From assembly GCA_030390025.1 (NCBI GenBank), contig CM059453.1, forward strand, positions 7,254,001-7,318,000: a stretch of 64,000 bases of DNA. Reading direction: 5' to 3'. Below are positions 1 to 64,000 of the stretch, piece after piece. The stretch's first letter is position 1; every line of letters starts with the position of its first letter. Both the position numbers and the translations under genes were made by a program. The DNA is from Squalus acanthias (lineage: Eukaryota). Under the pieces are notes generated by a model. That model had not been told where the DNA came from and did no database searches. It was given only the letters and a program-made list of their open reading frames with translations.

Positions 1-2160
1 CTTCCTTCCCTTGAAGGAAGGGGTTCGGAGGTCAAATGCGTGCGCCGGAGAGGCAGCGCGCACTGTAATTATTTTTTTCAAAAATTTAAATTTTTGTTTA
101 AACTAGTTAATTTATGCAACTTATGGTTATTTTCAAAATGTTACTGTTTTCTTAAGTTATTTGAAGTTTTAGTTCGGATTTGGGGGGTGATCTCTGTTTA
201 TAGATTTGACAGGTCTTCCAGTCAAATCTATGAATGGAGATTCCCTGCTCCGATTGCCTTCCATGGCCCACGTGATCCCAGGGGACGGCTCGAACTTACT
301 GCGCCCCTGGGATACGCAAGCACTGCACACCGCCACTGCAGGAGGCTCAGGACAGGAATCTCACGCGGGCCCACAGCACAACGGCAGGCGCGCAAGGTAA
401 GTGAAGGTCGGGGGCTTGCACCCGCGGGAAGACTCCGACCCGAATTTATTTTCCATTTAGTCTATCTGTATCCCTTAGCAGACTCTTTGTGTTCTCCTCA
501 CAGTTTACTGTCCCACCTAGCTTTGTATCATCAACACAATTGGATACATTACACTCGATCCCTTCATCTAGATCAAAATATAGATTGTAAATAGCTGAGG
601 CCCCATTACTGATCATTGCGGCACCCTACTAATTGCAGCCTGCCAACCTGAAAAAGATCCGTTAATACCTACGATCTGTTTTCTGTCTGTTAACCTATCC
701 TTTCTCCATGCTACTATATTACCCCCAACCCCATGAGCCCTTATCTTATGTAATAACCTTTTATGTGGCACCTTATGTCTTTTCCTTCTCCCGATTAGCA
801 CAGACCAGATCTGCAACCCAATTCTTTTCAATTTCCACCAGCCAACATTCAAAAGGGAACATTTTACTTTATCTATGATAGGCATTAATATACGTTAATG
901 ATACGGTGCTGATTGCTCTAGGTGAAAGTTGAGTGTGATAAATAACGGTCAGTGCGAGGTTTATTGATAATTTCAACCTGGGTAAATAGCAGATGCAAGT
1001 GTTTCAATGTGTAAACGCAGTCCTTTCTATTATTAGGTAGATCGCTTCAACACATTGGAGTTAGAAATTAGGAATACATAAATATTCATCATCAATCTTT
1101 TTGCGATCATTGAATAGTTGATATTATTAAGCATGGAATTGCCTTCTTTAAATATATCATGGTACAAGAAGGGTTAAAATCTAGCACCACTCACAAGAGT
1201 CTTCTGGCTCATGTTGCTGCGGTTGTTGCCGAAACATTGGCTGTTGAGGGGCGGCGCCTATCCGAGAAGCAACGTCATAGATTTGAATTGTATACATCCT
1301 GTCCGATTGGTAGAAGGATAAATTTGATTGGCAGCAGATTGTAAACCTAACTGGGTGTTATTTGAAATCACTTGGAGCCGGTCACAATTCTGAAGGTAAT
1401 TATCAGCCTGTCTATTAAAAGCAGCGAGTCTGTCTGGAGCTTTCAAAGAGAGTTGTCAGACCAAATAGCTCAAATCACTGGTAAGAATAAGATAACACGT
1501 GCAATATAAATAACTGCTTATATCAAATTTTAGCAGATCAATCACACCCAATTATGAAATATAATGTTCGACTCCTTGAGCCAAACAAACTTAAGAACTA
1601 CTGTAAACGTATGTGTCACGTTACTTTTACTATTTGCTTGTTGTTTTACTGTTTCCTGGAATAGCTTGATTGATAGAACTTCAGTGTCAATGTGGTGTAG
1701 TGTTATGCTGGGAGCCTGACATGGCAAGTAGGTTCGTGTGAGGCTGCCCATAAAACCACCAACAGAAACAAACTGAAAGGGATTGTATGCCCATTCTTTG
1801 AGCATGATGAAAACTTTATCCAGATTGCACGGGAAGCGTAAACACTCCCTGGCACACAGAGCGCCAGCGATCAGAAGTCCAAAAATGTCCACTTTAAACA
1901 GAAGGAAACAGACCCCAATAACATAACAGGAAGAATGTACAGACAGTCTGATTCAAACAGCCACTAATATTACTGTATATTTGATGCCGGGAGATGCGAA
2001 CGACTGGCAGGAATGATTGACCTTCCTACTTTACGCACCAGTTTAGGCTGATGCCCACTGTACTCATGGGAGTTTAATTTAAAGGAGATTTTGATATACG
2101 GACGTTCTGATGCAGGTTTCCTTTGAAACTTAATTCTATATAATTAATAATCACACCTAC

Positions 2161-2254
2161 CTTTTTATCTTCAGCGTGAGGACGACTGCAATTAGAGTAA
2201 CAAGCCCGATGGTTCCTCCTCCTATTATGAGGACGATTGTCCTGGACAATATTC
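2161..2254 (-). CDS. Siglec-like gene A1, transmembrane exon (GILSRTIVLIIGGGTIGLVTLIAVVLTLKIK)
   Basis: ttttag acceptor, 94 nt, AG|GTAGGT donor, hydrophobic helix followed by a basic stop-transfer stretch. By homology to A2 the tail exons lie left of position 1. Confidence 0.85.
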
Positions 2255-3077
2255 CTAAAATGTTGGATAACATTGCTCTATATTAGGAATTTGGGATTAA
2301 ACAACAATCTATCTTGGAAGCACATTTATGAGTGTGAGGAAGCAAGTTTCCTTTATGTTCGGATCACAAAGCTAATGGTAAATTATATTCTCCACTTGAT
2401 TCAACCTGTTGATCCTTGCGTAAAAGCCTTTTGTTCCTGTGTTGCGGACTGGCGTAAATTTGAATTAATAAATTAAGTTTCACTGATGTAAAAATCTCAA
2501 CTGACAAATTAAGTTCACTCCACAACCCACCCTAGGAAAAACAGTGGGCTTAATCTGATCGGAATACAGGGCCGCCAAGGTCAGCAGTTACATCGGTAAG
2601 ATTTAAAATCTATAGCGATAATTCAATTTTGCTTAGGCTATTGAATATCGGCTCTACATACCCAAACGTGTCTGAACACGATAGAAATGAGCATTTAGCT
2701 ACAAAAGGGTAGATTGCAGTTTGCTATCATGTATTGAGATAATTTTGGATTTTCTAAAGAGTTTAACTTAATTCAGAATAATTTGTTTTCCAGGATCACT
2801 GGCTATTTCTGGTGATGAAATAATTTCAAATTTGCTTGAAAATATAAACAGAACAAGTTGCAGAAGAATGAAAGTTAAATGGATAATGCCGACCGCACCT
2901 TTCAGTTGGTGATTGACCACTGATGAAAGTGGTCCTAACACTAATTCGAGATAGATTCCGTATGGACCTGCTGAGTGAAGCTGATATTTGCTGACACTAA
3001 CACCGTTCAGTTACTGACTGACCAGTGATGCACCAACTCCCTTATAGTATTAAATTACAGATAAATTAAACACGTAC

Positions 3078-3365
3078 CCTTAGAGTGGAGCTGATATTTA
3101 CTGACAGAATCACCGTGCTCGTTTGCTGCAACACATGAGATCAGGTTTCCGGTTCCGGTTGGGTGAGTCAATCTCAGAGAGCTCTCCATTAGCTGACTAT
3201 TCACCGCCCAGGAGATGATTTCCACATCTGCCTTATTCCCAGTGAGGATTCTCCCATTGAGGCCCCACGTGATGTTTCCCGGGGGATTGGCTCTGATCCG
3301 GCAGCTACAGTTCGTCCAATTCTCAGAGCTGGTGCATGTCGGGCCTGCTAAAATTGTGGCTTTAT
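3078..3365 (-). CDS. Siglec-like gene A1, membrane-proximal Ig exon 4
   Basis: 288 nt, phase 1-1. GPTC..NCSCRIRANPPGNITW..CVAANEHG resembles the last domain of MAG and CD33-related Siglecs. Confidence 0.88.
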
Positions 3366-4289
3366 CTAAAAGAAATAGAAACTTCAATAGTAAATGATCA
3401 TGTAAATAGTTGCAGTACCGAAGTACAATTAATGCATGAGTTGAACTTACCATAATAGTTCTGGTAGATATATTTTAAGATGAAGCAACCTATGTTGCAC
3501 CAGTTGATGGCGTATTATATTTTCACTTATAATAGGTGAGCTCGTCAGGAACAATTTCATATTAAACCTAATTGGTGTTCAGTCCAACCAGACCTGTCCT
3601 GACAGATATTGTGGGGGTTCCTCAGACGGAGCAAGGTCAGAGTGTTAATTATCTATAATATACCCACAAACGTGATTCACCCGTCACTGTTTTAACAGGT
3701 CAATTAATGTCAATTTCTTCACTTTGTGTACTGTTTTCAACATCTTCGTTTGTGGTGGACTGAAGTGATTCTTCAATAAATGTCCGGCTAACAAGGCGAC
3801 AGTTCAAAGGACATTGTCTCTGAATATTACACTGTTAACACAACATTAATACAAATAACAGAAGTTGGCTTAACACCATTTTATCAGAATTCTTTTGCAG
3901 AACTTCTGCTCATCAAATTTCTGCATGTCAGTTCTAAGGATTGGAAAATTGTTTACTTCAGACGACGAGTATAATTTATTAACAATTAGATGTTGAGTAA
4001 AGTTTCCAGTAAATGTGGCCCTGTCGTCACCTCATAAATATAAGACCTGCTGCATTTATGAGACATTGTGCCAGTTTCCACTCCTGTCATACTGAGGGGG
4101 ATGCCAGGGTAGTTTCCATTATTGGATCCATCGAGGTAGTGTGCCGCTATTTCCTCGGGAAGTGGTGAAACTTACCCAAACTCATGCACACGGGCGCCTT
4201 CCAGCAAGCAGGCAAGAGAAAATTGGAATTTAATGCAGAATTCTTGAAATGAAAGGCTACTATCTAATTGAAGATTCATGCATACTTAC

Positions 4290-4547
4290 ATTGTACAGAA
4301 ATCTGTGTGGAGCGGTTTGTGGTGCCCACAGCATTTTCAGCTATGCACCAATATTCACCGTCGTCCTCAGAACGAATGCTGGGGAATATCTGCTTTAGTT
4401 CACCAGTGGATGATTTGCTCATCTCTTCACCATTTTTCACAAATCTTAAACTGACCAGGGGTTTCCCACAGGCCGTGCAGTATAATAATAATGAACTTCC
4501 TTCCACAGCTACTATAGAGGAGTTGACGGTTGGGATTTCCAGTCCAT
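4290..4547 (-). CDS. Siglec-like gene A1, Ig exon 3
   Basis: 258 nt, phase 1-1. EGSSLLLYCTACGKP...EDDGEYWCIAEN. Confidence 0.9.
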
Positions 4548-5133
4548 CTGAAACAGGCGTTAATGCAAAACGTGATTGTCGAATAAGCATAATTGAGTTC
4601 TTAATTAATTCATTATATTGGGTATGGGGATCGGGCAGGAAATTGGAGTTATGTTCGATGATCAGACATGTTTGCCGGAGTGGCGGAGCAGGCTCGAATG
4701 GGCCGTATGGCGTACTCCTATTCCTAATTCTTAAGTTTTTATTAAGCCCAACCAGAGCTGAGATCTGGTGTCATAGCTTCAGATCCTAACTCGGCATGGC
4801 CTTTGTTGCTTCCATTTATGACAGACTAAACTCAGAAGCTGACTGGAAATTCATAGAATAAAGATTAACAATCACATTAAAATATCTGTTGGAGGCACCA
4901 TCATTGATTCATGGATATGAATGTTTCTAATGTAATCTGACAGATGAGCATTAGATGAGAGCCATTCCGAACATTTGATTATCGAAGTGAGCTCTCCTCG
5001 TACAGAGGCTGAGCTTTTCATGATGCATCCTTTGATGCAGTTCTAATCCCTAATAAATGATTGTGGTAAAAGTGCAAATTTGGAGCCGGTTGGCCGACAG
5101 GATAAATCTGTTTACTTTAGACCGGACACTTAC

Positions 5134-5445
5134 CTTCAATCTCCAAGGTAAGATTTTGTGCTGAAGGAGTTGGGATACCATCAATTAGAATTGTGCAACT
5201 CAGAATTTTCCCGTCATGAGCAGATGATGGTGTAAAGGTAATCACGGATGAAACTGTCCGAGAATCTGAACTTTCTTTGCTAATTTCTGCTCCATCTTGT
5301 TGATCCATTGGCGGAGGAAGGGACACATTGTAATTAATCCACTTCAGTGTCAGGTTGCCATCCGGGCAATTGTGGGTGACGGAACAGTTCAATCGTGCAG
5401 TTTGTCCAGCGATCAATTCCCCATAACCTGAAATATCTGGCATTT
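5134..5445 (-). CDS. Siglec-like gene A1, C2-set Ig exon 2
   Basis: 312 nt, phase 1-1. LNCSVTHNCP...FTPSSAHDGKILSC is typical of Siglec/MAG domain 2. Confidence 0.9.
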
Positions 5446-7628
5446 CTATAAAAACGGGAGAAAACCAGCTTGTTAGGTACATTTCAATGTTAAAACGGGC
5501 GATCGATGGCTTACTACTAAATCTGAGGAAGAATATCACATTTTGTTAATTTTTCTCTGCCACGTGTTGCAAGTGTGTTCACCATTCTTAATTAATCCTC
5601 GCAATTGTAATGCAGTTTTATGCCTCATCGGGTAACATATGGCCCCACTTAATTAAAAAATCAGTCGTTATATCTCCAAATTATTTGTATCATGGATATT
5701 GTCCAGTGAACAAATTTTGCACGCTGGAATTAGAATTAACGTTAACTCCTCAAATGTCACGAATATTTTATCCTCTCGTATACCTCGTTCTGCACCAGCA
5801 ATTGCCTATGTGATGGTGATTAATGCAGACCCAGAGCGATCTCGATTCTGTTGTCAAGAAACGTCAATATAGAACGACAATGCTCAAGAAATGTACATAC
5901 CAGACAAAGGACGGGTAACACCACCTTGTGTGGGAGAAGCAGAGCAGGTTCCTCGCAGTAAATCTGAAGAAGGCTTCAGCAGAAATAGTATTTGTAGCCG
6001 TGGGATTTGAATGAACAAATAAATTATAACTTGAACTGATTTTCACGTTACTGAAATATCTACTTTTTATTTAAGATCTAATTAAAAGCGGGGTAAATGA
6101 GCGCTGGATAGGGAAAGGCACGAACAAAGACTGCATTAATTCACCGCTTTTTAAGTACTCGCGACGTCAAAAGACGCTTCAACAAAAAGTAACTTGAAAT
6201 GTAATCAAGCAGCCATTACCGACGGTAAACACAGGAGATTATTGGAGAAGATATGAAGATGTTTGGATTTAAGGATAAGGTAGAAATTGCAATAAAAACT
6301 GTTTAGAAGGGACGATGTAGCAAGTCGCCGTTTAGCGCAGTTGCTCAGAATAGTTCGATCCCAGTACGGTGTCCCACAGTGTTGTGCTGTGGAATTGCTT
6401 CTACTCACTGTGTGCATCAATAATTTGGAGAAAGCGCTAAAGAGAGTGATGTCAAAATTTCCCGGCCGGAATTAATTGGATTCCATCAAAATGAAAAATG
6501 GGCGGGGTGTACAATGAGAGGCGCATCCAATATCGCCAGTTTGACACCCATGACAACCTTGCAAGTACAGCTCCCAGGTGATAACTGGAGAACTAAAGCG
6601 AGTTACAAACGGATACTGGAGATATAGTAGAATGGGGACATAAGAGGCAGATATAATTAAAGGTCTGAAAATAGGAGGTGGTAGATGATCATTTGAACCG
6701 TAGGAAGCTGGGAGATGTGGAAGAGCAGAGGAATTTGGGGTCAGGTTCATAAGAGAGTGAAAGCAGCACCTCCAGTGGGAAAGTGTATGAAGTTGTTTCT
6801 GGAGCTCTGGGTTTAATGGCAAGAGATCAATAATATAAATTCGAGAATAGTGGAGATTCTAACGAGAACAGTAGTTAGTTCACAGTTGGAGTAAGAATGC
6901 GGGTATTGGGCTCCAGTCTGTAGGAAGGATTTAGGGCGGATTCGCGTAGTTTCTGGCTGGTATGAGGAAGTTTAAATAACAAGAAAATATTTAAAATTGG
7001 GCCAGATCTAATTAGTATAAAATTGATTTTGTGATGATTTGACAGAAGTGCTTAAACTTATTAAGCAACGGGACAGAGGAGAAAGAAGGAGACTGAAGTA
7101 GAATTTTAAATGGCCGCCCTGGTCAAATCTCTCACTCCAGATAAGTCACCCATTCTAGCAGCCGCCCTAGTTTAATTGCCTTTCATTTCATTGGAAATAA
7201 TGAGCTGCTGGTTTATGTATTGTAAGTAGGACCAAAAATCGTCAGTTTTAGGTTCAGTCAACAAGTACTAATCTATCCTCATGTGAACATTTTCAGAATA
7301 GGCTCGACTGGTATTTGAAGGGAATTGCAAAAAAGGGATATGGGAACTGAGCAGACACATGCGATTCGGAGTTTTGCTCATGTGAAGGACAAACAGCCAC
7401 ACTGACAGTCTGTTCCGAACGGCCTGTTTTACTGCTGTAATTTCAATATACTTCTGTGTTTAGGATATCAGACGTCTGCGACCCTTATCAGTATCCCTGC
7501 ACCCATTGTTTCAACAGCCCTTTGAGATCGGTCAGGTATATTTTAATATTTGCCCACTTTGCACATAGGTTGATTCATACTGAAGCACTGGAGTGAAAAT
7601 GTACAAAAGGAACAAAGGGAATACTCAC

Positions 7629-8009
7629 CTAAAACAGAAAGAAATACGTCAGTACACAGAGTGCGACGTCTATTAGTGGACCAGGCCGAAGCGATCTCGA
7701 TGCTGAGTTCGTATGTACCCTCATCACCCTTCCTGATATCCTTTAGCAGGAGGGTACACTGTTTCATTTCAATGTTACACTTGAACTCAGCTCTTCCACC
7801 ATAGTTATAATGCTGCCTGTATGGATCTTTAGAATCATAGATAATGGAGAAACCTTGGTTACCAGGAGCATGTTCCCTCTTTAACCACGTCATATCAGCG
7901 ATTCTCCGATGGACTGGATAATCAAACGTACACCAGATCTCTGCACATGAACCGGCCACCGCCGACACAACTTTTGGCATCAGCACAGAGAATTCAGCAC
8001 TAAAAACAA
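7629..8009 (-). CDS. Siglec-like gene A1, V-set Ig exon
   Basis: 381 nt, phase 1-1, cag acceptor and GTGAGT donor. Siglec-type Cys pattern GSCAEIWCTF...KQCTL. F strand DEGTYELSIEI has no Cys. Confidence 0.9.
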
Positions 8010-8644
8010 CTGCGAAAAATTAATTAGACACCCTTTAATTAGCCATTCAAAATGCATTTCAGCAACTTTATCATCCATTAAAGTATTTGTTAATTGACAA
8101 ATAATCGCCCATCACAATAGCAATTAAAATATCAGTGAAGGCCTTTTCAAAATCAAGAAAAAATTCTAAATAAAATCCAAACACAACAACTATTGAAATG
8201 GTCATAGGCGTACCTATTTGATGGGAGATTTATGAACCGGTAATATACATATTTAATACTCATCTAAAAAACGAATACATATCCACTAACAAGTAAGCGA
8301 ACACCCAATAAAAATTCCCATTAAATATACATTAAAATATTGATCAAAATAAATATTAAACATCTATTGAATCTCCTTTGAATCACTCAATCAATATGAA
8401 GTAAGTTTTATTAAATGTGCTTTACAATAAAATATTCTGAAAATTCCTATATTTAAATATTATTTGAATAGGCTGTATACGCTGTAACACAACAACAACG
8501 CACGCGTTCAGCAATCATGAAATTCCTATTTCACAAGTTCTGAAATCAATAACAAAAAAATCATTCATATTCTTTATTTTGCTCTTCCTTTCCCACAAGA
8601 TATAAATCACTTGCAGAAATTGTAAAAACGCATCAGAAATGTAC

Positions 8645-8687
8645 CTTCTGTCAACATTAAGAGAGGCAGCAGCACGGAACTCATCAT
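8645..8687 (-). CDS. Siglec-like gene A1, signal-peptide exon (MMSSVLLPLLMLTE)
   Basis: ATG at 8687, 43 nt, phase-1 donor AG|GTACAT. Same structure in A2 and A3. Confidence 0.8.
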
Positions 8688-10092
8688 GGCTGTAAAATGC
8701 TGTCGATTTCACTCGCAAAATGAAGAACCCAATTCACAATTTACACCATTCAGATTTCAGCATTCTTCTTTCCAGTCACTTCTTGGATTTCTTTGCTAAT
8801 CAGCATCAGAATATCGGGGAAGTCCGATTCGGTTCCTACCGATCTGTGGAACAGTGCTCACTCAATCAACTCCGTTGGTGAGGTAGGCAGCTAACACATC
8901 TTGTACATGGGCTGCGTGTGACCGACTGTTACAGAATATGATGTTATAGTATGTTTAAACGTTGCAAAAGAATACTTAATACAGAAACAATATCTCTCTC
9001 TCTCGAACAAACACACACAAACACCAAATGTACTGTTATTTATGATATTGATATGTTGGCGTCTGTGTCAGAATGGCACCGCCCACGCTTGCAGACGCCT
9101 CTGACTCACATTTCACACATATTCGCTTTCTGGCAGCTAATACGAGATGAATGTTGAACAGTTGTTGACTACAGTTAGTTAGCATGCTGCAGTCTATGGA
9201 CGTGTGGTTTCGTCACCTTCTTTAAGGAGCGCTCCAACATGTATCTCTGACGTCCTAGATAGGAGCTGTTTGACAGTAGACCGTTTGACGCTGTGGTAAA
9301 CAGCCTTTCTTCGAAATATTTAACTCTTTACATTCACACTCAAGCTCAGTAATTTTGCAGAACTTAAGACAAATGCCAACCTATTTGTTGCAGTGCTTTT
9401 ATTAAGATTTAGTTATGCGCTCTGGGACGTGTGAAATGGACTTAAGGTTCCTGTCGTAAATACAAATATTGCTGTAACAGACACAGATAAAATTGATTGA
9501 AGCAACATTTTCGGTCAAACAGATCAGTGTTGTCAATATCGGGAGACACTGTTTTTCTCATTGGCCACCCGGTGCGGAGGGAATGTCGGAGGACCTCCCA
9601 GTGGGTCTGCTTCTGGGCCTGGAAAAGGTGGCCATTCACAGGTCCAGGCATCACCCGGTCCAGGGGATCATTTGGTCTGACTGCCTGCCTCCCACCACGT
9701 TCGTGTGTCCCTGGAGTGGGAGCATGCGGTGATTGCCTGTATGTTTTAATTCCAGATTTATTTAATTTACTGAATTAAAATACCCCCAGCTGACATGTTC
9801 TAGCGCGATCTTTTTAAAACTACCCCGAGCTCAGGGGAATTGCGCCGAAAAGTACAGCATTCGAACGGATAATCCAGGCTCTTGTATTTACATATTGCCA
9901 TTCACAAACACAGTACATCCAAATACAGTGTTAAACCCAAACTGAGCCCCGATGTTGACCACACATCATTTCAACTTTCGGCCTCAAAGCAAACTGGATC
10001 TTGTGTGGAGCTTCATTGAGCAGGGTGCATTGCACCAACCGCCACTCTGGGATTGACCAGACATTATGGCTTATTTTATTGTTAAAGCAAAG

Positions 10093-10260
10093 TGAGACCT
10101 GGGTCTGAACACACATCCCTGAACTAGTCAGTAAAGCCAAGCTGAGACCTGGGTCTGAACACACATCCCTAAACTAGTCAGTAAAGCCAAGCTGCGACCT
10201 GGGTCTGAACACATATCCCTAAACTAGTCAGTAAAGCCAAGCTGAGACCTGGGTCTGAAA
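10093..10260. repeat. 50-bp tandem repeat (~3.4 units)
   Basis: Unit gagacctgggtctgaacacacatccctaaactagtcagtaaagccaagct. Confidence 0.9.
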
Positions 10261-10764
10261 ACACATCGCAGGGATTTTTTCCCGAAGATAAAAATAGCCA
10301 CATTCTTTCCAGCAGCGCTGAGACTCGAATCTAAAATCTCAAGTTATCACTTCACAGTTCTAGCACTAAATTCAGTAAATTCATAAACCTGTATTTGTAG
10401 CAACTCGGATCTCAATGAGTTAATTTCAGCAGATTTCAGCTCGCTGGACTGTTAATATAACCAGCTGAGGTCACTTATAAAAATGGCAGTTTACGCTCTT
10501 GAAACTGTTTTCTGAGAAACACTTGAACATTTGACATTTCAGATACGTGTTGTGCCCCCGAACAACTGAAGGTGATCAACCCACACGTCTGCAGACAACG
10601 GCTACAGGACAAACCACGGCTTTACACTTCAAACACTCACAGTTCAAGGGCTGATAAATAGCTCAGTGTGTGGGAGTTGAGAGTCGAGGCGTCTAGAGTT
10701 GATGTAGAAGGCTATTTTATATATTGCAATATAAAGTGCCACTGCCTGTCCTATAACTGTGCAG

Positions 10765-13700
10765 ATGATGAGGGGGCTGGTTGTATCGCCGATCAGGTTT
10801 CTTTTGCAGTAGGTGAGCCTCATATATCCTGCAACAGCGGGCCACACACTGATGTAAACTGTTATATTTGAGGAGTCCCAGATTCCCAGCAGTTTAGATC
10901 ACCAACATTTGAGGAGTGGCGAAAGCTGTGTGAGCTACCACGGTTCCCAATGATTGGTGGGTGGCGAACAGCTGACCTCCTAATACTGTGATTCGATTCA
11001 TTACGAACTCCAATATATTACTGTCGAACCGAACACAGAAACTAAATCACTTATATCAGAGATAAAAACAATTTATGCCATTTTGATATCGTCCACCGCC
11101 TCCAGTCATGAAGAGTATTACATTTATTTCCATTCTGCTATTTAGCGCAGGTAAAATATTCATTTTTAATATTGTATGTCAGAAAGAATAACAATGTTTT
11201 AGACATAGCATATAGTTAGTCAATGATTTGTGCATTCACACAGTGGGTATTTAATGTATATTTTATTCGGAACTTTATTATGTATTATATAGGATTGATT
11301 TGATAATTACGCTATGACTTATTGGCTTGCAATTGAATATTTAATAGAATTTAATGAGTTTTAGAGAAAATTGCACGAATTTCATTAGATGTACGAATGA
11401 ATATGTTAGTGGGTGTTTAAATGTTAAATTAATAGTATTTAACTTGACGGTCAGGGTATGTTTATGTTGCTATATTATTGCGGATTTCAATGGGTGTATA
11501 ATTTCTATTTTTTCACCATTTGTCCATAATTCACGATGGTCTGTGAAGGTGCCGTGGAAGGTGTCGGCGGTGAACAGGTCATGTGCAGAGATCCCGTGCA
11601 CATTTGATTATCCCCCCTATGGCCTCAGTCCACTGGGTATGTGGTTAAAGTGGGATCCTGATCCTGTAACCTCAGGGGTCTCGATTATCTATGATTCCCG
11701 GGATTCAGAAAACGTGCCCTTGAAATATAGCGGTCGAGCTGAGTTCACCGGCGAATTTATAAAGAAACAATGTTCCTTACGGTTAAAGGACATCAGCAAG
11801 CTCGATCAAGTTGCCTATTATTTCTTATTGAAGATCATCACCGCCCAGAATAACATAGAAAGATATTCTTCCGGATCTAAGGTCACTCTTTCTATTTTAT
11901 GTAAGTATTTGAATTGTTCCTTTATAGTTTATCTTCCATCTCCTCAGTGTCATTTAATTTGAGCTTAAATATAAAGATTTCTTAATACTCATGGCCCAAG
12001 TTACAGGCTACAGCGGCAGGGCTGGTACACTGCATGATACCCATGATTTTGTTATAGAATAGAATCATAGAATCATAGAATCTTACAGCACAGAAGGAGG
12101 CCATTCGGCCCACCACGCCTGTGCCGGCTCTGTGCAAGAGCTATACAATTTAGTACCACACCCTATGTTTTTCCACAGAAATTGTAGATCAGCCTTGTTT
12201 TAGAACAGCTCTAATTGCTTTAAAAATATTCCCATTGAATCGTATTCCACCAGCCTTTCAGGTGGTGCATTCTAAATCTTAGCAACCCTCTGGGTGAAGA
12301 AATTTCACCCCATTTCCACACAAGTTCTTATGCCAATTGGTTTAAATGTGAGACCTTTGGATACCAACCCAAATGCCAGAGGAAATGTTTTCTCCTTATT
12401 AATTCTATCAAAAACCCTCAATTTTGAATAGCACTGTCAGTTCTCTCGTTATCCTTGTCTGCTATAAGGACAACAAGCACAGCTTCTCCAATCTCTCCAC
12501 GTAACTGCACGTCCTCATCCCTGGTATTATCTTGGCAAACGGCTTCAGTACCTCCTCCAGGGCCTTGACCTCCTTCCTCAAGTGTAATTCCGAGAATTGT
12601 ACCCAAAACTCCAGCTGTGGCAAAACCAGAGATTTGTGAAACTTGAGCATGACTTCCTTGTTATTGTTTTCAATGCCCCTATGTAAAAAGAACCGAAGTG
12701 TCCTATGTGCTTTCTTTTTAAACGCCTGGTAAATTTAACCTGCCATCTTCAAATAAATGTCAATATGTACCCCATGTCCCTCTGTTCTTGCAGCCTCCCT
12801 CAAAATGGGACTATTTAGAGTATGATGCCTCTCCATATATTTCTCCCAAACTGCATTTGTGCTTCACACTTATCCGCAGTAAATTGCATCTGCCATGTGC
12901 CTGCCCATTTTAACAGTCTGTAGATGTACTCCCTAAGTCTGCTACAATCATGCTCACTATTTAATACGTTGCCAAGTTTTGTATCACCCGCAAACTTCGA
13001 AACGTTACTCCCAATACGCAAGTCTAGGTCATTTATATAGAAAAAGAATAGCAATGATCCTAATATCGACCCCCTGGGGGATCCCACATCAGACTTCGCT
13101 CCTGTCAGAAATGCAGCCGTTCACCACGACTCTCTGCCTCCTATCCCTTAGCCACTTTCCTAATCACGTTGCCACCATCCCTTAAATACACTGTTCTTCT
13201 ATATTCCGAATAGTCTGTTATGAGTTACTTCATCCAATGCCTTTTGAACGTCCACATATACAACATCTACTGTACTACCTTCATCAACCCTCTCTATTAC
13301 TTCATCAATAAATCAATCGGGATAGACAGTCACGATTTGCATTTAACAAAGCCCTGCTGGCTTCCCTAATAAACCCATGCGTCTCCAAGTGAGAATTAGT
13401 CTCGTCCTTCACATTGTACTTATTTAGCTTTCCCACCATTGCCGTTTGACTGATTGAGCTGTAGTTCCCAGGATCCTCCGTCTCCACTTTTTTGAACAGC
13501 GGTTTAACAGTTGAAATCCTCTAGACTTCTGGTACCACTCCAATATCCATGGAGGATTGAGAGATTGTGGTCAGAGATTCTTCTATATCCATCCTCGCTT
13601 CTTCAGCAACATCGGATGAATCCCATCTGGACCAGTTGACTTGTTATGTTTTCACCTGAACAGATATTCAGCACTGCCATTCTTACACACTTACATAAAT

Positions 13701-16617
13701 TGGCTGTAATGTTCAGTTAGAAAGAGAAACACTTAAGGTTGTTTTCAGATGTACAGACTGGCGGGTCAAAATTCAATCCTTCGTGGATTCTGGACAAAAA
13801 TTTCAAGGTTTGTACTTCTGAGGGGGAATAAGTGGACAAGACTTAAGGATAGGAGGGATATCTCAACAATGCAATAGTGACCAGATGATCTGTTTTAGGT
13901 GCTGGTTGATGCAAAATATGAACCAGGACACGGGACATTTGAAATAATACATTGGGATATTTTACATCCACCTGTGAGGGAAGACGGGTCATCGGTTTAA
14001 CGTCTCATCCATCAGATGTCATCTCCAGCATTGTAGCATTGCATCAGTACTGCAATGGAATGTCAGGCTACAGCTTGTGATTTAGTCTCTGAATTGGGGC
14101 TTGAAACCCTAACCGGGTCTTGCTTTCTTCTGATATCTTTGCACTTTCCCGCTGTTGTTAATGGGAACAAACGAGGATAGTTAACCTTTTCCTCTCCCTG
14201 AAGACCATCTGCAGCGCTCCTATCACGACGTTAAATGAGGTCAAATTAATTATAAGCAAGAGTTGAATTCACCCCTGTCCCTCAAATGGTAAATTAAGCG
14301 TTTCACGTGACACTGAGCAATTATTCTAAGAGTATCCTAGATTCTATCCCAAATGCAGATATGGAACATAATCTTGGACCCAGTTTTCTATGTTATGTCA
14401 AACCTAATGTTGAGTTGAAGCACTTGTGTTCAATAGAGTGGTGACTGAACTATAAGAAACAGGCCAGCAATGAATAATTCATGTGATACAGTGGATGATA
14501 ATTAGGTTCAGGAACACATACATCAACCGATTGATTCCGTAACCGTTAAGTAATAACTGACAATAGGCTCCTTCCCCTGCACAATAGAGTCATAACGGCA
14601 CAGAAGGAGGTCATTCGGCCCATCGAGTACTTGTCCGTCACCAGAGAACAATGGAAAAAAACAATCATTTTTATTCAAGATATTATCTGATACGTTGGGC
14701 TGAATCGCCTTGACTTTCACTCCATAATTTTATTATTTTGAAAGCCACTGTAACGTGAATTTCTTTCTCTCCTTACAGATAAGTCCTGGATATTAGTCTC
14801 TGGGGAACTGATTGCTGGACAACCAGCACATTTGACCTGCTCATTCACCACCAGTTGCCCGTCCGCCAAACCTGAACTGATGTGGATTCAGGACGAGAAT
14901 AAACGTCCTTCACTGCAAGAGAGTAAAACTTCAAGACACAGTGGAAAACTTTCGATGGTTCCTGGATGGTTTCATCAAGTTTCACCTTCACCCTATCAAT
15001 GGACCACAAAGGGAAAAGGATGGGATATAAGCTTGCGGTTGATGTAATCGTGGGTGCCGTTCAAGAAACACTTAGACTGGACTTTAAGTAACTACTGTAC
15101 GCTTCATTCTACCATCCTGTTTGTAAATATGATCCAAACTTATCTTTATTCTCAGTGGAGTGATAGCTGGCCTGGAAAATTGAAAATTTCAAAACTGCGA
15201 TGGATAGATTTTTTTTTAGTTAAGGGTATTAAGGGTTACAATAAAGCAAAGGCGGTTAGACGGAGTTAAGATATGGATTAACCATGATCAAATTGATCAG
15301 TGGAACAGACTCGAAGTGCTGAATGGCCTATGATTCTATAATCAATGAACCAAATTGACAATCTGAGATTTATTGTAATTTATATTTTTTAACATTGATA
15401 CAGACCCGTGGAGTAATATTGGTCGCTCCGTGGTTGTCATTTACGTCAAATATTATTCCAAAGGCTCCTAATTCCTGATATAGTTCCAGACAGAGAGTAC
15501 CTGAAACAGAAGGGTCTGTGTCGAGTTGGCGGGGGCGCTGGTCGGGTTACTAAAATTGGCCGCAACAGCTCTGTTTAAGGGATGGGAAAGCCCACTGTTC
15601 TTGCTCTCGGAGGAATGGCCGCTTGATTGACTTATCGGTGGAGCAGAACCACGTCCAGGCAGTCATTACAACTCTTTGAAGAGAAGAGGAGGAAAGGTTA
15701 AGATAAAGCATGGATCTAAATAAGATTGTCGGTGGAACATCAACAATCTCAAGCTGGCTTTTCAATTTACAGTTGACAATATAACCACCATATCTGCTTT
15801 AATATTCTTCGTTGGTTGTCAACCGGATTGTTATTTAAACCTCTGCTCCGTCATTTTCCTATAACACCAATGATCTTGCGTGTTTCAGATGCACTGTGGA
15901 AACCCAGCCTCAATTCCTCTATAGTAAAAGTGGAAGGAAGTTCATTATTATTATACTGAACGGCCCTGGGGAACCCAACGGTCAGTTTAACATTGCTCCG
16001 AGAAGGGACACAGATCAGCAGTTGAACTAAAGCAGAAATTTCACAGCATTAGTTCTGATGATGAGGGGGAGTACTGTTGCGTGGCTGAAAATACCCTGGG
16101 CACCGCAAACAGCTCCAATCAGATTTCTGTACAATGTAAGTGTTATGTGAACTTATTTAATTTATAAAGGGACATTAATGGTCGGTCTCAAATGTTGTTT
16201 GGTACCGCTCCTCTGAACGTTCGCGGCGCTATCTAAATCGGTCGGCTAAGTGATGAGGAGGGGCCAATACTCTTGGCGCGCCGGTACTGGGGCCAGCGGA
16301 ACCCCAAGATTTCCTTTTCGAGTAGAAGGAGCTGAATAGGACAATTAGAATGGTGGCAGTGATGAAATAAAGCGGGTTATTCTGGAATATTAAGCGCAGT
16401 CTCACCCGGTTCAGTAGCTCCACATCTAACGCACTACTTTCTGTTACAGAGACAAGACAAATATAGAAACAGTGATGTGAGTGGGGCTCCATCAAACCAG
16501 TCAGCTCAAAGTGAAGAGGTCCTGTATGCAGCTGTCAGTGTTTGAAACGTTCGAAAGCAGGAGCGATATCTCCAGCAAGAGGATTCCAGTGAATAAGCCG
16601 CAATTAAAAGCAAATGA
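10765..16617 (+). pseudogene. Siglec-like pseudogene B1 (inhibitory type)
   Basis: Putative leader 10765-10812 ends in TAG. V exon ~11517-11900 has its acceptor reading AC. C2 exon 14779-~15089 is frameshifted with Cys>Tyr. Ig3 exon 15889-16135 has TGA at the Cys codon (15957) plus a frameshift. ITIM exon 16450-16617 has two stops. Ig4, TM and tail-1 exons are absent. AATAAA at 16890. Confidence 0.85.
12060..13640 (-). mobile_element. 5'-truncated CR1 LINE fragment
   Basis: RT-like ORF pieces (GSPRGSILGSLLF..FAGDTKLG) and a (atagaatc)n tail at 12053-12082. Paralog at 58810-60048. Confidence 0.85.
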
Positions 16618-16939
16618 AAATCAGCGGCATTCACACTATTCTGACAGATGGAACTGGTCAATATCTTCACACAATTGTTTTTTATGATATCGAACAGAAA
16701 CTCGCACTCCGGGAAGTGCTGTGATAATGGAGATCACTCAGAGAGTAATAGCTAATATTTTAACATCTCTTTGTGAGACGATTTGATTTACAATCCGAAA
16801 GATTGTCCACTCCAAACATACTTCCGAAACGTTGCAGGAAGGGGGCGTGAATGTTCAATGTAATTTTAAACTTTTTTATCTGCTTTAATAATAAAATAAC
16901 TATTTCCCAGTTCGAACTTTTATTTCATTTCGGAACAAA

Positions 16940-17435
16940 AAGAACAGAAAGACTTGCATTTCTATAGCGCCATTTAGGACGTCACAATGTGCTTTACAGC
17001 CAATGAAGTACTTTTGAAATGTGGTCACTATTGTAATTTAGGAAACGTGGCAGCGAATTTGCGCACAGCAAGCTCCCAAAAACAGCAATTTGATAATGAC
17101 CAGATCATCTGTTTTTGTCATGTTGATTGAGGGATAAATATTGTTGCATGACACCAGGGCTAATTCCCCTGCTCTTCGTCGAAATAGTGGCAATGGGTTT
17201 TCTTACGTCCACCTGTGAGGGCAGACGGGGCCTTGCTTTAACGTCTCATCCGAAAGACGGCACCTCCGACAGTGCAGCACTCCCTCAGTACTGCCACGCC
17301 GACAGTGCAGCGCTCCCTCAGAACTGCCCCTCCCAAGGTGCAGCGCTCCCTCAGTACTACCCCTCCGACAGTGCAGCGCTCCCTCAGTACTGCACTGGAG
17401 TGTCGGTCTAGATTATTGTGATCATGTTTCTGGAG
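16940..17435 (-). mobile_element. SINE-like repeat with an internal ~30-bp tandem expansion
   Basis: cagtgcagcgctccctcagtactgc repeated 4-5 times at 17265-17400. Related copies near 13870-14110, 39420-39750 and 54320-54630. Confidence 0.6.
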
Positions 17436-18814
17436 GGGTCCCCTCCTTATTATGTTGTTAAATAGCCCTGTAGGATACCGTTGACTCTCTCTGTCGGTTG
17501 TGGGGTTAGATTTTCACACTCTCCCAGCCCAGTGTAATAAACCTTCACCTTCCTGTCAAATTCCATCAGTTTCCTTCACTACAGCAGCTAAACTTTCTAT
17601 TTATTTTGATTCCATCGGTATTCTTCTGAAAGGTTGGAATTATAAAGAGGCGTGTCTGCGATTAATTCAACTTGAGCTTCATGATTAGAATATTTTTCGA
17701 CACGCTACCTTGACATACGATGGCAAAGAATGTATTTCATTCTCATCCATGGCCGCACTGAGTTTGATTCGACTGAGTGGCATTCACCAGCTACAAGCAA
17801 GTGCAGAGATTCCAACTCTGTGTTCAAACGGCAAGCAGATAATATGCATGAAGTGAAGCAAAGAGTCACCTTGGTAAATCGCAACCCTTTACTATAATTC
17901 AACCTAATACACACAGGATGTATTGCTAATATGAACAGGCATTCCAACAGGAACTTTACAAGCTTCACTACGTTTTCCGGTTAAGATTCCACTCAGCTAG
18001 CTGAAGCTTCCTGTGCTTTCTCTGCAAAGTAGTTGAAATGGCCTTTGGCGCTGTTCCTTCCATCGTCAGGATGTGCGCAAAGCGAACAGATCACAGCACA
18101 CGCCATCTAACGGACAAAGGAAGCAAGTGCATCACATCAAGCAGAGCACATTCTCCAGCCACATCTGCTTCGGTCAACGCACCTGTACATACGTAAACAG
18201 TCTATGTTGGGGAGGGTGAGGTAAACTAGCAGTTTGTCTGCGCAAGATGCGAAATTTCTGCCCCTGTTGGACTCAGATGTGTCTGATGATTCAGTGACAG
18301 ATCGCCTATGTAATGCTGTCGGCCTACCACTGTGTGGCGATGTTGGCTTGCGAAGCCTTCATTCACACAGAACATGGAACAAGCAAAAGCCCGGGCAGCA
18401 GGAGGAATCAGAGCAATTACAACAAACTGCAATTTAAATTGCGATTGTAGAATGTCCAACAGTCTGAAAAACCAAGAACCAGTACAGCAATTAGTCTGTC
18501 CGCTGTCTAGCTCAACTGGGCTAGTGACTTAAAGTTCAGTCAGGGCTCCCGCTCCTGTTAAAAATCCCGCCGATAATCGCTTTGAATCTTGCAATCTTAG
18601 ATCTGATTATTTGAGAGCTACCGGCGGGAATCACATTTCAACAAGATGTTCAGAAGGGGGCATCATTGGAAAATTGGCCGTGGAAAAATGCAGGGACATT
18701 TTCAAAATAACTCTCGGCGGTGAGTGTCGCTGGCAAATCCGGCATTTATTGCAAATCCCTAGTTTCCCTTGGGAAGTGGGTGCTGAGGCGCCTTCTTGAA
18801 CAGGTTCAATATTT

Positions 18815-19200
18815 TTGTTTATTCATTCACGGAATGTGGGCGTCGCTGTCAAGGCCAGCATTTATTGTCTATCCCTAATTGCCCTTAACTGTGTGGCTTA
18901 GTCCGCCATTTCAGAGGGCAGTTAAGAGTTAACGACATTGCTGTGGTTCGGGAGTCACATGTAGTCCAGACCTGGTAAGGACGGCAGATTTCCTTCCCTG
19001 AAGGACACTTGGGAACCAATTGGGTTTTTCCGACAACCGGTAGTTTCATGGTCAGCATTACTGTTACTAGCTTTCTATTCCAGAATTATTTAATGAACTG
19101 AATTTAAATTCCCCGGCTGCCGTGGTGGATTTGAACTCATGTCTCCGGATCATTAGTCCAGGCCTCTGGTTTACTACTGCACTAACACAACCGCTATGCG
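18815..19200 (-). mobile_element. SINE-like interspersed repeat (related copy at 53765-54165)
   Basis: Shared core aggacggcagatttccttccc..ggacac/atc..gaacca in both copies. Confidence 0.6.
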
Positions 19201-19739
19201 GACCTGCAAATTGCCCTAAAAATGTTTACGAATCATCCTTACAGTGAAAGCGATTTAATAATTCGGTTGGCTCTCCTGTTTAATAGTCTATTAGTACATA
19301 GAATAATATAGTTGGAAGTAGCTCAGAGTGATTCAATAACAAGCATTAGTCAACACAAAGGAAGTAGCTTCTAATTCTTTGTGTTCACAGGCCGCAACAT
19401 GGGTCTGCACTGCACCGATTGGTCACAAACTTCCATCAGTGTACAGCGTGTTTAACATGTCTAATCCGATGAGAAGGCTGTGAAGTTTCCGTCAGAGTTC
19501 CCTTACATTGTGTCGATCGCTTGGACACTCGGTAATGTAACATCTTTCAGACCAGAGTGCAAGGTTTCCCGTTCCTCCCCTTTCCTTCGTTCGCGGACGC
19601 CTCCTCCTTATGTAATAAATCAGCTCTCGGTTACCCGGGGTATGGAAGTGAGTTGCATCGCACAATTGCTCTCAATGGCTTTTACCGATGCAGTTGAGCA
19701 ATGCAATTCCGAAAGTAATCAAGTCGCTCGTAAAAACCA

Positions 19740-20100
19740 AGAAAGAAACGTAGAGATTTAGGAGCTGAAGTATGCGATTTGGCCCTTCGAGCCTGCTCCG
19801 CCATTTAATATGATCATGCCTGATCCTATATCTCAATACCATATTGCCGCTCTTTCCCCATGCCCCTTGACCTCTTTTGTGTCTGGAAATATATCCATCT
19901 CCTTCTTAAATATATTCAGTGACTTGGCCTCCACAGCCTCCTGTGGTAGAGAATTCCACAGGTTCACTACCCTCTAAGTGAAGAAATTATCCCTCATCTC
20001 AGTCCCAAATGTACTACCCCGTATCCTGAGACAATGACCCCTCGGTCTAGAGCCGGGAAACCTCCTCCCTGCATCCAGTCTGTCTATCCCTGTCAGAATG
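19740..20100 (-). mobile_element. CR1 3' fragment
   Basis: Reverse complement of the CR1 3' end seen at 24800-25050. Confidence 0.75.
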
Positions 20101-20559
20101 TTATCTTGGCTGAGGGAATCCAAATGGACTCAGAGCCCTGGGTTAGAGAGGGGTATTTCTTCCATAGTATTTATCGCTCTTCAGTGAACCCTGCTGCAAG
20201 TAGCCTTTTCGATATCCAGTGAGGACAGTAGCAGACTCCGACGTATTGGGCAGGAGGAGAAACATCATGGTGAAGCAATGCATCTGCAAAAAAGCAGCTT
20301 AAGCGAGAGATTGGAGAAATCGAACTCCAGCAAGCATTCAAGTTGGAAGTGGAGAATATGGGGGAAAATACTGCAAGCAAGAACAACGAGCGTTTCCAAT
20401 GTCTTGATTATAAAAACTTGTCGTATCTCTTCGTTGTAATAATTTGTTCGTTTAGACAAATAAACTGAAATTTTGACATTCAGAGAAACGTCCTCTCTAA
20501 GTTCTGGTCCTTTTCATGTAAATTTAATAGCTGCATATTCGCAAGTCATTTTGCAACAG

Positions 20560-20800
20560 AAAGAACACGTGCTGCATATAAAAGAGGACACGTGGTACAG
20601 ATACCGAAATAACACGTGATACAGATAGACGAAGAAAACGTGGTAGAGATACGACAACAACACGTGGTACCGATCCAATAAGAACACGTGGTAGACATAA
20701 GCAAAGAACACGTGGTACAGATACACCAAGAACACGTTGTACCGATACACAAAGAAAACGTGGTACCTATCCAATAAGAACACGTGGTAGATATAGACAA
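20560..20800. repeat. 24-bp minisatellite (aagaacacgtggtacagatacacc), left part
   Basis: About 10 degenerate units. Confidence 0.9.
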
Positions 20801-20804
20801 AAAG

Positions 20805-23800
20805 GCCTGTGTCGGGAGCGGAGAGAGCAGCAGCACAGTGAGTAGTTAAACTCACTTTCGTGGGCGTTTTGCTGTGGCCAGTGTCGGGAGCGGAGAGAGC
20901 AGCAGCACAGTGAGTAGGTAAACTCACTTTCGTGGGCTTTTTTCAGAGTCCAGTGTCGGGAAAGGGTCCTTGAGTGTATCATTTAATTGAAGTGAAATTG
21001 GTGGGATTCATTTAATTTAATGTTAATTTATTAATTAAAGGGTAAATCGTGGCAGGAGAGCTCCGCCCCGTGATATGCTCCTCATGCTATATGCCGGAAA
21101 TCAGGGACGCTTCCTGTGTCCCTGACGAGCATGTGTGTGGGAAGTGTACAGGTGCAGCTACTGATAGACCGCATTGCGGCACTGGAGCTGCGGATGGATG
21201 CATATTGGAGCATTCGCGACGCTGAGAACGTCATGGAGAGCACGTTTAGCAAGTTGGTCACACAGCAGGTAAAGGGTGTACAGGCAGGAAGTGAATGGGT
21301 GACCACCGGACAGATTTAAGAGGTGCAGGCAGGTAGTGCAAGGGTCCCGTGGCCATCCCCCTCTCAAAGAGGTATACCACTTTGGATACTGTTGGGGGGG
21401 GGTGACTTATCAGGGGAAGGCAGCAGCAGCCAACTTCCTGGCACCATGGGTGGCTCTGCTGCACAGGCTGGGAGGAAAACGTGTGGAAGAGCTGTAGTGA
21501 TAGGGGGCTCAATTGTAAGGTTAATAGATAGGCGTTTCTGCGGCCGCAAATGAGACTCCAGGATGGTGTGTTGCCTCCCTGGTGCAAGGGTCAAGGACGT
21601 CTCAGAGCGGCTACAGAACATTTTGGAGTGGGAGGGCGAACAGCCAGTTGGCGTGGTGCACATAGGCATCAACGATATAGGTAAAAAACGGGAGGGTCCT
21701 GAAAGCAGAATATAGGGAATTAGGAGGTAAACTAAAAAATAGGACCTCAAAGGTAGTAATCTCAGGATTGCTACCAGTGCCACGTGCTAGTCAGAGTAGA
21801 AATAGGATGATATTTCAAGTGAATATGTAGCTAGAGGAATGGTGCAAGGGGGAGGGATTCAAATTTCTTGGAAATTGGAACCAGTTCTGGGGGAGGTGGG
21901 ACCAGTACAAACGGGACGGTCTGCACGTGGGCAGGGCCGGGACCGATGTCCTAGGGGAATATTTGCTAGTGCTGTTGGGGAGGGTTTAAACTAAAGTGGC
22001 AGCGCGTTGGGAACCTGAGCAGGGAGACAGAGGAAAGGGAATCAAGGATAAAAGCAAAAGACAGGAAGGAGAAAAACAAAAGTAGAAGGCAAATAACTCA
22101 ACGGTTTAAATCAAACATGGTCATGGTAAATAATAATTCACATAGGTCTGAAAGCGTTAAAAAAGCAAGCCTGAAGTTTTTGTGTCTTAATGCAAGGAGC
22201 ATTCGGAACAAGGTGGATGAATTAGCTGCGCAAATAGAGGGAAATGAATACGATTTGATAGGGATTACATAAACATGGCTCCAGGGTGGACAAGGCTGGG
22301 AACTCAACATCCAGGGGTATTCAATATTTAGGAAAGATAGGCAAAAAAGAAAGGGAGGTGGGGTAGCATTGCTGGTTAAATAGGGCATTAACGCAATTGA
22401 AAGGAAGGATATTAGCTCTGATGATGCAGAATCTGTATGGGTAGAACTGAAAAATAACAAGGGGCAGAAAACGTTAGTGGGAGTGGTATGTAGACCTCCA
22501 AACAGGAATACGGTGGTTGGGGACGGCATTAAAAGGGAAATTAGTGAAGCATGCAGTAAGGGCACAGCAGTCATCATGGGTGACTGTTATTTACATGTAG
22601 ATTGAGCTAACTAAATCAGTAAAAATACTGTGGAGGAGGAATTACTAGAATGTTTACGGGATGGTTTTCTTGAACAATATGTCGAGGAACCAACCAGAGA
22701 TCAGGCCATCTTAGACTGGGTATTATGTAACGAGAAAGGATTAATTAGCAATCTTGTTGTACGAGGACCCTTAGATCAGAGTGATCATAATATGATATAA
22801 TTCTTCATGAGGATGGAGAGTGAAGTAGTTGAATCAGAGACCATGTTCCTGAATTTAAATAAAGGAAACTACGATGGTATGAGGTGCGAATTGGGTAGGA
22901 TTGATTGGGGAATGCCACTCAAAGGGTTGACAGTGGATAGGCAATGGCAAACATTCAAAGGCTGCATGGATGAACTACATAATTTGTTCATCCCAGTGTG
23001 GCATAAGAATAAAAGAAAAAGGGTGACACAACCGTGGCTAACAAGGGACATTAGGGATAGCATAAGATCCAAAGAGAGGGCATGTAAATTGGCCAGAAAA
23101 AGCGGTATACCTGAGGATTGGGAGCAGTTTCGGATTCAACAAAGGAGGACAAAGGGATTAATTAAGAAGGGGAAAATAGAATTTTAAAGTAAGCTTACAC
23201 GGAACATAAAAACTGACTGTAAGAGCTTTTATAGATATGTGAAGAGAAAAGGATTAGTGAAATCAAGTGTAGGTCCCCTGCAATCAGAAGAGGGGGAAGT
23301 TATAATGGAGAACAAAGAAATGGCAGGGCAATTAAATGCATATTTTGGTTCTGTCTTCACAAAGGAGGACACAAATAATGTACCAGAGATGTTGGAGAAC
23401 ATAGGGTCTGATGAAAGGGAGGAACTGAAAGAAATCAGTATTTGCAGGGAAATGGTGTTAGGGAAATTGACGGGATTGAAAGCCGATAAATCCCCAGGGC
23501 TTGATAATCCACATCCTAGGGTACTTAAGGAAGTGGCCCTAGAAATAATAGATACTTGCTGATCACCTTCCAACATTCGATGGAATCTGGAACTGTACCC
23601 ATGGATTGGAGGTTAGCAAATGTTACCCCAATATTCAAAAAGGGTGGGAGAGAGAAAGCGGGGAATTGCAGACCGGTAAGGCTAACAACGATAGTGGGGA
23701 AAATGCTAGAGTCCATTATAAAGGATGTAAAAGCTGAGCACTTCAAAAAGAGAGACAGGATCGGACAAAGTCAACATGGATTTACAAAAGATAAATCGTG

Positions 23801-25072
23801 CTTGACTAATCTACTGGATTTTTTTGAGGATTTAACTGGGAAAATAGATAAGGGAGAACCAGTAGATGTGTTGTATTTGGACTTTCAAAAGGCTTTCGAT
23901 AAGGTCCCGCAGAAGAGATTAGCGTGTAAAGATAAGGCACATGGGATTGGGGGCAATGTATTGATTTGGATACAGCACTGATTGGCGGACAGAAAGCAGA
24001 GAGTATGAATTAATGGGTCTTTTTCCGAGTGGCAGGCAGTGACTAGTGGGGTACCGCAGGGATTGGTCCTTGGACCCCAGCTATTTACAATATATATTAA
24101 TGATCTAGATAAGTGAACTAAAAGTAATATCTCCAAGTTTGCAGATGACACAAAGCTGGGTGGACGTGTGTGCGGCGAGGAGGATACCGAGAAACTCCAG
24201 GATGATTTGGACAGGTTGGGTGAGTGGGCAGAAGCGTGGTAGATGCAATATAACGTGGATAAATGCGAGGTTATCCACTTTGGTGTCAAAAACAGAAAGG
24301 CAGACTATTATCTGAATGGCAACAGATTGGGAGAAGGGGAAGTGCATCGAGACCTGGGTGTCCTTGTGCACCAGTCGCTGAAGGTAAGCATGCACGTGCA
24401 GCAGGGGGTGAAGAAGGCAAATGGTATGTTGGCCTTCATATGAAAGGGTTTGAGTACAGGGGCAAGGATGTCCTGCTGCAGTTGTATAGGGCCTTAGTGA
24501 GACCACACCTTGAGTACTGTGTGCAGTTTTGGTCGCCTTATCTGAGGAAGGATGTTCTTGCCATGGAAGGAGTTCAGCGAAGATTCACAAGGCTGATACC
24601 TGGGATGGCAGGAATGACATATGAGGAGAGATTGGGTCGATTGGCCTTATACTCGCTGGAGTATAGAAGAATGAGAGGGGATCTCATCGAAACATATAAA
24701 ACTCTGACAGGTCTTGACAAACTAGATGCAGGAAGAATGTTCCCGATGGTCGGAGAGTCCAGAACCAGGGGTCATAATCTAAGGATAACGGGTAAGCCAT
24801 TTAGGAGAGAAACGAGGAAGAATTTCTTCACCCAGAGAGTGCTGACCTGTGGAATTCTCTACCACAGAAGGTAGTTGAGGCGAAGTCATTAAATATATTC
24901 AAGGATGAGTTAGATATATTTCTTAAAGCAAAAGGAATCAAGGGATATGGGGAGAAAGCAGGTACAGGGTACTGAATTTGGATGATCAGCCATGATCTCA
25001 TCGAACGGCGGAGCAGGCTCGAGGGGCCGAATGGCCTACTCCTGCTCCTATCTTCTATGAATCTATGAATCT
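20805..25072 (+). mobile_element. Near-full-length CR1-clade LINE, degenerate
   Basis: Duplicated ~73-bp 5' motif. ORF1 remnants (zinc finger plus esterase), APE endonuclease and RT remnants (YLDFQKAFDKVP, GVPQG, FADD) with many stops. 3' (tctatgaa)n tail. Confidence 0.92.
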
Positions 25073-25074
25073 AA

Positions 25075-25410
25075 AAAAAGATGGTACAGATACAGCAAGA
25101 ACACGTGGTACCGATCCAATAAGAACACGTGGTAGAGATAAACAAAGAACACGTGGTACAGATACACCAAGAACACGTGGTACAGATACACCAAGGACAC
25201 GTGGTACAGATACAGAAATAACACGTGATACAGATACACCAAGAACACGTGGTTCGGATCCAATAAGAACAGGTGGTTCAGATACACAAAGAGCACGTGG
25301 TACAGATACACCAAGGACACGAGTTACAGATCGAATAAGAACACGTGGTACAGATAAACAAAGAACACGTGATAGAGATGCACAAAGAACACGTGGTACA
25401 AAGATACCAA
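25075..25410. repeat. 24-bp minisatellite, right part
   Basis: About 14 units of the same motif, separated from the left part by the LINE. Confidence 0.9.
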
Positions 25411-26136
25411 AAACGTTTTCTGCTTCGATTTAAACAGAATCAGTGTTGGGAAACACAACACACGGGGATAGAGAGACTCACTCTGGTCTCTCTTACCTTT
25501 GGTTTCTGTTTGTTAGCGACATGTAAATACAGTTATTATGGCGTGTTCGGATGGCTGTGCAGTATCTTTCTACGGCCAGTAGGTATCGGGGTGGGTCCAC
25601 TGTATTGAATCCCGTGACACACTCTCAGTGCACGGGAGATCTAATGCTATTTACAACTAACTGACTGTTCTTGTCAGTTCCCAATGTATCCTTCCGTTTC
25701 AGAACACGTTGGAGTAGTTTTTGTCTTGGACGGAATCTCAAAGACGGAACGGCCGCCTCTCATACGCCCCACTTACTATTTAATTCCCTGCGATGCGATA
25801 AAGCCAGTTTTACGCTACCGCCTGCGTTTAATTTCTAATCTGGCTAGCGCAGGGTTATAGTACTTTCAATTGTTCTCTTCGATCCAGTGGACATTGTCAC
25901 CTCAAGCGCACTGACTGCCAGTGAGCTCCGTACTCACAGTTGTTCCTGATCCTGGATTTACCCAGCCAAGATACGGGCACAGTGAACAGGTGGGAAGGGG
26001 TCACACGGCAGTGATCAGGAATTGGATCACTGGCTGTTTCATTCCATTCAAAGTCGATGTCATTCATAGTGCGGCTACTGCCAGCCTGGCACAGACCTGC
26101 GATTGAAGCATGGTAGCAGATTATAATTGGCGCAGA

Positions 26137-26301
26137 ATATAATCTATTTGATTTCCAGCTCTTCCCAGTTCTGATGAAAGGTCATCGACCTGAAACGTCA
26201 ACTCTCTTTCTCTCTCCACGGATGCTGCCTGGCCTGCTGAGTTTTTCCAGCGTTTTCTGTTGTTATTTCGGATTTCCAGCATCTGCAGTATTTTGCTATC
26301 G
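26137..26301. mobile_element. Short Penelope-like/SINE insertion with a 15-bp TSD
   Basis: tataattggcgcaga at 26122-26136 and 26302-26316 flanks tctgatgaaaggtcatcgacctgaaacg... Confidence 0.6.
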
Positions 26302-26375
26302 TATAATTGGCGCAGACTTCACTCTCAAACCGCATGTGTTAGCGCTGATATAAACCAGCGAGGCAATTAGGATAT

Positions 26376-27075
26376 AATTAACCCGAACCCCTCGATTAGA
26401 TTCAAGCCTGCAACTCACTCCCGGGTATCTGTTATTCTATATATAAACCCCCCGAACCCCTCGATTAGATTCCAGCCTGTAACTCACTCCCGGGTATTCG
26501 TTATTCTTTTTATAAACCCCTAAACCCCTCGATTAGATTCCAGCCTGTAACTCAATCCCGGGTACCTGTTATTCTATATATAAACCCCCTGAACCCGTCG
26601 ATTCGATTCCAGCCTGTAACTCACTCCCAGGTATCTGTTAATCTATATGTCAACCCCCCGACCCCCTCCATTAGATTCCAGCCCGTAACTCACTTCCGGG
26701 ATTCTGTTATTCTGCATATAAAGTACCCGACATCCTCGATTAGATTCCAGCCTGTAACTCACCCCCGAGTTTCTGTAATTCTGTATATAAACCACCCGCA
26801 CCCCTCGATTAGATTCTAGTCTGTAACTCATTCCCCACTGTCGGTTATTCTATAAATAAACCCTCCCCCCGAACTCCTTGATTGGATTCCAGCCTGTCAC
26901 CTACTTCCGGCTATCTGTTATTCTATATACAAACCTCACTGAAACCCCTCGATTAAAGTTCGGCCTGTAACACACTCCCAGTTATCTGTTATTCTATATA
27001 TAACGCCCCGTAACACTCCATTAGATTCCAGCCTGTAACTCACTCCCAGGTATCTGTTATTCTACATATAAAACA
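26376..27075. repeat. ~68-69-bp tandem satellite
   Basis: About 10 units of ataaaccccccgaacccctcgattagattccagcctgtaactcactcccgggtatctgttattctat. Confidence 0.9.
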
Positions 27076-27323
27076 CCGAAAACAATATATCAGAATCCAA
27101 TCGCGAAGTCATTGTTCGATAAGTGATAATGTACACATAAGCCATTCGAACCTCCGCGTTAGATTTCAGCCTATGACCTATATTAAGTTGTGCTTTTCCC
27201 CATTTATAAACAGTGCAAACTGCTAGATTGAATCCATTAGCCAATATTTTTTTCTGGTATGCGGTCTGCCTTCAACTCTTTTCGATTTCACTGGAATACA
27301 AATTGGAGATAATCTTCAGGAAC

Positions 27324-30300
27324 TGCCAGAGAGCTCACTTATTTAAATCTCAGCAGTATAAATAAGGGAGACTAGAGTGCAGTTTGTCACGGAGTGCAGA
27401 TTTGGAATAGAGTGCTAAGCTACGAGTTTGGTGAGTGAGGGAGTAACTCTTAAAAGTTAATCTCTTATTTTTATAAATTCGAGTCTTGTGTGCTTGCAAT
27501 TAGCATTTAAATTTACTGTTTCAAGTTTTAAGTTTCTTCCAGGCTTGGGCAGGGCTAAGCAAGCTCTGTGCTGGAGAGCAGGTGATAGTAATTAATTAAT
27601 TAACTGGTCTAATTGGGTTCTGTTACTGCCAGAGAACTCACTTATTTAAATCTCAGCAGTATAAATCAGGGAGACTAGAGTGCAGTTTGTCACGGAGTGC
27701 AGATTTGGAATAGAGTGCTAAGCTGCGAGTTTGGTGAGTGAGGGAGTAACTCTTAAGGTTAATCTCTTATTTTTATAAATTCTAGTCTTGTGTGCTTGCA
27801 ATTAGCATTTAAATTTACTGTTTCAAGTTTTAAGTTTCTTCCAGGCTTGGGCAGGGCTAAGCAAGCTCTGTGCTGGAGAGCAGGTGATAGTAATTAATTA
27901 ATTAACTGGTCTAATTGCGTTCTGTCACTGACAGAGAGCTCACTTATTTAAATCTCAGCAGTATAAATAAGGGAGACTTGAGTGCAGTTTGTCACGGAGT
28001 GCAGATTTGGAAAAAAGTGCTAAGCTGCGAGTTTGGTGAGTGAGGGAGTTCGGGGAGGGAAGTGTGCCTTCCTTTTTCCATCTTTGTCAGCTTCCTGGTG
28101 CGGCGGCGGACCTGTGTGAGGCGAGGCTATGCAAAGGGTTTAAAAGGCTCCAGAGACCAGGTAAGGCGGGACCAGTCTCCGAACACGGAGGGAGGGAGAG
28201 AGGTAAAACTAATCGAGGTGTGACGTCACCAGAAAGCAGGTAAGTAATTGGTTGGTGAGTATTTCTCTCTTTTTAAACTTAAACTCTGTGGATTGTAGTT
28301 AATAAGGCCTTTCTGGTGCAGACTGACTGTTGGTAAACCATTTAACTGGTGTAATTTAGAGGGATTGATTTAATTTAAATCCAATTAATTAGAGGGGATA
28401 CTAGCATCTATAATCGGTAAGAGAGTGTCCATAACTAACAGTATTTTTTTTAAAATTAATTACATAGAATGGAGCAGGTCATGTGTTGCTGTTGCGAGAT
28501 GTGGGAGCCGGTGGACCCCATTGAGGCTCACGGTGATTACATCTGTGACAAGTGTCTGCTGCTAAAGGAACTCCAGCTCCGTATTGATGAGCTGGCGTCT
28601 GAGCTTCAGACACTGCGACACATCAGGGTGGGGGAGAAGTACCTGGACTTTGTGTTTCAGGAGGTGGTCACACCTATGAAGTTAATTAATTCAGATGTAG
28701 CCCATGGTCAGGGACATGACGGTGTGACTACCAGTGAGGCAGTTACGGGGATCCAGGAGGTAGTGTTGGAGGAGCCGCAGCACTTGCTCTTGTCCAACAG
28801 GTTCGATGTTCTTACTCCCTGTTGGGACAGGAGCAGGGACTGAAGGGAGGATGAGCAACCTGGTCAAAGCACCGTGGAACGGGGGGCCATTAAAGAGGTG
28901 GGAGTAAATAGAAATGTTGTAGTGGTAGGGGATAGTATTATTAGGGGGATAGTAAGAGTTCTCTGCAGCCGAGAGCGAGAGTCCCGTAGGCTGTGTTGCC
29001 TGCCCGGTGCCAGGGTTAAGGACATCTCCTCTGGGCTGGAAAGAAACTTGCAGTGGGAGGGGGTGGATCCAGTTGTCGTAGTCCATGTTGGTACAAACGA
29101 CGTAGATAGGACAAGGAAGCAGGTTCTGTTAAAGGAGTATGAGCAGCTAGGGGTCAAATTAAAAAACAGAACTTCAAGGGTATTAATCTCTGGATTATTA
29201 CCTGAGCCACGAGCGAATTTGGCTAGGACAAATAAAATTAGAGAGTTAAATGAGTGGCTCAAAGACTGGTGTGGGAGAAATGGGTTTTGCTTCCTGGGAC
29301 ACTGGCACCAGTATTGGGGCAGGAGGGAGCTGTTCCGTTGGGACGGGCTTCACTTGGCCAGTGCTGGGACTAGAGTCCTGGCGGATCATATAACTAGGGC
29401 TGTAGAGAGGGCTTTAAACTAACTAGTGGGGGGGGAGTTTCCTAGAGAGCAAATAATAAAAATGACAACAGAGAAGGTCATAGACTTAGGTATCAGTGGG
29501 GAAATTAAAAACCAGAGTGTGTCAGGAAGGGGCAGAAGGTATGGAGTAAAAGGTAAAGTAATAAAAAGGGCAAAAGCAGGAACTAAGTGTCACAAAACAT
29601 ACTTGAAAGTTCTCTATCTGAATGCACGTAGCATTCGTAACAAAATAGATGAGTTAATGGCACAAATAACTACATATGAGTATGATCTTGTGGCCATTAC
29701 AGAAACATGGCTGCAGGGTGACAATGCCTGGGAATTAAACATACCAGGTTATTTAACGATCAGGAAGGACAGGCAGGAAGGAAGGGGAGGTGGGGTGGCT
29801 ATGTTAATAAAGGAAGGAATCACTGTAATACAGAGAAATGATATTGGGTCAAAATATCAGGATAATGAAACAGTTTGGGTGGAGATAAGGAATAATAAGG
29901 GGAAAAAAACACTAGTGGGCATAGTCTATAGGCCTCCGAACAGTTGCAACTCTGTTGGACGGAGTATCAATCAGGAAATAGTTGAGGCTTGTAATAAGGG
30001 AACATCTTTAATTATGGGGGATTTTAACTATCATATTAATTGGACAAATCAAATTGGGCAGGGCTGCCTTGAAGATGAGTTCATTGAGTGTATTAGGGAT
30101 GGGTTTCTTGAGCAGTATGTAACTGAAATGACCAAGGGGCAAGCAACCTTAGATCTGGTCCTGTGTAACGAGACATGATTAATTAAAAATGTCCTAGTAA
30201 AGGATCCCCTTGGAATGAGTGACCATAACATGGTTGAATTCCATATTCAATTAGAGGGTGAGAAGGTTGGATCTCAAACAAGCGTGCTAAGCTCCAATAA

Positions 30301-32645
30301 AGGAGACTATGAAGGTATGCGAGCAGAATTGAGTAGAGTGGATTGGGAAAATAGATTAAAGGGTAAAACGATACATGATCAGTGGTGTACATTTAAGGAG
30401 TTATTTTACAACTTCCAGAAAATGTATATTCCACTGAGAAGAAAAGGGTGTAAAAGAAAAGACAGTCATCCATGGCTAAGTAAAGAAATTAAGGATAATA
30501 TTCAACTAAAAACAAGGGCTTATAAGGTAGCAAAATCTAGTGGGAGGATAGAGGATTTGGAAAACTTTAAAAGACAGCAAAAAATAACAAAAAGATTGAT
30601 TAAGAAAGGGAAGATAGATTATGAAAGTAAATTAGCAAAAAATATAAAAACAGATAGTAAGAGTTTTTATAGTTATATAAAAAGAAAAAGGGTGGCTAAA
30701 GTAAATGTTGGTCCATAGAGGATGAGACCGGGAAATTAATGGTGGGAAATATGGAGATGGCAAATACACTGAATGAATATTTTGTATCAGTCTTTACAGT
30801 AGAGGACACTAAGAATATCCCAACACTGGACAAACAGGGGGCTATAGGGGGGGAGGAGCTAAACACGATCAAAATCAGTAAGGAAGTGGTACTTGGTAAA
30901 ATAATGGGACTCAAGGTGGATAAATCACCTGGACCTGATGGCTTACATCCGAGGGTCCTGAGGGAAGTGGCGGTAGGGATTGTGGATGCATTGGTAATAA
31001 TTTTCCAAAACTCCCTGGACTCAGCAAAGATCCCGGCAGACTGGAAAACTGCTAATGTAACACCCTTATTTAAAAAGGGCAGTAGACAGAAGGCTGGAAA
31101 CTATAGACCGGTTAGCCTAACATCTGTGGTAGGTAAAATTTTGGAGTCCATTATTAAGGAGACAGTAACGGGACATTTGGATAATCATAATTTAATAGGA
31201 CAAAGTCAGCATGGTTTTATGAAGGGGAAGTCATGTTTGACAAATTTGCTGGTGTTCTTTGAGGAAGTAACACACAGGGTGGATAAAGGGGAACCAGTGG
31301 ATGTGGTGTATTTAGACTTCCAAAAGGCATTTGACAAGGTGCCACACAAAATATTATTGCTTAAGATAAAAAATCAAGGGATTGAGGGTAATATTCTGGC
31401 ATGGATAGAGGATTGGCTATCTAACAGAAGGCAGAGAGTTGGGATAAATGGTTCATTCTCAGACTGGCAAACAGTAACTAGTGGTGTTCCGCAGGGGTCA
31501 GTGCTGGGTCCCCAACTCTTTACAATCTATATTAACGATTTGGAGGAGGGGACCGAGAGTAACATATCAAAGATTGCAGATGATATTAAGATGGGAGGGA
31601 AAGTAGTGAGTGAGGAGGACATTAAAAAGCTGCAAGGGGACATAGACAGGCTAAGTAAGTGGGCAGAGATTTGGCAGATGGAATACAATACTGCAAAGTG
31701 TGAGGTTTTGCACTTTGGCAGGAAAAATAGTAGAGCAAGTTATTATCTAAATGGAAAGAAACTGGGAAGTACTGAAGTACAAAGGGATCTGGGGGTCCTG
31801 GTGCACGAAACTCAAAAGTTTATTATGCAGGTGCAGCAAGTGATTAAGAAGGCCAATGGAATGTTGGTTTTCATTGCTAAGGGGATAGAATATAAAAATA
31901 GGGAGGTATTGCTTCAGTTGTACAAGGTATTGGTGAGACCGCACCTGGAATACTGCATGCAGTTTTGATGTCCATACTTAAGAAAAGACATACCTGCTCT
32001 CGAGTCAGTAGAAAGAAGGTTCACTCGGTTAATCCCGGGGATGAGGGGATGGACATATCAGGAGAGGTTGGGTATATTGGGACTGTACTCATTGGAGTTC
32101 AGAAGAATGAGAGGCGATCTTATTGAAACATATAAGATTGTGAAGGGGTTGGATCGGGTGGATGCGGGGAGGATGTTCCCGATGATGGGTGAAACTAGAA
32201 CTAGGGGGCATAGTCTTAGAATAAGGGGCTGCTCTTTCAAAACTGAGATGAGAAGGAACTATTTCACTCAGAGGGTGTTAGGTCCATGGAATATGCTGCC
32301 CCAAAAAGCTGTAGAAGCTACATCATTACATAAATTTAAAACAGAAATAGACAGTTTCCTAGAAGTAAAGGGAATTAAGGGTTACGGGGAGCGGGCAGGA
32401 ATTTGGACATGAGTCTAGGTTCGGATCGGTCATGGCCCTGTGGGTAGCGTAGCGGGCCCAGGGGCCGTGTAGGCCGATCCTGCTCCTATTTCGTGTGTCC
32501 AATTCTGTTAGGTTCAGGAGATGGTTCTGTGATAGTAGATTGGAGGTGAGGATCAGATCAGCCATTATCTTATTGAATGGCGGAGCAGGCTCGAGGGGCC
32601 AATTGGCCTACTCCTGCTCCTATTTCTTATGTTCTTATGTTCTAA
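27324..32645 (+). mobile_element. Near-full-length, relatively young CR1-clade LINE
   Basis: 5'UTR with ~302-bp tandem monomers. ORF1 28469-29422 has one stop, a CxxC finger and SGNH/GDSL esterase motifs (GDS..GTND..DGLH). ORF2 29426-32412 (EN+RT) has two in-frame stops and one frameshift near 30716. (ttcttatg)n tail. Possible short TSD caggaac. Confidence 0.95.
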
Positions 32646-34300
32646 TGTGCAGGAACCATTGCAGGTGCCAATGCACTCATCACATGGTGCATCTCTTGTC
32701 TCAGTTACGTTTACATCAGTCGCAGTTCAACAGCTCTTCTGCAGAAGTTTGACGTTTAAATAGTTTCACGCCTTTGTCGCTTCACTATGAATTGCTGTCA
32801 GTTTAACGATGAATTAAAGATGACCCATTTTGATATATGTCCCATTCCCTAACCATGGCGCTGCTCAAACTCTCCATTAGAACTCTTATAGCTATCAGCA
32901 TAAAGAGATCCCATCGCATTTCACTGAGTTAGTTTTCAATTGGTGAAGGTAGACGATGTAAAAATTCGCTGTCTCAGTTTGCACTCCCAGTGTCCTTTAG
33001 CCACAATATTGTATATTGGCCCGGAATTTGTCGTTGGTGTTGCGGGGTTTGTTAAGGTGCAATTCCTCCTTTTAAATCCACCGCAAGTTCGGGATTTCTG
33101 CTAGCGCTTTCTGGATCTTGCGTAGGTGTTGACAGGCCAGCCGCTAGGACCAAGAGAAAGCAATTGTTGGCCAGAAATTGAACACGGAAATTTTACGATT
33201 GATGCGAACATGCGAAGAGCATGTTTGCATCTGCGTAAGGGAATTTTGCAGGCATGATTGAAACATTTTAATACCGTAAATTATACACATACACTGCATA
33301 AAATGAGTTTCCGCAAATATTGGCCCAGTTTTGGTTTTAAAGATAATGAAAATAATTATGAAAAAAATACTTTTTTACTGAGGTTGTTGGAATGATGCTA
33401 ATTACGATCTAAATTCCAATTCTGTAAATTGTAATTTGATTCGTTTCGGCATTATATTGCATCGCATTACGGGTTTCACTTCGGAAATGATTAAAATCTA
33501 ATTCTGCTTTGTGATTGAAGGACCAGGCCCACGTGACCCCGGGTACACTTCCGCACCGCCTGCGTCCCTGGATTCTTAAACCCTTTCACTGGCCTCCGCC
33601 TCCCATCGTCAGACAGCAAGTTTACGGAACCTCGCCGCAATCAGTTAGGTGCATAACTTTTTCACCGGTCGGAGGCGTACGCTGGATGAAAAGCTCCCAG
33701 CGCAATTTTTTTCCCATTAGAACCAGTCTTTTCCTGAATTAAAACTATTAATAATAATCGGCAATATCCGCATTAGTTTATTGCTTGCTCTGCATTTCCA
33801 ACATGCAGCAGTCCAGGGATTCATGAAACATTTAAATAAAAACCGATGTTCTCAAAGATTCATTCAAGGGACACAGTTGGAATTCTCCTCTTTCTTTAAC
33901 CGAGGATTTTTTGCATGACAAGAAATGGAAAATTTACCGCCTTTAAATTATATTGTTCGACCATGTACAAGTACAGGAGTGGTTTTAAATGTCGGGGTTT
34001 GATAGTTGTGCACGGATAATTTACTAGCCTCAGATTAATCCTCTGTGATAATAACTTACGAATGTTAAACACATACACAACTTGAATAGCATTCTGAGAA
34101 TCGGTGCTTGGGAGAAACTATTGTTGAGATGTCATTGTGTCAGAATACCGTTGGAATTCTTAACAGCACATTCAAAAGTCATCGGTGTAGATTATTAACA
34201 TGAGCTCGGCCGTTGTATTTGGAATGTCCATTAGTATTAAACAAATTAACGCGGAATCCACAGCTCCACTTTTGTGCCGTGGGTGTAATTGATGATACAG

Positions 34301-34539
34301 NNNNNNNNNNNNNNNNNNNNNNNNNNNNNNNNNNNNNNNNNNNNNNNNNNNNNNNNNNNNNNNNNNNNNNNNNNNNNNNNNNNNNNNNNNNNNNNNNNNN
34401 NNNNNNNNNNNNNNNNNNNNNNNNNNNNNNNNNNNNNNNNNNNNNNNNNNNNNNNNNNNNNNNNNNNNNNNNNNNNNNNNNNNNNNNNNNNNNNNNNNNN
34501 NNNNNNNNNNNNNNNNNNNNNNNNNNNNNNNNNNNNNNN
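34301..34539. other. Assembly gap (239 N)
   Basis: Run of N. Confidence 1.
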
Positions 34540-36017
34540 ACTTCCTCCTTATAGTGGGAGACCTTTGTTCAATTCTCCGAATTTTCCGGCAAGGAGTCGG
34601 TGGCCGAATGGTCTCCTTCTTTGCCGTTATGACTATCTATTTTTCTATCTGTCTATCTAACTATCTATCTATCGATCTATTGTTCTATCATCGGCTGTCT
34701 TTCTGGTTTACTTCTATATTGCAAGATAATTTTCGTTCCTAAAAAAAAGTTTTATTTTAAAGTCAAACAATGCATCTTTATGGGGAAGTAAGAGGAAAGG
34801 AGGATAGGAACGTGAGGGAAAGGAGCACGGGGAAGCAAGCTGCGAGAGAGGGAGCTCTGACTTTACCCTTGTGAAAAACTATTCTAGTGAACGGACGATT
34901 AAGAAAGGAGCAAGTGGAAGTTGACAGATTATGGGGAATTCTAGTAGTGTGGCGATTATAGAAAAGTGAGGGAGTAGTGTGAATGTGACGGGGTAGGCGA
35001 TGTGATTGGATTGAAGAGATTGGGGAAGCATAAATGATTGGGGAACAGATGGGAAGGGAATTCTTGTCGCCGTATTTTACCTGAATTTGTCAGGAGAAAT
35101 TCAAAATACAGGCATTGGTGACTCCTTTCCGCAACCGGACCATGCAATACCAATGACACTGAAAGGACATAAGAAAGTTACAGAAATTTCGAGAATCAGA
35201 CGGGGCGAGATAGCAGTGGAAAGAGTTAATGGGTGAGAAGCACAAGAGATCAGAGAACGAGTGAACGAGCGAGTGAGAGTAGCGAAAGAGGAGATAGAGG
35301 AAGCAAACTCGCAATGAGAAGTCCTCAGAGAAACGTAATGTAGACCACACTGTCTGACCTGCCACGCGTCGAGAGACTGGGAATATCCAATCAGAAAATA
35401 TTTCAAAAATGCATCTGATGCAATTACAGTCAACATTTCCTACCATAAGTTCCTGTGGGCTCAATTCAAATGGAAACGGTCCGTATGAACTGAGGAAACT
35501 GTAGTTACACCCTTCGCAATTTCACCTGGGTGCATGGCCAGCTATTTGGGCGGAGACGGATTGGAGCCAATTAAAGCGTCAAAAGTAGCAGAAAGTCATG
35601 TGTTGTCGTGAGTGAGCGGAAAACAGATTGACAGGTGCTGAGATTTTTTTTTTTGCCCAGATGGCCAATCAGGGTTAAAATCAAATACGTCCGAATACAT
35701 GATGGGCTAGAAATACGCCTCCGACCTGCCAAACAATTACGAAATTACCTACTGGAGAGAGGTTGCGAAAAGTTGCAGTCCCAGGCCTCGTGGCGGAGGG
35801 CAGTTTAATTGCACACAGATCGCCAAGGGCACAGGCGGTGCGGTAGCATACTTGGGATCACATGGTCCTGGTCCTCCAATGAAAAAAGAGAACTCCATTG
35901 CAGTCAATTACGAAGGGAATTCCATATTGACATGCAATGGAATCCTAAATGTGAAACGTACACAATTAACAGAATTGGAATTTTATTCATAATTACTCTC
36001 ATTCCACCAAATTCAAT

Positions 36018-36769
36018 GGGCCAGAATTTATGCTGTCTTTGACGGCATACGCTCAGCCGATGACATCCTAATCCTTCAGTTTGCACACAGCAAATTCTGA
36101 TTCTACAAATGTGTTGCGCATGCGCGCAAACGCGGAACTTGCGATCTTTCGCCTGGACAGATCTGAACAACCGACAGATAAATCACATTCGCTGGCGCAC
36201 AATTCAGCTATTTGCCCAACTACTGCCCAGCAATTGCCCACGAAGCACTGATGGTTGGTAAACGCAGGCGCAGGGCCTGCTTTCACTTGCGAAACTGTTA
36301 AAATAAATCTTGATTTAAAAATGTAAAAATAATAAAAAGATACACAGACACTTAAAATTCGTTTGTGCAAATATTGGCCCGGCTTAAAATGTTTACAATT
36401 ATTTTTCTAAAAAAGATTTCTTTATTTTGTTTGGTGTGATGGAGTGACTTTTAATTAAATTTGAAAAAGAGATCATTTATATTTATTAGAGTTGTCTGAA
36501 TTGTATAATTATTTGTGGATTCCCTTGCTTATCATGAGCGGATTCCCTTCGTAAATGACTGCAATGGAATCCGCTATTCTCATTTGAGGACCCGGCCTAC
36601 GCGATCCCATGGACACGTCCCTGGGATCCAGGAGACTTTAGCAGGCGTACGCCGCGAGGCCCAGGATCCGAATTCTCTGTCGATGTGGAGCCAATGGGTA
36701 AGTTCAGAAATGTTTCACAGGTGAGAGTTGCACTCCAGAAGTACGCCTCAAACCGCAAATTCAGGGCTC
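36018..36769. mobile_element. MITE-like element
   Basis: Imperfect TIRs gggccagaattt / aaattcagggctc. Internal segments resemble the 41236 element. Related copies near 33020-33700 and 37200-37917. Confidence 0.5.
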
Positions 36770-38280
36770 ATAAAAAAATATTAGTGTGATAATAATTTCA
36801 TACATCTTCAAAACTTGTATCAGGCAAGTATTTGCATAAACACTTTTAATACAGTGTATGTGCAAACAATTTGGATTTTTAAATGTTTTATTTAAGCCTT
36901 AGATATGTCCTTACGTTGATGTAAACAGGCTCTTTGCTTCCATCAATCTTAAGACGTACATGAGCAATTGCTGGGCAGTCGCTGGGCAAATAGCCAGACC
37001 CAGCGCCAACGATTGCTTCATACTTATTTGACAGGTCGCAAGTTCCAGAAATCTGGAATTACAGCGCATCTCAAATGGATTACGACGGCATACTCTGCCA
37101 TCTCAGACACCGCAATTTCAGGGTTGACAACTTAAAATTATTTGGATCTCTCGCCAGAACTCGTCTGTGCGCATAATTATGGATCTCTTTAAATTAGCAC
37201 CTGATTTTTAGGCGGCGAATTTTGCGACACCTACTGGTGCGTACGAGATATGTACGCAACTGTAGGGGCATGCGAAGCGAATGCGATAATACCCGGCACT
37301 TGCGATCTCTCAAGAATCTTCTTGACAGATCCTCTGCATCGCCGGGAGATGGGCCTCTGCGGGTTGAGAGTTGCGCTTTTTGCACAACTTACGCCCGCTG
37401 AAAGGCCATAGAATTCTTAAGGGTTTAAAATAACGTTTAAATTTTTTTTTCAAATCATTTAAACATTAAAAAAGCGTTGCAGTCATGTAAGGTTATTTTA
37501 GCTGCTTTAAAACATTTACAGTTATTTTTCAAAAAGTTAAATTTTTGTTTGAAATATTTAATAAAATGCTATTTTAATTAATTTTACATTTGTAATGGTT
37601 TTTCTGTATTTATTTCAGTGTGTTGGTGTATTTTTGTACTCATCCCCATTCATACTTTTGACTGTTCTGTGCAGACGGGACATTCAAAAGGATGAAGGGG
37701 GATTCCTTTCTTCCATTTGTTCGCCCGGCTCACGTGATCCAAGGGGCGCTTGCTAAGCACATTCGCCCCTGGGATACGTGGGCCCCCGCGCATTTCGAAG
37801 AGGAGAGACCCAGGATCGCAAGCCTCGGTATCTACGGAACCAGCAGGTAAGTTGGTCGATTTATTTCAGATCGGAGTCATCCGCCCGCAGCAAGTCTCCG
37901 AACGGAAATTCAGGGCCATTGTCTCTGGTGTTTCATTGCAAGCTTTTTTGACAACCTGGTCCCCGGTTGCGAGGGTTCATACTGTGGGCCAATGGATTTC
38001 AATAGATTAACAGACAGAGACGATCTTAGAAATGTTTTGAAAATTGTTATTTTCAAAAGATAAACAGAAAAAATTGAAAAATCCACACTCTCAAACCTAT
38101 TCCAATGAACTCGACTTTGGGAACGTAAATCAAAACATGCGACCGGTTTTCTGAACGACCACCATTCTCATAGTCCTTGTTGCACTGCAAAGGTGTTTGA
38201 TTTACATTATGTCATCAGGTGTTTTAAAGTATTGTCAGTCTCAAGACCATCCGCGCTGACGGTATAACTCCTGTTAACTT

Positions 38281-38448
38281 TCAGTTCTGTTTAATTGCTG
38301 CATATTCGCAGGTCTCCTCATTTTGAATATATTGATCATGTTTGCGGAAGTTGGAGAAATTGAAGGTCGCGTACACAATCTCGTCATTCTGAGCTGGTTT
38401 AGTCGATTTTGCGGTGCCACGACCAGCCGCTGTAAACTGATGGTCCCT
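38281..38448 (-). CDS. Siglec-like gene A2, terminal cytoplasmic exon (…EIVYATFNF…TCEYAAIKQN*)
   Basis: ttccgttacag acceptor, 168 nt open to TGA. ITIM-like plus ITSM-like Tyr motifs as in Siglec tails. Same length as, and homologous to, B1 exon 16450-16617. Confidence 0.8.
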   Translation of the reverse strand, partial: RDHQFTAAGRGTAKSTKPAQNDEIVYATFNFSNFRKHDQYIQNEETCEYAAIKQN

Positions 38449-38779
38449 CTGTAACGGAAGGTATTTGTGTTAGATGTGGAGTTATTGCAGATATGGAGCA
38501 GAATGCGTTGGGAGTGTACTGTCTGCAACAGAACAAATCTCACTATTTTATCCCTGGTAAGTTGTCTGAAGGCGCTGATTCATGAAATGAGCGTTGTTAA
38601 GTCTTGATGCAAGAAATAAAGAACTGGCAATTGTATATCCGGACGAATCGATAAGGCTTGGGTGTGCGACTAAATTGGGAACCTGTTTCAAACAGCACAG
38701 GTACTACGGGCGGAAATGTCGCTTTCTGTGCTGTAAATATCTGATTCTAAGGCGTAGAAATAGCATATTTGATCCGGGC

Positions 38780-39410
38780 TTTTATAAATTGAGGTACAGA
38801 TTATGAAAACAAGTTAGATACGCTGAACATTTATACATCAGTGGTTATGCCTCGCCTGGAATATTGCGTCCAATTCTTGCATAACTCTGTCAAAAGGATG
38901 TCAATGCTTTAGAGAGCGTACAGTGCAAATTTAATAGAATAGAGTAGAAATGAGAGAATGCACTTAAACGGACAGTCTAGGGAAACTGGAGTTGTTCCCC
39001 TTTGTGTAGAGAATGATAAAAGGGAGATTAGATATTGTTGATCCAAATTCTGCAGAATTTTGATACAGTAAATAAGGAGAGATTGATTCCACTGGCATGA
39101 GTTTTGCTAACCAGATAACACAGATTGAAGATATTTGGGTCAAGAACAAAATGAGAGGTGAAAAGATTATTCTTTTCAACTCAGCGAGTTGTTGTGATCT
39201 GGAATGCACTTCTGAAAGGGCGGTGGCAGCAGATTCAATCGTGACTTTCAAAAGGAAATTGGATATATGCGTGAACATGAAAAAACATCCAATCAGGGCT
39301 TAGGGTAAAAAGCACTTTCGTGTGACTAATTATTTAGCTCTTTCAAACAGCCAGCACAGGCACCGTGGGCTGAATGGCCACCTTCTGGGGTGTATGATTC
39401 TATGATTATT
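38780..39410 (+). mobile_element. Degenerate CR1 3' fragment
   Basis: PRLEYCVQF-like sequence and a 3' tail ending tatgattctatgatt. Confidence 0.7.
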
Positions 39411-40192
39411 AAGACCGAAGCGCTGCTATGCAAATAATAACTTTTGAATTCCTGCCGCTGTTGTTGGAAAAATGCAGCAACCAGTTAATGGGATGAATGG
39501 CGAATTAATCAGTATTAGCTGGTGTTCATTGAGGGAGAAATGTTAGCAAGGGCACTGGGAAAACTTGCATTCGTCCCCACAGTAGGACCATATGATCGTT
39601 TCCCTCCATAGCAAGAAACAAACGGGGCCTCGTTTAATATCTAATCGAAAGGACGGGTCTTCCGGCAATGCTGCACACCTTCAGTGCTGAAATGAAGTTT
39701 CAGCCCAGATTATAGGTTCAAATGCTGGAGCGAAGGTTGAAGCCACAACCTTCTTTCCCAAAGGTGGGGAACATGGGGCCCACATCGGCAGCAAGATGCA
39801 ACTCGGAGATACACATAAACCTGAGGAATGGCAAGGATTAGCCCCTCTTGGATCGCTGACACTTTGTGATCTTGTTGGGCATTTAACTGATCAGACCGAA
39901 TTGGAAGAGCTAAGACGACATTGGAAGCACATTCTTACATGAAGAATTTGTTTTTTGACGGAACGCCAAGGTGAGAAATACTCCCTAATTGGATTTATTA
40001 GGTAACTACATGTAGAGTCTGTAGCTATGTTGCACTTTTGCGACGTGAGGCGGTTAATCCACCCTTAATTGTAAACAAGTTTCTGATACTCCAGTTTATC
40101 TGTTGGGTATTGCCCGTTATGAGTCATTGCTGGTGGAAAGCACACCAAACATCCTTCAATTGTCAGCCCAACATGGCATCACTTCCGTCAGC

Positions 40193-40274
40193 CTTTTCTG
40201 CATACTGCACCCGACTGTAAATCACCAAATCATCGTGTGCTTCGGAGACACGTGCAGCTTCTCCGTGTTTCTTC
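40193..40274 (-). CDS. Siglec-like gene A2, cytoplasmic exon 1 with ITIM (RKKHGEAARVSEAHDDLVIYSRVQYAEK)
   Basis: Acceptor ctaattattcag|G matches the phase-2 TM donor. VIYSRV at 40225-40208. Donor uncertain (AAG|GCTGAC); read-through would stop at 40165-40163. Confidence 0.7.
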
Positions 40275-40379
40275 CTGAATAATTAGAAATACAAACGAGG
40301 CACTTCTCTTAATTAACTGGAATGTTTAGTGAAAGCGCACTGCGCCTGCGCGATGAAGGACGTCAGGACGTCAGGAAAG

Positions 40380-42310
40380 ACTTAAGAATGCAAGAAATAA
40401 GAAATAGAAACAGGATTCGGCCATACGGCCCCGCGAGACTTTTCCGGCATTCAATAAGATCATGGCTGATCTTCGACCTCAACTTCACTTACCCGTCGGA
40501 CCTCCATATCACTTGATTCCCCGAGAGTCCAAAAATCTATCTATCTCAGCCATGAATATACTCAAAGACTCAGCATTCACAGCCCTCTGGGGCAGAGAAT
40601 TCCAAAGATTCACAACCCTCTGAGCGAATAATTTCCTCCTCATCTCGGTCTTAATGGCCTACCCCTTATACTGGGACTATGCCCCCTATTTCTAGACACT
40701 CCAGACAGGAGAAACAACCTGTCAGCGTCTAGACTATCAATCCCCTTCAGAATCTTGTATGTTTCAAAGAGATCACCTCTGATTCTTCTAAACTCCAGAT
40801 AATCTAGGCCCATTCTTCACAATCTCTCATCATAGGACAGCACTCTCATCCCAGGAATCAACCGAGTGAACCTTCTTTGCACCGCCTCCATGGCAAGTAA
40901 AATCTTCCTTAGATAAGGAGAACAAAACTGTGCAGAGTACTCCAGGTGTGGTCTCACCAAGGCACTGTACAATTTTAGCATGTCTTCGTTACTCTTATAT
41001 TCCAAACCCCTTTCAATAAAGGCCAACGTATCATTGCCTTTCTTATTGCTTGCTGTATCTGTATGCTAGCTTTCTGTGTTACTTGAACGAGGACAGCCAA
41101 TTATCTCTGAATACCAACATTTCAAAGTTTTACACTATTTAAAAAAAAATCTGTTTTGTTATTCATCCTACCAAAGTGAATAACCTCACATTTCCCTACA
41201 TTATTCTCCATCTGCCATCTTACAGACCACTCACTGGGACAGAAATTCGGGTCTCCACCGGTGAGCATGCGCTGTCTACTCAGCCGCAGACCCAACGAAA
41301 GTGCAGGTTTCACGCAAGTTCTGCGCATGCTTTGGAAACCGATCTTCCGTTCCCTCGAATGAAGGATTTTTGAGGTCAAAAGCGTGCGCCGGCGAGGCAA
41401 CGCGCACGCAGCGAACTTCCGTTTTTTAACAGGTTTTGAAGTGTGGCTCAGTCCCTGGCAGCTGCGTGGCGCAAGGCCTGCTTTTAACAAGGTAAGTGTT
41501 GCATTATGTAAAATATAAAAAAAATTTCCACAGGTTTATCTTTATTATATAATTTAAAGAAAGATACGTTTATTTTTAGCCCCGTTAAAAACTATAAATC
41601 ATTTTTCAAAAATTTCAATTTTTGTTTAAAATAGTTAATTTATGTAACTTATAGTTATTTTTAAAATTATACTTTTATTTTCTTAATTAATTTGAAGTTT
41701 TAGTTCGGTTTTGGGGGGTGATCTCTATTCATAGAGTTGACATGTCTTCCTGTCAAATGTATGAATGGTGATTCGCTGCTCCGATTGGCTCTCCATGGCC
41801 CACGTGATCCCAGGGGATGGTTCGAAATTTCCGCGCCCCTGGGAAAAGCAAGCACTGCACACCGGCAGCTGCAGGAGGCCCAGGATCGGAATTCCACGCG
41901 GGCCCACAGCACAACGGCAGGCTTGTTAGGTCAGTGAACGTCGGGGGCTTTCATCCACGGGAAGCCTCCGACCCGAATTTCTGGCCCTTTTAGTCTATCT
42001 ATATCCCTTAGCAGACTCTTTGTGTTCTCCTCACAGCTTACTGTCCCATCTAGCGTTGAATCATCCAAAAAAATGGCTACATTACACTCGGTCCCTTCAT
42101 CGAGATCATTAATATAGACTGCAAATAGCTGAGGCCCCAACACTGATCATTACGGCACCCCACTAGTTGCAGCCTGCCAAACTAAAAAAAGATCCGTTTA
42201 TAACTACTCTCTGTTTTCTGTCTTCTAACCAATCCTCTATCCATGCTACAATATTACCCCCAACCCCATGAGCACTAATCTTATGTAATAACCTTTTATA
42301 AGGCATCTTG
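40380..42310 (-). mobile_element. CR1 fragment interrupted by a MITE
   Basis: RT C-terminal pieces (LVRPHLEY, GPQLFAVYINDL) are continuous across 41236-41987. Paralog at 452-790. Confidence 0.8.
41236..41987. mobile_element. Non-autonomous TIR element (MITE, PIF/Harbinger-like termini)
   Basis: Terminal inverted repeats gggacagaaattcgggtc / gacccgaatttctggccc. Partial paralog at 1-450. Confidence 0.7.
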
Positions 42311-43668
42311 TGTCTTTTACTTCTCCCGATTAGCACTGACCAGATCCGCAAGCCAATTATTTTCAATTTCCACCAGCCAACGTTTCAAAAGGGAACATTT
42401 TACTTTATCAATGATAGGTGTTAATGATACGGTGCTGATTGCTCTAGGTGCAAGTTGCTTGTGATAAATAACGGTCAGTGGGAGGTTTATTAATGATTTC
42501 AACCTGGGAAAATCGCAGATGCAAGTGTTTCAATATGTCAACGCAGTCCTTTCTATTATTAGGTAGACCACTTCAACACATTGGAGTTAGAAATTAGGAA
42601 TACATCAATATTCCTCATCAATCTTTTTGCGATCATTGATTAGTTGATATTATTAAGCATGGAATTGCCTTCTTTAAATATATCATGGCACATGAAGGGT
42701 TAAAAGTTAGCACCACTCACAAGAGTGTCCTGGCTCATGCTGTTGCGCTTGTGTCGAAACATTGGCAGTTGAATGGCGACGTCATAGATTTCAATTATAA
42801 AAATACTGTCCGATTGGTTGAAGGATAAATTTGATTGGCAGCAGATTGAAAACCTAACTGGGTGTTATTTGAATTCAGTTGGAGCCGGTCACAATTCTGA
42901 AGGTAACTGTCAGCCTGTATATTAAAACCAGCGAGTCTGTCTAGAGCTTTCAAAGAGAGCAAGTCAGCCAAATAGCTGAAAACACTGGTAAATATAAAAT
43001 AACAAGCAAAACAAAAATAACTGCTAATATCATACTTTAGCACATCAGTCACACCCAATTTTGAAATATAAAGTTGTATTCCTTGAGTCAAACAAACTTA
43101 AAAACTACTGTAAAAATATGTGCCACTTTACTTTTACTATTTGCTTGTTGTTTTACTGTTTGCTGGACTAGCTTGATTGATACAACTTCAGTGTCAATCT
43201 GGTGTAGTGTTATGCTGAGAGTCAGTCATGACAAGGAGGCTCGTGTGAGGCTGTCCATAAAAGCAGCAACAGAAATAAACTGAAAAGGATTGTATGCCCA
43301 TTCTTTGAGCATGCTGAAAAGTTTATCCAGATTGCGCGGGAATTGTAAACACACGCTGGCACAAAGAGTGCCAGCGATTAGAAGTCAAAAAATGTCCACT
43401 TTAAACAGAAGGAAACAGACCCCAAGAACGTAATAGGAAGAATGTACAGACAGTCTGATTCAAGCAGCCACTAATATTACTCTGTATTTGATGGTTGGAG
43501 ATGCGAGCGACTGGTCAGGGATGATTGACCTTCCTACTTTACGCACCAGTTTAGGCTGATGCACACTGTACTCACGGGAGTTTAATTTAAAGTAGATTTT
43601 GATACACGGACGTTCTGATGCAGGTTTCCTTTGAAACTTAATTCCATATAATTAATAATCACACCTAC

Positions 43669-43762
43669 CTTTTTATCTTCAGCGTGAGAACGACTGCAAT
43701 TAGAATAACAAGCCCAATGGTTACTCCTCCTCTTATGAGGACGATTGTCCTGGAGAATATTC
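43669..43762 (-). CDS. Siglec-like gene A2, transmembrane exon (GIFSRTIVLIRGGVTIGLVILIAVVLTLKIK)
   Basis: 94 nt, ends in phase 2. Arg codon AGA at 43733-43731 lies within the hydrophobic segment. Confidence 0.85.
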
Positions 43763-44571
43763 CTAAAATGTTGAATAACATTGCTCTATATTAGGAATTT
43801 GGGTTAAAACAACAATCTTGGAAGCACATTTACGAGTGTGAGGAAGCAAGTTTACTTTATGTTCGGATCACAAACATAATGATAAATTAGGAACTCCACT
43901 TTTCTCAACCTGATGATCCATTTATTCCTGTGCTGCGGCCTGGCGTAAATTTGAATTAATAAACTGAGATTGACTGATGTAAATATCTCAATTGACAAAT
44001 TAAGTCCACTGCACAACCCACTCGAGGAAAATCAGTGGGCTTAATGTGATCGGCATACAGGCCCGCGAAGGTCACCAGTTACAGCGGTAAGATTCATAAT
44101 CTATAGCGATAATTCAATTTCGCTTCGGTTATTGAATATCTGCTCTACATACCCAAATGAGACTGAATAAAATAGACATGAGCATGTAGCTAAAAAAGGG
44201 TAGATTGCAGTTTGTTATCATGTATTGAGATAATTTCGGATTTTCTAAAGTATTTATCTTAATTCAGAAGAATTTGTTTTCCAAGATCACTGGCTACTTC
44301 TGGAGCTCAAATAATTTCAACTTATCTTGAAAATATAAATCGAACAAGTTTCAGAAGAATGAAAGTTAAAATGGATAATGCCGACCGCACCTTTCAGTTG
44401 GTGATTGACCACTGATGAAAGTAGGTCCTCACACTAATTCGAGAGAGATCCAGTATGGACCCCATGAATGGAGTTGATATTTGCTGACACTAATCACCGT
44501 TCAGTTCGTGACTGACCAGTGATGTACCAACTCCCTTATAGTATTGCATTACAGAAAGATTAAACACGTAC

Positions 44572-44859
44572 CCTTATAGTGGAGCTGGTATTTACTGACA
44601 GAATCACCATGCTCGTTTGCTGCAACACATGAGATCAGGTTTCCGGTTCCGGGTGGGTGAGTCAGTCTCAGGGAGCTCTCCATGAGGTGACTGTTCCCCG
44701 CCCAGTAGATGATTTCCACATCTGACCTGTTCCCAGTGAGGATTCTCCCATTGAGTCCCCACGTGATGTTTCCCGGGGGATTTGCTCTGATCCGGCAGCT
44801 ACAGTTCGTCCAATTCTCAGAGCTGGTGCATGTCGGGCCTGATAAAATTGTGGGTTTAT
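44572..44859 (-). CDS. Siglec-like gene A2, Ig exon 4
   Basis: 288 nt, phase 1-1, open. Paralog of 3078-3365. Confidence 0.88.
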
Positions 44860-45786
44860 CTAAAAAAAATGGAAACTTCAATAGGAAATGATCATGTAAA
44901 CAGTTGTAGTGTCGAAGTACAATTAAGTAATGACTTAAACTAACCATAATACTTCTGGTTGTTATATTTCAAGATGAAGCAGCCTACGTTACACCAGTTC
45001 ATGGCTTATTATTGTTTGACTTATAATAGGTGAACTCGTTAGGAACAATTTCACGTTAAATTCAATGATTATTCAGTACATCAATACCTCTCCTGACAGA
45101 TGTTATGAGGGACCCTCAGACGGAGCTAGCTCAGAGTTTTGATTATGTATAATATACCCACAAACATGTCTCACCCGTCACTGTTTAAAAAGATCAATTT
45201 ATTTCAATGTCTTCACTTTGTTTACTATTTTAAACATCTTCATTTTTGGTGTACTGACGTGATTCTTCAATACACGCCCCGCAAACAAGGCGACATTTAA
45301 AATAACCAAATCTCGAGAATATTACACTGTTCACTCAACATTAATACAAGTAACAGGAGTTGCCTTAACACCATTTCATCACACTTTTTTGGAAAGAATT
45401 TGTACTCATTAAATTGCTGCAAGTCAGTTCTAAGGATTGGAAAATTGTTTATTTCAGATGATGAGTATAATTTATGAACAATTAGTTTTGGACTAAATGT
45501 CCCAGTAAATGTGCTTGTGTCGCAACCTCATAAATGTAAGGCCTGCTGCATTTATGAGACATTGTGCCATATTCCACTCCTGTCATACTGAGCGAGATGC
45601 CAGGTTAGTTTCCATTATTGGAGCCATCCAGGTAGTTTGCGGCTATTTCCGCGGGAAGGGGTGAAACTATCACAAACTCATGCACATGGGCGCCTTCCAG
45701 CAAGCAGGCAAGAAAACATTGGAATTTAATCCAGAGTTCGTGTAGTGAAAGGCTGCTGTCTAATTGATAAATTAATACTTACTTAC

Positions 45787-46044
45787 ATTGTACTGAAATC
45801 TGTGTGGAGCGGTTTGTGGTGCCCAGGGCATTTTCAGCTATGCACCAATATTCACCGTCATCCTCAGAACTAATGTTGTGGAATATCTGCTTTAGTTCAC
45901 CAGTGGAAGATATGCTGATCTCTTCACCATTTTTCACCCATCTTAAACTGACCAGGGGCTTCCCGCAGGCCGTGCAGTATAATTGTAATGAACTTCCTTC
46001 AACAGCTACTATAGAGGAGTTGACGGTTGGGATTTCCAGTCCAT
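45787..46044 (-). CDS. Siglec-like gene A2, Ig exon 3
   Basis: 258 nt, phase 1-1, open. Paralog of 4290-4547. Confidence 0.9.
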
Positions 46045-46631
46045 CTGAAACAGGCGTTAATGCAAAACGTGATTGTCGAATAAGCATAATTGAGTTCCTA
46101 ATTAATTCATTATATTGGGTATGGGGATTGGGCGGGAAATTGGAGTTCAGATCGATGATCAGCCATGTTTGCCGGAGTGGCGGGGCAGGCTCCAATGGGC
46201 CGTATGGCCTACTCCTGTTCCTAATTTTTAATTTATTTTTAAGCCCAACCAGAGCTGAGATCTGGTGTTCGAGCTTCAGATCTTAACTCGGCATGGCCTT
46301 TGTTGCTTCCATTTATGACTGACTTAACTCAGAACCTGACTGGAAGTTCATAGAATAACGATTAACAATCACGTTAAAATATCTGTTGGAGGCACCATCA
46401 TTGATTCATGGATATGAATGTTTCTAATGTAATCTGACTGCTGAGAATTAGATGAGAGTCATTCCGAACCTTTGATTATCGAAGTGAGCTCTCCTGGTAC
46501 AGAGGCTGAGCTTTTCATGATTCATCCTTTGATGCAGTTCTAATCCCAAATAAATTACTTCTGGTAAAAGTGCAAATTTGGAGCCGGTTGGCCGACAGGA
46601 TAAATCTGTTTACTTTAGACTGGACACTTAC

Positions 46632-46943
46632 CTTCAATCTCCAAGGTAAGATTTTGTGCTGAAGGAGTTGGGATACCATCAATTAGAATTGTGCATCCCA
46701 GAATTTTCCCGTCATGAGCAGATGATGGTGTGAAGATGATGACGGATGAAACTGTCCAAGAACCTGAAATTTCATTGTTAATTTCTGCTCCATCTTGAGT
46801 ATCCATTGGGGAAGGAAGGCACACATTGTAATTAATCCACTTCAGTTTCAGGTTGCCATCCGGGCAGTTGTGGGTGACGGAACAGGTCAATCCTGCAGTT
46901 TGTCCAGCGATCAATTCCCCATAACCTGAAATATCTGGCTTTT
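46632..46943 (-). CDS. Siglec-like gene A2, C2-set Ig exon 2
   Basis: 312 nt, phase 1-1, open. Paralog of 5134-5445. Confidence 0.9.
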
Positions 46944-49131
46944 CTATAAAAACGGGAGAAAAACAGCTTGTTTAGTACATTTCAAGGTTAAAACGGGCGA
47001 ACGATGGCTTACAATTAAATCTGAGAAAGAAATAGCAAGAAAATCACATTTGTTAATTTTTCTCTTCCACGTGTTGCAAGTTTGTTCACCTTTCTGAATT
47101 AGTCCTCGCAGTTATAAAGCAGTTTTATTCCTCATCGGGTAACATATGGCACCACTTAATTAACCATTAGTCTTTATATCTCCAAATTATTAGTATCATG
47201 GATATTGTCCAGAGAACAAATTTTGCACGCTGGACTTAGAATTAACGTTAACTACTCAATGTCACGAATATTTCATCCTCTCGTATACCTCGTTCTGCAC
47301 CAGCAATTGCCTATGTGATGGTGATTAATGCAGACCCAGAGAGAGCTCGATTCTGTTGTTAAGAAACGTCAATATAGAACGACAATGCTCAAGACATGGA
47401 CACACCAGACAAAGGACGGGTAACACCACCTTGTGTGGGAAAAGCAGAGCAGGTTCCTCGCGTGTAAATCTGAAGAAGGCTTCAGCAGAAATATTATTTG
47501 TAGCCGTGGGATTTGAATGAACAAATAAATTATACCTTGAACTGATTTTCACGTTAATGAAATATCTCAATTTTAATTAAGTTCTAATTAAAATCGGGGT
47601 AAATGAGCGCTGGATAGGGAAAGGCACGAACAAAGACTGCATTTATTCAACGCTTTTTGAGTACTCGCGACGTCAAAAGACGCTTCACCAAAAAGTAACA
47701 CGAAATGTAATCAAGCAGCCATTGCCGACGGTAAATACAGGAGATTATTGGAGAAGATATTAAGAGGTTTGAAATTAAGGATTCGGTAGAAATAGCAATA
47801 TAAACTGTTTAAAAGTGACGATGCAGCGAATCGCTGTTAAGCGCAGTTGTTCAGAATAGTTGGATCCCAGTACGGTGTCCCACAGGGTTGTCCTGTGGGA
47901 TTGCTTCTATTCACTGGGTGCATCAATAATTTGGATAAAGCGCTAAAGAGAATGATGTCAACATTTCCCGGCAGGAATTTATTGGTTCCAACAAAAGGAA
48001 AAATGAGTGAGGTGTATAATGAGAGGCGCGTCCAATATCGCCAGTTTGACACCCATGCCAACGTTGCAAGTACAACTCCCAGTTGATAACTAGAGAACTA
48101 AAGCGAGTTACAAACGGGTACTGGAGATATAGTAGAATGGGGAGATAAGAGGCAGATATTATTAAAGGTCAGAAAATATGAGGCAATAGATTTACATTTG
48201 AACCGTAGGAAGCTGGGAGATGTGGAAGAGCAGAGGAATTTGGGGTCAGGTTCATGAGACAGTAAAAGCAGCAGCTCCTGTGGGAAAGCGTAGGATGATG
48301 TTTCTGGAGCTCTGGGTTTAATGGCAAGAGATCAATAATATAAATTCGAGAATAGTGGAGATTCTAACGAGAGCAGTATTTAGTTCACAGTTGGAGTAAG
48401 AATGCGGGTATGGGGCTCCAGTCCAAAGGAAGGATTTATGGCGGATTCGCATAGTTTCTGGCTGGTATGAGGAATTTTAAATAACAAGAAATTATTAAAA
48501 ATTGGGGCAGGTCTAATTAGTTTAAAACTGATTTTGTGATGATTTGACAGAAGTGCTTAAACTTATTAAGCAACGGGAAAGAGGAGATATAATCAGACTG
48601 AAGTAGAATTTGAACTGGCCGCACTGGTCAAATCTCTCACTCCAGATAAGTCAGCCATTCTAGCAACCTCCCTAGTTTCATTACATTTCATTTCATTGGA
48701 AATAATGAGCTGCTGGTTGATGTATTGTTAGTACGACCTACAACGTCAGTTTTACTTTCAGTCAACAAGTCCTAATCTATCCTCATATGGACATTTCTCA
48801 ATAGGCTCGACAAGTGTTTGAAGGGAATTGCAATAAAGGGATATGGGAACTGAGCAGGCACATGTGATTCGGAGTATTGCTCATGTGAAGGATAAACAGC
48901 AACACGGACTGGCTGGGCCGAACGCTCTGTTTTACTGTTGTAATTTCTATATCCCTCTGTGTTTAGGATCTCAAACATCTGCGTCCCTTATCAGTACCCC
49001 TGCACCCTGTGTTTCAACTACCCATTGAGATCAGTCAGGGACATTATAATGTTTGCCCACTTTGCAATAAGGTTGAATCCAACTGAAGCACTGGAGTGAA
49101 AATGTACAAAAGGAAGACTTGGTATACTCAC

Positions 49132-49512
49132 CTAAAACAGAAAGAAATACGTCAGTACGCAGAGTCCGACGTATATTAGTAGACCCGGCCGAAGCGATAT
49201 CGATGCTGAATTCGTATGTACCCTCATCACTCTTCCTGATATTCATTAGCAGGAGGGAACATTGTTTCTTTGCAATGTTGCCCGTGAACTCAGCTCTTCC
49301 ACCATAGTCATAATGCTGCACGTATGGATATTTAGAATCATATATAATGGAGAAGCTGGGGTTACCAGAACCAGGTCCCCTCTTTAACCACGTCACACCT
49401 GCGATTCCCCGATAGTCTGGACAATCAAACGTACACCGGATCTCTGCACATGAACCGGCCACCGCCGACACAACATTTGGCATCAGCAGAGCGAATTTAG
49501 CACTAAAAACAA
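49132..49512 (-). CDS. Siglec-like gene A2, V-set Ig exon
   Basis: 381 nt, phase 1-1, open. GSCAEIRCTF...KQCSL...DEGTYEFSIDI. Confidence 0.9.
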
Positions 49513-50150
49513 CTGAGAAAAATAAATTAGACTCCCTTTAATTAGCCATTCAAAATGCATTTCAGCATCTTTCTCATCCATTAAAGTATTTGTTAATCGA
49601 TAAATAATCGCCCATCACAATAGCAATTAAAATATCAGTGAAGTTCTTTTCAAAATCCAGAAAAAAATACTAAATAAAATCCAATCACAACACCTATTGA
49701 AATGGCCATAGGAATACCTATTTGATAGGAGATTTATGAACCGGTAATATACATATTTAATACTCATCTAAAAAACGAATACATATCCACTAACAAGTAA
49801 GCGAACGCCCAATAAAAATTATCATCAAATATACATTAAAATATTGATCGAAATAAATATTAAACATCTATTGAATCTCCTTGGAATCACTCAATCAATA
49901 TGAAGTAAATGATATTAAATGTGCATTATAATAAAAATAACTTGAAAATCACATTATTTAAATATTATTTGAGTAGGCTACAAACGCTATAAAACAACAA
50001 TAACGCACAAGTTAAACAATCATGAAATTCCTATTTCACAAGTTCTGAAATCAATAACAAAAAAATCATTCATAATCGTTATTTTTCTGTTCCTTTCCCA
50101 CAAGATAGAAATCACTTGCTGAAATTGTGAAAAAAAAAGCAGAAATGTAC

Positions 50151-50193
50151 CTTCTGTCAACATTATGAGAGGCAGCAGCACGGAACTCCTCAT
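50151..50193 (-). CDS. Siglec-like gene A2, signal-peptide exon (MRSSVLLPLIMLTE)
   Basis: ATG at 50193, 43 nt, phase-1 donor. Confidence 0.8.
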
Positions 50194-51065
50194 GGCTGGA
50201 AACTGCTGCCGATTTCACTCGCAAAATGAAGAACCCAGTTCACAATAAACACCATTCAGATTTCAGCATTCTTCTTTCCAGTCACATCTTGGATTTCTTT
50301 GCGAATCAGGATCAGACTATCGGGGAAGTCCGATTCGGTTCCTACCTATCTGCAGGAACAGTGCTCACTCAATCAGCTCCGTTGATGAGGTAGGCAGCTA
50401 GCACATATTGTACATTGGCTATGTGTGACCGCCTGTTACAGAATATGATGTTATGGTATGTTTAACCGTTGCTAAAGAATACTTAATATAGAAACAACAT
50501 CTCTCTCTCTCTCGAACAAACACACACAAACACCAACTGTACTGTTATTTATGATATTGATATATTTTCGTCTGTGTCAGAATGGCTCCGCCCACGCTTG
50601 CAGACGCCTCTGAATCACATTTCACACATATTCCGCTTTCTGGCAGCTAATACGAGATGAATGTTGGAGAGGTGTCACTACAGTTAGTTAGCTTGCTGCA
50701 GTCTGTAGACGTGCGGTTTCGTCACCTTCGTTAATGAGCTCTCCAATATGCATCTGTGACATCTTAGATAGGAGCTGTTTGACAGTAAACCGTTTGACGC
50801 TGTGGTAAACAGCCTTTCTCCTAATAATTTAACTCTGTACATTCACACTCAAGCTCAGTAATTTTGCAGAACTTAACAAAAATGCCACCCTATTTGCTGC
50901 AGTGCTTTTATTGAAATTTAGTTATGAGGTCTGGGACGTGTGAAATGGAGTGAAGGTTCCTGTCGTAAATACAAATATTGCTGTAACAGACACAGATAAA
51001 ATTGATTGAAGCAATAGCACCGGACAAACAGATCAGTGTGGTCAATGTCGGGAGATGTATTAATT

Positions 51066-51330
51066 CTTATTGGCCACCCGTTGCAGACGGGATGTCGGAG
51101 GACCTCCTCGTGGGTCTGCTCCTGGGCCTGGCCAAGGTGGCCATTCACAGGTCCAGGCAGCACCTGGTCCAGGGGACCATTTGGTCCGACTGCCTGCCTC
51201 CCATCCGCGGCTATATCCACATTCGGGTGTCAATGAAGTTGGAGCATGCTTTGAATGCCGGTATGCTTGAGGCCTTCCGCGAACGGTGGACACCGAGGTG
51301 ACGAGAGTGCATTGTCGACACGGCCAACAA
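51066..51330 (+). mobile_element. Tx1/L1-like LINE ORF2 3' fragment (shorter paralog at 9551-9735)
   Basis: EDLLVGLLLGLAKVAIHRSRQ..LEAFRERW resembles the C-terminus of Tx1-type ORF2. Confidence 0.6.
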
Positions 51331-51994
51331 TTGTTTAATTTCACAAAGTTACTCCTTATATTTAATGACAACTTGGACCTTTTTGAGTGGGCGTAAAAAT
51401 GGGGCAAATGCGTTAATTTTTATTAAATTAGTGTCACGTCATCCTCACTGGCCAATCAGAGAAGAGTAACAAAGGCTCATTTCACAAGAGTACCACCCCG
51501 CTTTCTGATGCTGCAGAAATTCCCCCTGTTCCAGTCAGGCATCGATTCTGCTCAAATTACGATGATTCATTGGAGAGTTTACATTGGGGGATTATGCTAA
51601 TGAGTGTGAGTGGAAACTTGAACGTAACTTCATTTTGTCAAAAGTGACACAATTTCCAGCGTATTCTAGGTGCAGTTTGCAAATAAGCCACCAGCGGAAA
51701 ATCCCTGCCACCTTTACTAAACTAGGTAGAACTAGGCACCAAGAGAATGGGAGAGGAAGAGAGCGAGAGGGAGACAGTAAAGATATGTGAACAGGAAGGG
51801 ATAAGATAAACATTGAGAAAGTAACGCTAATAAGAAATTAACTTTTGAAGAACAAGCATGTCCTTAATGGCCTTGAAGCAGTGAAGAAGGGAAATGTAAG
51901 AATAAATGAGAGAACTCATGCAGTTTGATTGGGACAAAATATGGCTTTAAATATCTGCAGAGTGCAAGAGGAAGGATAGATGGGAGAGGAAGTA

Positions 51995-52415
51995 GAGTGG
52001 ATTGGGCCTATACTCACTGGAGTTTAGAAGAATGAGAGGTGATCTCATTGAAACATATAAGATTCTGAAGGGGATTGAAAGGGTAGATGCTGAGTGGTTG
52101 TTTAACCGGGGTGCAGAGTTTAGAACTAGGGGGCATAGTCTCAGGATATTTATGGCTGAGAAGACGAGGACTTTCTTAACTCAGAGGGTTATGAATCTTT
52201 GGAATTCTCTATCCCAAAGCGCCGTCGATACTGAATTGTTGCGTATATTCAAGGCTGAGATAGATTTTTGGCTATCAAGGGACTCAACGTGTATAGAGAT
52301 TGGGAGTGAAAGTGAAGTTGAGGTCGAAGATCAGCCACGATCTTATTCAATGGTGGAACTGGCTCGAGGGCGTTTATGACCCACTCCTGCTCCTAGTACC
52401 TATGACCTTATGAAC
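51995..52415 (+). mobile_element. CR1 3' fragment
   Basis: GLYSLEFRRMRGDLIETYKIL..WNSL followed by the 3' stem and tail. Confidence 0.85.
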
Positions 52416-54989
52416 TTGTTACTATGAGCATTTAGCTCAACCTGCTGACCAAGCTAAACAAAAACACATTTTACAGCTATTTCAGATTGCCCCTGGGACG
52501 GTTGTCAAGGAGATATTCTGAGAAGATAACACGAAGAAATCCTGAAAATTGAGCCAGAATACTTGGGGTAATTGAAAGAGCAGATTCTAGACTGAATTGA
52601 AATATCAGACAAAAGCGAACAGATCCGAGTGTGAAGTGTATGCTCTCGGAGTTATACCTGTAAACATATATCAAGTCAGGCAATTAATCGCCTGCTTTCA
52701 ACATGGATTTTTCCCTGGTAATTTAAACACTCCAGCATAGGAAGAGGAGCCGCTAGTTGTTTCGCAAAAAAACTCAGTTGCATTAAATGATTCAACATGT
52801 GCTACCGGTGCTGAGCTCTGTACAGTGGATTGTATAATTACATTTCCTTATTTTGGTTTCTGATGAACTTAACATATAGGAAAGCAATCTTAATACCGTT
52901 ATTTCCAATTTACACAGGGGACAAAACCATGGCTGAAATTCAGTGTCAGTTTGCAGAGTCTTCGTGTCCTCCTAACAGCTTTCTGTCCCACCTAGCTTTG
53001 CAACGTCAGCAAACTTGGCATACATTTCCTTTCATATTAGGCACGGGATTTCTGCGTTCGTGTTGGTGTTGCTGCAGTAGGGAGATTCCCTCTAGCATCT
53101 CTGTGTGTTGGTGACGTTTTACAGTTACAAAGAATTACATAGAATGGGCAGCACAGAAGCAGGCCATTGGGGCCAGTTGTCTATGTCGGTGTTTATGCAC
53201 CATAAGCAACATCTCCCTCCCCAATTCATCTAATTCATTCAGCATAACTATCTATTCCTGTCTCCCTCATATGTTGTTCCATCTTCTCCTTGAATGCAAC
53301 TATGCTATTCGCCTCGTTTACTCCTAGCAGTAGCGAGTTCCACATTCTGCCGTAAAGCTTTTTAAACAAAATTTTCCTTAAAATATTCCTGGATATTTTT
53401 AAGAGTATTAAATTGTTAAAGTTTGATTAATACAGCTGAAAATGTGATTATCACAAGAAAGAACAATTTTGAATCACGGTGTCAATCCACCAACTATGAG
53501 TAACCCGATTATAATTGGCTGAAAATTACTTAAAAAAATATAGTTAAAACTATGTTCTAGTTAGATTAGGATACAGTAGTCAATTCCTTAGGATTATTTA
53601 TTTTCAGTCAATACCTTTCAAAATGTACGTATTAGTGCTTAAGAAAATCCAGCTTAATTTTGGGCCTGCAAACGAGCACAATTAGAGGAAACTATCAAAG
53701 GAGATTAACTCATCCTGGGGGCGTGGCCACTAGTTTGGATGGGCCTGCTTCTTTATGTTTAATTTATTTACTCGTTCCTGGGATGAGGGGGTCGCTGCCA
53801 AGGCCGGATGTATTGCCCAACCCGAATTGCCCTTGAGAAGGTCGTGGTGACCCACCTTCTTGAACTGCTGCAGCCCGTGTGGTGAAGGTACTCCCAGAGT
53901 GCTGACTTTTTCGCAGTGGTTTGGTACAACTGAGTGGCTTGCTAGGCCTTTTCAGAGGCCAGGAAAGAGTCAACCACATTGCTGTCGGTCTGGAGTCACA
54001 TAGAGGCCAGACCAGGTGAGGACGGCAGATTTCCTTCCCGAAAGGACATCAGTGAACCAGATGGGATTTTACAACAATCTGGTAGTGGCATGTTCACCAT
54101 TACTGATACTAGCTTTTTAATTCCAGATGTATTTAATGCACTGAATATAAATTCCCCAGCTGCCCAGTTCTAGCGCAATGCTTTTAAAACTACGCCGATA
54201 TCAGGGGAATTGCATCGAAAAGTACCGCATTCGAGCGGATACTCCAGGCCCTTGTATTTACATATCGTCATTCACAAACACAGTACATCCAAATGCGCTT
54301 TACAACTAATTAAGTACTTTTGAAGTATTGTAACGTTGTAATCGCAGCGGCCATTTTAGCGTACAACACGTTCCCCCTAAATCATCAATGTGATATCGAC
54401 CAGATAATCTGTTTTGGTGCGGCCCAGGACACCGGGGAGAGCGACACTCCCAGTATCCGAAACAGTGGCAAGGGATCTTTTCAGGCACCAAAGAAGCATC
54501 AGTTTATCGTCTCATTTGCAAGATAGCTTCTGCGCAAGTGCAACACTACCTCAGTTGTGCACTGGGAATGTCAATCTGGATTTTGCGCTCAAGGCTCTGG
54601 AGTGGGTCTTGTAACCCATGACATCTTGATTCAGATGCAATATATTGTGAAGATGGATGCTCTGAGATCTCAATTCGAATTACAGTTTAAACGTGGAGCT
54701 GAAAACACAACAGGTCCTTCAAAGATTCAGCTTACACTATAAGCGGATGTTGCCTGACCGCAAATACATTTATTCTGGTCCAATTGTCCAGAATGGTTCA
54801 AACCGAAGAACGTCATAGATGGCAGTGGGCTGTGTTCTGCAGTAACCACAACTACAGAGGCGCTGAATAGAACCGAGCACTTCACACCTCCCCTCTTTTG
54901 CTATACTGGCACACGGTGTAAACAAACCCACCTCGGTGCAGCCGCAACGAGTGAAAAACTGTGCATGCTCCATATGAACAGTCAGCGTT

Positions 54990-57548
54990 AAACCCAAATT
55001 GAGCACCGAATTTCACCACACATCATTTCAAACTTCGGCTTCAAAGCAAATTGGTCTTGTGTGGAGCTTCATTGAGCAGGGGGCATTGCACCAACCGCCA
55101 CTCTGTGATTGACCAGACATTATGGCTTATTTTATTGTTATTGCAAACTGAGACCTGGGTCTGAACACACATCCCTAAAGAAGTCAGTAAAACCAGGCTG
55201 TGACTGGGTCTGAACACACATCCCTAAACTAGTCAGTAAAACCAGGCTGAGACCTGGGTCTGAACACACATCCCTAAACTAGTCAGTGAAGCCAAGCTGA
55301 GACCTGGGTCTGAACACACATCCCTAAACTAGTCAGTAAAACCCAACTGCGACCTTGGTCTGAATAGAAGAACCAAACAAACTCGGCCCTGGATTTGAAC
55401 CCCCTTCACACCGCCAAAAAAATGGTTGTCCCAATGGATGATTTTAATCTCTTAGTTGTTTAATAAAAATAAACTGGGCACTGGAACCGCACTCACATCC
55501 CTGAAGTGCTCTGTAAAATCAGACTGGACCCTGGATCTTACCGCAAATTCCATCTCCCTTTCTCAGACTTTCTCTGTCAGAATGTCTCTCACACATTTTG
55601 ACTTCTCTCTCTCTCTTTTTTCGCTAGAAAACGAGAAGGCTGAGCTGTGGCCTAATAGAGGACTTGAAAATCACGATAGGGTTTTTGAGGGTAGATGTAG
55701 AGAAGGTATCCCTATTTGTGGGGAGTCCAAAACTCGGGGTCATATATCTATGATTATCACCAATAAATCCAGTCGAGATTCAGTAGAAGCTTCACTACCC
55801 AGCGTGGTGAAAATGTGAAACTTGCTACCGCAGTGAGTGGTTGAGGCGAATAACATAGATACATTTAAGGGGAAGCTAGACAGGTACATGTGGGAGAAAT
55901 ATAGAGAAGGATATGCTGATAGGGTTAGAAGAGGTAAGGTGGAATAAGGCTCATTAGGAGCATAAACATACTGGCCTTTGTTTATATGTAATTATGTAAA
56001 TGTTATTCACTCTCTGGCTCTCTCTCTCTCTCTCTCTCTCTCTTCCTCCCTCATTATCTGTCAATTAAGGGTATTAAAAGAGAATAAAAAAGGTGAGCAA
56101 CTGCGATTTCAAACGGGTATAAAAAGGGGGTTTAAAAGTGATCTAATAGAGGTTTAAAACGGAGATCTAAGGCGGATCATGAAGGGGGTGAACAGGGGCT
56201 GTAGCACTGAGGTTAAGTACTGGTTTTATTAAGGGGTTGACAGTAGTATTTAAAAGGGGGGTTTAAAGAAGTGTAATTACAAAGAGGGAAGGCGGGAGGA
56301 TTCTGTGGTCTCACCGGAAGTGACATCAATCGCAGACATGACAGACAACAGCGAATGGGCTCTCATTGGATCTGTCATCATTTCATCAGTGAATATGAAA
56401 TCCTACACTAGTGATTAGTAAGAAGATGAATATATTAAAAGAGGAATGGCCATTGGTCCAAAGGACGCTGCATCTTGACCGTGTGAAATTCACCCTCATT
56501 GATTCTCATTCACTTATTTTTATGCTTGAGGGAGTGGAATAATCACGGGGCACTCACGAGAAGGCAACGTCCCCTTTCCCAAATTTCGAAACCAAGAGAT
56601 ATTTCAGGTAAACTGTTATCGCACTGGACTGAATGTTCAATTTAGTTCGTATGCATAATATAAGGCTTAAATGGTCACACTCAGAGCTCCACACGCAGTT
56701 TCCCTCTCGGACAATTATCATCCTCTGCACCATTTATACATTCCTCAGTTCTTATATTGTATTTCCATTCACTGCCTGATGTTAGTTTATATGTTCTACT
56801 GGCCTTGTACTAACAGGTTTGTAAGCGAGTGATACCCATCCTGTAATATCGGCCTCTGTTGTCTCGTCAGGACTTCTTCTTTCTCGCCTTACTAAACAAT
56901 TTGATTATCTTCCGTTTTCAATTCTGATTAATTACATACCGAAAATGTCCACTGACATCTTCACCCCACAGACAGCGACTGACCTGTTATGCCTTGTCAA
57001 CAGTTCCTGGTGTTCTTCAATGGATGTGTGCCCGGGACGTTCAAGAGTCCTGAGTAATGAGGCTGCTGTGACACTCTCCTTGTGTGCTTCAGAAAATAAT
57101 GGAGAATTAAATATCTTTGCTGTGTTGAGAAGTCCAATTAGTATGAATAGAATGTGCAAAATATTGTAATGGGTGAGCGCAAGAAAAATAAACAATTTGC
57201 TCTGGAAAGTGTAACGGATTTCAGATTAGAATTGTGAAAATGGGAAAGAGTGAGTTGTGCAAACTGCACGAGGCTCATCCGAGGTGCTTTACTGACATCT
57301 ATAAGGTAAGGTAGCGATTGATTACTAACCTCTGCATGGTAGCAGTGATACGGTCCTCTTATCTTCCAAAGAATCTGAACTAATTCTGCTTCATAATCTG
57401 ATTCCAAATGCGCCCAGCTTGAAGCTGGACTGTGTGCGAATGTGGTTCCCGATTGTATCCAGGATTTGATCCCACTGATCAAGTTGCAGGGATTTGTTCC
57501 CGTAGATAAAAATATCCACGTTGTTTCCAGCAGCATTGACACTCCAAT
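54990..57548 (-). pseudogene. Candidate multi-exon relic with SMAD MH2-like similarity
   Basis: Phase-1 exons 57548-57330 (one TGA), 57119-56940 (open, 180 nt) and a terminal exon from 55102 (frameshifted; intact paralog at 10046-9931). The family call is by eye only. Confidence 0.35.
55149..55365. repeat. 50-bp tandem repeat (~4.4 units)
   Basis: Paralog of 10093-10260. Confidence 0.9.
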
Positions 57549-57979
57549 CTGAAAGCTCACGTCACATTTCACAGTTCTAGCATTAAAGTCAGAATCTTCA
57601 TAAACCCGTCATTGTAGCAACTCGGATCTCAATGAGTTAATTTCAGCAGATTTCACCTCGCTGGACTGTTAATATAAACAGCTGAAGTCACTTCTAAAAA
57701 TGGCAGTTTACGCTCTTGAAACTTTTTTCAGAGAAACATTAAACATTTGACATTTCAGATACGTGTTGTGCCCCCGAACTACTGAAGGTGATCAACCCAC
57801 ACGTCTGCAGACAACGGCTACAGGACTAACCACAGCTTCACACTTCAAACACTCGCAGTTCAAGGGCTGATAAATAGCTCAGTGTGTGGGAGTTGAGAGT
57901 CGAGGCGTCTAAAGTTGATGCAGAGGCTATTTTAGATATTGCAATCTAAAGTGCCACTGCCTGTCCTGTAACTGTGCAG

Positions 57980-58646
57980 ATGATGAGGGGGCTGGGTGCA
58001 TCTCTGCTCAGGGTTATTTTGCAGTGGGTGAGCCTCATATATCTTGCAACAGCGGGCCACACACTGATGTAAACTGTTATATTTGAAGAGTCCCAGATTT
58101 CCAACAGTTTAGATCACCAACATTTCAGGAGTGCCGAAAGCTGTGTGAGCTACCACGGTTCCCAATGATTGTTGGGTGGCGAACAGCTGACCTCCTAATA
58201 CTCTGATTCGATTCATTCCGAACTCCAATATATTAGCGGCGAACCGAAAACAGAAACTACATCACTTATATCTGAGATAAAAACTATTTATGTCATTTTG
58301 ACATCGTCAACCGCCTCCAGTCATGAAGAATATTAAATGTATTTCCAATCCGATATTTAGCGAAGGTAAAAAATATTCATAGGATATGTGGTTAAAGGGA
58401 GTCCTAATCCTGGAACCTCACGGGTCTCGATTATCTATGATTCCAGGGATTCAGACAACGTACCCTTAAATTATAGCGGGCGAGCTGAGTTCACCGGCGA
58501 ATTTATAAAGAAACAATGTTCCTTACGGTTAAAGGACAACGGCAAGCGCGATCAAGGTGATTATTATTTCATATTGAAGATCATCACTGCCTTGAATACT
58601 ACAGAAGGATATTCTTCCGGATCTAAAGTCACACTTTTTATTTTAT
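57980..58646 (+). pseudogene. Siglec-like pseudogene fragment B2
   Basis: Leader-like exon 57980-58027 and the 3' part of the V exon (58385-58646). A ~475-bp deletion relative to B1 removes the acceptor and V N-terminus. Downstream exons are replaced by the A3 inversion. Confidence 0.8.
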
Positions 58647-58809
58647 GTAAGTTTTTTGAATTGTTCAATTTTAGTTTATCTTCCATCTCCTCAGTGCCAT
58701 TTAACTTGAGCTTAAAGTGTAAAGATATCTTGTTACTCTTAGCCCAAGTCACAGGCTACAGCGGCAGGGCTGGTACACTGCATAATACCCATGAGTGTGT
58801 TGTAGAATA

Positions 58810-60048
58810 GAATCATAGAATCATAGAATCTTACAGCACAGAAGGAGGCCAGTCGGCCAACGACGCCTGTGCCGGCTCTTTAAAAGAGCTATAAAATTTA
58901 GTCCCACTCCCCATATTTTTCCACATAACTCTGTAAATCAACCTTTTTTTTTTAGGACAGCTCCAACTGTTTTTCAAAAATTCCCATTGAATCGGATTCC
59001 ACCATCCTTTCAGCTGAAGCATTCTAAATCTTATCAACCCTCTAGGTGAAGACATTTCTCCTCATTTCCCAACGAGTTCTTCGTCGAATTGGTTTAAATC
59101 TGAGACCTTTGGTTACCAACACACTTGCCAGAGGATATGGTTTCTCCTTAATAATTCTGTCAACACCCCTCACTTTTGAATAGCACTATAAGGTCTCCCG
59201 TTATCCTTATCTTCTATAAGGAGAACAATCCCAGCTTCTCCAATCTCTCCACGTATGTGAACGTCTTCATCCCTGGTATTATCCTGGCAAACTTCTTCTA
59301 TACCTCCTCCAGGGCCTTGAACTGCTTCCTTAAGTGTAGTGCCGCGAATTGTACACAAAACTCCAACTGACGCCAAACCAGAGATTTGTAAAACTTGAAC
59401 ATGACTTCCTTGTTTTTGTATTCAATGCCCCTATGTAAAAAGAACCGAATTATCCTATATGCTTTCTTGTTAAACACCTTGTCAATTTACACTGCCATCT
59501 TCAAAGATTTGTGAATATGTACCCCATGTCCCTCTGTTCTTGCAGCTAACCTCAAAATGGGACTATTTAGATAATATTGCCTCTCCATACATTTCACCCA
59601 ACGTGCATTACTTCACACTTATCCGCAGCAAATTGCATCTGCCATGTGCCTGCCCATTTTACCAATCTGTCGATGTACTCCTGAAGTTTGCTACAATCGT
59701 GCTCACTATATAACACGTTGCCATTTTTGTATCACGCTCAAACTTCGAAACGTTACTCCCAATACCAAAGTCTAGGTCATTTATATAGAACAAGATTAGC
59801 AATGGTCCTAAGATCGACCCCCTGGGGGATGCCACAGCAAACTTCGCTCCTGTCAGAAAAACAGCCGTTCACCACTTCACTCTGCCTCCTATCCCTCAGC
59901 CAATTTCGTACTCACGTTGCCACTGTCCCTTAAATAAAATGTGCTGCTATTCTCCGAATAGATCTGTTATGAAGTACTTCATCCAATGTCTTTTTAACGT
60001 CCATATATACAACAGCTACTGCACTACCTTCATCAAACCTCTCTATTA
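58810..60048 (-). mobile_element. CR1 LINE fragment (duplicate of 12060-13300)
   Basis: Colinear with 12060-13300. Confidence 0.85.
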
Positions 60049-60049
60049 G

Positions 60050-60415
60050 TCAGAGAGTCATAGACTTATACAGCACATAAAGATGCCCTTCGGCCCATCG
60101 TGTCCGCGGGGGCCATCAAGCCCTGTCTATTCTAATCCAATTTCCGAGCACTTGGTTCGTAGCCTTGTATGCTATGGCGTATCAAGTGCTCATCTAAATG
60201 CTTCTTGAATATTGTGAGGATTCCTGACTCTACCACTCCTGCAGGCAGTGAGTTCCAGATTCCAACCACCCTCTGGGTGAAAAAGTTTTTCCTTAAATCC
60301 CCTCTAAAACTCCTGCCCCTTACCTTGAAACTATGCCCCCTGGTTATTGACCACTTGACTAAGGGGAAAAGTTCCTTTCTATCTATGCCCCTCATACTTT
60401 TGTACACCTCAATAA
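60050..60415 (-). mobile_element. CR1 3'-end fragment at the inversion junction
   Basis: ORF MRGIDRKELFP..TRGHSFKV..FFTQRVVGIWNSLP. Confidence 0.85.
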
Positions 60416-61093
60416 ATCTTCAAAATTTCTGAACTTGAGTGTGAATGTAAAGAGTTAAATATTTAGAAGAAAGGCTGTTTACCACTGCGTCAAACGGTTT
60501 ACTGTCAAACAGCTCCTATCTGAAACGTCACAGATGCATATTGGAGCGCTCCTTGAAGAAGGTGACGAAACCACACGTCTACAGACTGCAGCAAGCTAAC
60601 TAACTGTAGTGACCCCTCTACAACATTCAGCTCGTATTAGCTGCCAGAAAGCTGAAGATGTGTGAAATGTGAGGCAGAGGCGTCTGCAAGCGTGGGCGTT
60701 GCCATTCTGACACAGACGCCAATATATCAATATCATAAATAACAGTACATTTGGTGTTTGTGTGAGTTTGTACGAGAGAGGGAGATATGTTGTTTCTGTA
60801 TTAAGTATTCTTTTGCAACGGTTCAATATACCATAACATCATATTCTGTATCAGGCGGTCACACGGAGCCCATGTACAAGATGTGCTAGCTGCCGACCTC
60901 ACCAACGGAGCTGATTGAGTGAGCACTGTTCCAACACATCGGTAGCAACCGAATCGGACTTCCCCGACAGTCTGATGCTGATTAGCAAAGAAATCCAAGA
61001 TGTGACTGGAAAGAAGAATGCTGAAATTTGAATGGTGTTAATTGTGAATTGATTTCTTCATTTTGCGAGTGAAATCGACAGCATTTTCCAGCC

Positions 61094-61136
61094 ATGAGCA
61101 GTTGCGTGCTGCTGCCTCTCATAATGTTGACAGAAG
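61094..61136 (+). CDS. Siglec-like gene A3, signal-peptide exon (MSSCVLLPLIMLTE)
   Basis: ATG at 61094, donor AG|GTATAT. Confidence 0.8.
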
Positions 61137-61774
61137 GTATATTTCTGATGTTTTTTTTTTACAATTTCTGCAAGTGATTTATATCTTGTGGGAAAGGAAC
61201 AGCAAAATAACGAATATGAATGATTTTTTTGTTATTGATTTCAGAACTTGTGAAATAGGTATTCCATGATTGTTTAACGCGTGTGTTGTTGTTGTTTGAT
61301 AGCGTATACAGCCTATTGAAATAATATTTAAATACAGGGATTTTCAAATTATTTTTATTGTAAAGCACATTTAATAAAATTTACTTCATATTGATTGAGT
61401 GATTCAAAGGAGATTCAAGAGATGTTTAATATTTATTTTGATCATTATTTTAATGTATATTTAATGAGCATTTTAATGGGCGTTCTCTTACATGTTAGTG
61501 GATATGTATTCGGTTTTTAGATGAGTATTAAATATGTATATTTCCGGTTCATAAATCTCCTATCAAATAGGTATTCCTATGACCATTTCAATAGGTGTTG
61601 TGATTGGATGTTATTTAGTATTTTTTCTTGATTTTGAAAAGACCTTCACTGATATTATAATTGCTATTGTGAATGGCGATTGTTTGTCAATTATCAAACA
61701 CTTCAATGAATGATAAAGATGGTGAAATGAATTTTGAATATCTAATTAAAGGGTGTCTAACTTATTTTTCTCAG

Positions 61775-62161
61775 TTGTTTTTAGTGCTGCATCCTCTGTG
61801 AAGATACCAAAAGTTGTGTCGGCGGTGGCCGGTTCATGTGCAGAGATCCGGTGTACGTTTGATTTTGATTATCCAGACTATCGGGGAATCGTTGATATGA
61901 CGTGGTTAAAGAGGGAACCTGGTCTTGGTAAGACTGGCTTCTCCATTATCTATGATCCTAAAGATCCACACAGGCAGCATAATAACTACCGTGGAAGAGC
62001 TGAGTTCAAGTGTAACATTGAAAAGAAACAATGTTCCCTCCTGCTAACGGCTATCAGGAGGAGTGATCAGGGTAAATACCAACTCAGAATCGAGATCGCT
62101 TCGGCCATATATATTAATAGACCTCGGCCTCTGCATGCTGAGGTATTTCTTTCTGTTTTAG
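61775..62161 (+). CDS. Siglec-like gene A3, V-set Ig exon retaining the essential Arg
   Basis: 387 nt, phase 1-1, with a 2-aa insertion. DQGKYQLRIEI. Confidence 0.9.
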
Positions 62162-63857
62162 GTGAGTTTTCCCTTTGTTCCTTTTGTACATTTTCACTCC
62201 AGTGCTTCAGTACGATTCAACCTATGTGCAAACTTGCCAAATATTATAATATCCCTGACCGATCTCAACCGGTAGTTGAAACATAGGGTGCAGGGATACT
62301 GATAAGTGTCGCAGATGTCTGATATCCGAAACAGAGATGTATATTGAAATTACAGCAGTAAAACAGGCCGTTCGGCCCAGAGACTCAGTGTGGCTGTTTG
62401 TCCTTCACATGAGCAACACTCCGAATCGCATGTGCCTGCTCAGTTCCCATATCCCTTTATTGCAATTCCCTTCCAACACCTGTCGAACCTATTCTGAAAA
62501 TGTCCACATGAGGATAGATTAGTACTTGTTGACTGAACCTAAAACTGACGTTGTTGGTCGTACATACAATACATTAACTAGCAGCTCATTATTTCCAATG
62601 AAATGAAAGGCAATTAAACTAGGTCGGTTGCTAGAGTGGGTGACTTATCTGGAATGAGAGATTTGACCAGGGCGGACATTTCAAATTCTACTTCAGTCTC
62701 CTTCTATCGCCTCTGTCCCGTTGCTTAATAAATTTAAGCACTTCTGTCAAATCATCACAAAATCATTTTTAAACTCATAAGATCTGCAATTTTTAACTAT
62801 TTTCTTCTAATTTAAATGTTCTCATACCTGCAAGAAACTACGTGAATCCACCCTAAATCCTTCCTATAGACTGGAACCCCATACCCGCATTCTTACTCCA
62901 ACTGTGAAATAACTGCTGTTCGCGTTAGAATCTCCACTAATCTCGAATTTATATTATTGATCTCCTACCATTAAACCCAGAGCTCCAGAAACATCTTCAT
63001 ACACTTTCCCACTGGAGGTGCTACTTTTACTGTCTCATGAACCTGACCCCAAATTCCTCTGCTCTTCCACTTCTCCCAGCTTCCTACGGTTCAAATGAAC
63101 ATCTACCACCTCATATTTTCTGAACTTGAATTATATCTGCCTCTTATGTCCCCATTCTACTATATATCCAGTAGCCGTTTGTAACTCCCTTTTGTTGTCT
63201 CGTTATTTCCTGGGAGTTGTACTTGCAACTTTTTCATGAGTGTCAAACTTGCGATATTGGATACGCCTCTCATTGTACAAAACGCCCAATTTTCATTTTG
63301 TTGGAATCTAAATAAATCCTAACGGGAAATTTGAACATCATTCTATTTAGCGCCATCTCCAAGTTATTGATGCACCCAGTGAGTTGAAGCAATCCCACAG
63401 CACGACTCTTTGGGACACCGAACTCGGATCCAACTATTCTGAGCAACTGCAATTAACGGCGACTCACTGCATCCTCCCTTCTAAACTGTTTGTTTTGCAA
63501 CTTTTACATTATCTTTAATTCCAAACCTCTTAATATCTTCTCCAATAATCTCCTGTGTTTACCGTCGGCAATGGCTTCCTGATTACATTTCAAGTTACTT
63601 TTTGATGAAGCGTCTTTGGACATCGCGAGGACTTAAAAGGCGCTGAATTAATGCAGTCTTTGTTCCTGCCTTTCCCTATCCAGCGCTCAGTTATCCAGCT
63701 TTCAATTAGATCTTAATTAAAAAGTAGATGTTTCAGTAACGGGAAAATCAGTTTAAGTGATAATTTATTTGTTCATTCTAATCCCAAGGTAAACCATCAC
63801 TCGCCCGCTCTAACATTGAAATGTACCTAACACGATGGCTTTCTCCCGTTTTAATAG

Positions 63858-64000
63858 AAACGCCACATATTTCAAGTTATGGCGTTCTGATCGCTGGAAA
63901 AACTGCACGACTGACCTGCTCCATCAGACACAACTGCCCGAATGGCAACCTTCAACTGAAGTGGATTAATTATAATGTGTCCCTTCCTCTTCAATGGGAT
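63858..64000 (+). CDS. Siglec-like gene A3, C2-set exon 2 (truncated by window end)
   Basis: ttaatag acceptor. TPHISSYGVLIAGKTARLTCSIRHNCPNGNLQLKW, open to the edge. Confidence 0.85.

Follow-up and report, generated by a model that had tools for sequence, protein, structure and literature searches.

Shark Siglec-fold receptors whose sialic-acid pocket was probably dismantled before sharks and rays diverged

The closest described counterparts of the receptor genes analysed here, which lie in a 64-kb window of shark DNA (the whole stretch under analysis), are MAG, sialoadhesin and the CD33-related Siglecs. MAG (Siglec-4) gives the best profile match for the shark family (E 6.6e-60), the cysteine pattern of its V domain and domain 2 is common to the shark genes, and the last two C2 domains of copy A1 resemble its Ig4 (residues 312–391) and, weakly, its Ig5 (398–478). 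However, MAG has five Ig domains where the shark genes have four, V identity is ∼22%, and MAG keeps the essential arginine and a G-strand Tyr, whereas the shark genes are multi-copy and fast-evolving; they do not look like MAG orthologs (five Ig domains, a conserved single-copy gene, Arg), four Ig exons and three paralogs being found. The V domain of sialoadhesin (Siglec-1) is the closest to the shark V domains by sequence and by Foldseek (28–32% identity), but in A1–A3 the binding triad is incomplete, and the shark receptors have a short ectodomain and a predicted tail with tyrosine motifs. The tandem cluster, pseudogenes and rapid V-domain change of CD33-related Siglecs recur in the shark genes, a likeness of organisation.

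Loss of the essential arginine is usually viewed as a recent, terminal step toward pseudogenisation. Among primates, the CD33-related Siglecs whose essential Arg is mutated (human Siglec-XII, ape Siglec-5/-14) combine open frames with proximal and distal tail tyrosine motifs; A1 and A2 likewise have open frames without this Arg, and A2 encodes candidate motifs of both kinds. These primate losses are recent, confined to single genes and partly polymorphic, whereas in the elasmobranch clade the arginine is missing across at least 11 shark and ray species, together with the G-strand aromatic. Arginine loss in primate Siglecs is already well known; a literature search found no published report of a clade-wide loss in sharks and rays, and no study of the Arg site in RefSeq elasmobranch Siglec-type models.

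The window holds the A-type copies A1–A3 and the B-type copies B1 and B2, with the following features.

2161..2254, minus strand: A1 transmembrane exon (its tail exons should lie beyond the left window edge)
3078..3365, minus strand: A1 third C2 exon, weak MAG Ig5 likeness
4290..4547, minus strand: A1 second C2/I exon, resembles MAG Ig4
5134..5445, minus strand: A1 first C2 exon, of the type of Siglec domain 2, extra Cys present
7629..8009, minus strand: A1 V-set exon
7663..7665, minus strand: A1 Arg115, G strand, putative Trp106-equivalent, register taken from the domain end
7702..7704, minus strand: A1 codon AGC (Ser102), sialoadhesin Arg97 position
8645..8687, minus strand: A1 leader exon
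11108..11150, plus strand: B1 leader exon (pseudogene)
11520..11900, plus strand: B1 V exon (pseudogene), mutated acceptor CAT, Arg site Leu
14779..16620, plus strand: B1 C2 exons plus tail exon, disrupted by frameshifts and stops
38281..38448, minus strand: A2 last exon, ITIM-like IVYATF and distal TCEYAAI
40193..40274, minus strand: A2 first tail exon, joins the last exon in frame only via a GC donor
43669..43762, minus strand: A2 transmembrane exon
44572..46943, minus strand: A2 three C2 exons (46943-46632, 46044-45787, 44859-44572)
49132..49512, minus strand: A2 V-set exon
49205..49207, minus strand: A2 codon AGC (Ser), Arg97 position
50151..50193, minus strand: A2 leader exon
58323..58646, plus strand: B2 remnant (pseudogene), leader adjoining a frameshifted V exon that keeps only its last two thirds, Arg site Ile
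61094..61136, plus strand: A3 leader exon
61775..62161, plus strand: A3 V-set exon, 2-codon insertion
62086..62088, plus strand: A3 codon AGA (Arg), Arg97 position, likely regained from AGC
63858..64000, plus strand: A3 first C2 exon, ends at the window edge

The exon order of A1–A3 (leader–V–C2–C2–C2–transmembrane, A3 being visible to its first C2 exon only) fits the Siglec layout, in which an N-terminal sialoadhesin-type V-set domain precedes C2 domains and then a transmembrane segment. An earlier sequence-only reading had described A1 and A2 as open in all visible exons, and this is borne out, each splicing from leader to transmembrane exon as a stop-free 458-codon frame with GT-AG sites. 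No RNA record was listed for the A1 region, which carries no information about its expression. Its description of the V domains, which are 65–74% identical among the three paralogs, as Siglec-like also holds: sialoadhesin and MAG are the top PDB sequence matches for the A-type V domains, and a Foldseek search with AF2 V-domain models (pLDDT 86.7 and 85.5) returned sialoadhesin first. Alignment of the AF2 model to sialoadhesin with VIA-align (Z 16.6, rmsd 1.8, 111 aligned) ties with that to CRIg/VSIG4 (Z 16.8), and the family assignment therefore comes from sequence, not from fold alone. At the level of sequence, the B- and E-strand cysteines (C26 and C84) are invariant in 31 V-domain rows with no F-strand cysteine, and C21 of the V domain and the extra Cys of the first C2 exon form a putative interdomain disulfide pair. 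A1–A3 are probably MAG-like receptors of the Siglec fold, whose binding face has long been remodelled and is still diversifying, with predicted non-sialic ligands.

The A3 V domain aligns gap-free to DSGTYNFRFEIS of PDB 1url/1od7, which fixes the F-strand column as sialoadhesin Arg97. Re-reading the assembly sequence confirmed the codon calls of the sequence-only reading at this column, namely AGA (Arg) in A3, AGC (Ser) in both A1 and A2, Leu in B1 and Ile in B2, so that the essential F-strand Arg is present in A3 and absent in A1 and A2. The tally of one Arg among five V domains is an overstatement, since B1 and B2 are broken genes and the count becomes one in three open V exons. In B1 the V-exon acceptor reads CAT, the first C2 exon is frameshifted, the second has both a stop and a frameshift, the tail exon contains two stops, and no transmembrane exon was found within the window; B2 lacks intron 1 as well as the first third of its V exon and carries a 1-base frameshift. 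Reading B1 and B2 as functional Arg losses was rejected, as both are pseudogenes and intact homologs in the sister B-type group keep Arg in six of nine cases.

The aromatic residues of the pocket are also altered. The A-strand aromatic (Trp2-equivalent) is Phe in A1 and A2 and Ser in A3, as had been noted from the sequence, and the G-strand aromatic (Trp106-equivalent) is Arg in all three. The complete Trp2/Arg97/Trp106 triad, each member of which is described as critical in an excerpt of one account (PMC13086771), is thus found in none of A1–A3. Canonical sialic-acid binding by A1 and A2 is unlikely without the canonical Arg, in agreement with the earlier reading, although its premise that Arg loss abolishes binding fails as a universal rule, Siglec-6 R122A being a published exception (PMC10122656). 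The Arg that all three copies carry at the Trp106-equivalent is a candidate for the other pocket Arg that, by the earlier reading's own test, would refute it. Canonical sialoside binding would be absent in A1 and A2 and weak or absent in A3, which has Arg but neither aromatic; lacking both, A3 is therefore not a clean sialic-acid-binding control. The A1/A2 Ser and the A3 Arg differ by one base and so provide a natural series for testing the regain and sufficiency of the arginine.

In trees built from hand-picked cluster representatives and automatic gene models, with no mammalian CD33-related Siglec among the rows, A1–A3 fall in an elasmobranch V-domain clade of 20 rows (support 98/94) as a lineage-specific expansion (support 100/96). 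Arg occupies the site in 2/20 rows. The clade includes 17 homologs drawn from 11 species of sharks and rays, and 16 of them are non-Arg (11 Ile, 2 Ser, 2 Thr and 1 Leu); the Arg-bearing one is a basal clade member, the V-only Heptranchias model P0017. These homologs do not support the statement that A3 keeps the arginine, A3 being the outlier, nor the statement that sialic-acid recognition was abandoned by A1 and A2 in their own history, non-Arg being the norm of the whole clade. The comparison with human Siglec-12, a recent loss in a single lineage, fits poorly because the non-Arg state spans the clade. Given one Arg among the 17 homologs, the chance of at least one among three copies is p ∼0.17, and one Arg in three copies is therefore unremarkable for this clade. 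The Ser codon is also kept in a fourth paralog class found in read data (runs X1 and X5), none of whose 13 differences, all of them listed, falls in the codon and which keeps Arg at the Trp106-equivalent; this comes from four of 12 listed runs aligned to the A1 V exon, with 40 of 183 difference rows and 32 of 176 pieces listed. RefSeq elasmobranch models named 'sialic acid-binding Ig-like lectin 8/12/13/14' and 'MAG-like' belong to this clade (38–52% V identity to A1–A3), within which A1–A3 form their own expansion; the names come from automatic annotation. Across sharks and rays the clade appears to have survived and multiplied while lacking the arginine, and a lasting function of Siglec-fold receptors apart from canonical sialic-acid binding may therefore be possible. 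In that case a label like 'sialic acid-binding Ig-like lectin 8/13' would mislead for the majority of these models.

On trees built with the Arg column removed (997 usable bootstrap trees), parsimony makes regain in A3 cheaper than retention in 997/997 at equal costs, and in 919/997 when one gain costs three losses; with amino-acid states regain is favoured in 927/997, with 70 ties and none for retention. The polarity is probably the reverse of that first read, with an ancient loss of Arg followed by regain in A3 through the single base change AGC>AGA. We consider it fairly probable that the sialic-acid pocket was taken apart in an ancestor shared by sharks and rays, two groups that split ∼270 million years ago, that A1 and A2 inherited the missing Arg, that A3 regained it, and that these tandem copies now bind non-sialic ligands. 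Conversion from a B-type gene as the source of the A3 Arg was rejected, the flanking residues being A-type.

It is quite unlikely that the ancestral Arg was instead retained down to A3 and lost recently from A1 and A2, by ligand switch or escape from pathogen mimicry. Such retention requires two things of the tree: A1–A3 must branch off ahead of the other 16 homologs that lack Arg, and within the trio A3 must be the sister of A1+A2. The AU test rejects neither tree when its constraint is applied alone (p = 0.41 and 0.51 with the other clade members held together; p = 0.11 and 0.33 with A1 and A2 as sisters), but among 1000 bootstrap trees A1–A3 are sister to the 16 others in only 12, and A3 takes the basal place in the trio in 52. 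Polarised sites conflict, with three uniting A1+A3, one A2+A3 and four, in the F–G region, A1+A2, the last of these favouring retention, and intron differences among the copies are near star-like. The Arg of the basal Heptranchias model and the recent Arg losses known in primate Siglec-5, -12, -14 and -17 (PMC7379906, PMC6288428) are consistent with retention; the Ser of the fourth paralog class, and an A3 that has the remodelled G strand of the clade and lacks both aromatics, argue against it.

Remodelling of the wider pocket extends through the clade. An aromatic (W/Y/F) at the Trp106-equivalent occurs in 0/20 clade rows vs 10/10 outgroup Siglec rows, and a Trp2-equivalent aromatic in 6/17; Arg or Lys takes the Trp106-equivalent in 10/20 clade rows (sharks, rays and A1–A3) vs 0/20 B-type and outgroup rows. 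Of nine rows with Glu or Asp two residues after the old Arg site, eight carry Arg at this position, with which the acid would mainly pair. This co-occurrence, and the conservation of the G-strand Arg in the fourth paralog class, could also mean that this Arg took over anion binding, so that A1 and A2 still recognise glycans bearing sialic acid or sulfate, only in a displaced pose. Such a relocated anchor, which we regard as unlikely, agrees with the A1 AF2 model, where strands E97-107 (F) and E114-125 (G) are adjacent and each bears one of the two residues, and with Siglec-6, which binds sialosides independently of the canonical Arg via the Arg of a D-strand motif (PMC10122656); a D-strand Arg, the presumed equivalent of Siglec-6 Arg92, is invariant across the shark family alignment. 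However, a cross-strand Glu–Arg salt bridge accounts for the co-occurrence without a ligand, the basic residue is missing in the other 10/20 rows, the rows are non-independent, and the fast-changing F–G region is a poor fit for a fixed sugar pocket. The fuller scenario, in which the F-strand anchor moved to the G strand before the shark–ray split, forming a new glycan pocket, and A3 re-evolved the canonical Arg, is very unlikely.

The V exon appears to be diversifying. Between A1 and A2, pN/pS is 1.35 for the V exon vs 0.47 for the C2 exons, and omega is 1.39 (p = 0.70) for A1/A2, 2.07 (p = 0.13) for A1/A3 and 2.94 (p = 0.016) for A2/A3, the pooled V-exon selection signal reaching p = 0.052. 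The A3 branch, whose assignment is unrooted, carries 25 nonsynonymous vs 1 synonymous V-exon changes, at a rate of 0.086 vs 0.041 for the noncoding DNA on either side (Fisher p = 0.004); no such excess is seen on the A1 branch (10 vs 4). Ser-to-Arg is one of 24 replacements that map to the A3 branch, half of them (12) within residues 90–120, and the A3 V domain is the most basic (net charge +7; +1 and +3 for A1/A2). Together with the revival of binding in human Siglec-XII by experimental Arg restoration (PMC7379906, PMC6288428), this could suggest that A3 regained both Arg and sialic-acid binding under selection, the F–G changes having rebuilt the pocket. We find this highly improbable: A3 has Ser at Trp2 and Arg at Trp106, polarised sites show part of the A3-branch changes to be ancestral states, and, since the remainder of A3 lies outside the window, A3 may not be a complete gene. 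Under the favoured reading, ancient loss with regain in A3, the diversifying V face would bind non-sialic ligands, possibly host or microbial proteins, as in the binding of streptococcal beta protein at a Siglec-5 V domain reported in part of PMC3190825.

Signalling may be inhibitory through the ITIM-like tail. The A2 tail encodes a proximal IVYATF and a distal TCEYAAI; no in-frame GT donor was found for the junction of this exon, which requires a GC donor. Both motifs, proximal and distal, also occur in homologs; for A1 and A3 the tail falls outside the window. These motifs bear on the statement, in a portion of a teleost study (PMC7226832), that fish lack inhibitory CD33-related-type Siglecs. 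The idea that an Arg near the start of the A2 transmembrane segment proves an activating receptor was rejected, since several homologs whose tails bear tyrosine motifs have a basic residue there. A conserved ORF-like stretch 700 bases past the transmembrane exon was likewise rejected as the tail, the real tail exons matching homologs at 40274 and 38448.

The reading made from sequence alone had placed the essential Arg of canonical sialic-acid binding (the F-strand position matching sialoadhesin Arg97) in only one of five Siglec-like V domains, and its codons are borne out for the Siglec-like gene copies A1, A2 and A3:

7704-7702, minus strand: Arg-site codon of A1, AGC
49207-49205, minus strand: Arg-site codon of A2, AGC
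62086-62088, plus strand: Arg-site codon of A3, AGA

The residue is Leu in B1 and Ile in B2, as claimed; because these B-type relatives are pseudogenes, the Arg count is one of three open V exons. Alignment of the A3 V domain with mouse sialoadhesin is gapless over the F strand, and the AGA codon falls at Arg97. For A1 and A3 alike, the AF2 model (mean pLDDT 86.7 and 85.5) has sialoadhesin as its top Foldseek match. VIA-align places A1 residues 5-126 on sialoadhesin 1-117 (Z 16.6, rmsd 1.8, 111 aligned), and CRIg is an equally good structural match.

Elasmobranch relatives came from word-index searches and a full HMMER search, with names by look-up; 39 homolog V domains were picked from ~180 proteins by similarity to A1-A3/B1, the divergent rows P0139 and P0159 being dropped and weaker multi-domain matches left out. 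In the ML tree of 40 V domains, from which the Arg column had been removed beforehand, A1-A3 form a clade (support 100/96) nested in a 20-row elasmobranch group, the A clade (98/94), sister to the B-type. The Arg is absent in 16 of the 17 A-clade members outside the window (Ile 11, Ser 2, Thr 2, Leu 1), which come from 11 species, rays (Narcine, Hypanus) among them; the sole bearer is a basal Heptranchias model of 144 residues. It is present in 6/9 B-type homologs and 9/10 outgroup rows. Because near-duplicates and partial models occur among the rows (the Hypanus and Cetorhinus pairs, P0057, P0063), the number of independent lineages is lower than the row count.

Parsimony favours a non-Arg ancestor of A1-A3 in 997/997 usable bootstrap trees at equal cost, in 985/997 at a gain cost of 2 and in 919/997 at a gain cost of 3 (66 ties, 12 for retention); amino-acid states give 927/997, with 70 ties. 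The interpretation given with those codons is supported in part: canonical sialic-acid binding by A1 and A2 is unlikely, but the claim that these two left sialic-acid recognition while A3 keeps the Arg is not supported, the polarity being likely reversed. Very probably the Arg was lost anciently and clade-wide, and it was probably regained in A3. AGC to AGA is a single-base change, and a further paralog class (runs X1 and X5; 13 listed differences matched to 13-difference records) keeps the Ser codon. Counting against regain are the conflicting polarised sites in A1-A3, star-like intron differences and the AU tests, which rejected neither A1+A2 sisterhood (p=0.11, 0.33) nor the other A-clade rows as a single clade (p=0.41, 0.51). 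A recent loss in A1/A2, with A3 ancestral, is unlikely.

V-exon omega for the three A1-A3 pairs is 1.39, 2.07 and 2.94 (p=0.70, 0.13 and 0.016). In an unrooted per-branch assignment, the A3 branch carries 25 nonsynonymous and 1 synonymous substitutions (p=0.004 vs noncoding flanks), A2 21 and 3 (p=0.1) and A1 10 and 4, with no excess; pooled over branches the nonsynonymous excess has p=0.052. Between A1 and A2, pN/pS drops from 1.35 in V to 0.47 in C2, and the 13 base differences between the extra paralog class and A1 yield 12 residue changes. This pattern fits diversifying selection on a ligand-binding face that sits atop a conserved stalk.

The critical sialoadhesin residues are Trp2, Arg97 and Trp106, according to PMC13086771. 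The Trp106-equivalent, located by counting back from the domain end, is Trp or Tyr in 10/10 outgroup rows. None of the 20 rows of the A clade has W/Y/F there, and 10 of them, A1-A3 among these, carry Arg/Lys. An aromatic residue occupies the Trp2-equivalent in 6/17. One triad member is left in A1/A2 (Phe) and one in A3 (Arg). The G-strand Arg is found together with Glu/Asp at +2 from the old Arg site in 8/9 rows; by beta-hairpin register the two would be cross-strand neighbours, and the simple reading is therefore a structural salt bridge, as against the bold one of a relocated anion anchor. That a relocated Arg still binds anionic glycans is unlikely. By the functional definition of a Siglec, A1 and A2 fail on the Arg and A3 on both aromatics, so none is classed as a sialic-acid-binding Siglec; by descent all three are of the Siglec family. 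A true resurrection in A3 is very unlikely. Unpaired-looking extra cysteines occur in the V exons (A1 77 and 118, A2 30, A3 79), and in many A-clade homologs the Trp2 position is occupied by Cys; novel disulfide bonds or covalently linked dimers are possible.

Published work documents open frames without the Arg in human Siglec-XII and ape Siglec-5/-14 (PMC7379906, PMC6288428), Arg-independent sialoside binding by Siglec-6 (PMC10122656) and recognition of a protein ligand by Siglec-5 (PMC3190825). The teleost study PMC7226832 describes fish as lacking inhibitory CD33-related Siglecs, with neither 'shark' nor 'cartilaginous' in the passages covered. No description of the Arg site of the shark-ray A clade was found in the openly available literature searched, including searches directed at sharks and at Siglec evolution in fish. 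The Siglec-evolution surveys of Bornhofft 2018, Cao 2009 and Angata 2004/2006 may cover it in part. Most likely A1-A3 are immune-type receptors descended from Siglecs, whose V domain would bind non-sialic, probably protein, ligands and which would signal via tyrosine motifs; the Arg of A3 most likely arose as one of numerous recent changes to the surface, rather than persisting as a sialic-acid anchor.

Both on the minus strand, A1 and A2 are duplicates of each other (89% over 9.7 kb) with exons for leader, V, three C2 and transmembrane in that order and stop-free spliced frames of 458 codons; for A3, on the plus strand, the window covers the leader up to the start of the first C2 exon. The family profile matches MAG best, and the last two C2 domains are similar to MAG Ig4 and, weakly, Ig5. 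Matches to homolog tails place two tail exons in A2:

start at 40274, minus strand: A2 tail exon
start at 38448, minus strand: A2 last exon (38281-38448), encoding IVYATF and TCEYAAI as in homolog tails

The ITIM-like last exon is joined in frame only via a GC donor at 40193, a GT donor at 40183 giving out-of-frame tails, and the inhibitory tail of A2 may be lost or down-tuned. Read-through of the tail exon (40183-40274, minus strand) meets a stop soon after. Near the transmembrane start A2 has Arg (43669-43762, minus strand) and A1 Ile (2161-2254, minus strand); several homologs also have a basic residue there. In A1, a short copy of the last C2 exon's 3' end lies just inside the next intron (3007-2960, minus strand).

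The A/B pair may be an old unit, since each of the two duplicated units (A1/B1 and A2/B2; 9700-10300 and 51200-57500) has its A and B genes head-to-head, and models of the two types also lie on common contigs in Mustelus and Heterodontus. A lone TCEYAAIKF fragment (20520-20546, minus strand), similar to how A-type tail exons end and adjoining a tandem repeat, is possibly a remnant of another copy. Two degraded LINE copies, probably CR1-like, lie on the plus strand at 22150-24960 and 28460-32410; both have frames for endonuclease and reverse transcriptase, and the second is almost full length. Shorter pieces of LINE sequence lie beside A1, A2 and A3. An assembly gap of 239 N (34301-34539) separates B1 and A2.

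Follow-up and report, generated by a model that had tools for sequence, protein, structure and literature searches.

The window (the whole stretch of DNA that was analysed, 64,000 nucleotides) belongs to a shark cluster of at least 41 Siglec-like genes, of which one member, A2, is a Siglec-like Ig receptor gene with an open four-Ig ectodomain. On the (-) strand, A2 consists of a signal-peptide exon (50151..50193, ATG at 50193), a Siglec-like V-set exon with matches to PF07686 and PF24518 (49132..49512), second, third and fourth Ig exons at 46632..46943 (C1), 45787..46044 (C2, intact in A2) and 44572..44859 (C3), and a transmembrane (TM) exon (43669..43762) that encodes IFSRTIVLIRGGVTIGLVILIAVVLTLKIK. 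Each of these six exons has an open frame and GT-AG sites, and the 1,376 bases from the start to the end of the TM are free of stops, frameshifts and bad splice sites. A signal-peptide exon was found in every family copy whose upstream DNA extended far enough. The window also holds the TM exon of a second copy, A1 (2161..2254, (-)), whose tail, with three motifs and a GT donor, falls outside the window on the left side (L002), and a third copy, L040, which has its V exon at 61777..62160 (+), runs beyond the window and combines a TM Arg and an 11-residue tail with a C2 frameshift and an F-strand Arg. More Ig_CD22-type exons were seen on contigs C30, C3542, C17 and others.

The A2 V exon finds its best PDB matches in sialoadhesin and MAG (E 4e-10 to 2e-9), and the gene follows the Siglec architecture of an N-terminal V-set domain, further Ig domains, a TM and a tail. 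Siglec V domains carry a cysteine pattern comprising CxxIxC near the start and a B-E strand pair, and this pattern is present in A2, where CAEIRC aligns to CLLIPC of sialoadhesin and KQCSL to its KVCNL. The F-strand Arg is essential for sialic acid in Siglecs; it is not present in A2 (DEGTYEFSIDI aligned to sialoadhesin DSGTYNFRFEI, with Ser replacing Arg) and, among copies with a readable V, occurs only in L035, L037 and L040. Shark models in RefSeq/UniRef (P0001-P0003, P0005, P0007-P0009) resemble the A2 family in domain order, TM and three-motif tail, P0001 being 50% identical to the A2 V exon, and bear automatic names (‘sialic acid-binding Ig-like lectin 8/12/13’, ‘myelin-associated glycoprotein-like’). 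No description of activating members among such models was found in the literature searched.

The TM exon of A2 contains an Arg codon, AGA (43731..43733, (-)), at the position where A1 reads ATA (Ile), as the earlier note had reported and as both exon sequences confirm. A TM-boundary check by hydropathy windows only places this Arg inside the predicted membrane span: it falls within the top-scoring hydrophobic windows of 19, 21 and 23 residues, is the sixth residue in those of 21 and 23, and so occupies the outer part of the helix by this measure. The NxxR motif is absent (A2 reads VLIR), and an Asn three residues before the Arg was found in none of the 16 Arg copies; the horn shark model P0001 reads NICR. 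An Arg at TM codon 10 or 11 is not peculiar to A2 and occurs in 16 of the 41 copies (codon 10 in 4, codon 11 in 12), with L016 and L025, which have an Arg deeper in the TM exon and a 6-base deletion, scored as non-Arg throughout.

Two tail exons with matching phases encode the three tyrosine motifs that the earlier note had listed, namely the ITIM VIYSRV (40225-40208) in T1 (40187..40274, (-)), and IVYATF (38379-38362) and CEYAAI (38310-38293) in T2 (38281..38448, (-)). An RNA contig from a related organism terminates at 38448, the T2 edge. The T1 donor of A2 is broken, reading GGAAGT (GAC|GGAAGT; 40181..40186, (-)), and T2 is likely unreachable in frame from full T1. In the other 40 copies the site reads GTAAGT (33), GTCAGT (1), GTGATG (1), TTAAGT (2) or ATAAGT (3), that is, GT in 35 of 40 and GG in none. 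Read-through of T1 meets a stop at 40163..40165 (-), giving a tail that ends in ...EKADGSDAMLG and retains one ITIM, VIYSRV, while T1 skipping would leave zero Tyr motifs. Two weak cryptic donors within T1, at 40225 (TTG|GTGATT) and 40210, are both in frame with T2 and would preserve the distal IVYATF and CEYAAI, but they fit only 5-6 of 9 consensus positions. Since the donor is GG and no GT route puts all three motifs on one A2 mRNA, such a transcript is unlikely, and the dual-signal receptor proposed earlier, combining the Arg with three motifs, is not supported in that form; the likeliest product would carry the Arg plus one ITIM. At the end of its second motif A2 has Phe; Val occupies this position in all other copies whose spliced tail extends that far. 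The exon chain is borne out by RNA in part: V-C1 and TM-T1 joints were seen in a related organism (paralogue-level), but no T1-T2 joint was among the RNA joints listed. No A2 transcript was seen in four presumed-RNA contig sets aligned at 82%, which gave paralogue-level joints only, all from one set, the other three hardly covering the A2 exons, and no RNA data set was listed as containing A2.

Across the family, loss of both distal motifs was found in 14 of 16 Arg copies vs 1 of 25 others, A2 being scored as ‘lost’ by inference from its donor; in the 33 copies that remain when eight with V frameshifts are left out, the counts are 10/11 Arg vs 1/22 non-Arg. The lesions that remove the tail differ between copies (donor, stop, 17-base deletion), the tail exons of L020/L028/L029 are decayed and lie 11-12 kb downstream, and the last motif has also been lost in four non-Arg copies (L022, L023, L025, L031). 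The Arg was reached by three different codon changes. On the tree of TM-flanking introns it requires five changes, all forced by starred branches, and a single origin is rejected (p-AU 9e-61); these trees point to independent gains, with up to five origins. In two relatives from the databases, P0016 (basking shark) and P0017, a TM Arg goes together with a tail free of Tyr motifs. The inhibitory-to-activating switch appears to have been made several times in the family.

Judged by its exons, the cluster reads as a paired activating/inhibitory family. Copies with an uncharged TM and an ITIM-bearing tail occur together with charged-TM, short-tailed copies, and V exons are near-identical between opposite members for L032/L033 (99% with non-Arg L016) and L036 (97% with non-Arg L031); the match is weaker between A2 and non-Arg L009 (94.5%, second to L006 at 95.8%) and fails between A2 and A1. 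A1 was considered as the closest partner of A2 and rejected, their V domains being just 74% identical. The suggestion of an incipient pair with A1 is therefore not sustained, given the nearer L006 and L009 and the nine-copy Arg/short-tail clade already present (L032-L040), which is monophyletic at the TM and not at V (p-AU 7e-74). The broader suggestion, that A2 is an inhibitory receptor part-way to becoming activating, gains from the loss of its tail as well, from the recurrence of Arg together with tail loss across the family and from an FcR-gamma TM Asp exon in the genome.

We give about an even chance to the reading that A2, with its membrane Arg and broken tail donor, is a predicted short-tailed activating receptor (at most one ITIM in the main product) that pairs with FcR-gamma within a family of paired receptors. 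Intron retention or T1 skipping would strip the two distal Tyr motifs. A stop in the last exon should escape NMD, and because retention turns the exon that carries the A2 read-through stop into the last one, the retained form should evade it. The Arg would then engage the Asp pair of the FcR-gamma dimer, and ligand bound by A2 would set off ITAM signalling. On this account A2 would be a young, independent repeat of the switch made earlier by L032-L040, with inhibitory and activating copies sharing ligand-binding exons, as paired receptors do. In its favour too, by crude pairwise sums, pN/pS is 1.39 for the V exon vs 0.59 for C3. Speaking against it are the missing NxxR motif, the motif-bearing tails that L005, P0001 and P0003 keep beside a basic TM residue, the loss of the last motif from four non-Arg copies, and public contigs with only the Ile base at the Arg codon. 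The genome holds FcR-gamma and zeta TM exons with the TM Asp (TM exons only); the FcR-gamma Asp lies 16 from its Arg, and the A2 Arg sits 18 residues ahead of the first cytoplasmic Lys. DAP12 is a less likely adaptor by analogy, since the available portion of PMC1440944 links FcR-gamma with an N-terminal TM Arg and DAP12 with a centrally placed Lys.

It is rather unlikely, if a serious contender, that A2 represents the early decay of an inhibitory gene, with neutral Arg and donor changes in a cluster that turns over fast, and that Arg copies are tailless since they are mostly pseudogenes. An ectodomain lesion is present in 14 of 16 Arg copies, all four Ig exons being clean only in A2 and L036 (2/16) vs 14/25 others; 20 of the 41 copies have a broken C2 or none at all, with C2 broken in 12/16 Arg vs 8/25 others (p 0.011), TM pN/pS is 1.22 within L032-L040, and a single base change turns GGA or ATA into Arg. 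The association of Arg with tail loss is also not significant on independent events (5 pairs, 2-3 concordant, sign test p 0.25-0.5, with no independent pair in the opposite direction), and three of four full tail losses fall on Arg branches (p 0.05-0.11). However, A2 itself is undamaged from start to TM end, and basic residues arose five times at TM codons 10-11, whereas the Gly codons 12-13, which are just as mutable, never gained one (p about 0.002-0.005 with five origins, 0.06 with three; post hoc). V frameshifts, which decay would also explain, affect L010, L020, L028, L029 and L034, but their enrichment is not clear (5/16 Arg vs 3/25 others, p 0.23). Gene models without C2 in other sharks (P0001, P0002, P0005) imply that exon skipping may circumvent a C2 lesion, and frequent loss of activating partners is already known from SIGLEC16P, as described in the accessible part of PMC5701461.

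We doubt somewhat more strongly that A2 is bifunctional in the manner of KIR2DL4 or CHIR-AB, with the Arg recruiting FcR-gamma and one ITIM or the two distal motifs still recruiting SHP phosphatases. The survival of VIYSRV on read-through and the in-frame cryptic donors would allow it, a basic TM residue is joined to two or three motifs in L005 (Arg with full tail, C2 stop present), P0001 (Arg, two) and P0003 (Lys, three), and CHIRs of this type are described in the portion of PMC1458963 available. It is opposed by the missing GT route to all three motifs, the poor consensus of the cryptic donors, the drift of the second motif to Phe and the disappearance of both distal motifs from most Arg copies.

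The allele itself was compared with public contigs, which did not confirm the A2 AGA or GG. Four public DNA contig sets gave only the Ile base at 43732 (9 contigs, which prove presence, not absence), and no contig among those listed spans the donor base. Other A2-private sites are likewise missing, the best run reaching 0.21 of words, so A2 itself seems absent from these contigs. Over 1,635 exon bases A2 differs from the other copies at 18 private positions, and 11-27 in other single copies make such private bases expected. An assembly error at the Arg base, at the donor base or at both, as these contigs, the repeat-rich nature of the cluster and the several near-twin copies that may make the region hard to assemble could suggest, is very improbable given the ordinary number of private positions, the apparent absence of A2 from the contigs and the identical Arg codon in L020/L028/L029.

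More tentatively, and somewhat short of an even chance, we propose that Siglec-like receptors, most of them sialic-acid-blind, form a large paired system in sharks. Its activating members would arise repeatedly by the one-base gain of a TM Arg together with loss of the tail, and their adaptor would be FcR-gamma, not DAP12. A single genome would then show a series from inhibitory A1 through L005 (Arg, full tail) and A2 and L006 (Arg, freshly broken tail) to the old activating clade L032-L040, which borrows inhibitory V exons. If true, the inhibitory-to-activating switch operated in cartilaginous fishes on a Siglec scaffold, by an adaptor route that differs from that of mammalian activating Siglecs and without need of the old NxxR module. 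Because a single base at the key codon separates A2 from A1, and intermediate and end states are available in L005, A2 and L036, the order ‘Arg first, tail loss later’ is directly testable. Automatic annotation would join the A2 exons or overlook the donor change, and A2 would be misclassified.

Mammals, chicken, Xenopus and bony fish all have well-documented paired receptors. In the literature searched, we found no account of a shark paired family of Siglec-like type; a whale shark paper makes a single, general mention of Siglec. Chicken CHIR resembles the shark family in being a large cluster of inhibitory, activating, bifunctional and pseudogene copies with block duplications, in which a TM Arg was gained repeatedly at shifted positions and tails were lost via independent lesions. 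CHIRs, however, belong to the LRC-type C2 receptors and have one or two domains, whereas the A2 family, from a cartilaginous fish, combines a Siglec-like V with two or three further Ig domains. The basic residue of Siglec-14 is mid-membrane, unlike the outer, FcR-gamma-type Arg of the A2 family, and the F-strand sialic-acid Arg, gone in A2 and in all but 3 readable-V copies, further separates this family from the paired CD33-related Siglecs. Such pairs (Siglec-11/16, PMC5701461; Siglec-5/14, PMC13358205), as far as the available portions of these sources describe them, share with the shark family a V-set plus Ig domains, an ITIM and ITIM-like tail, an activating partner that shares its V exon by sequence exchange, and frequent null activating copies; Siglec-14 signals via DAP12 (PMC13358205, same portion). 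FcalphaRI/CD89, LILRA2, PIR-A, GPVI, NKp46, OSCAR and Xenopus XFL are, like A2, type I with an Arg near the outer TM end (accessible parts of PMC1440944, PMC2413239, PMC6557307 and PMC13107469). These receptors share an old NxxR TM module, the motif of TMs of the LILRA/GPVI/NKp46/FcalphaRI type (PMC2413239 and PMC6557307, as excerpted), whereas A2 acquired its VLIR when one base changed in a TM exon of inhibitory type.

The likeliest reading of A2, one of the two Siglec-like Ig receptor copies (A1 and A2) on the minus strand of the window, is that it is a young activating-type member of its family; we hold this with middling confidence. Its signal exon (50193-50151) and its V (first Ig, 49512-49132), C1 (second Ig, 46943-46632), C2 (third Ig, 46044-45787), C3 (fourth Ig, 44859-44572) and TM (43762-43669) exons, all on the minus strand, have GT-AG sites and form a single open frame throughout; the tail exons T1 (40274-40187) and T2 (38448-38281) lie on the same strand. 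The three Tyr motifs (VIYSRV in T1; IVYATF and CEYAAI in T2) and the TM difference (Arg in A2, Ile in A1) were found in the window as the earlier note stated. By window self-comparison A1 and A2 are an 89% duplicate whose aligned part stops short of the A1 tail. That tail, taken from the genome sequence (L002), has a GTAAGT donor and encodes VIYSRV, IAYATV and CEYAAI. The T1 donor of A2 reads GAC followed by GGAAGT; in the 40 other copies it is GT in 35, TT in two, AT in three and GG in none. Read-through of T1 would reach a stop at 40165-40163, leaving a single ITIM in the tail RKKHGEAARVSEAHDDLVIYSRVQYAEKADGSDAMLG; skipping of T1 would shift T2 into a Tyr-free frame; weak cryptic donors offer a possible third route. 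Within 375 bases of where T1 begins, 11 GT sites match 5 or more of the 9 consensus positions: two are in frame and keep both distal motifs at the cost of the first, one leaves no motif and eight keep the first alone. The second motif of A2 ends in Phe, not Val, which may reflect relaxed constraint on T2. The combination of Arg with all three motifs proposed for A2 is therefore not borne out, given the GG donor and a yield of three motifs from none of the 11 sites; the earlier note stood in part, in observation as in interpretation.

The TM exon, searched against its own genome, hit 40 places out of 43 candidates; adding L040, just right of the window, brings the family to at least 41 copies of one subfamily: 32 at C30:6.0-7.7 Mb, 4 at C30:0.2-0.32 Mb and 5 on contigs other than C30. 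Some near-twin copies may be duplicated haplotypes; the near-identical pairs L011/L012, L022/L023 and L032/L033, about 0.77-0.82 Mb apart on C30, reflect either recent block duplication or a haplotype present twice in the assembly. The best PDB matches of the A2 V exon were sialoadhesin and MAG, its Pfam matches were V-set and Ig_CD22, and the closest database proteins were shark models named Siglec-8/12/13-like or MAG-like. The sialoadhesin F-strand Arg is present in three copies only (L035, L037, L040) and is Ser in A2, which is thus Siglec-like but, judged by binding, no Siglec. A third copy (60417-64000, plus strand), continuing in L040, has this Arg of true Siglecs in V, a TM Arg, an 11-residue tail and a C2 frameshift. 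Facing A1 and A2 in head-to-head orientation are two further copies (9926-16608 and 54983-60048, plus strand) from a more distant Siglec-like subfamily; both are decayed, with V about 43-46% identical to A2 and stops and frameshifts in later exons. The window also holds long LINE-type retrotransposon frames (21970-24962 and 28460-32409, plus strand) and tandem repeats near 20556-20961, 25072-25414 and 26372-27099. Elsewhere, Ig_CD22-type matches in open frames of 1,558 and 1,083 codons (L091, L092; G000:C3542 near 1.15-1.17 Mb) suggest intron-poor multi-Ig genes of a second cluster.

A TM Arg occurs in 16 of the 41 copies, at codon 10 (A2, L020, L028 and L029, all AGA) or codon 11 (CGA in L005 and L006; AGA in L010 and L032-L040). 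On a tree of intron flanks, with the TM exon left out, this distribution needs five changes, forced by the starred branches, and a single origin was rejected both for all 16 copies and for the four codon-10 copies; gene conversion could reduce the origins below five, given that the TM exons of L005 and L006 are identical and that L006, the sister of A2, has an Arg codon unlike that of A2. Loss of both distal motifs is seen in 14/16 Arg copies versus 1/25 others (Fisher 5e-8) and, without eight V-frameshift copies, in 10/11 versus 1/22 (Fisher 1e-6), tests that count kin many times. The weaker, honest tests gave two to three of five independent pairs in the same direction and none opposite (p 0.25-0.5), and three of four full tail losses on Arg branches (p 0.05-0.11). 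The losses follow from the donor in A2 (inferred), a stop in L006, general decay in L020, L028 and L029, and a 17-base T2 deletion in L032-L040, three of which also have a T1 stop; four non-Arg copies lack the last motif only. L016 and L025 have a TM exon with a 6-base deletion, a Glu and a deeper Arg (IIGLEAIRLVIL), intact or near-intact tails, and C2 stops in both.

By hydropathy, the Arg of A2 sits inside the best-scoring windows. The genome has TM exons for FcR-gamma (L082, C1222; E 1e-11 to PDB FcR-gamma) and CD3 zeta (L081, C5). From the Arg to the first cytoplasmic Lys there are 18 residues in A2 and 17 in the other Arg class, and the FcR-gamma Asp lies 16 residues from its first Arg, a geometry that would allow pairing, and A2 is predicted to bind FcR-gamma. 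CD89 requires both FcR-gamma Asp residues and is affected when its Arg moves by one residue (PMC13107469). The NxxR motif described in PMC2413239 and PMC6557307 is absent from A2.

That A2 is instead a decaying gene is a lesser possibility. Four clean Ig exons are found in only 2/16 Arg copies, A2 itself and L036, versus 14/25 others, which counts against function in the Arg class. C2 is broken or absent in 12/16 Arg copies versus 8/25 others (20/41 overall). Its lesions in paralogues are many, separate and far commoner than in C1 or C3, and it is perhaps an optional exon on its way out. Every Ig exon is phase-symmetric and C2 is absent from two copies and three database models of other sharks, so C2 skipping could in principle rescue broken copies, although broken C2 exons mostly retain splice sites.

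A bifunctional receptor retaining one or two motifs is somewhat more doubtful still. L005 (G000:C30:245988-255987; with L044), with a CGA TM Arg, all three motifs and GT-AG tail sites, is the real dual candidate, its C2 stop requiring skipping.

An assembly error in the Arg or donor is very improbable: public contigs give no confirmation of either, but A2 has 18 private bases in 1,635 exon bases, within the 11-27 of four other single copies, and so behaves as a real distinct copy. The best public run contained 0.21 of the words; at the Arg base (43732), all depth in DNA contig sets X1, X2, X4 and X6 was Ile (3, 3, 2 and 1 contigs), these sets also lacked other A2-private sites, and two of the contigs listed end at 40184, adjoining the donor base. 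Set X9 (another organism, contigs guessed to be RNA) has TM-T1 and V-C1 joints at the predicted boundaries and one contig ending at the T2 acceptor, which bears out the exon chain for the family and not the splicing of A2 itself.

The suggestion that A2 forms an incipient pair with A1 fails on the ectodomain, as the A1 V is only 74% identical and those of L006 and L009 are nearer. At the TM flanks L032-L040 group as a single clade, but in the V tree they are scattered (constrained to one clade in V: p-AU 7e-74); V of L032/L033 is 99.2-99.5% identical to L016 with TM exons at 77%, and V of L036 is 97.1% identical to L031 with TM exons at 82%. This is the exchange pattern reported for SIGLEC11/16 in PMC5701461, although the same outcome would be expected from plain unequal crossing-over within a tandem array. 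By pairwise sums, not a formal test, pN/pS was 1.39 for V (24 copies) versus 0.59 for C3 (38 copies). L036 (G000:C30:6232780-6242779; with L075 and L090), with a fully open ectodomain, a TM Arg, a 42-residue tail without ITIM and a V 97% identical to inhibitory L031, is predicted to be the cleanest activating member.

For other sharks, the first 45 database proteins were inspected, as gene models and not checked transcripts. In most close relatives the TM is uncharged and the tail has two or three motifs; P0016 and P0017 combine a TM Arg with a lack of any Tyr motif, while P0001 has NICR and two motifs and P0003 Lys and three. No description of a shark Siglec-like paired family was found in a literature search whose reach left out most subscription journals; MDIR is an unrelated skate family. 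A paired activating/inhibitory family of this kind is already known; the novelty lies in its scaffold and lineage, in a likely route through FcR-gamma that does without NxxR, and in finding successive stages within a single cluster.
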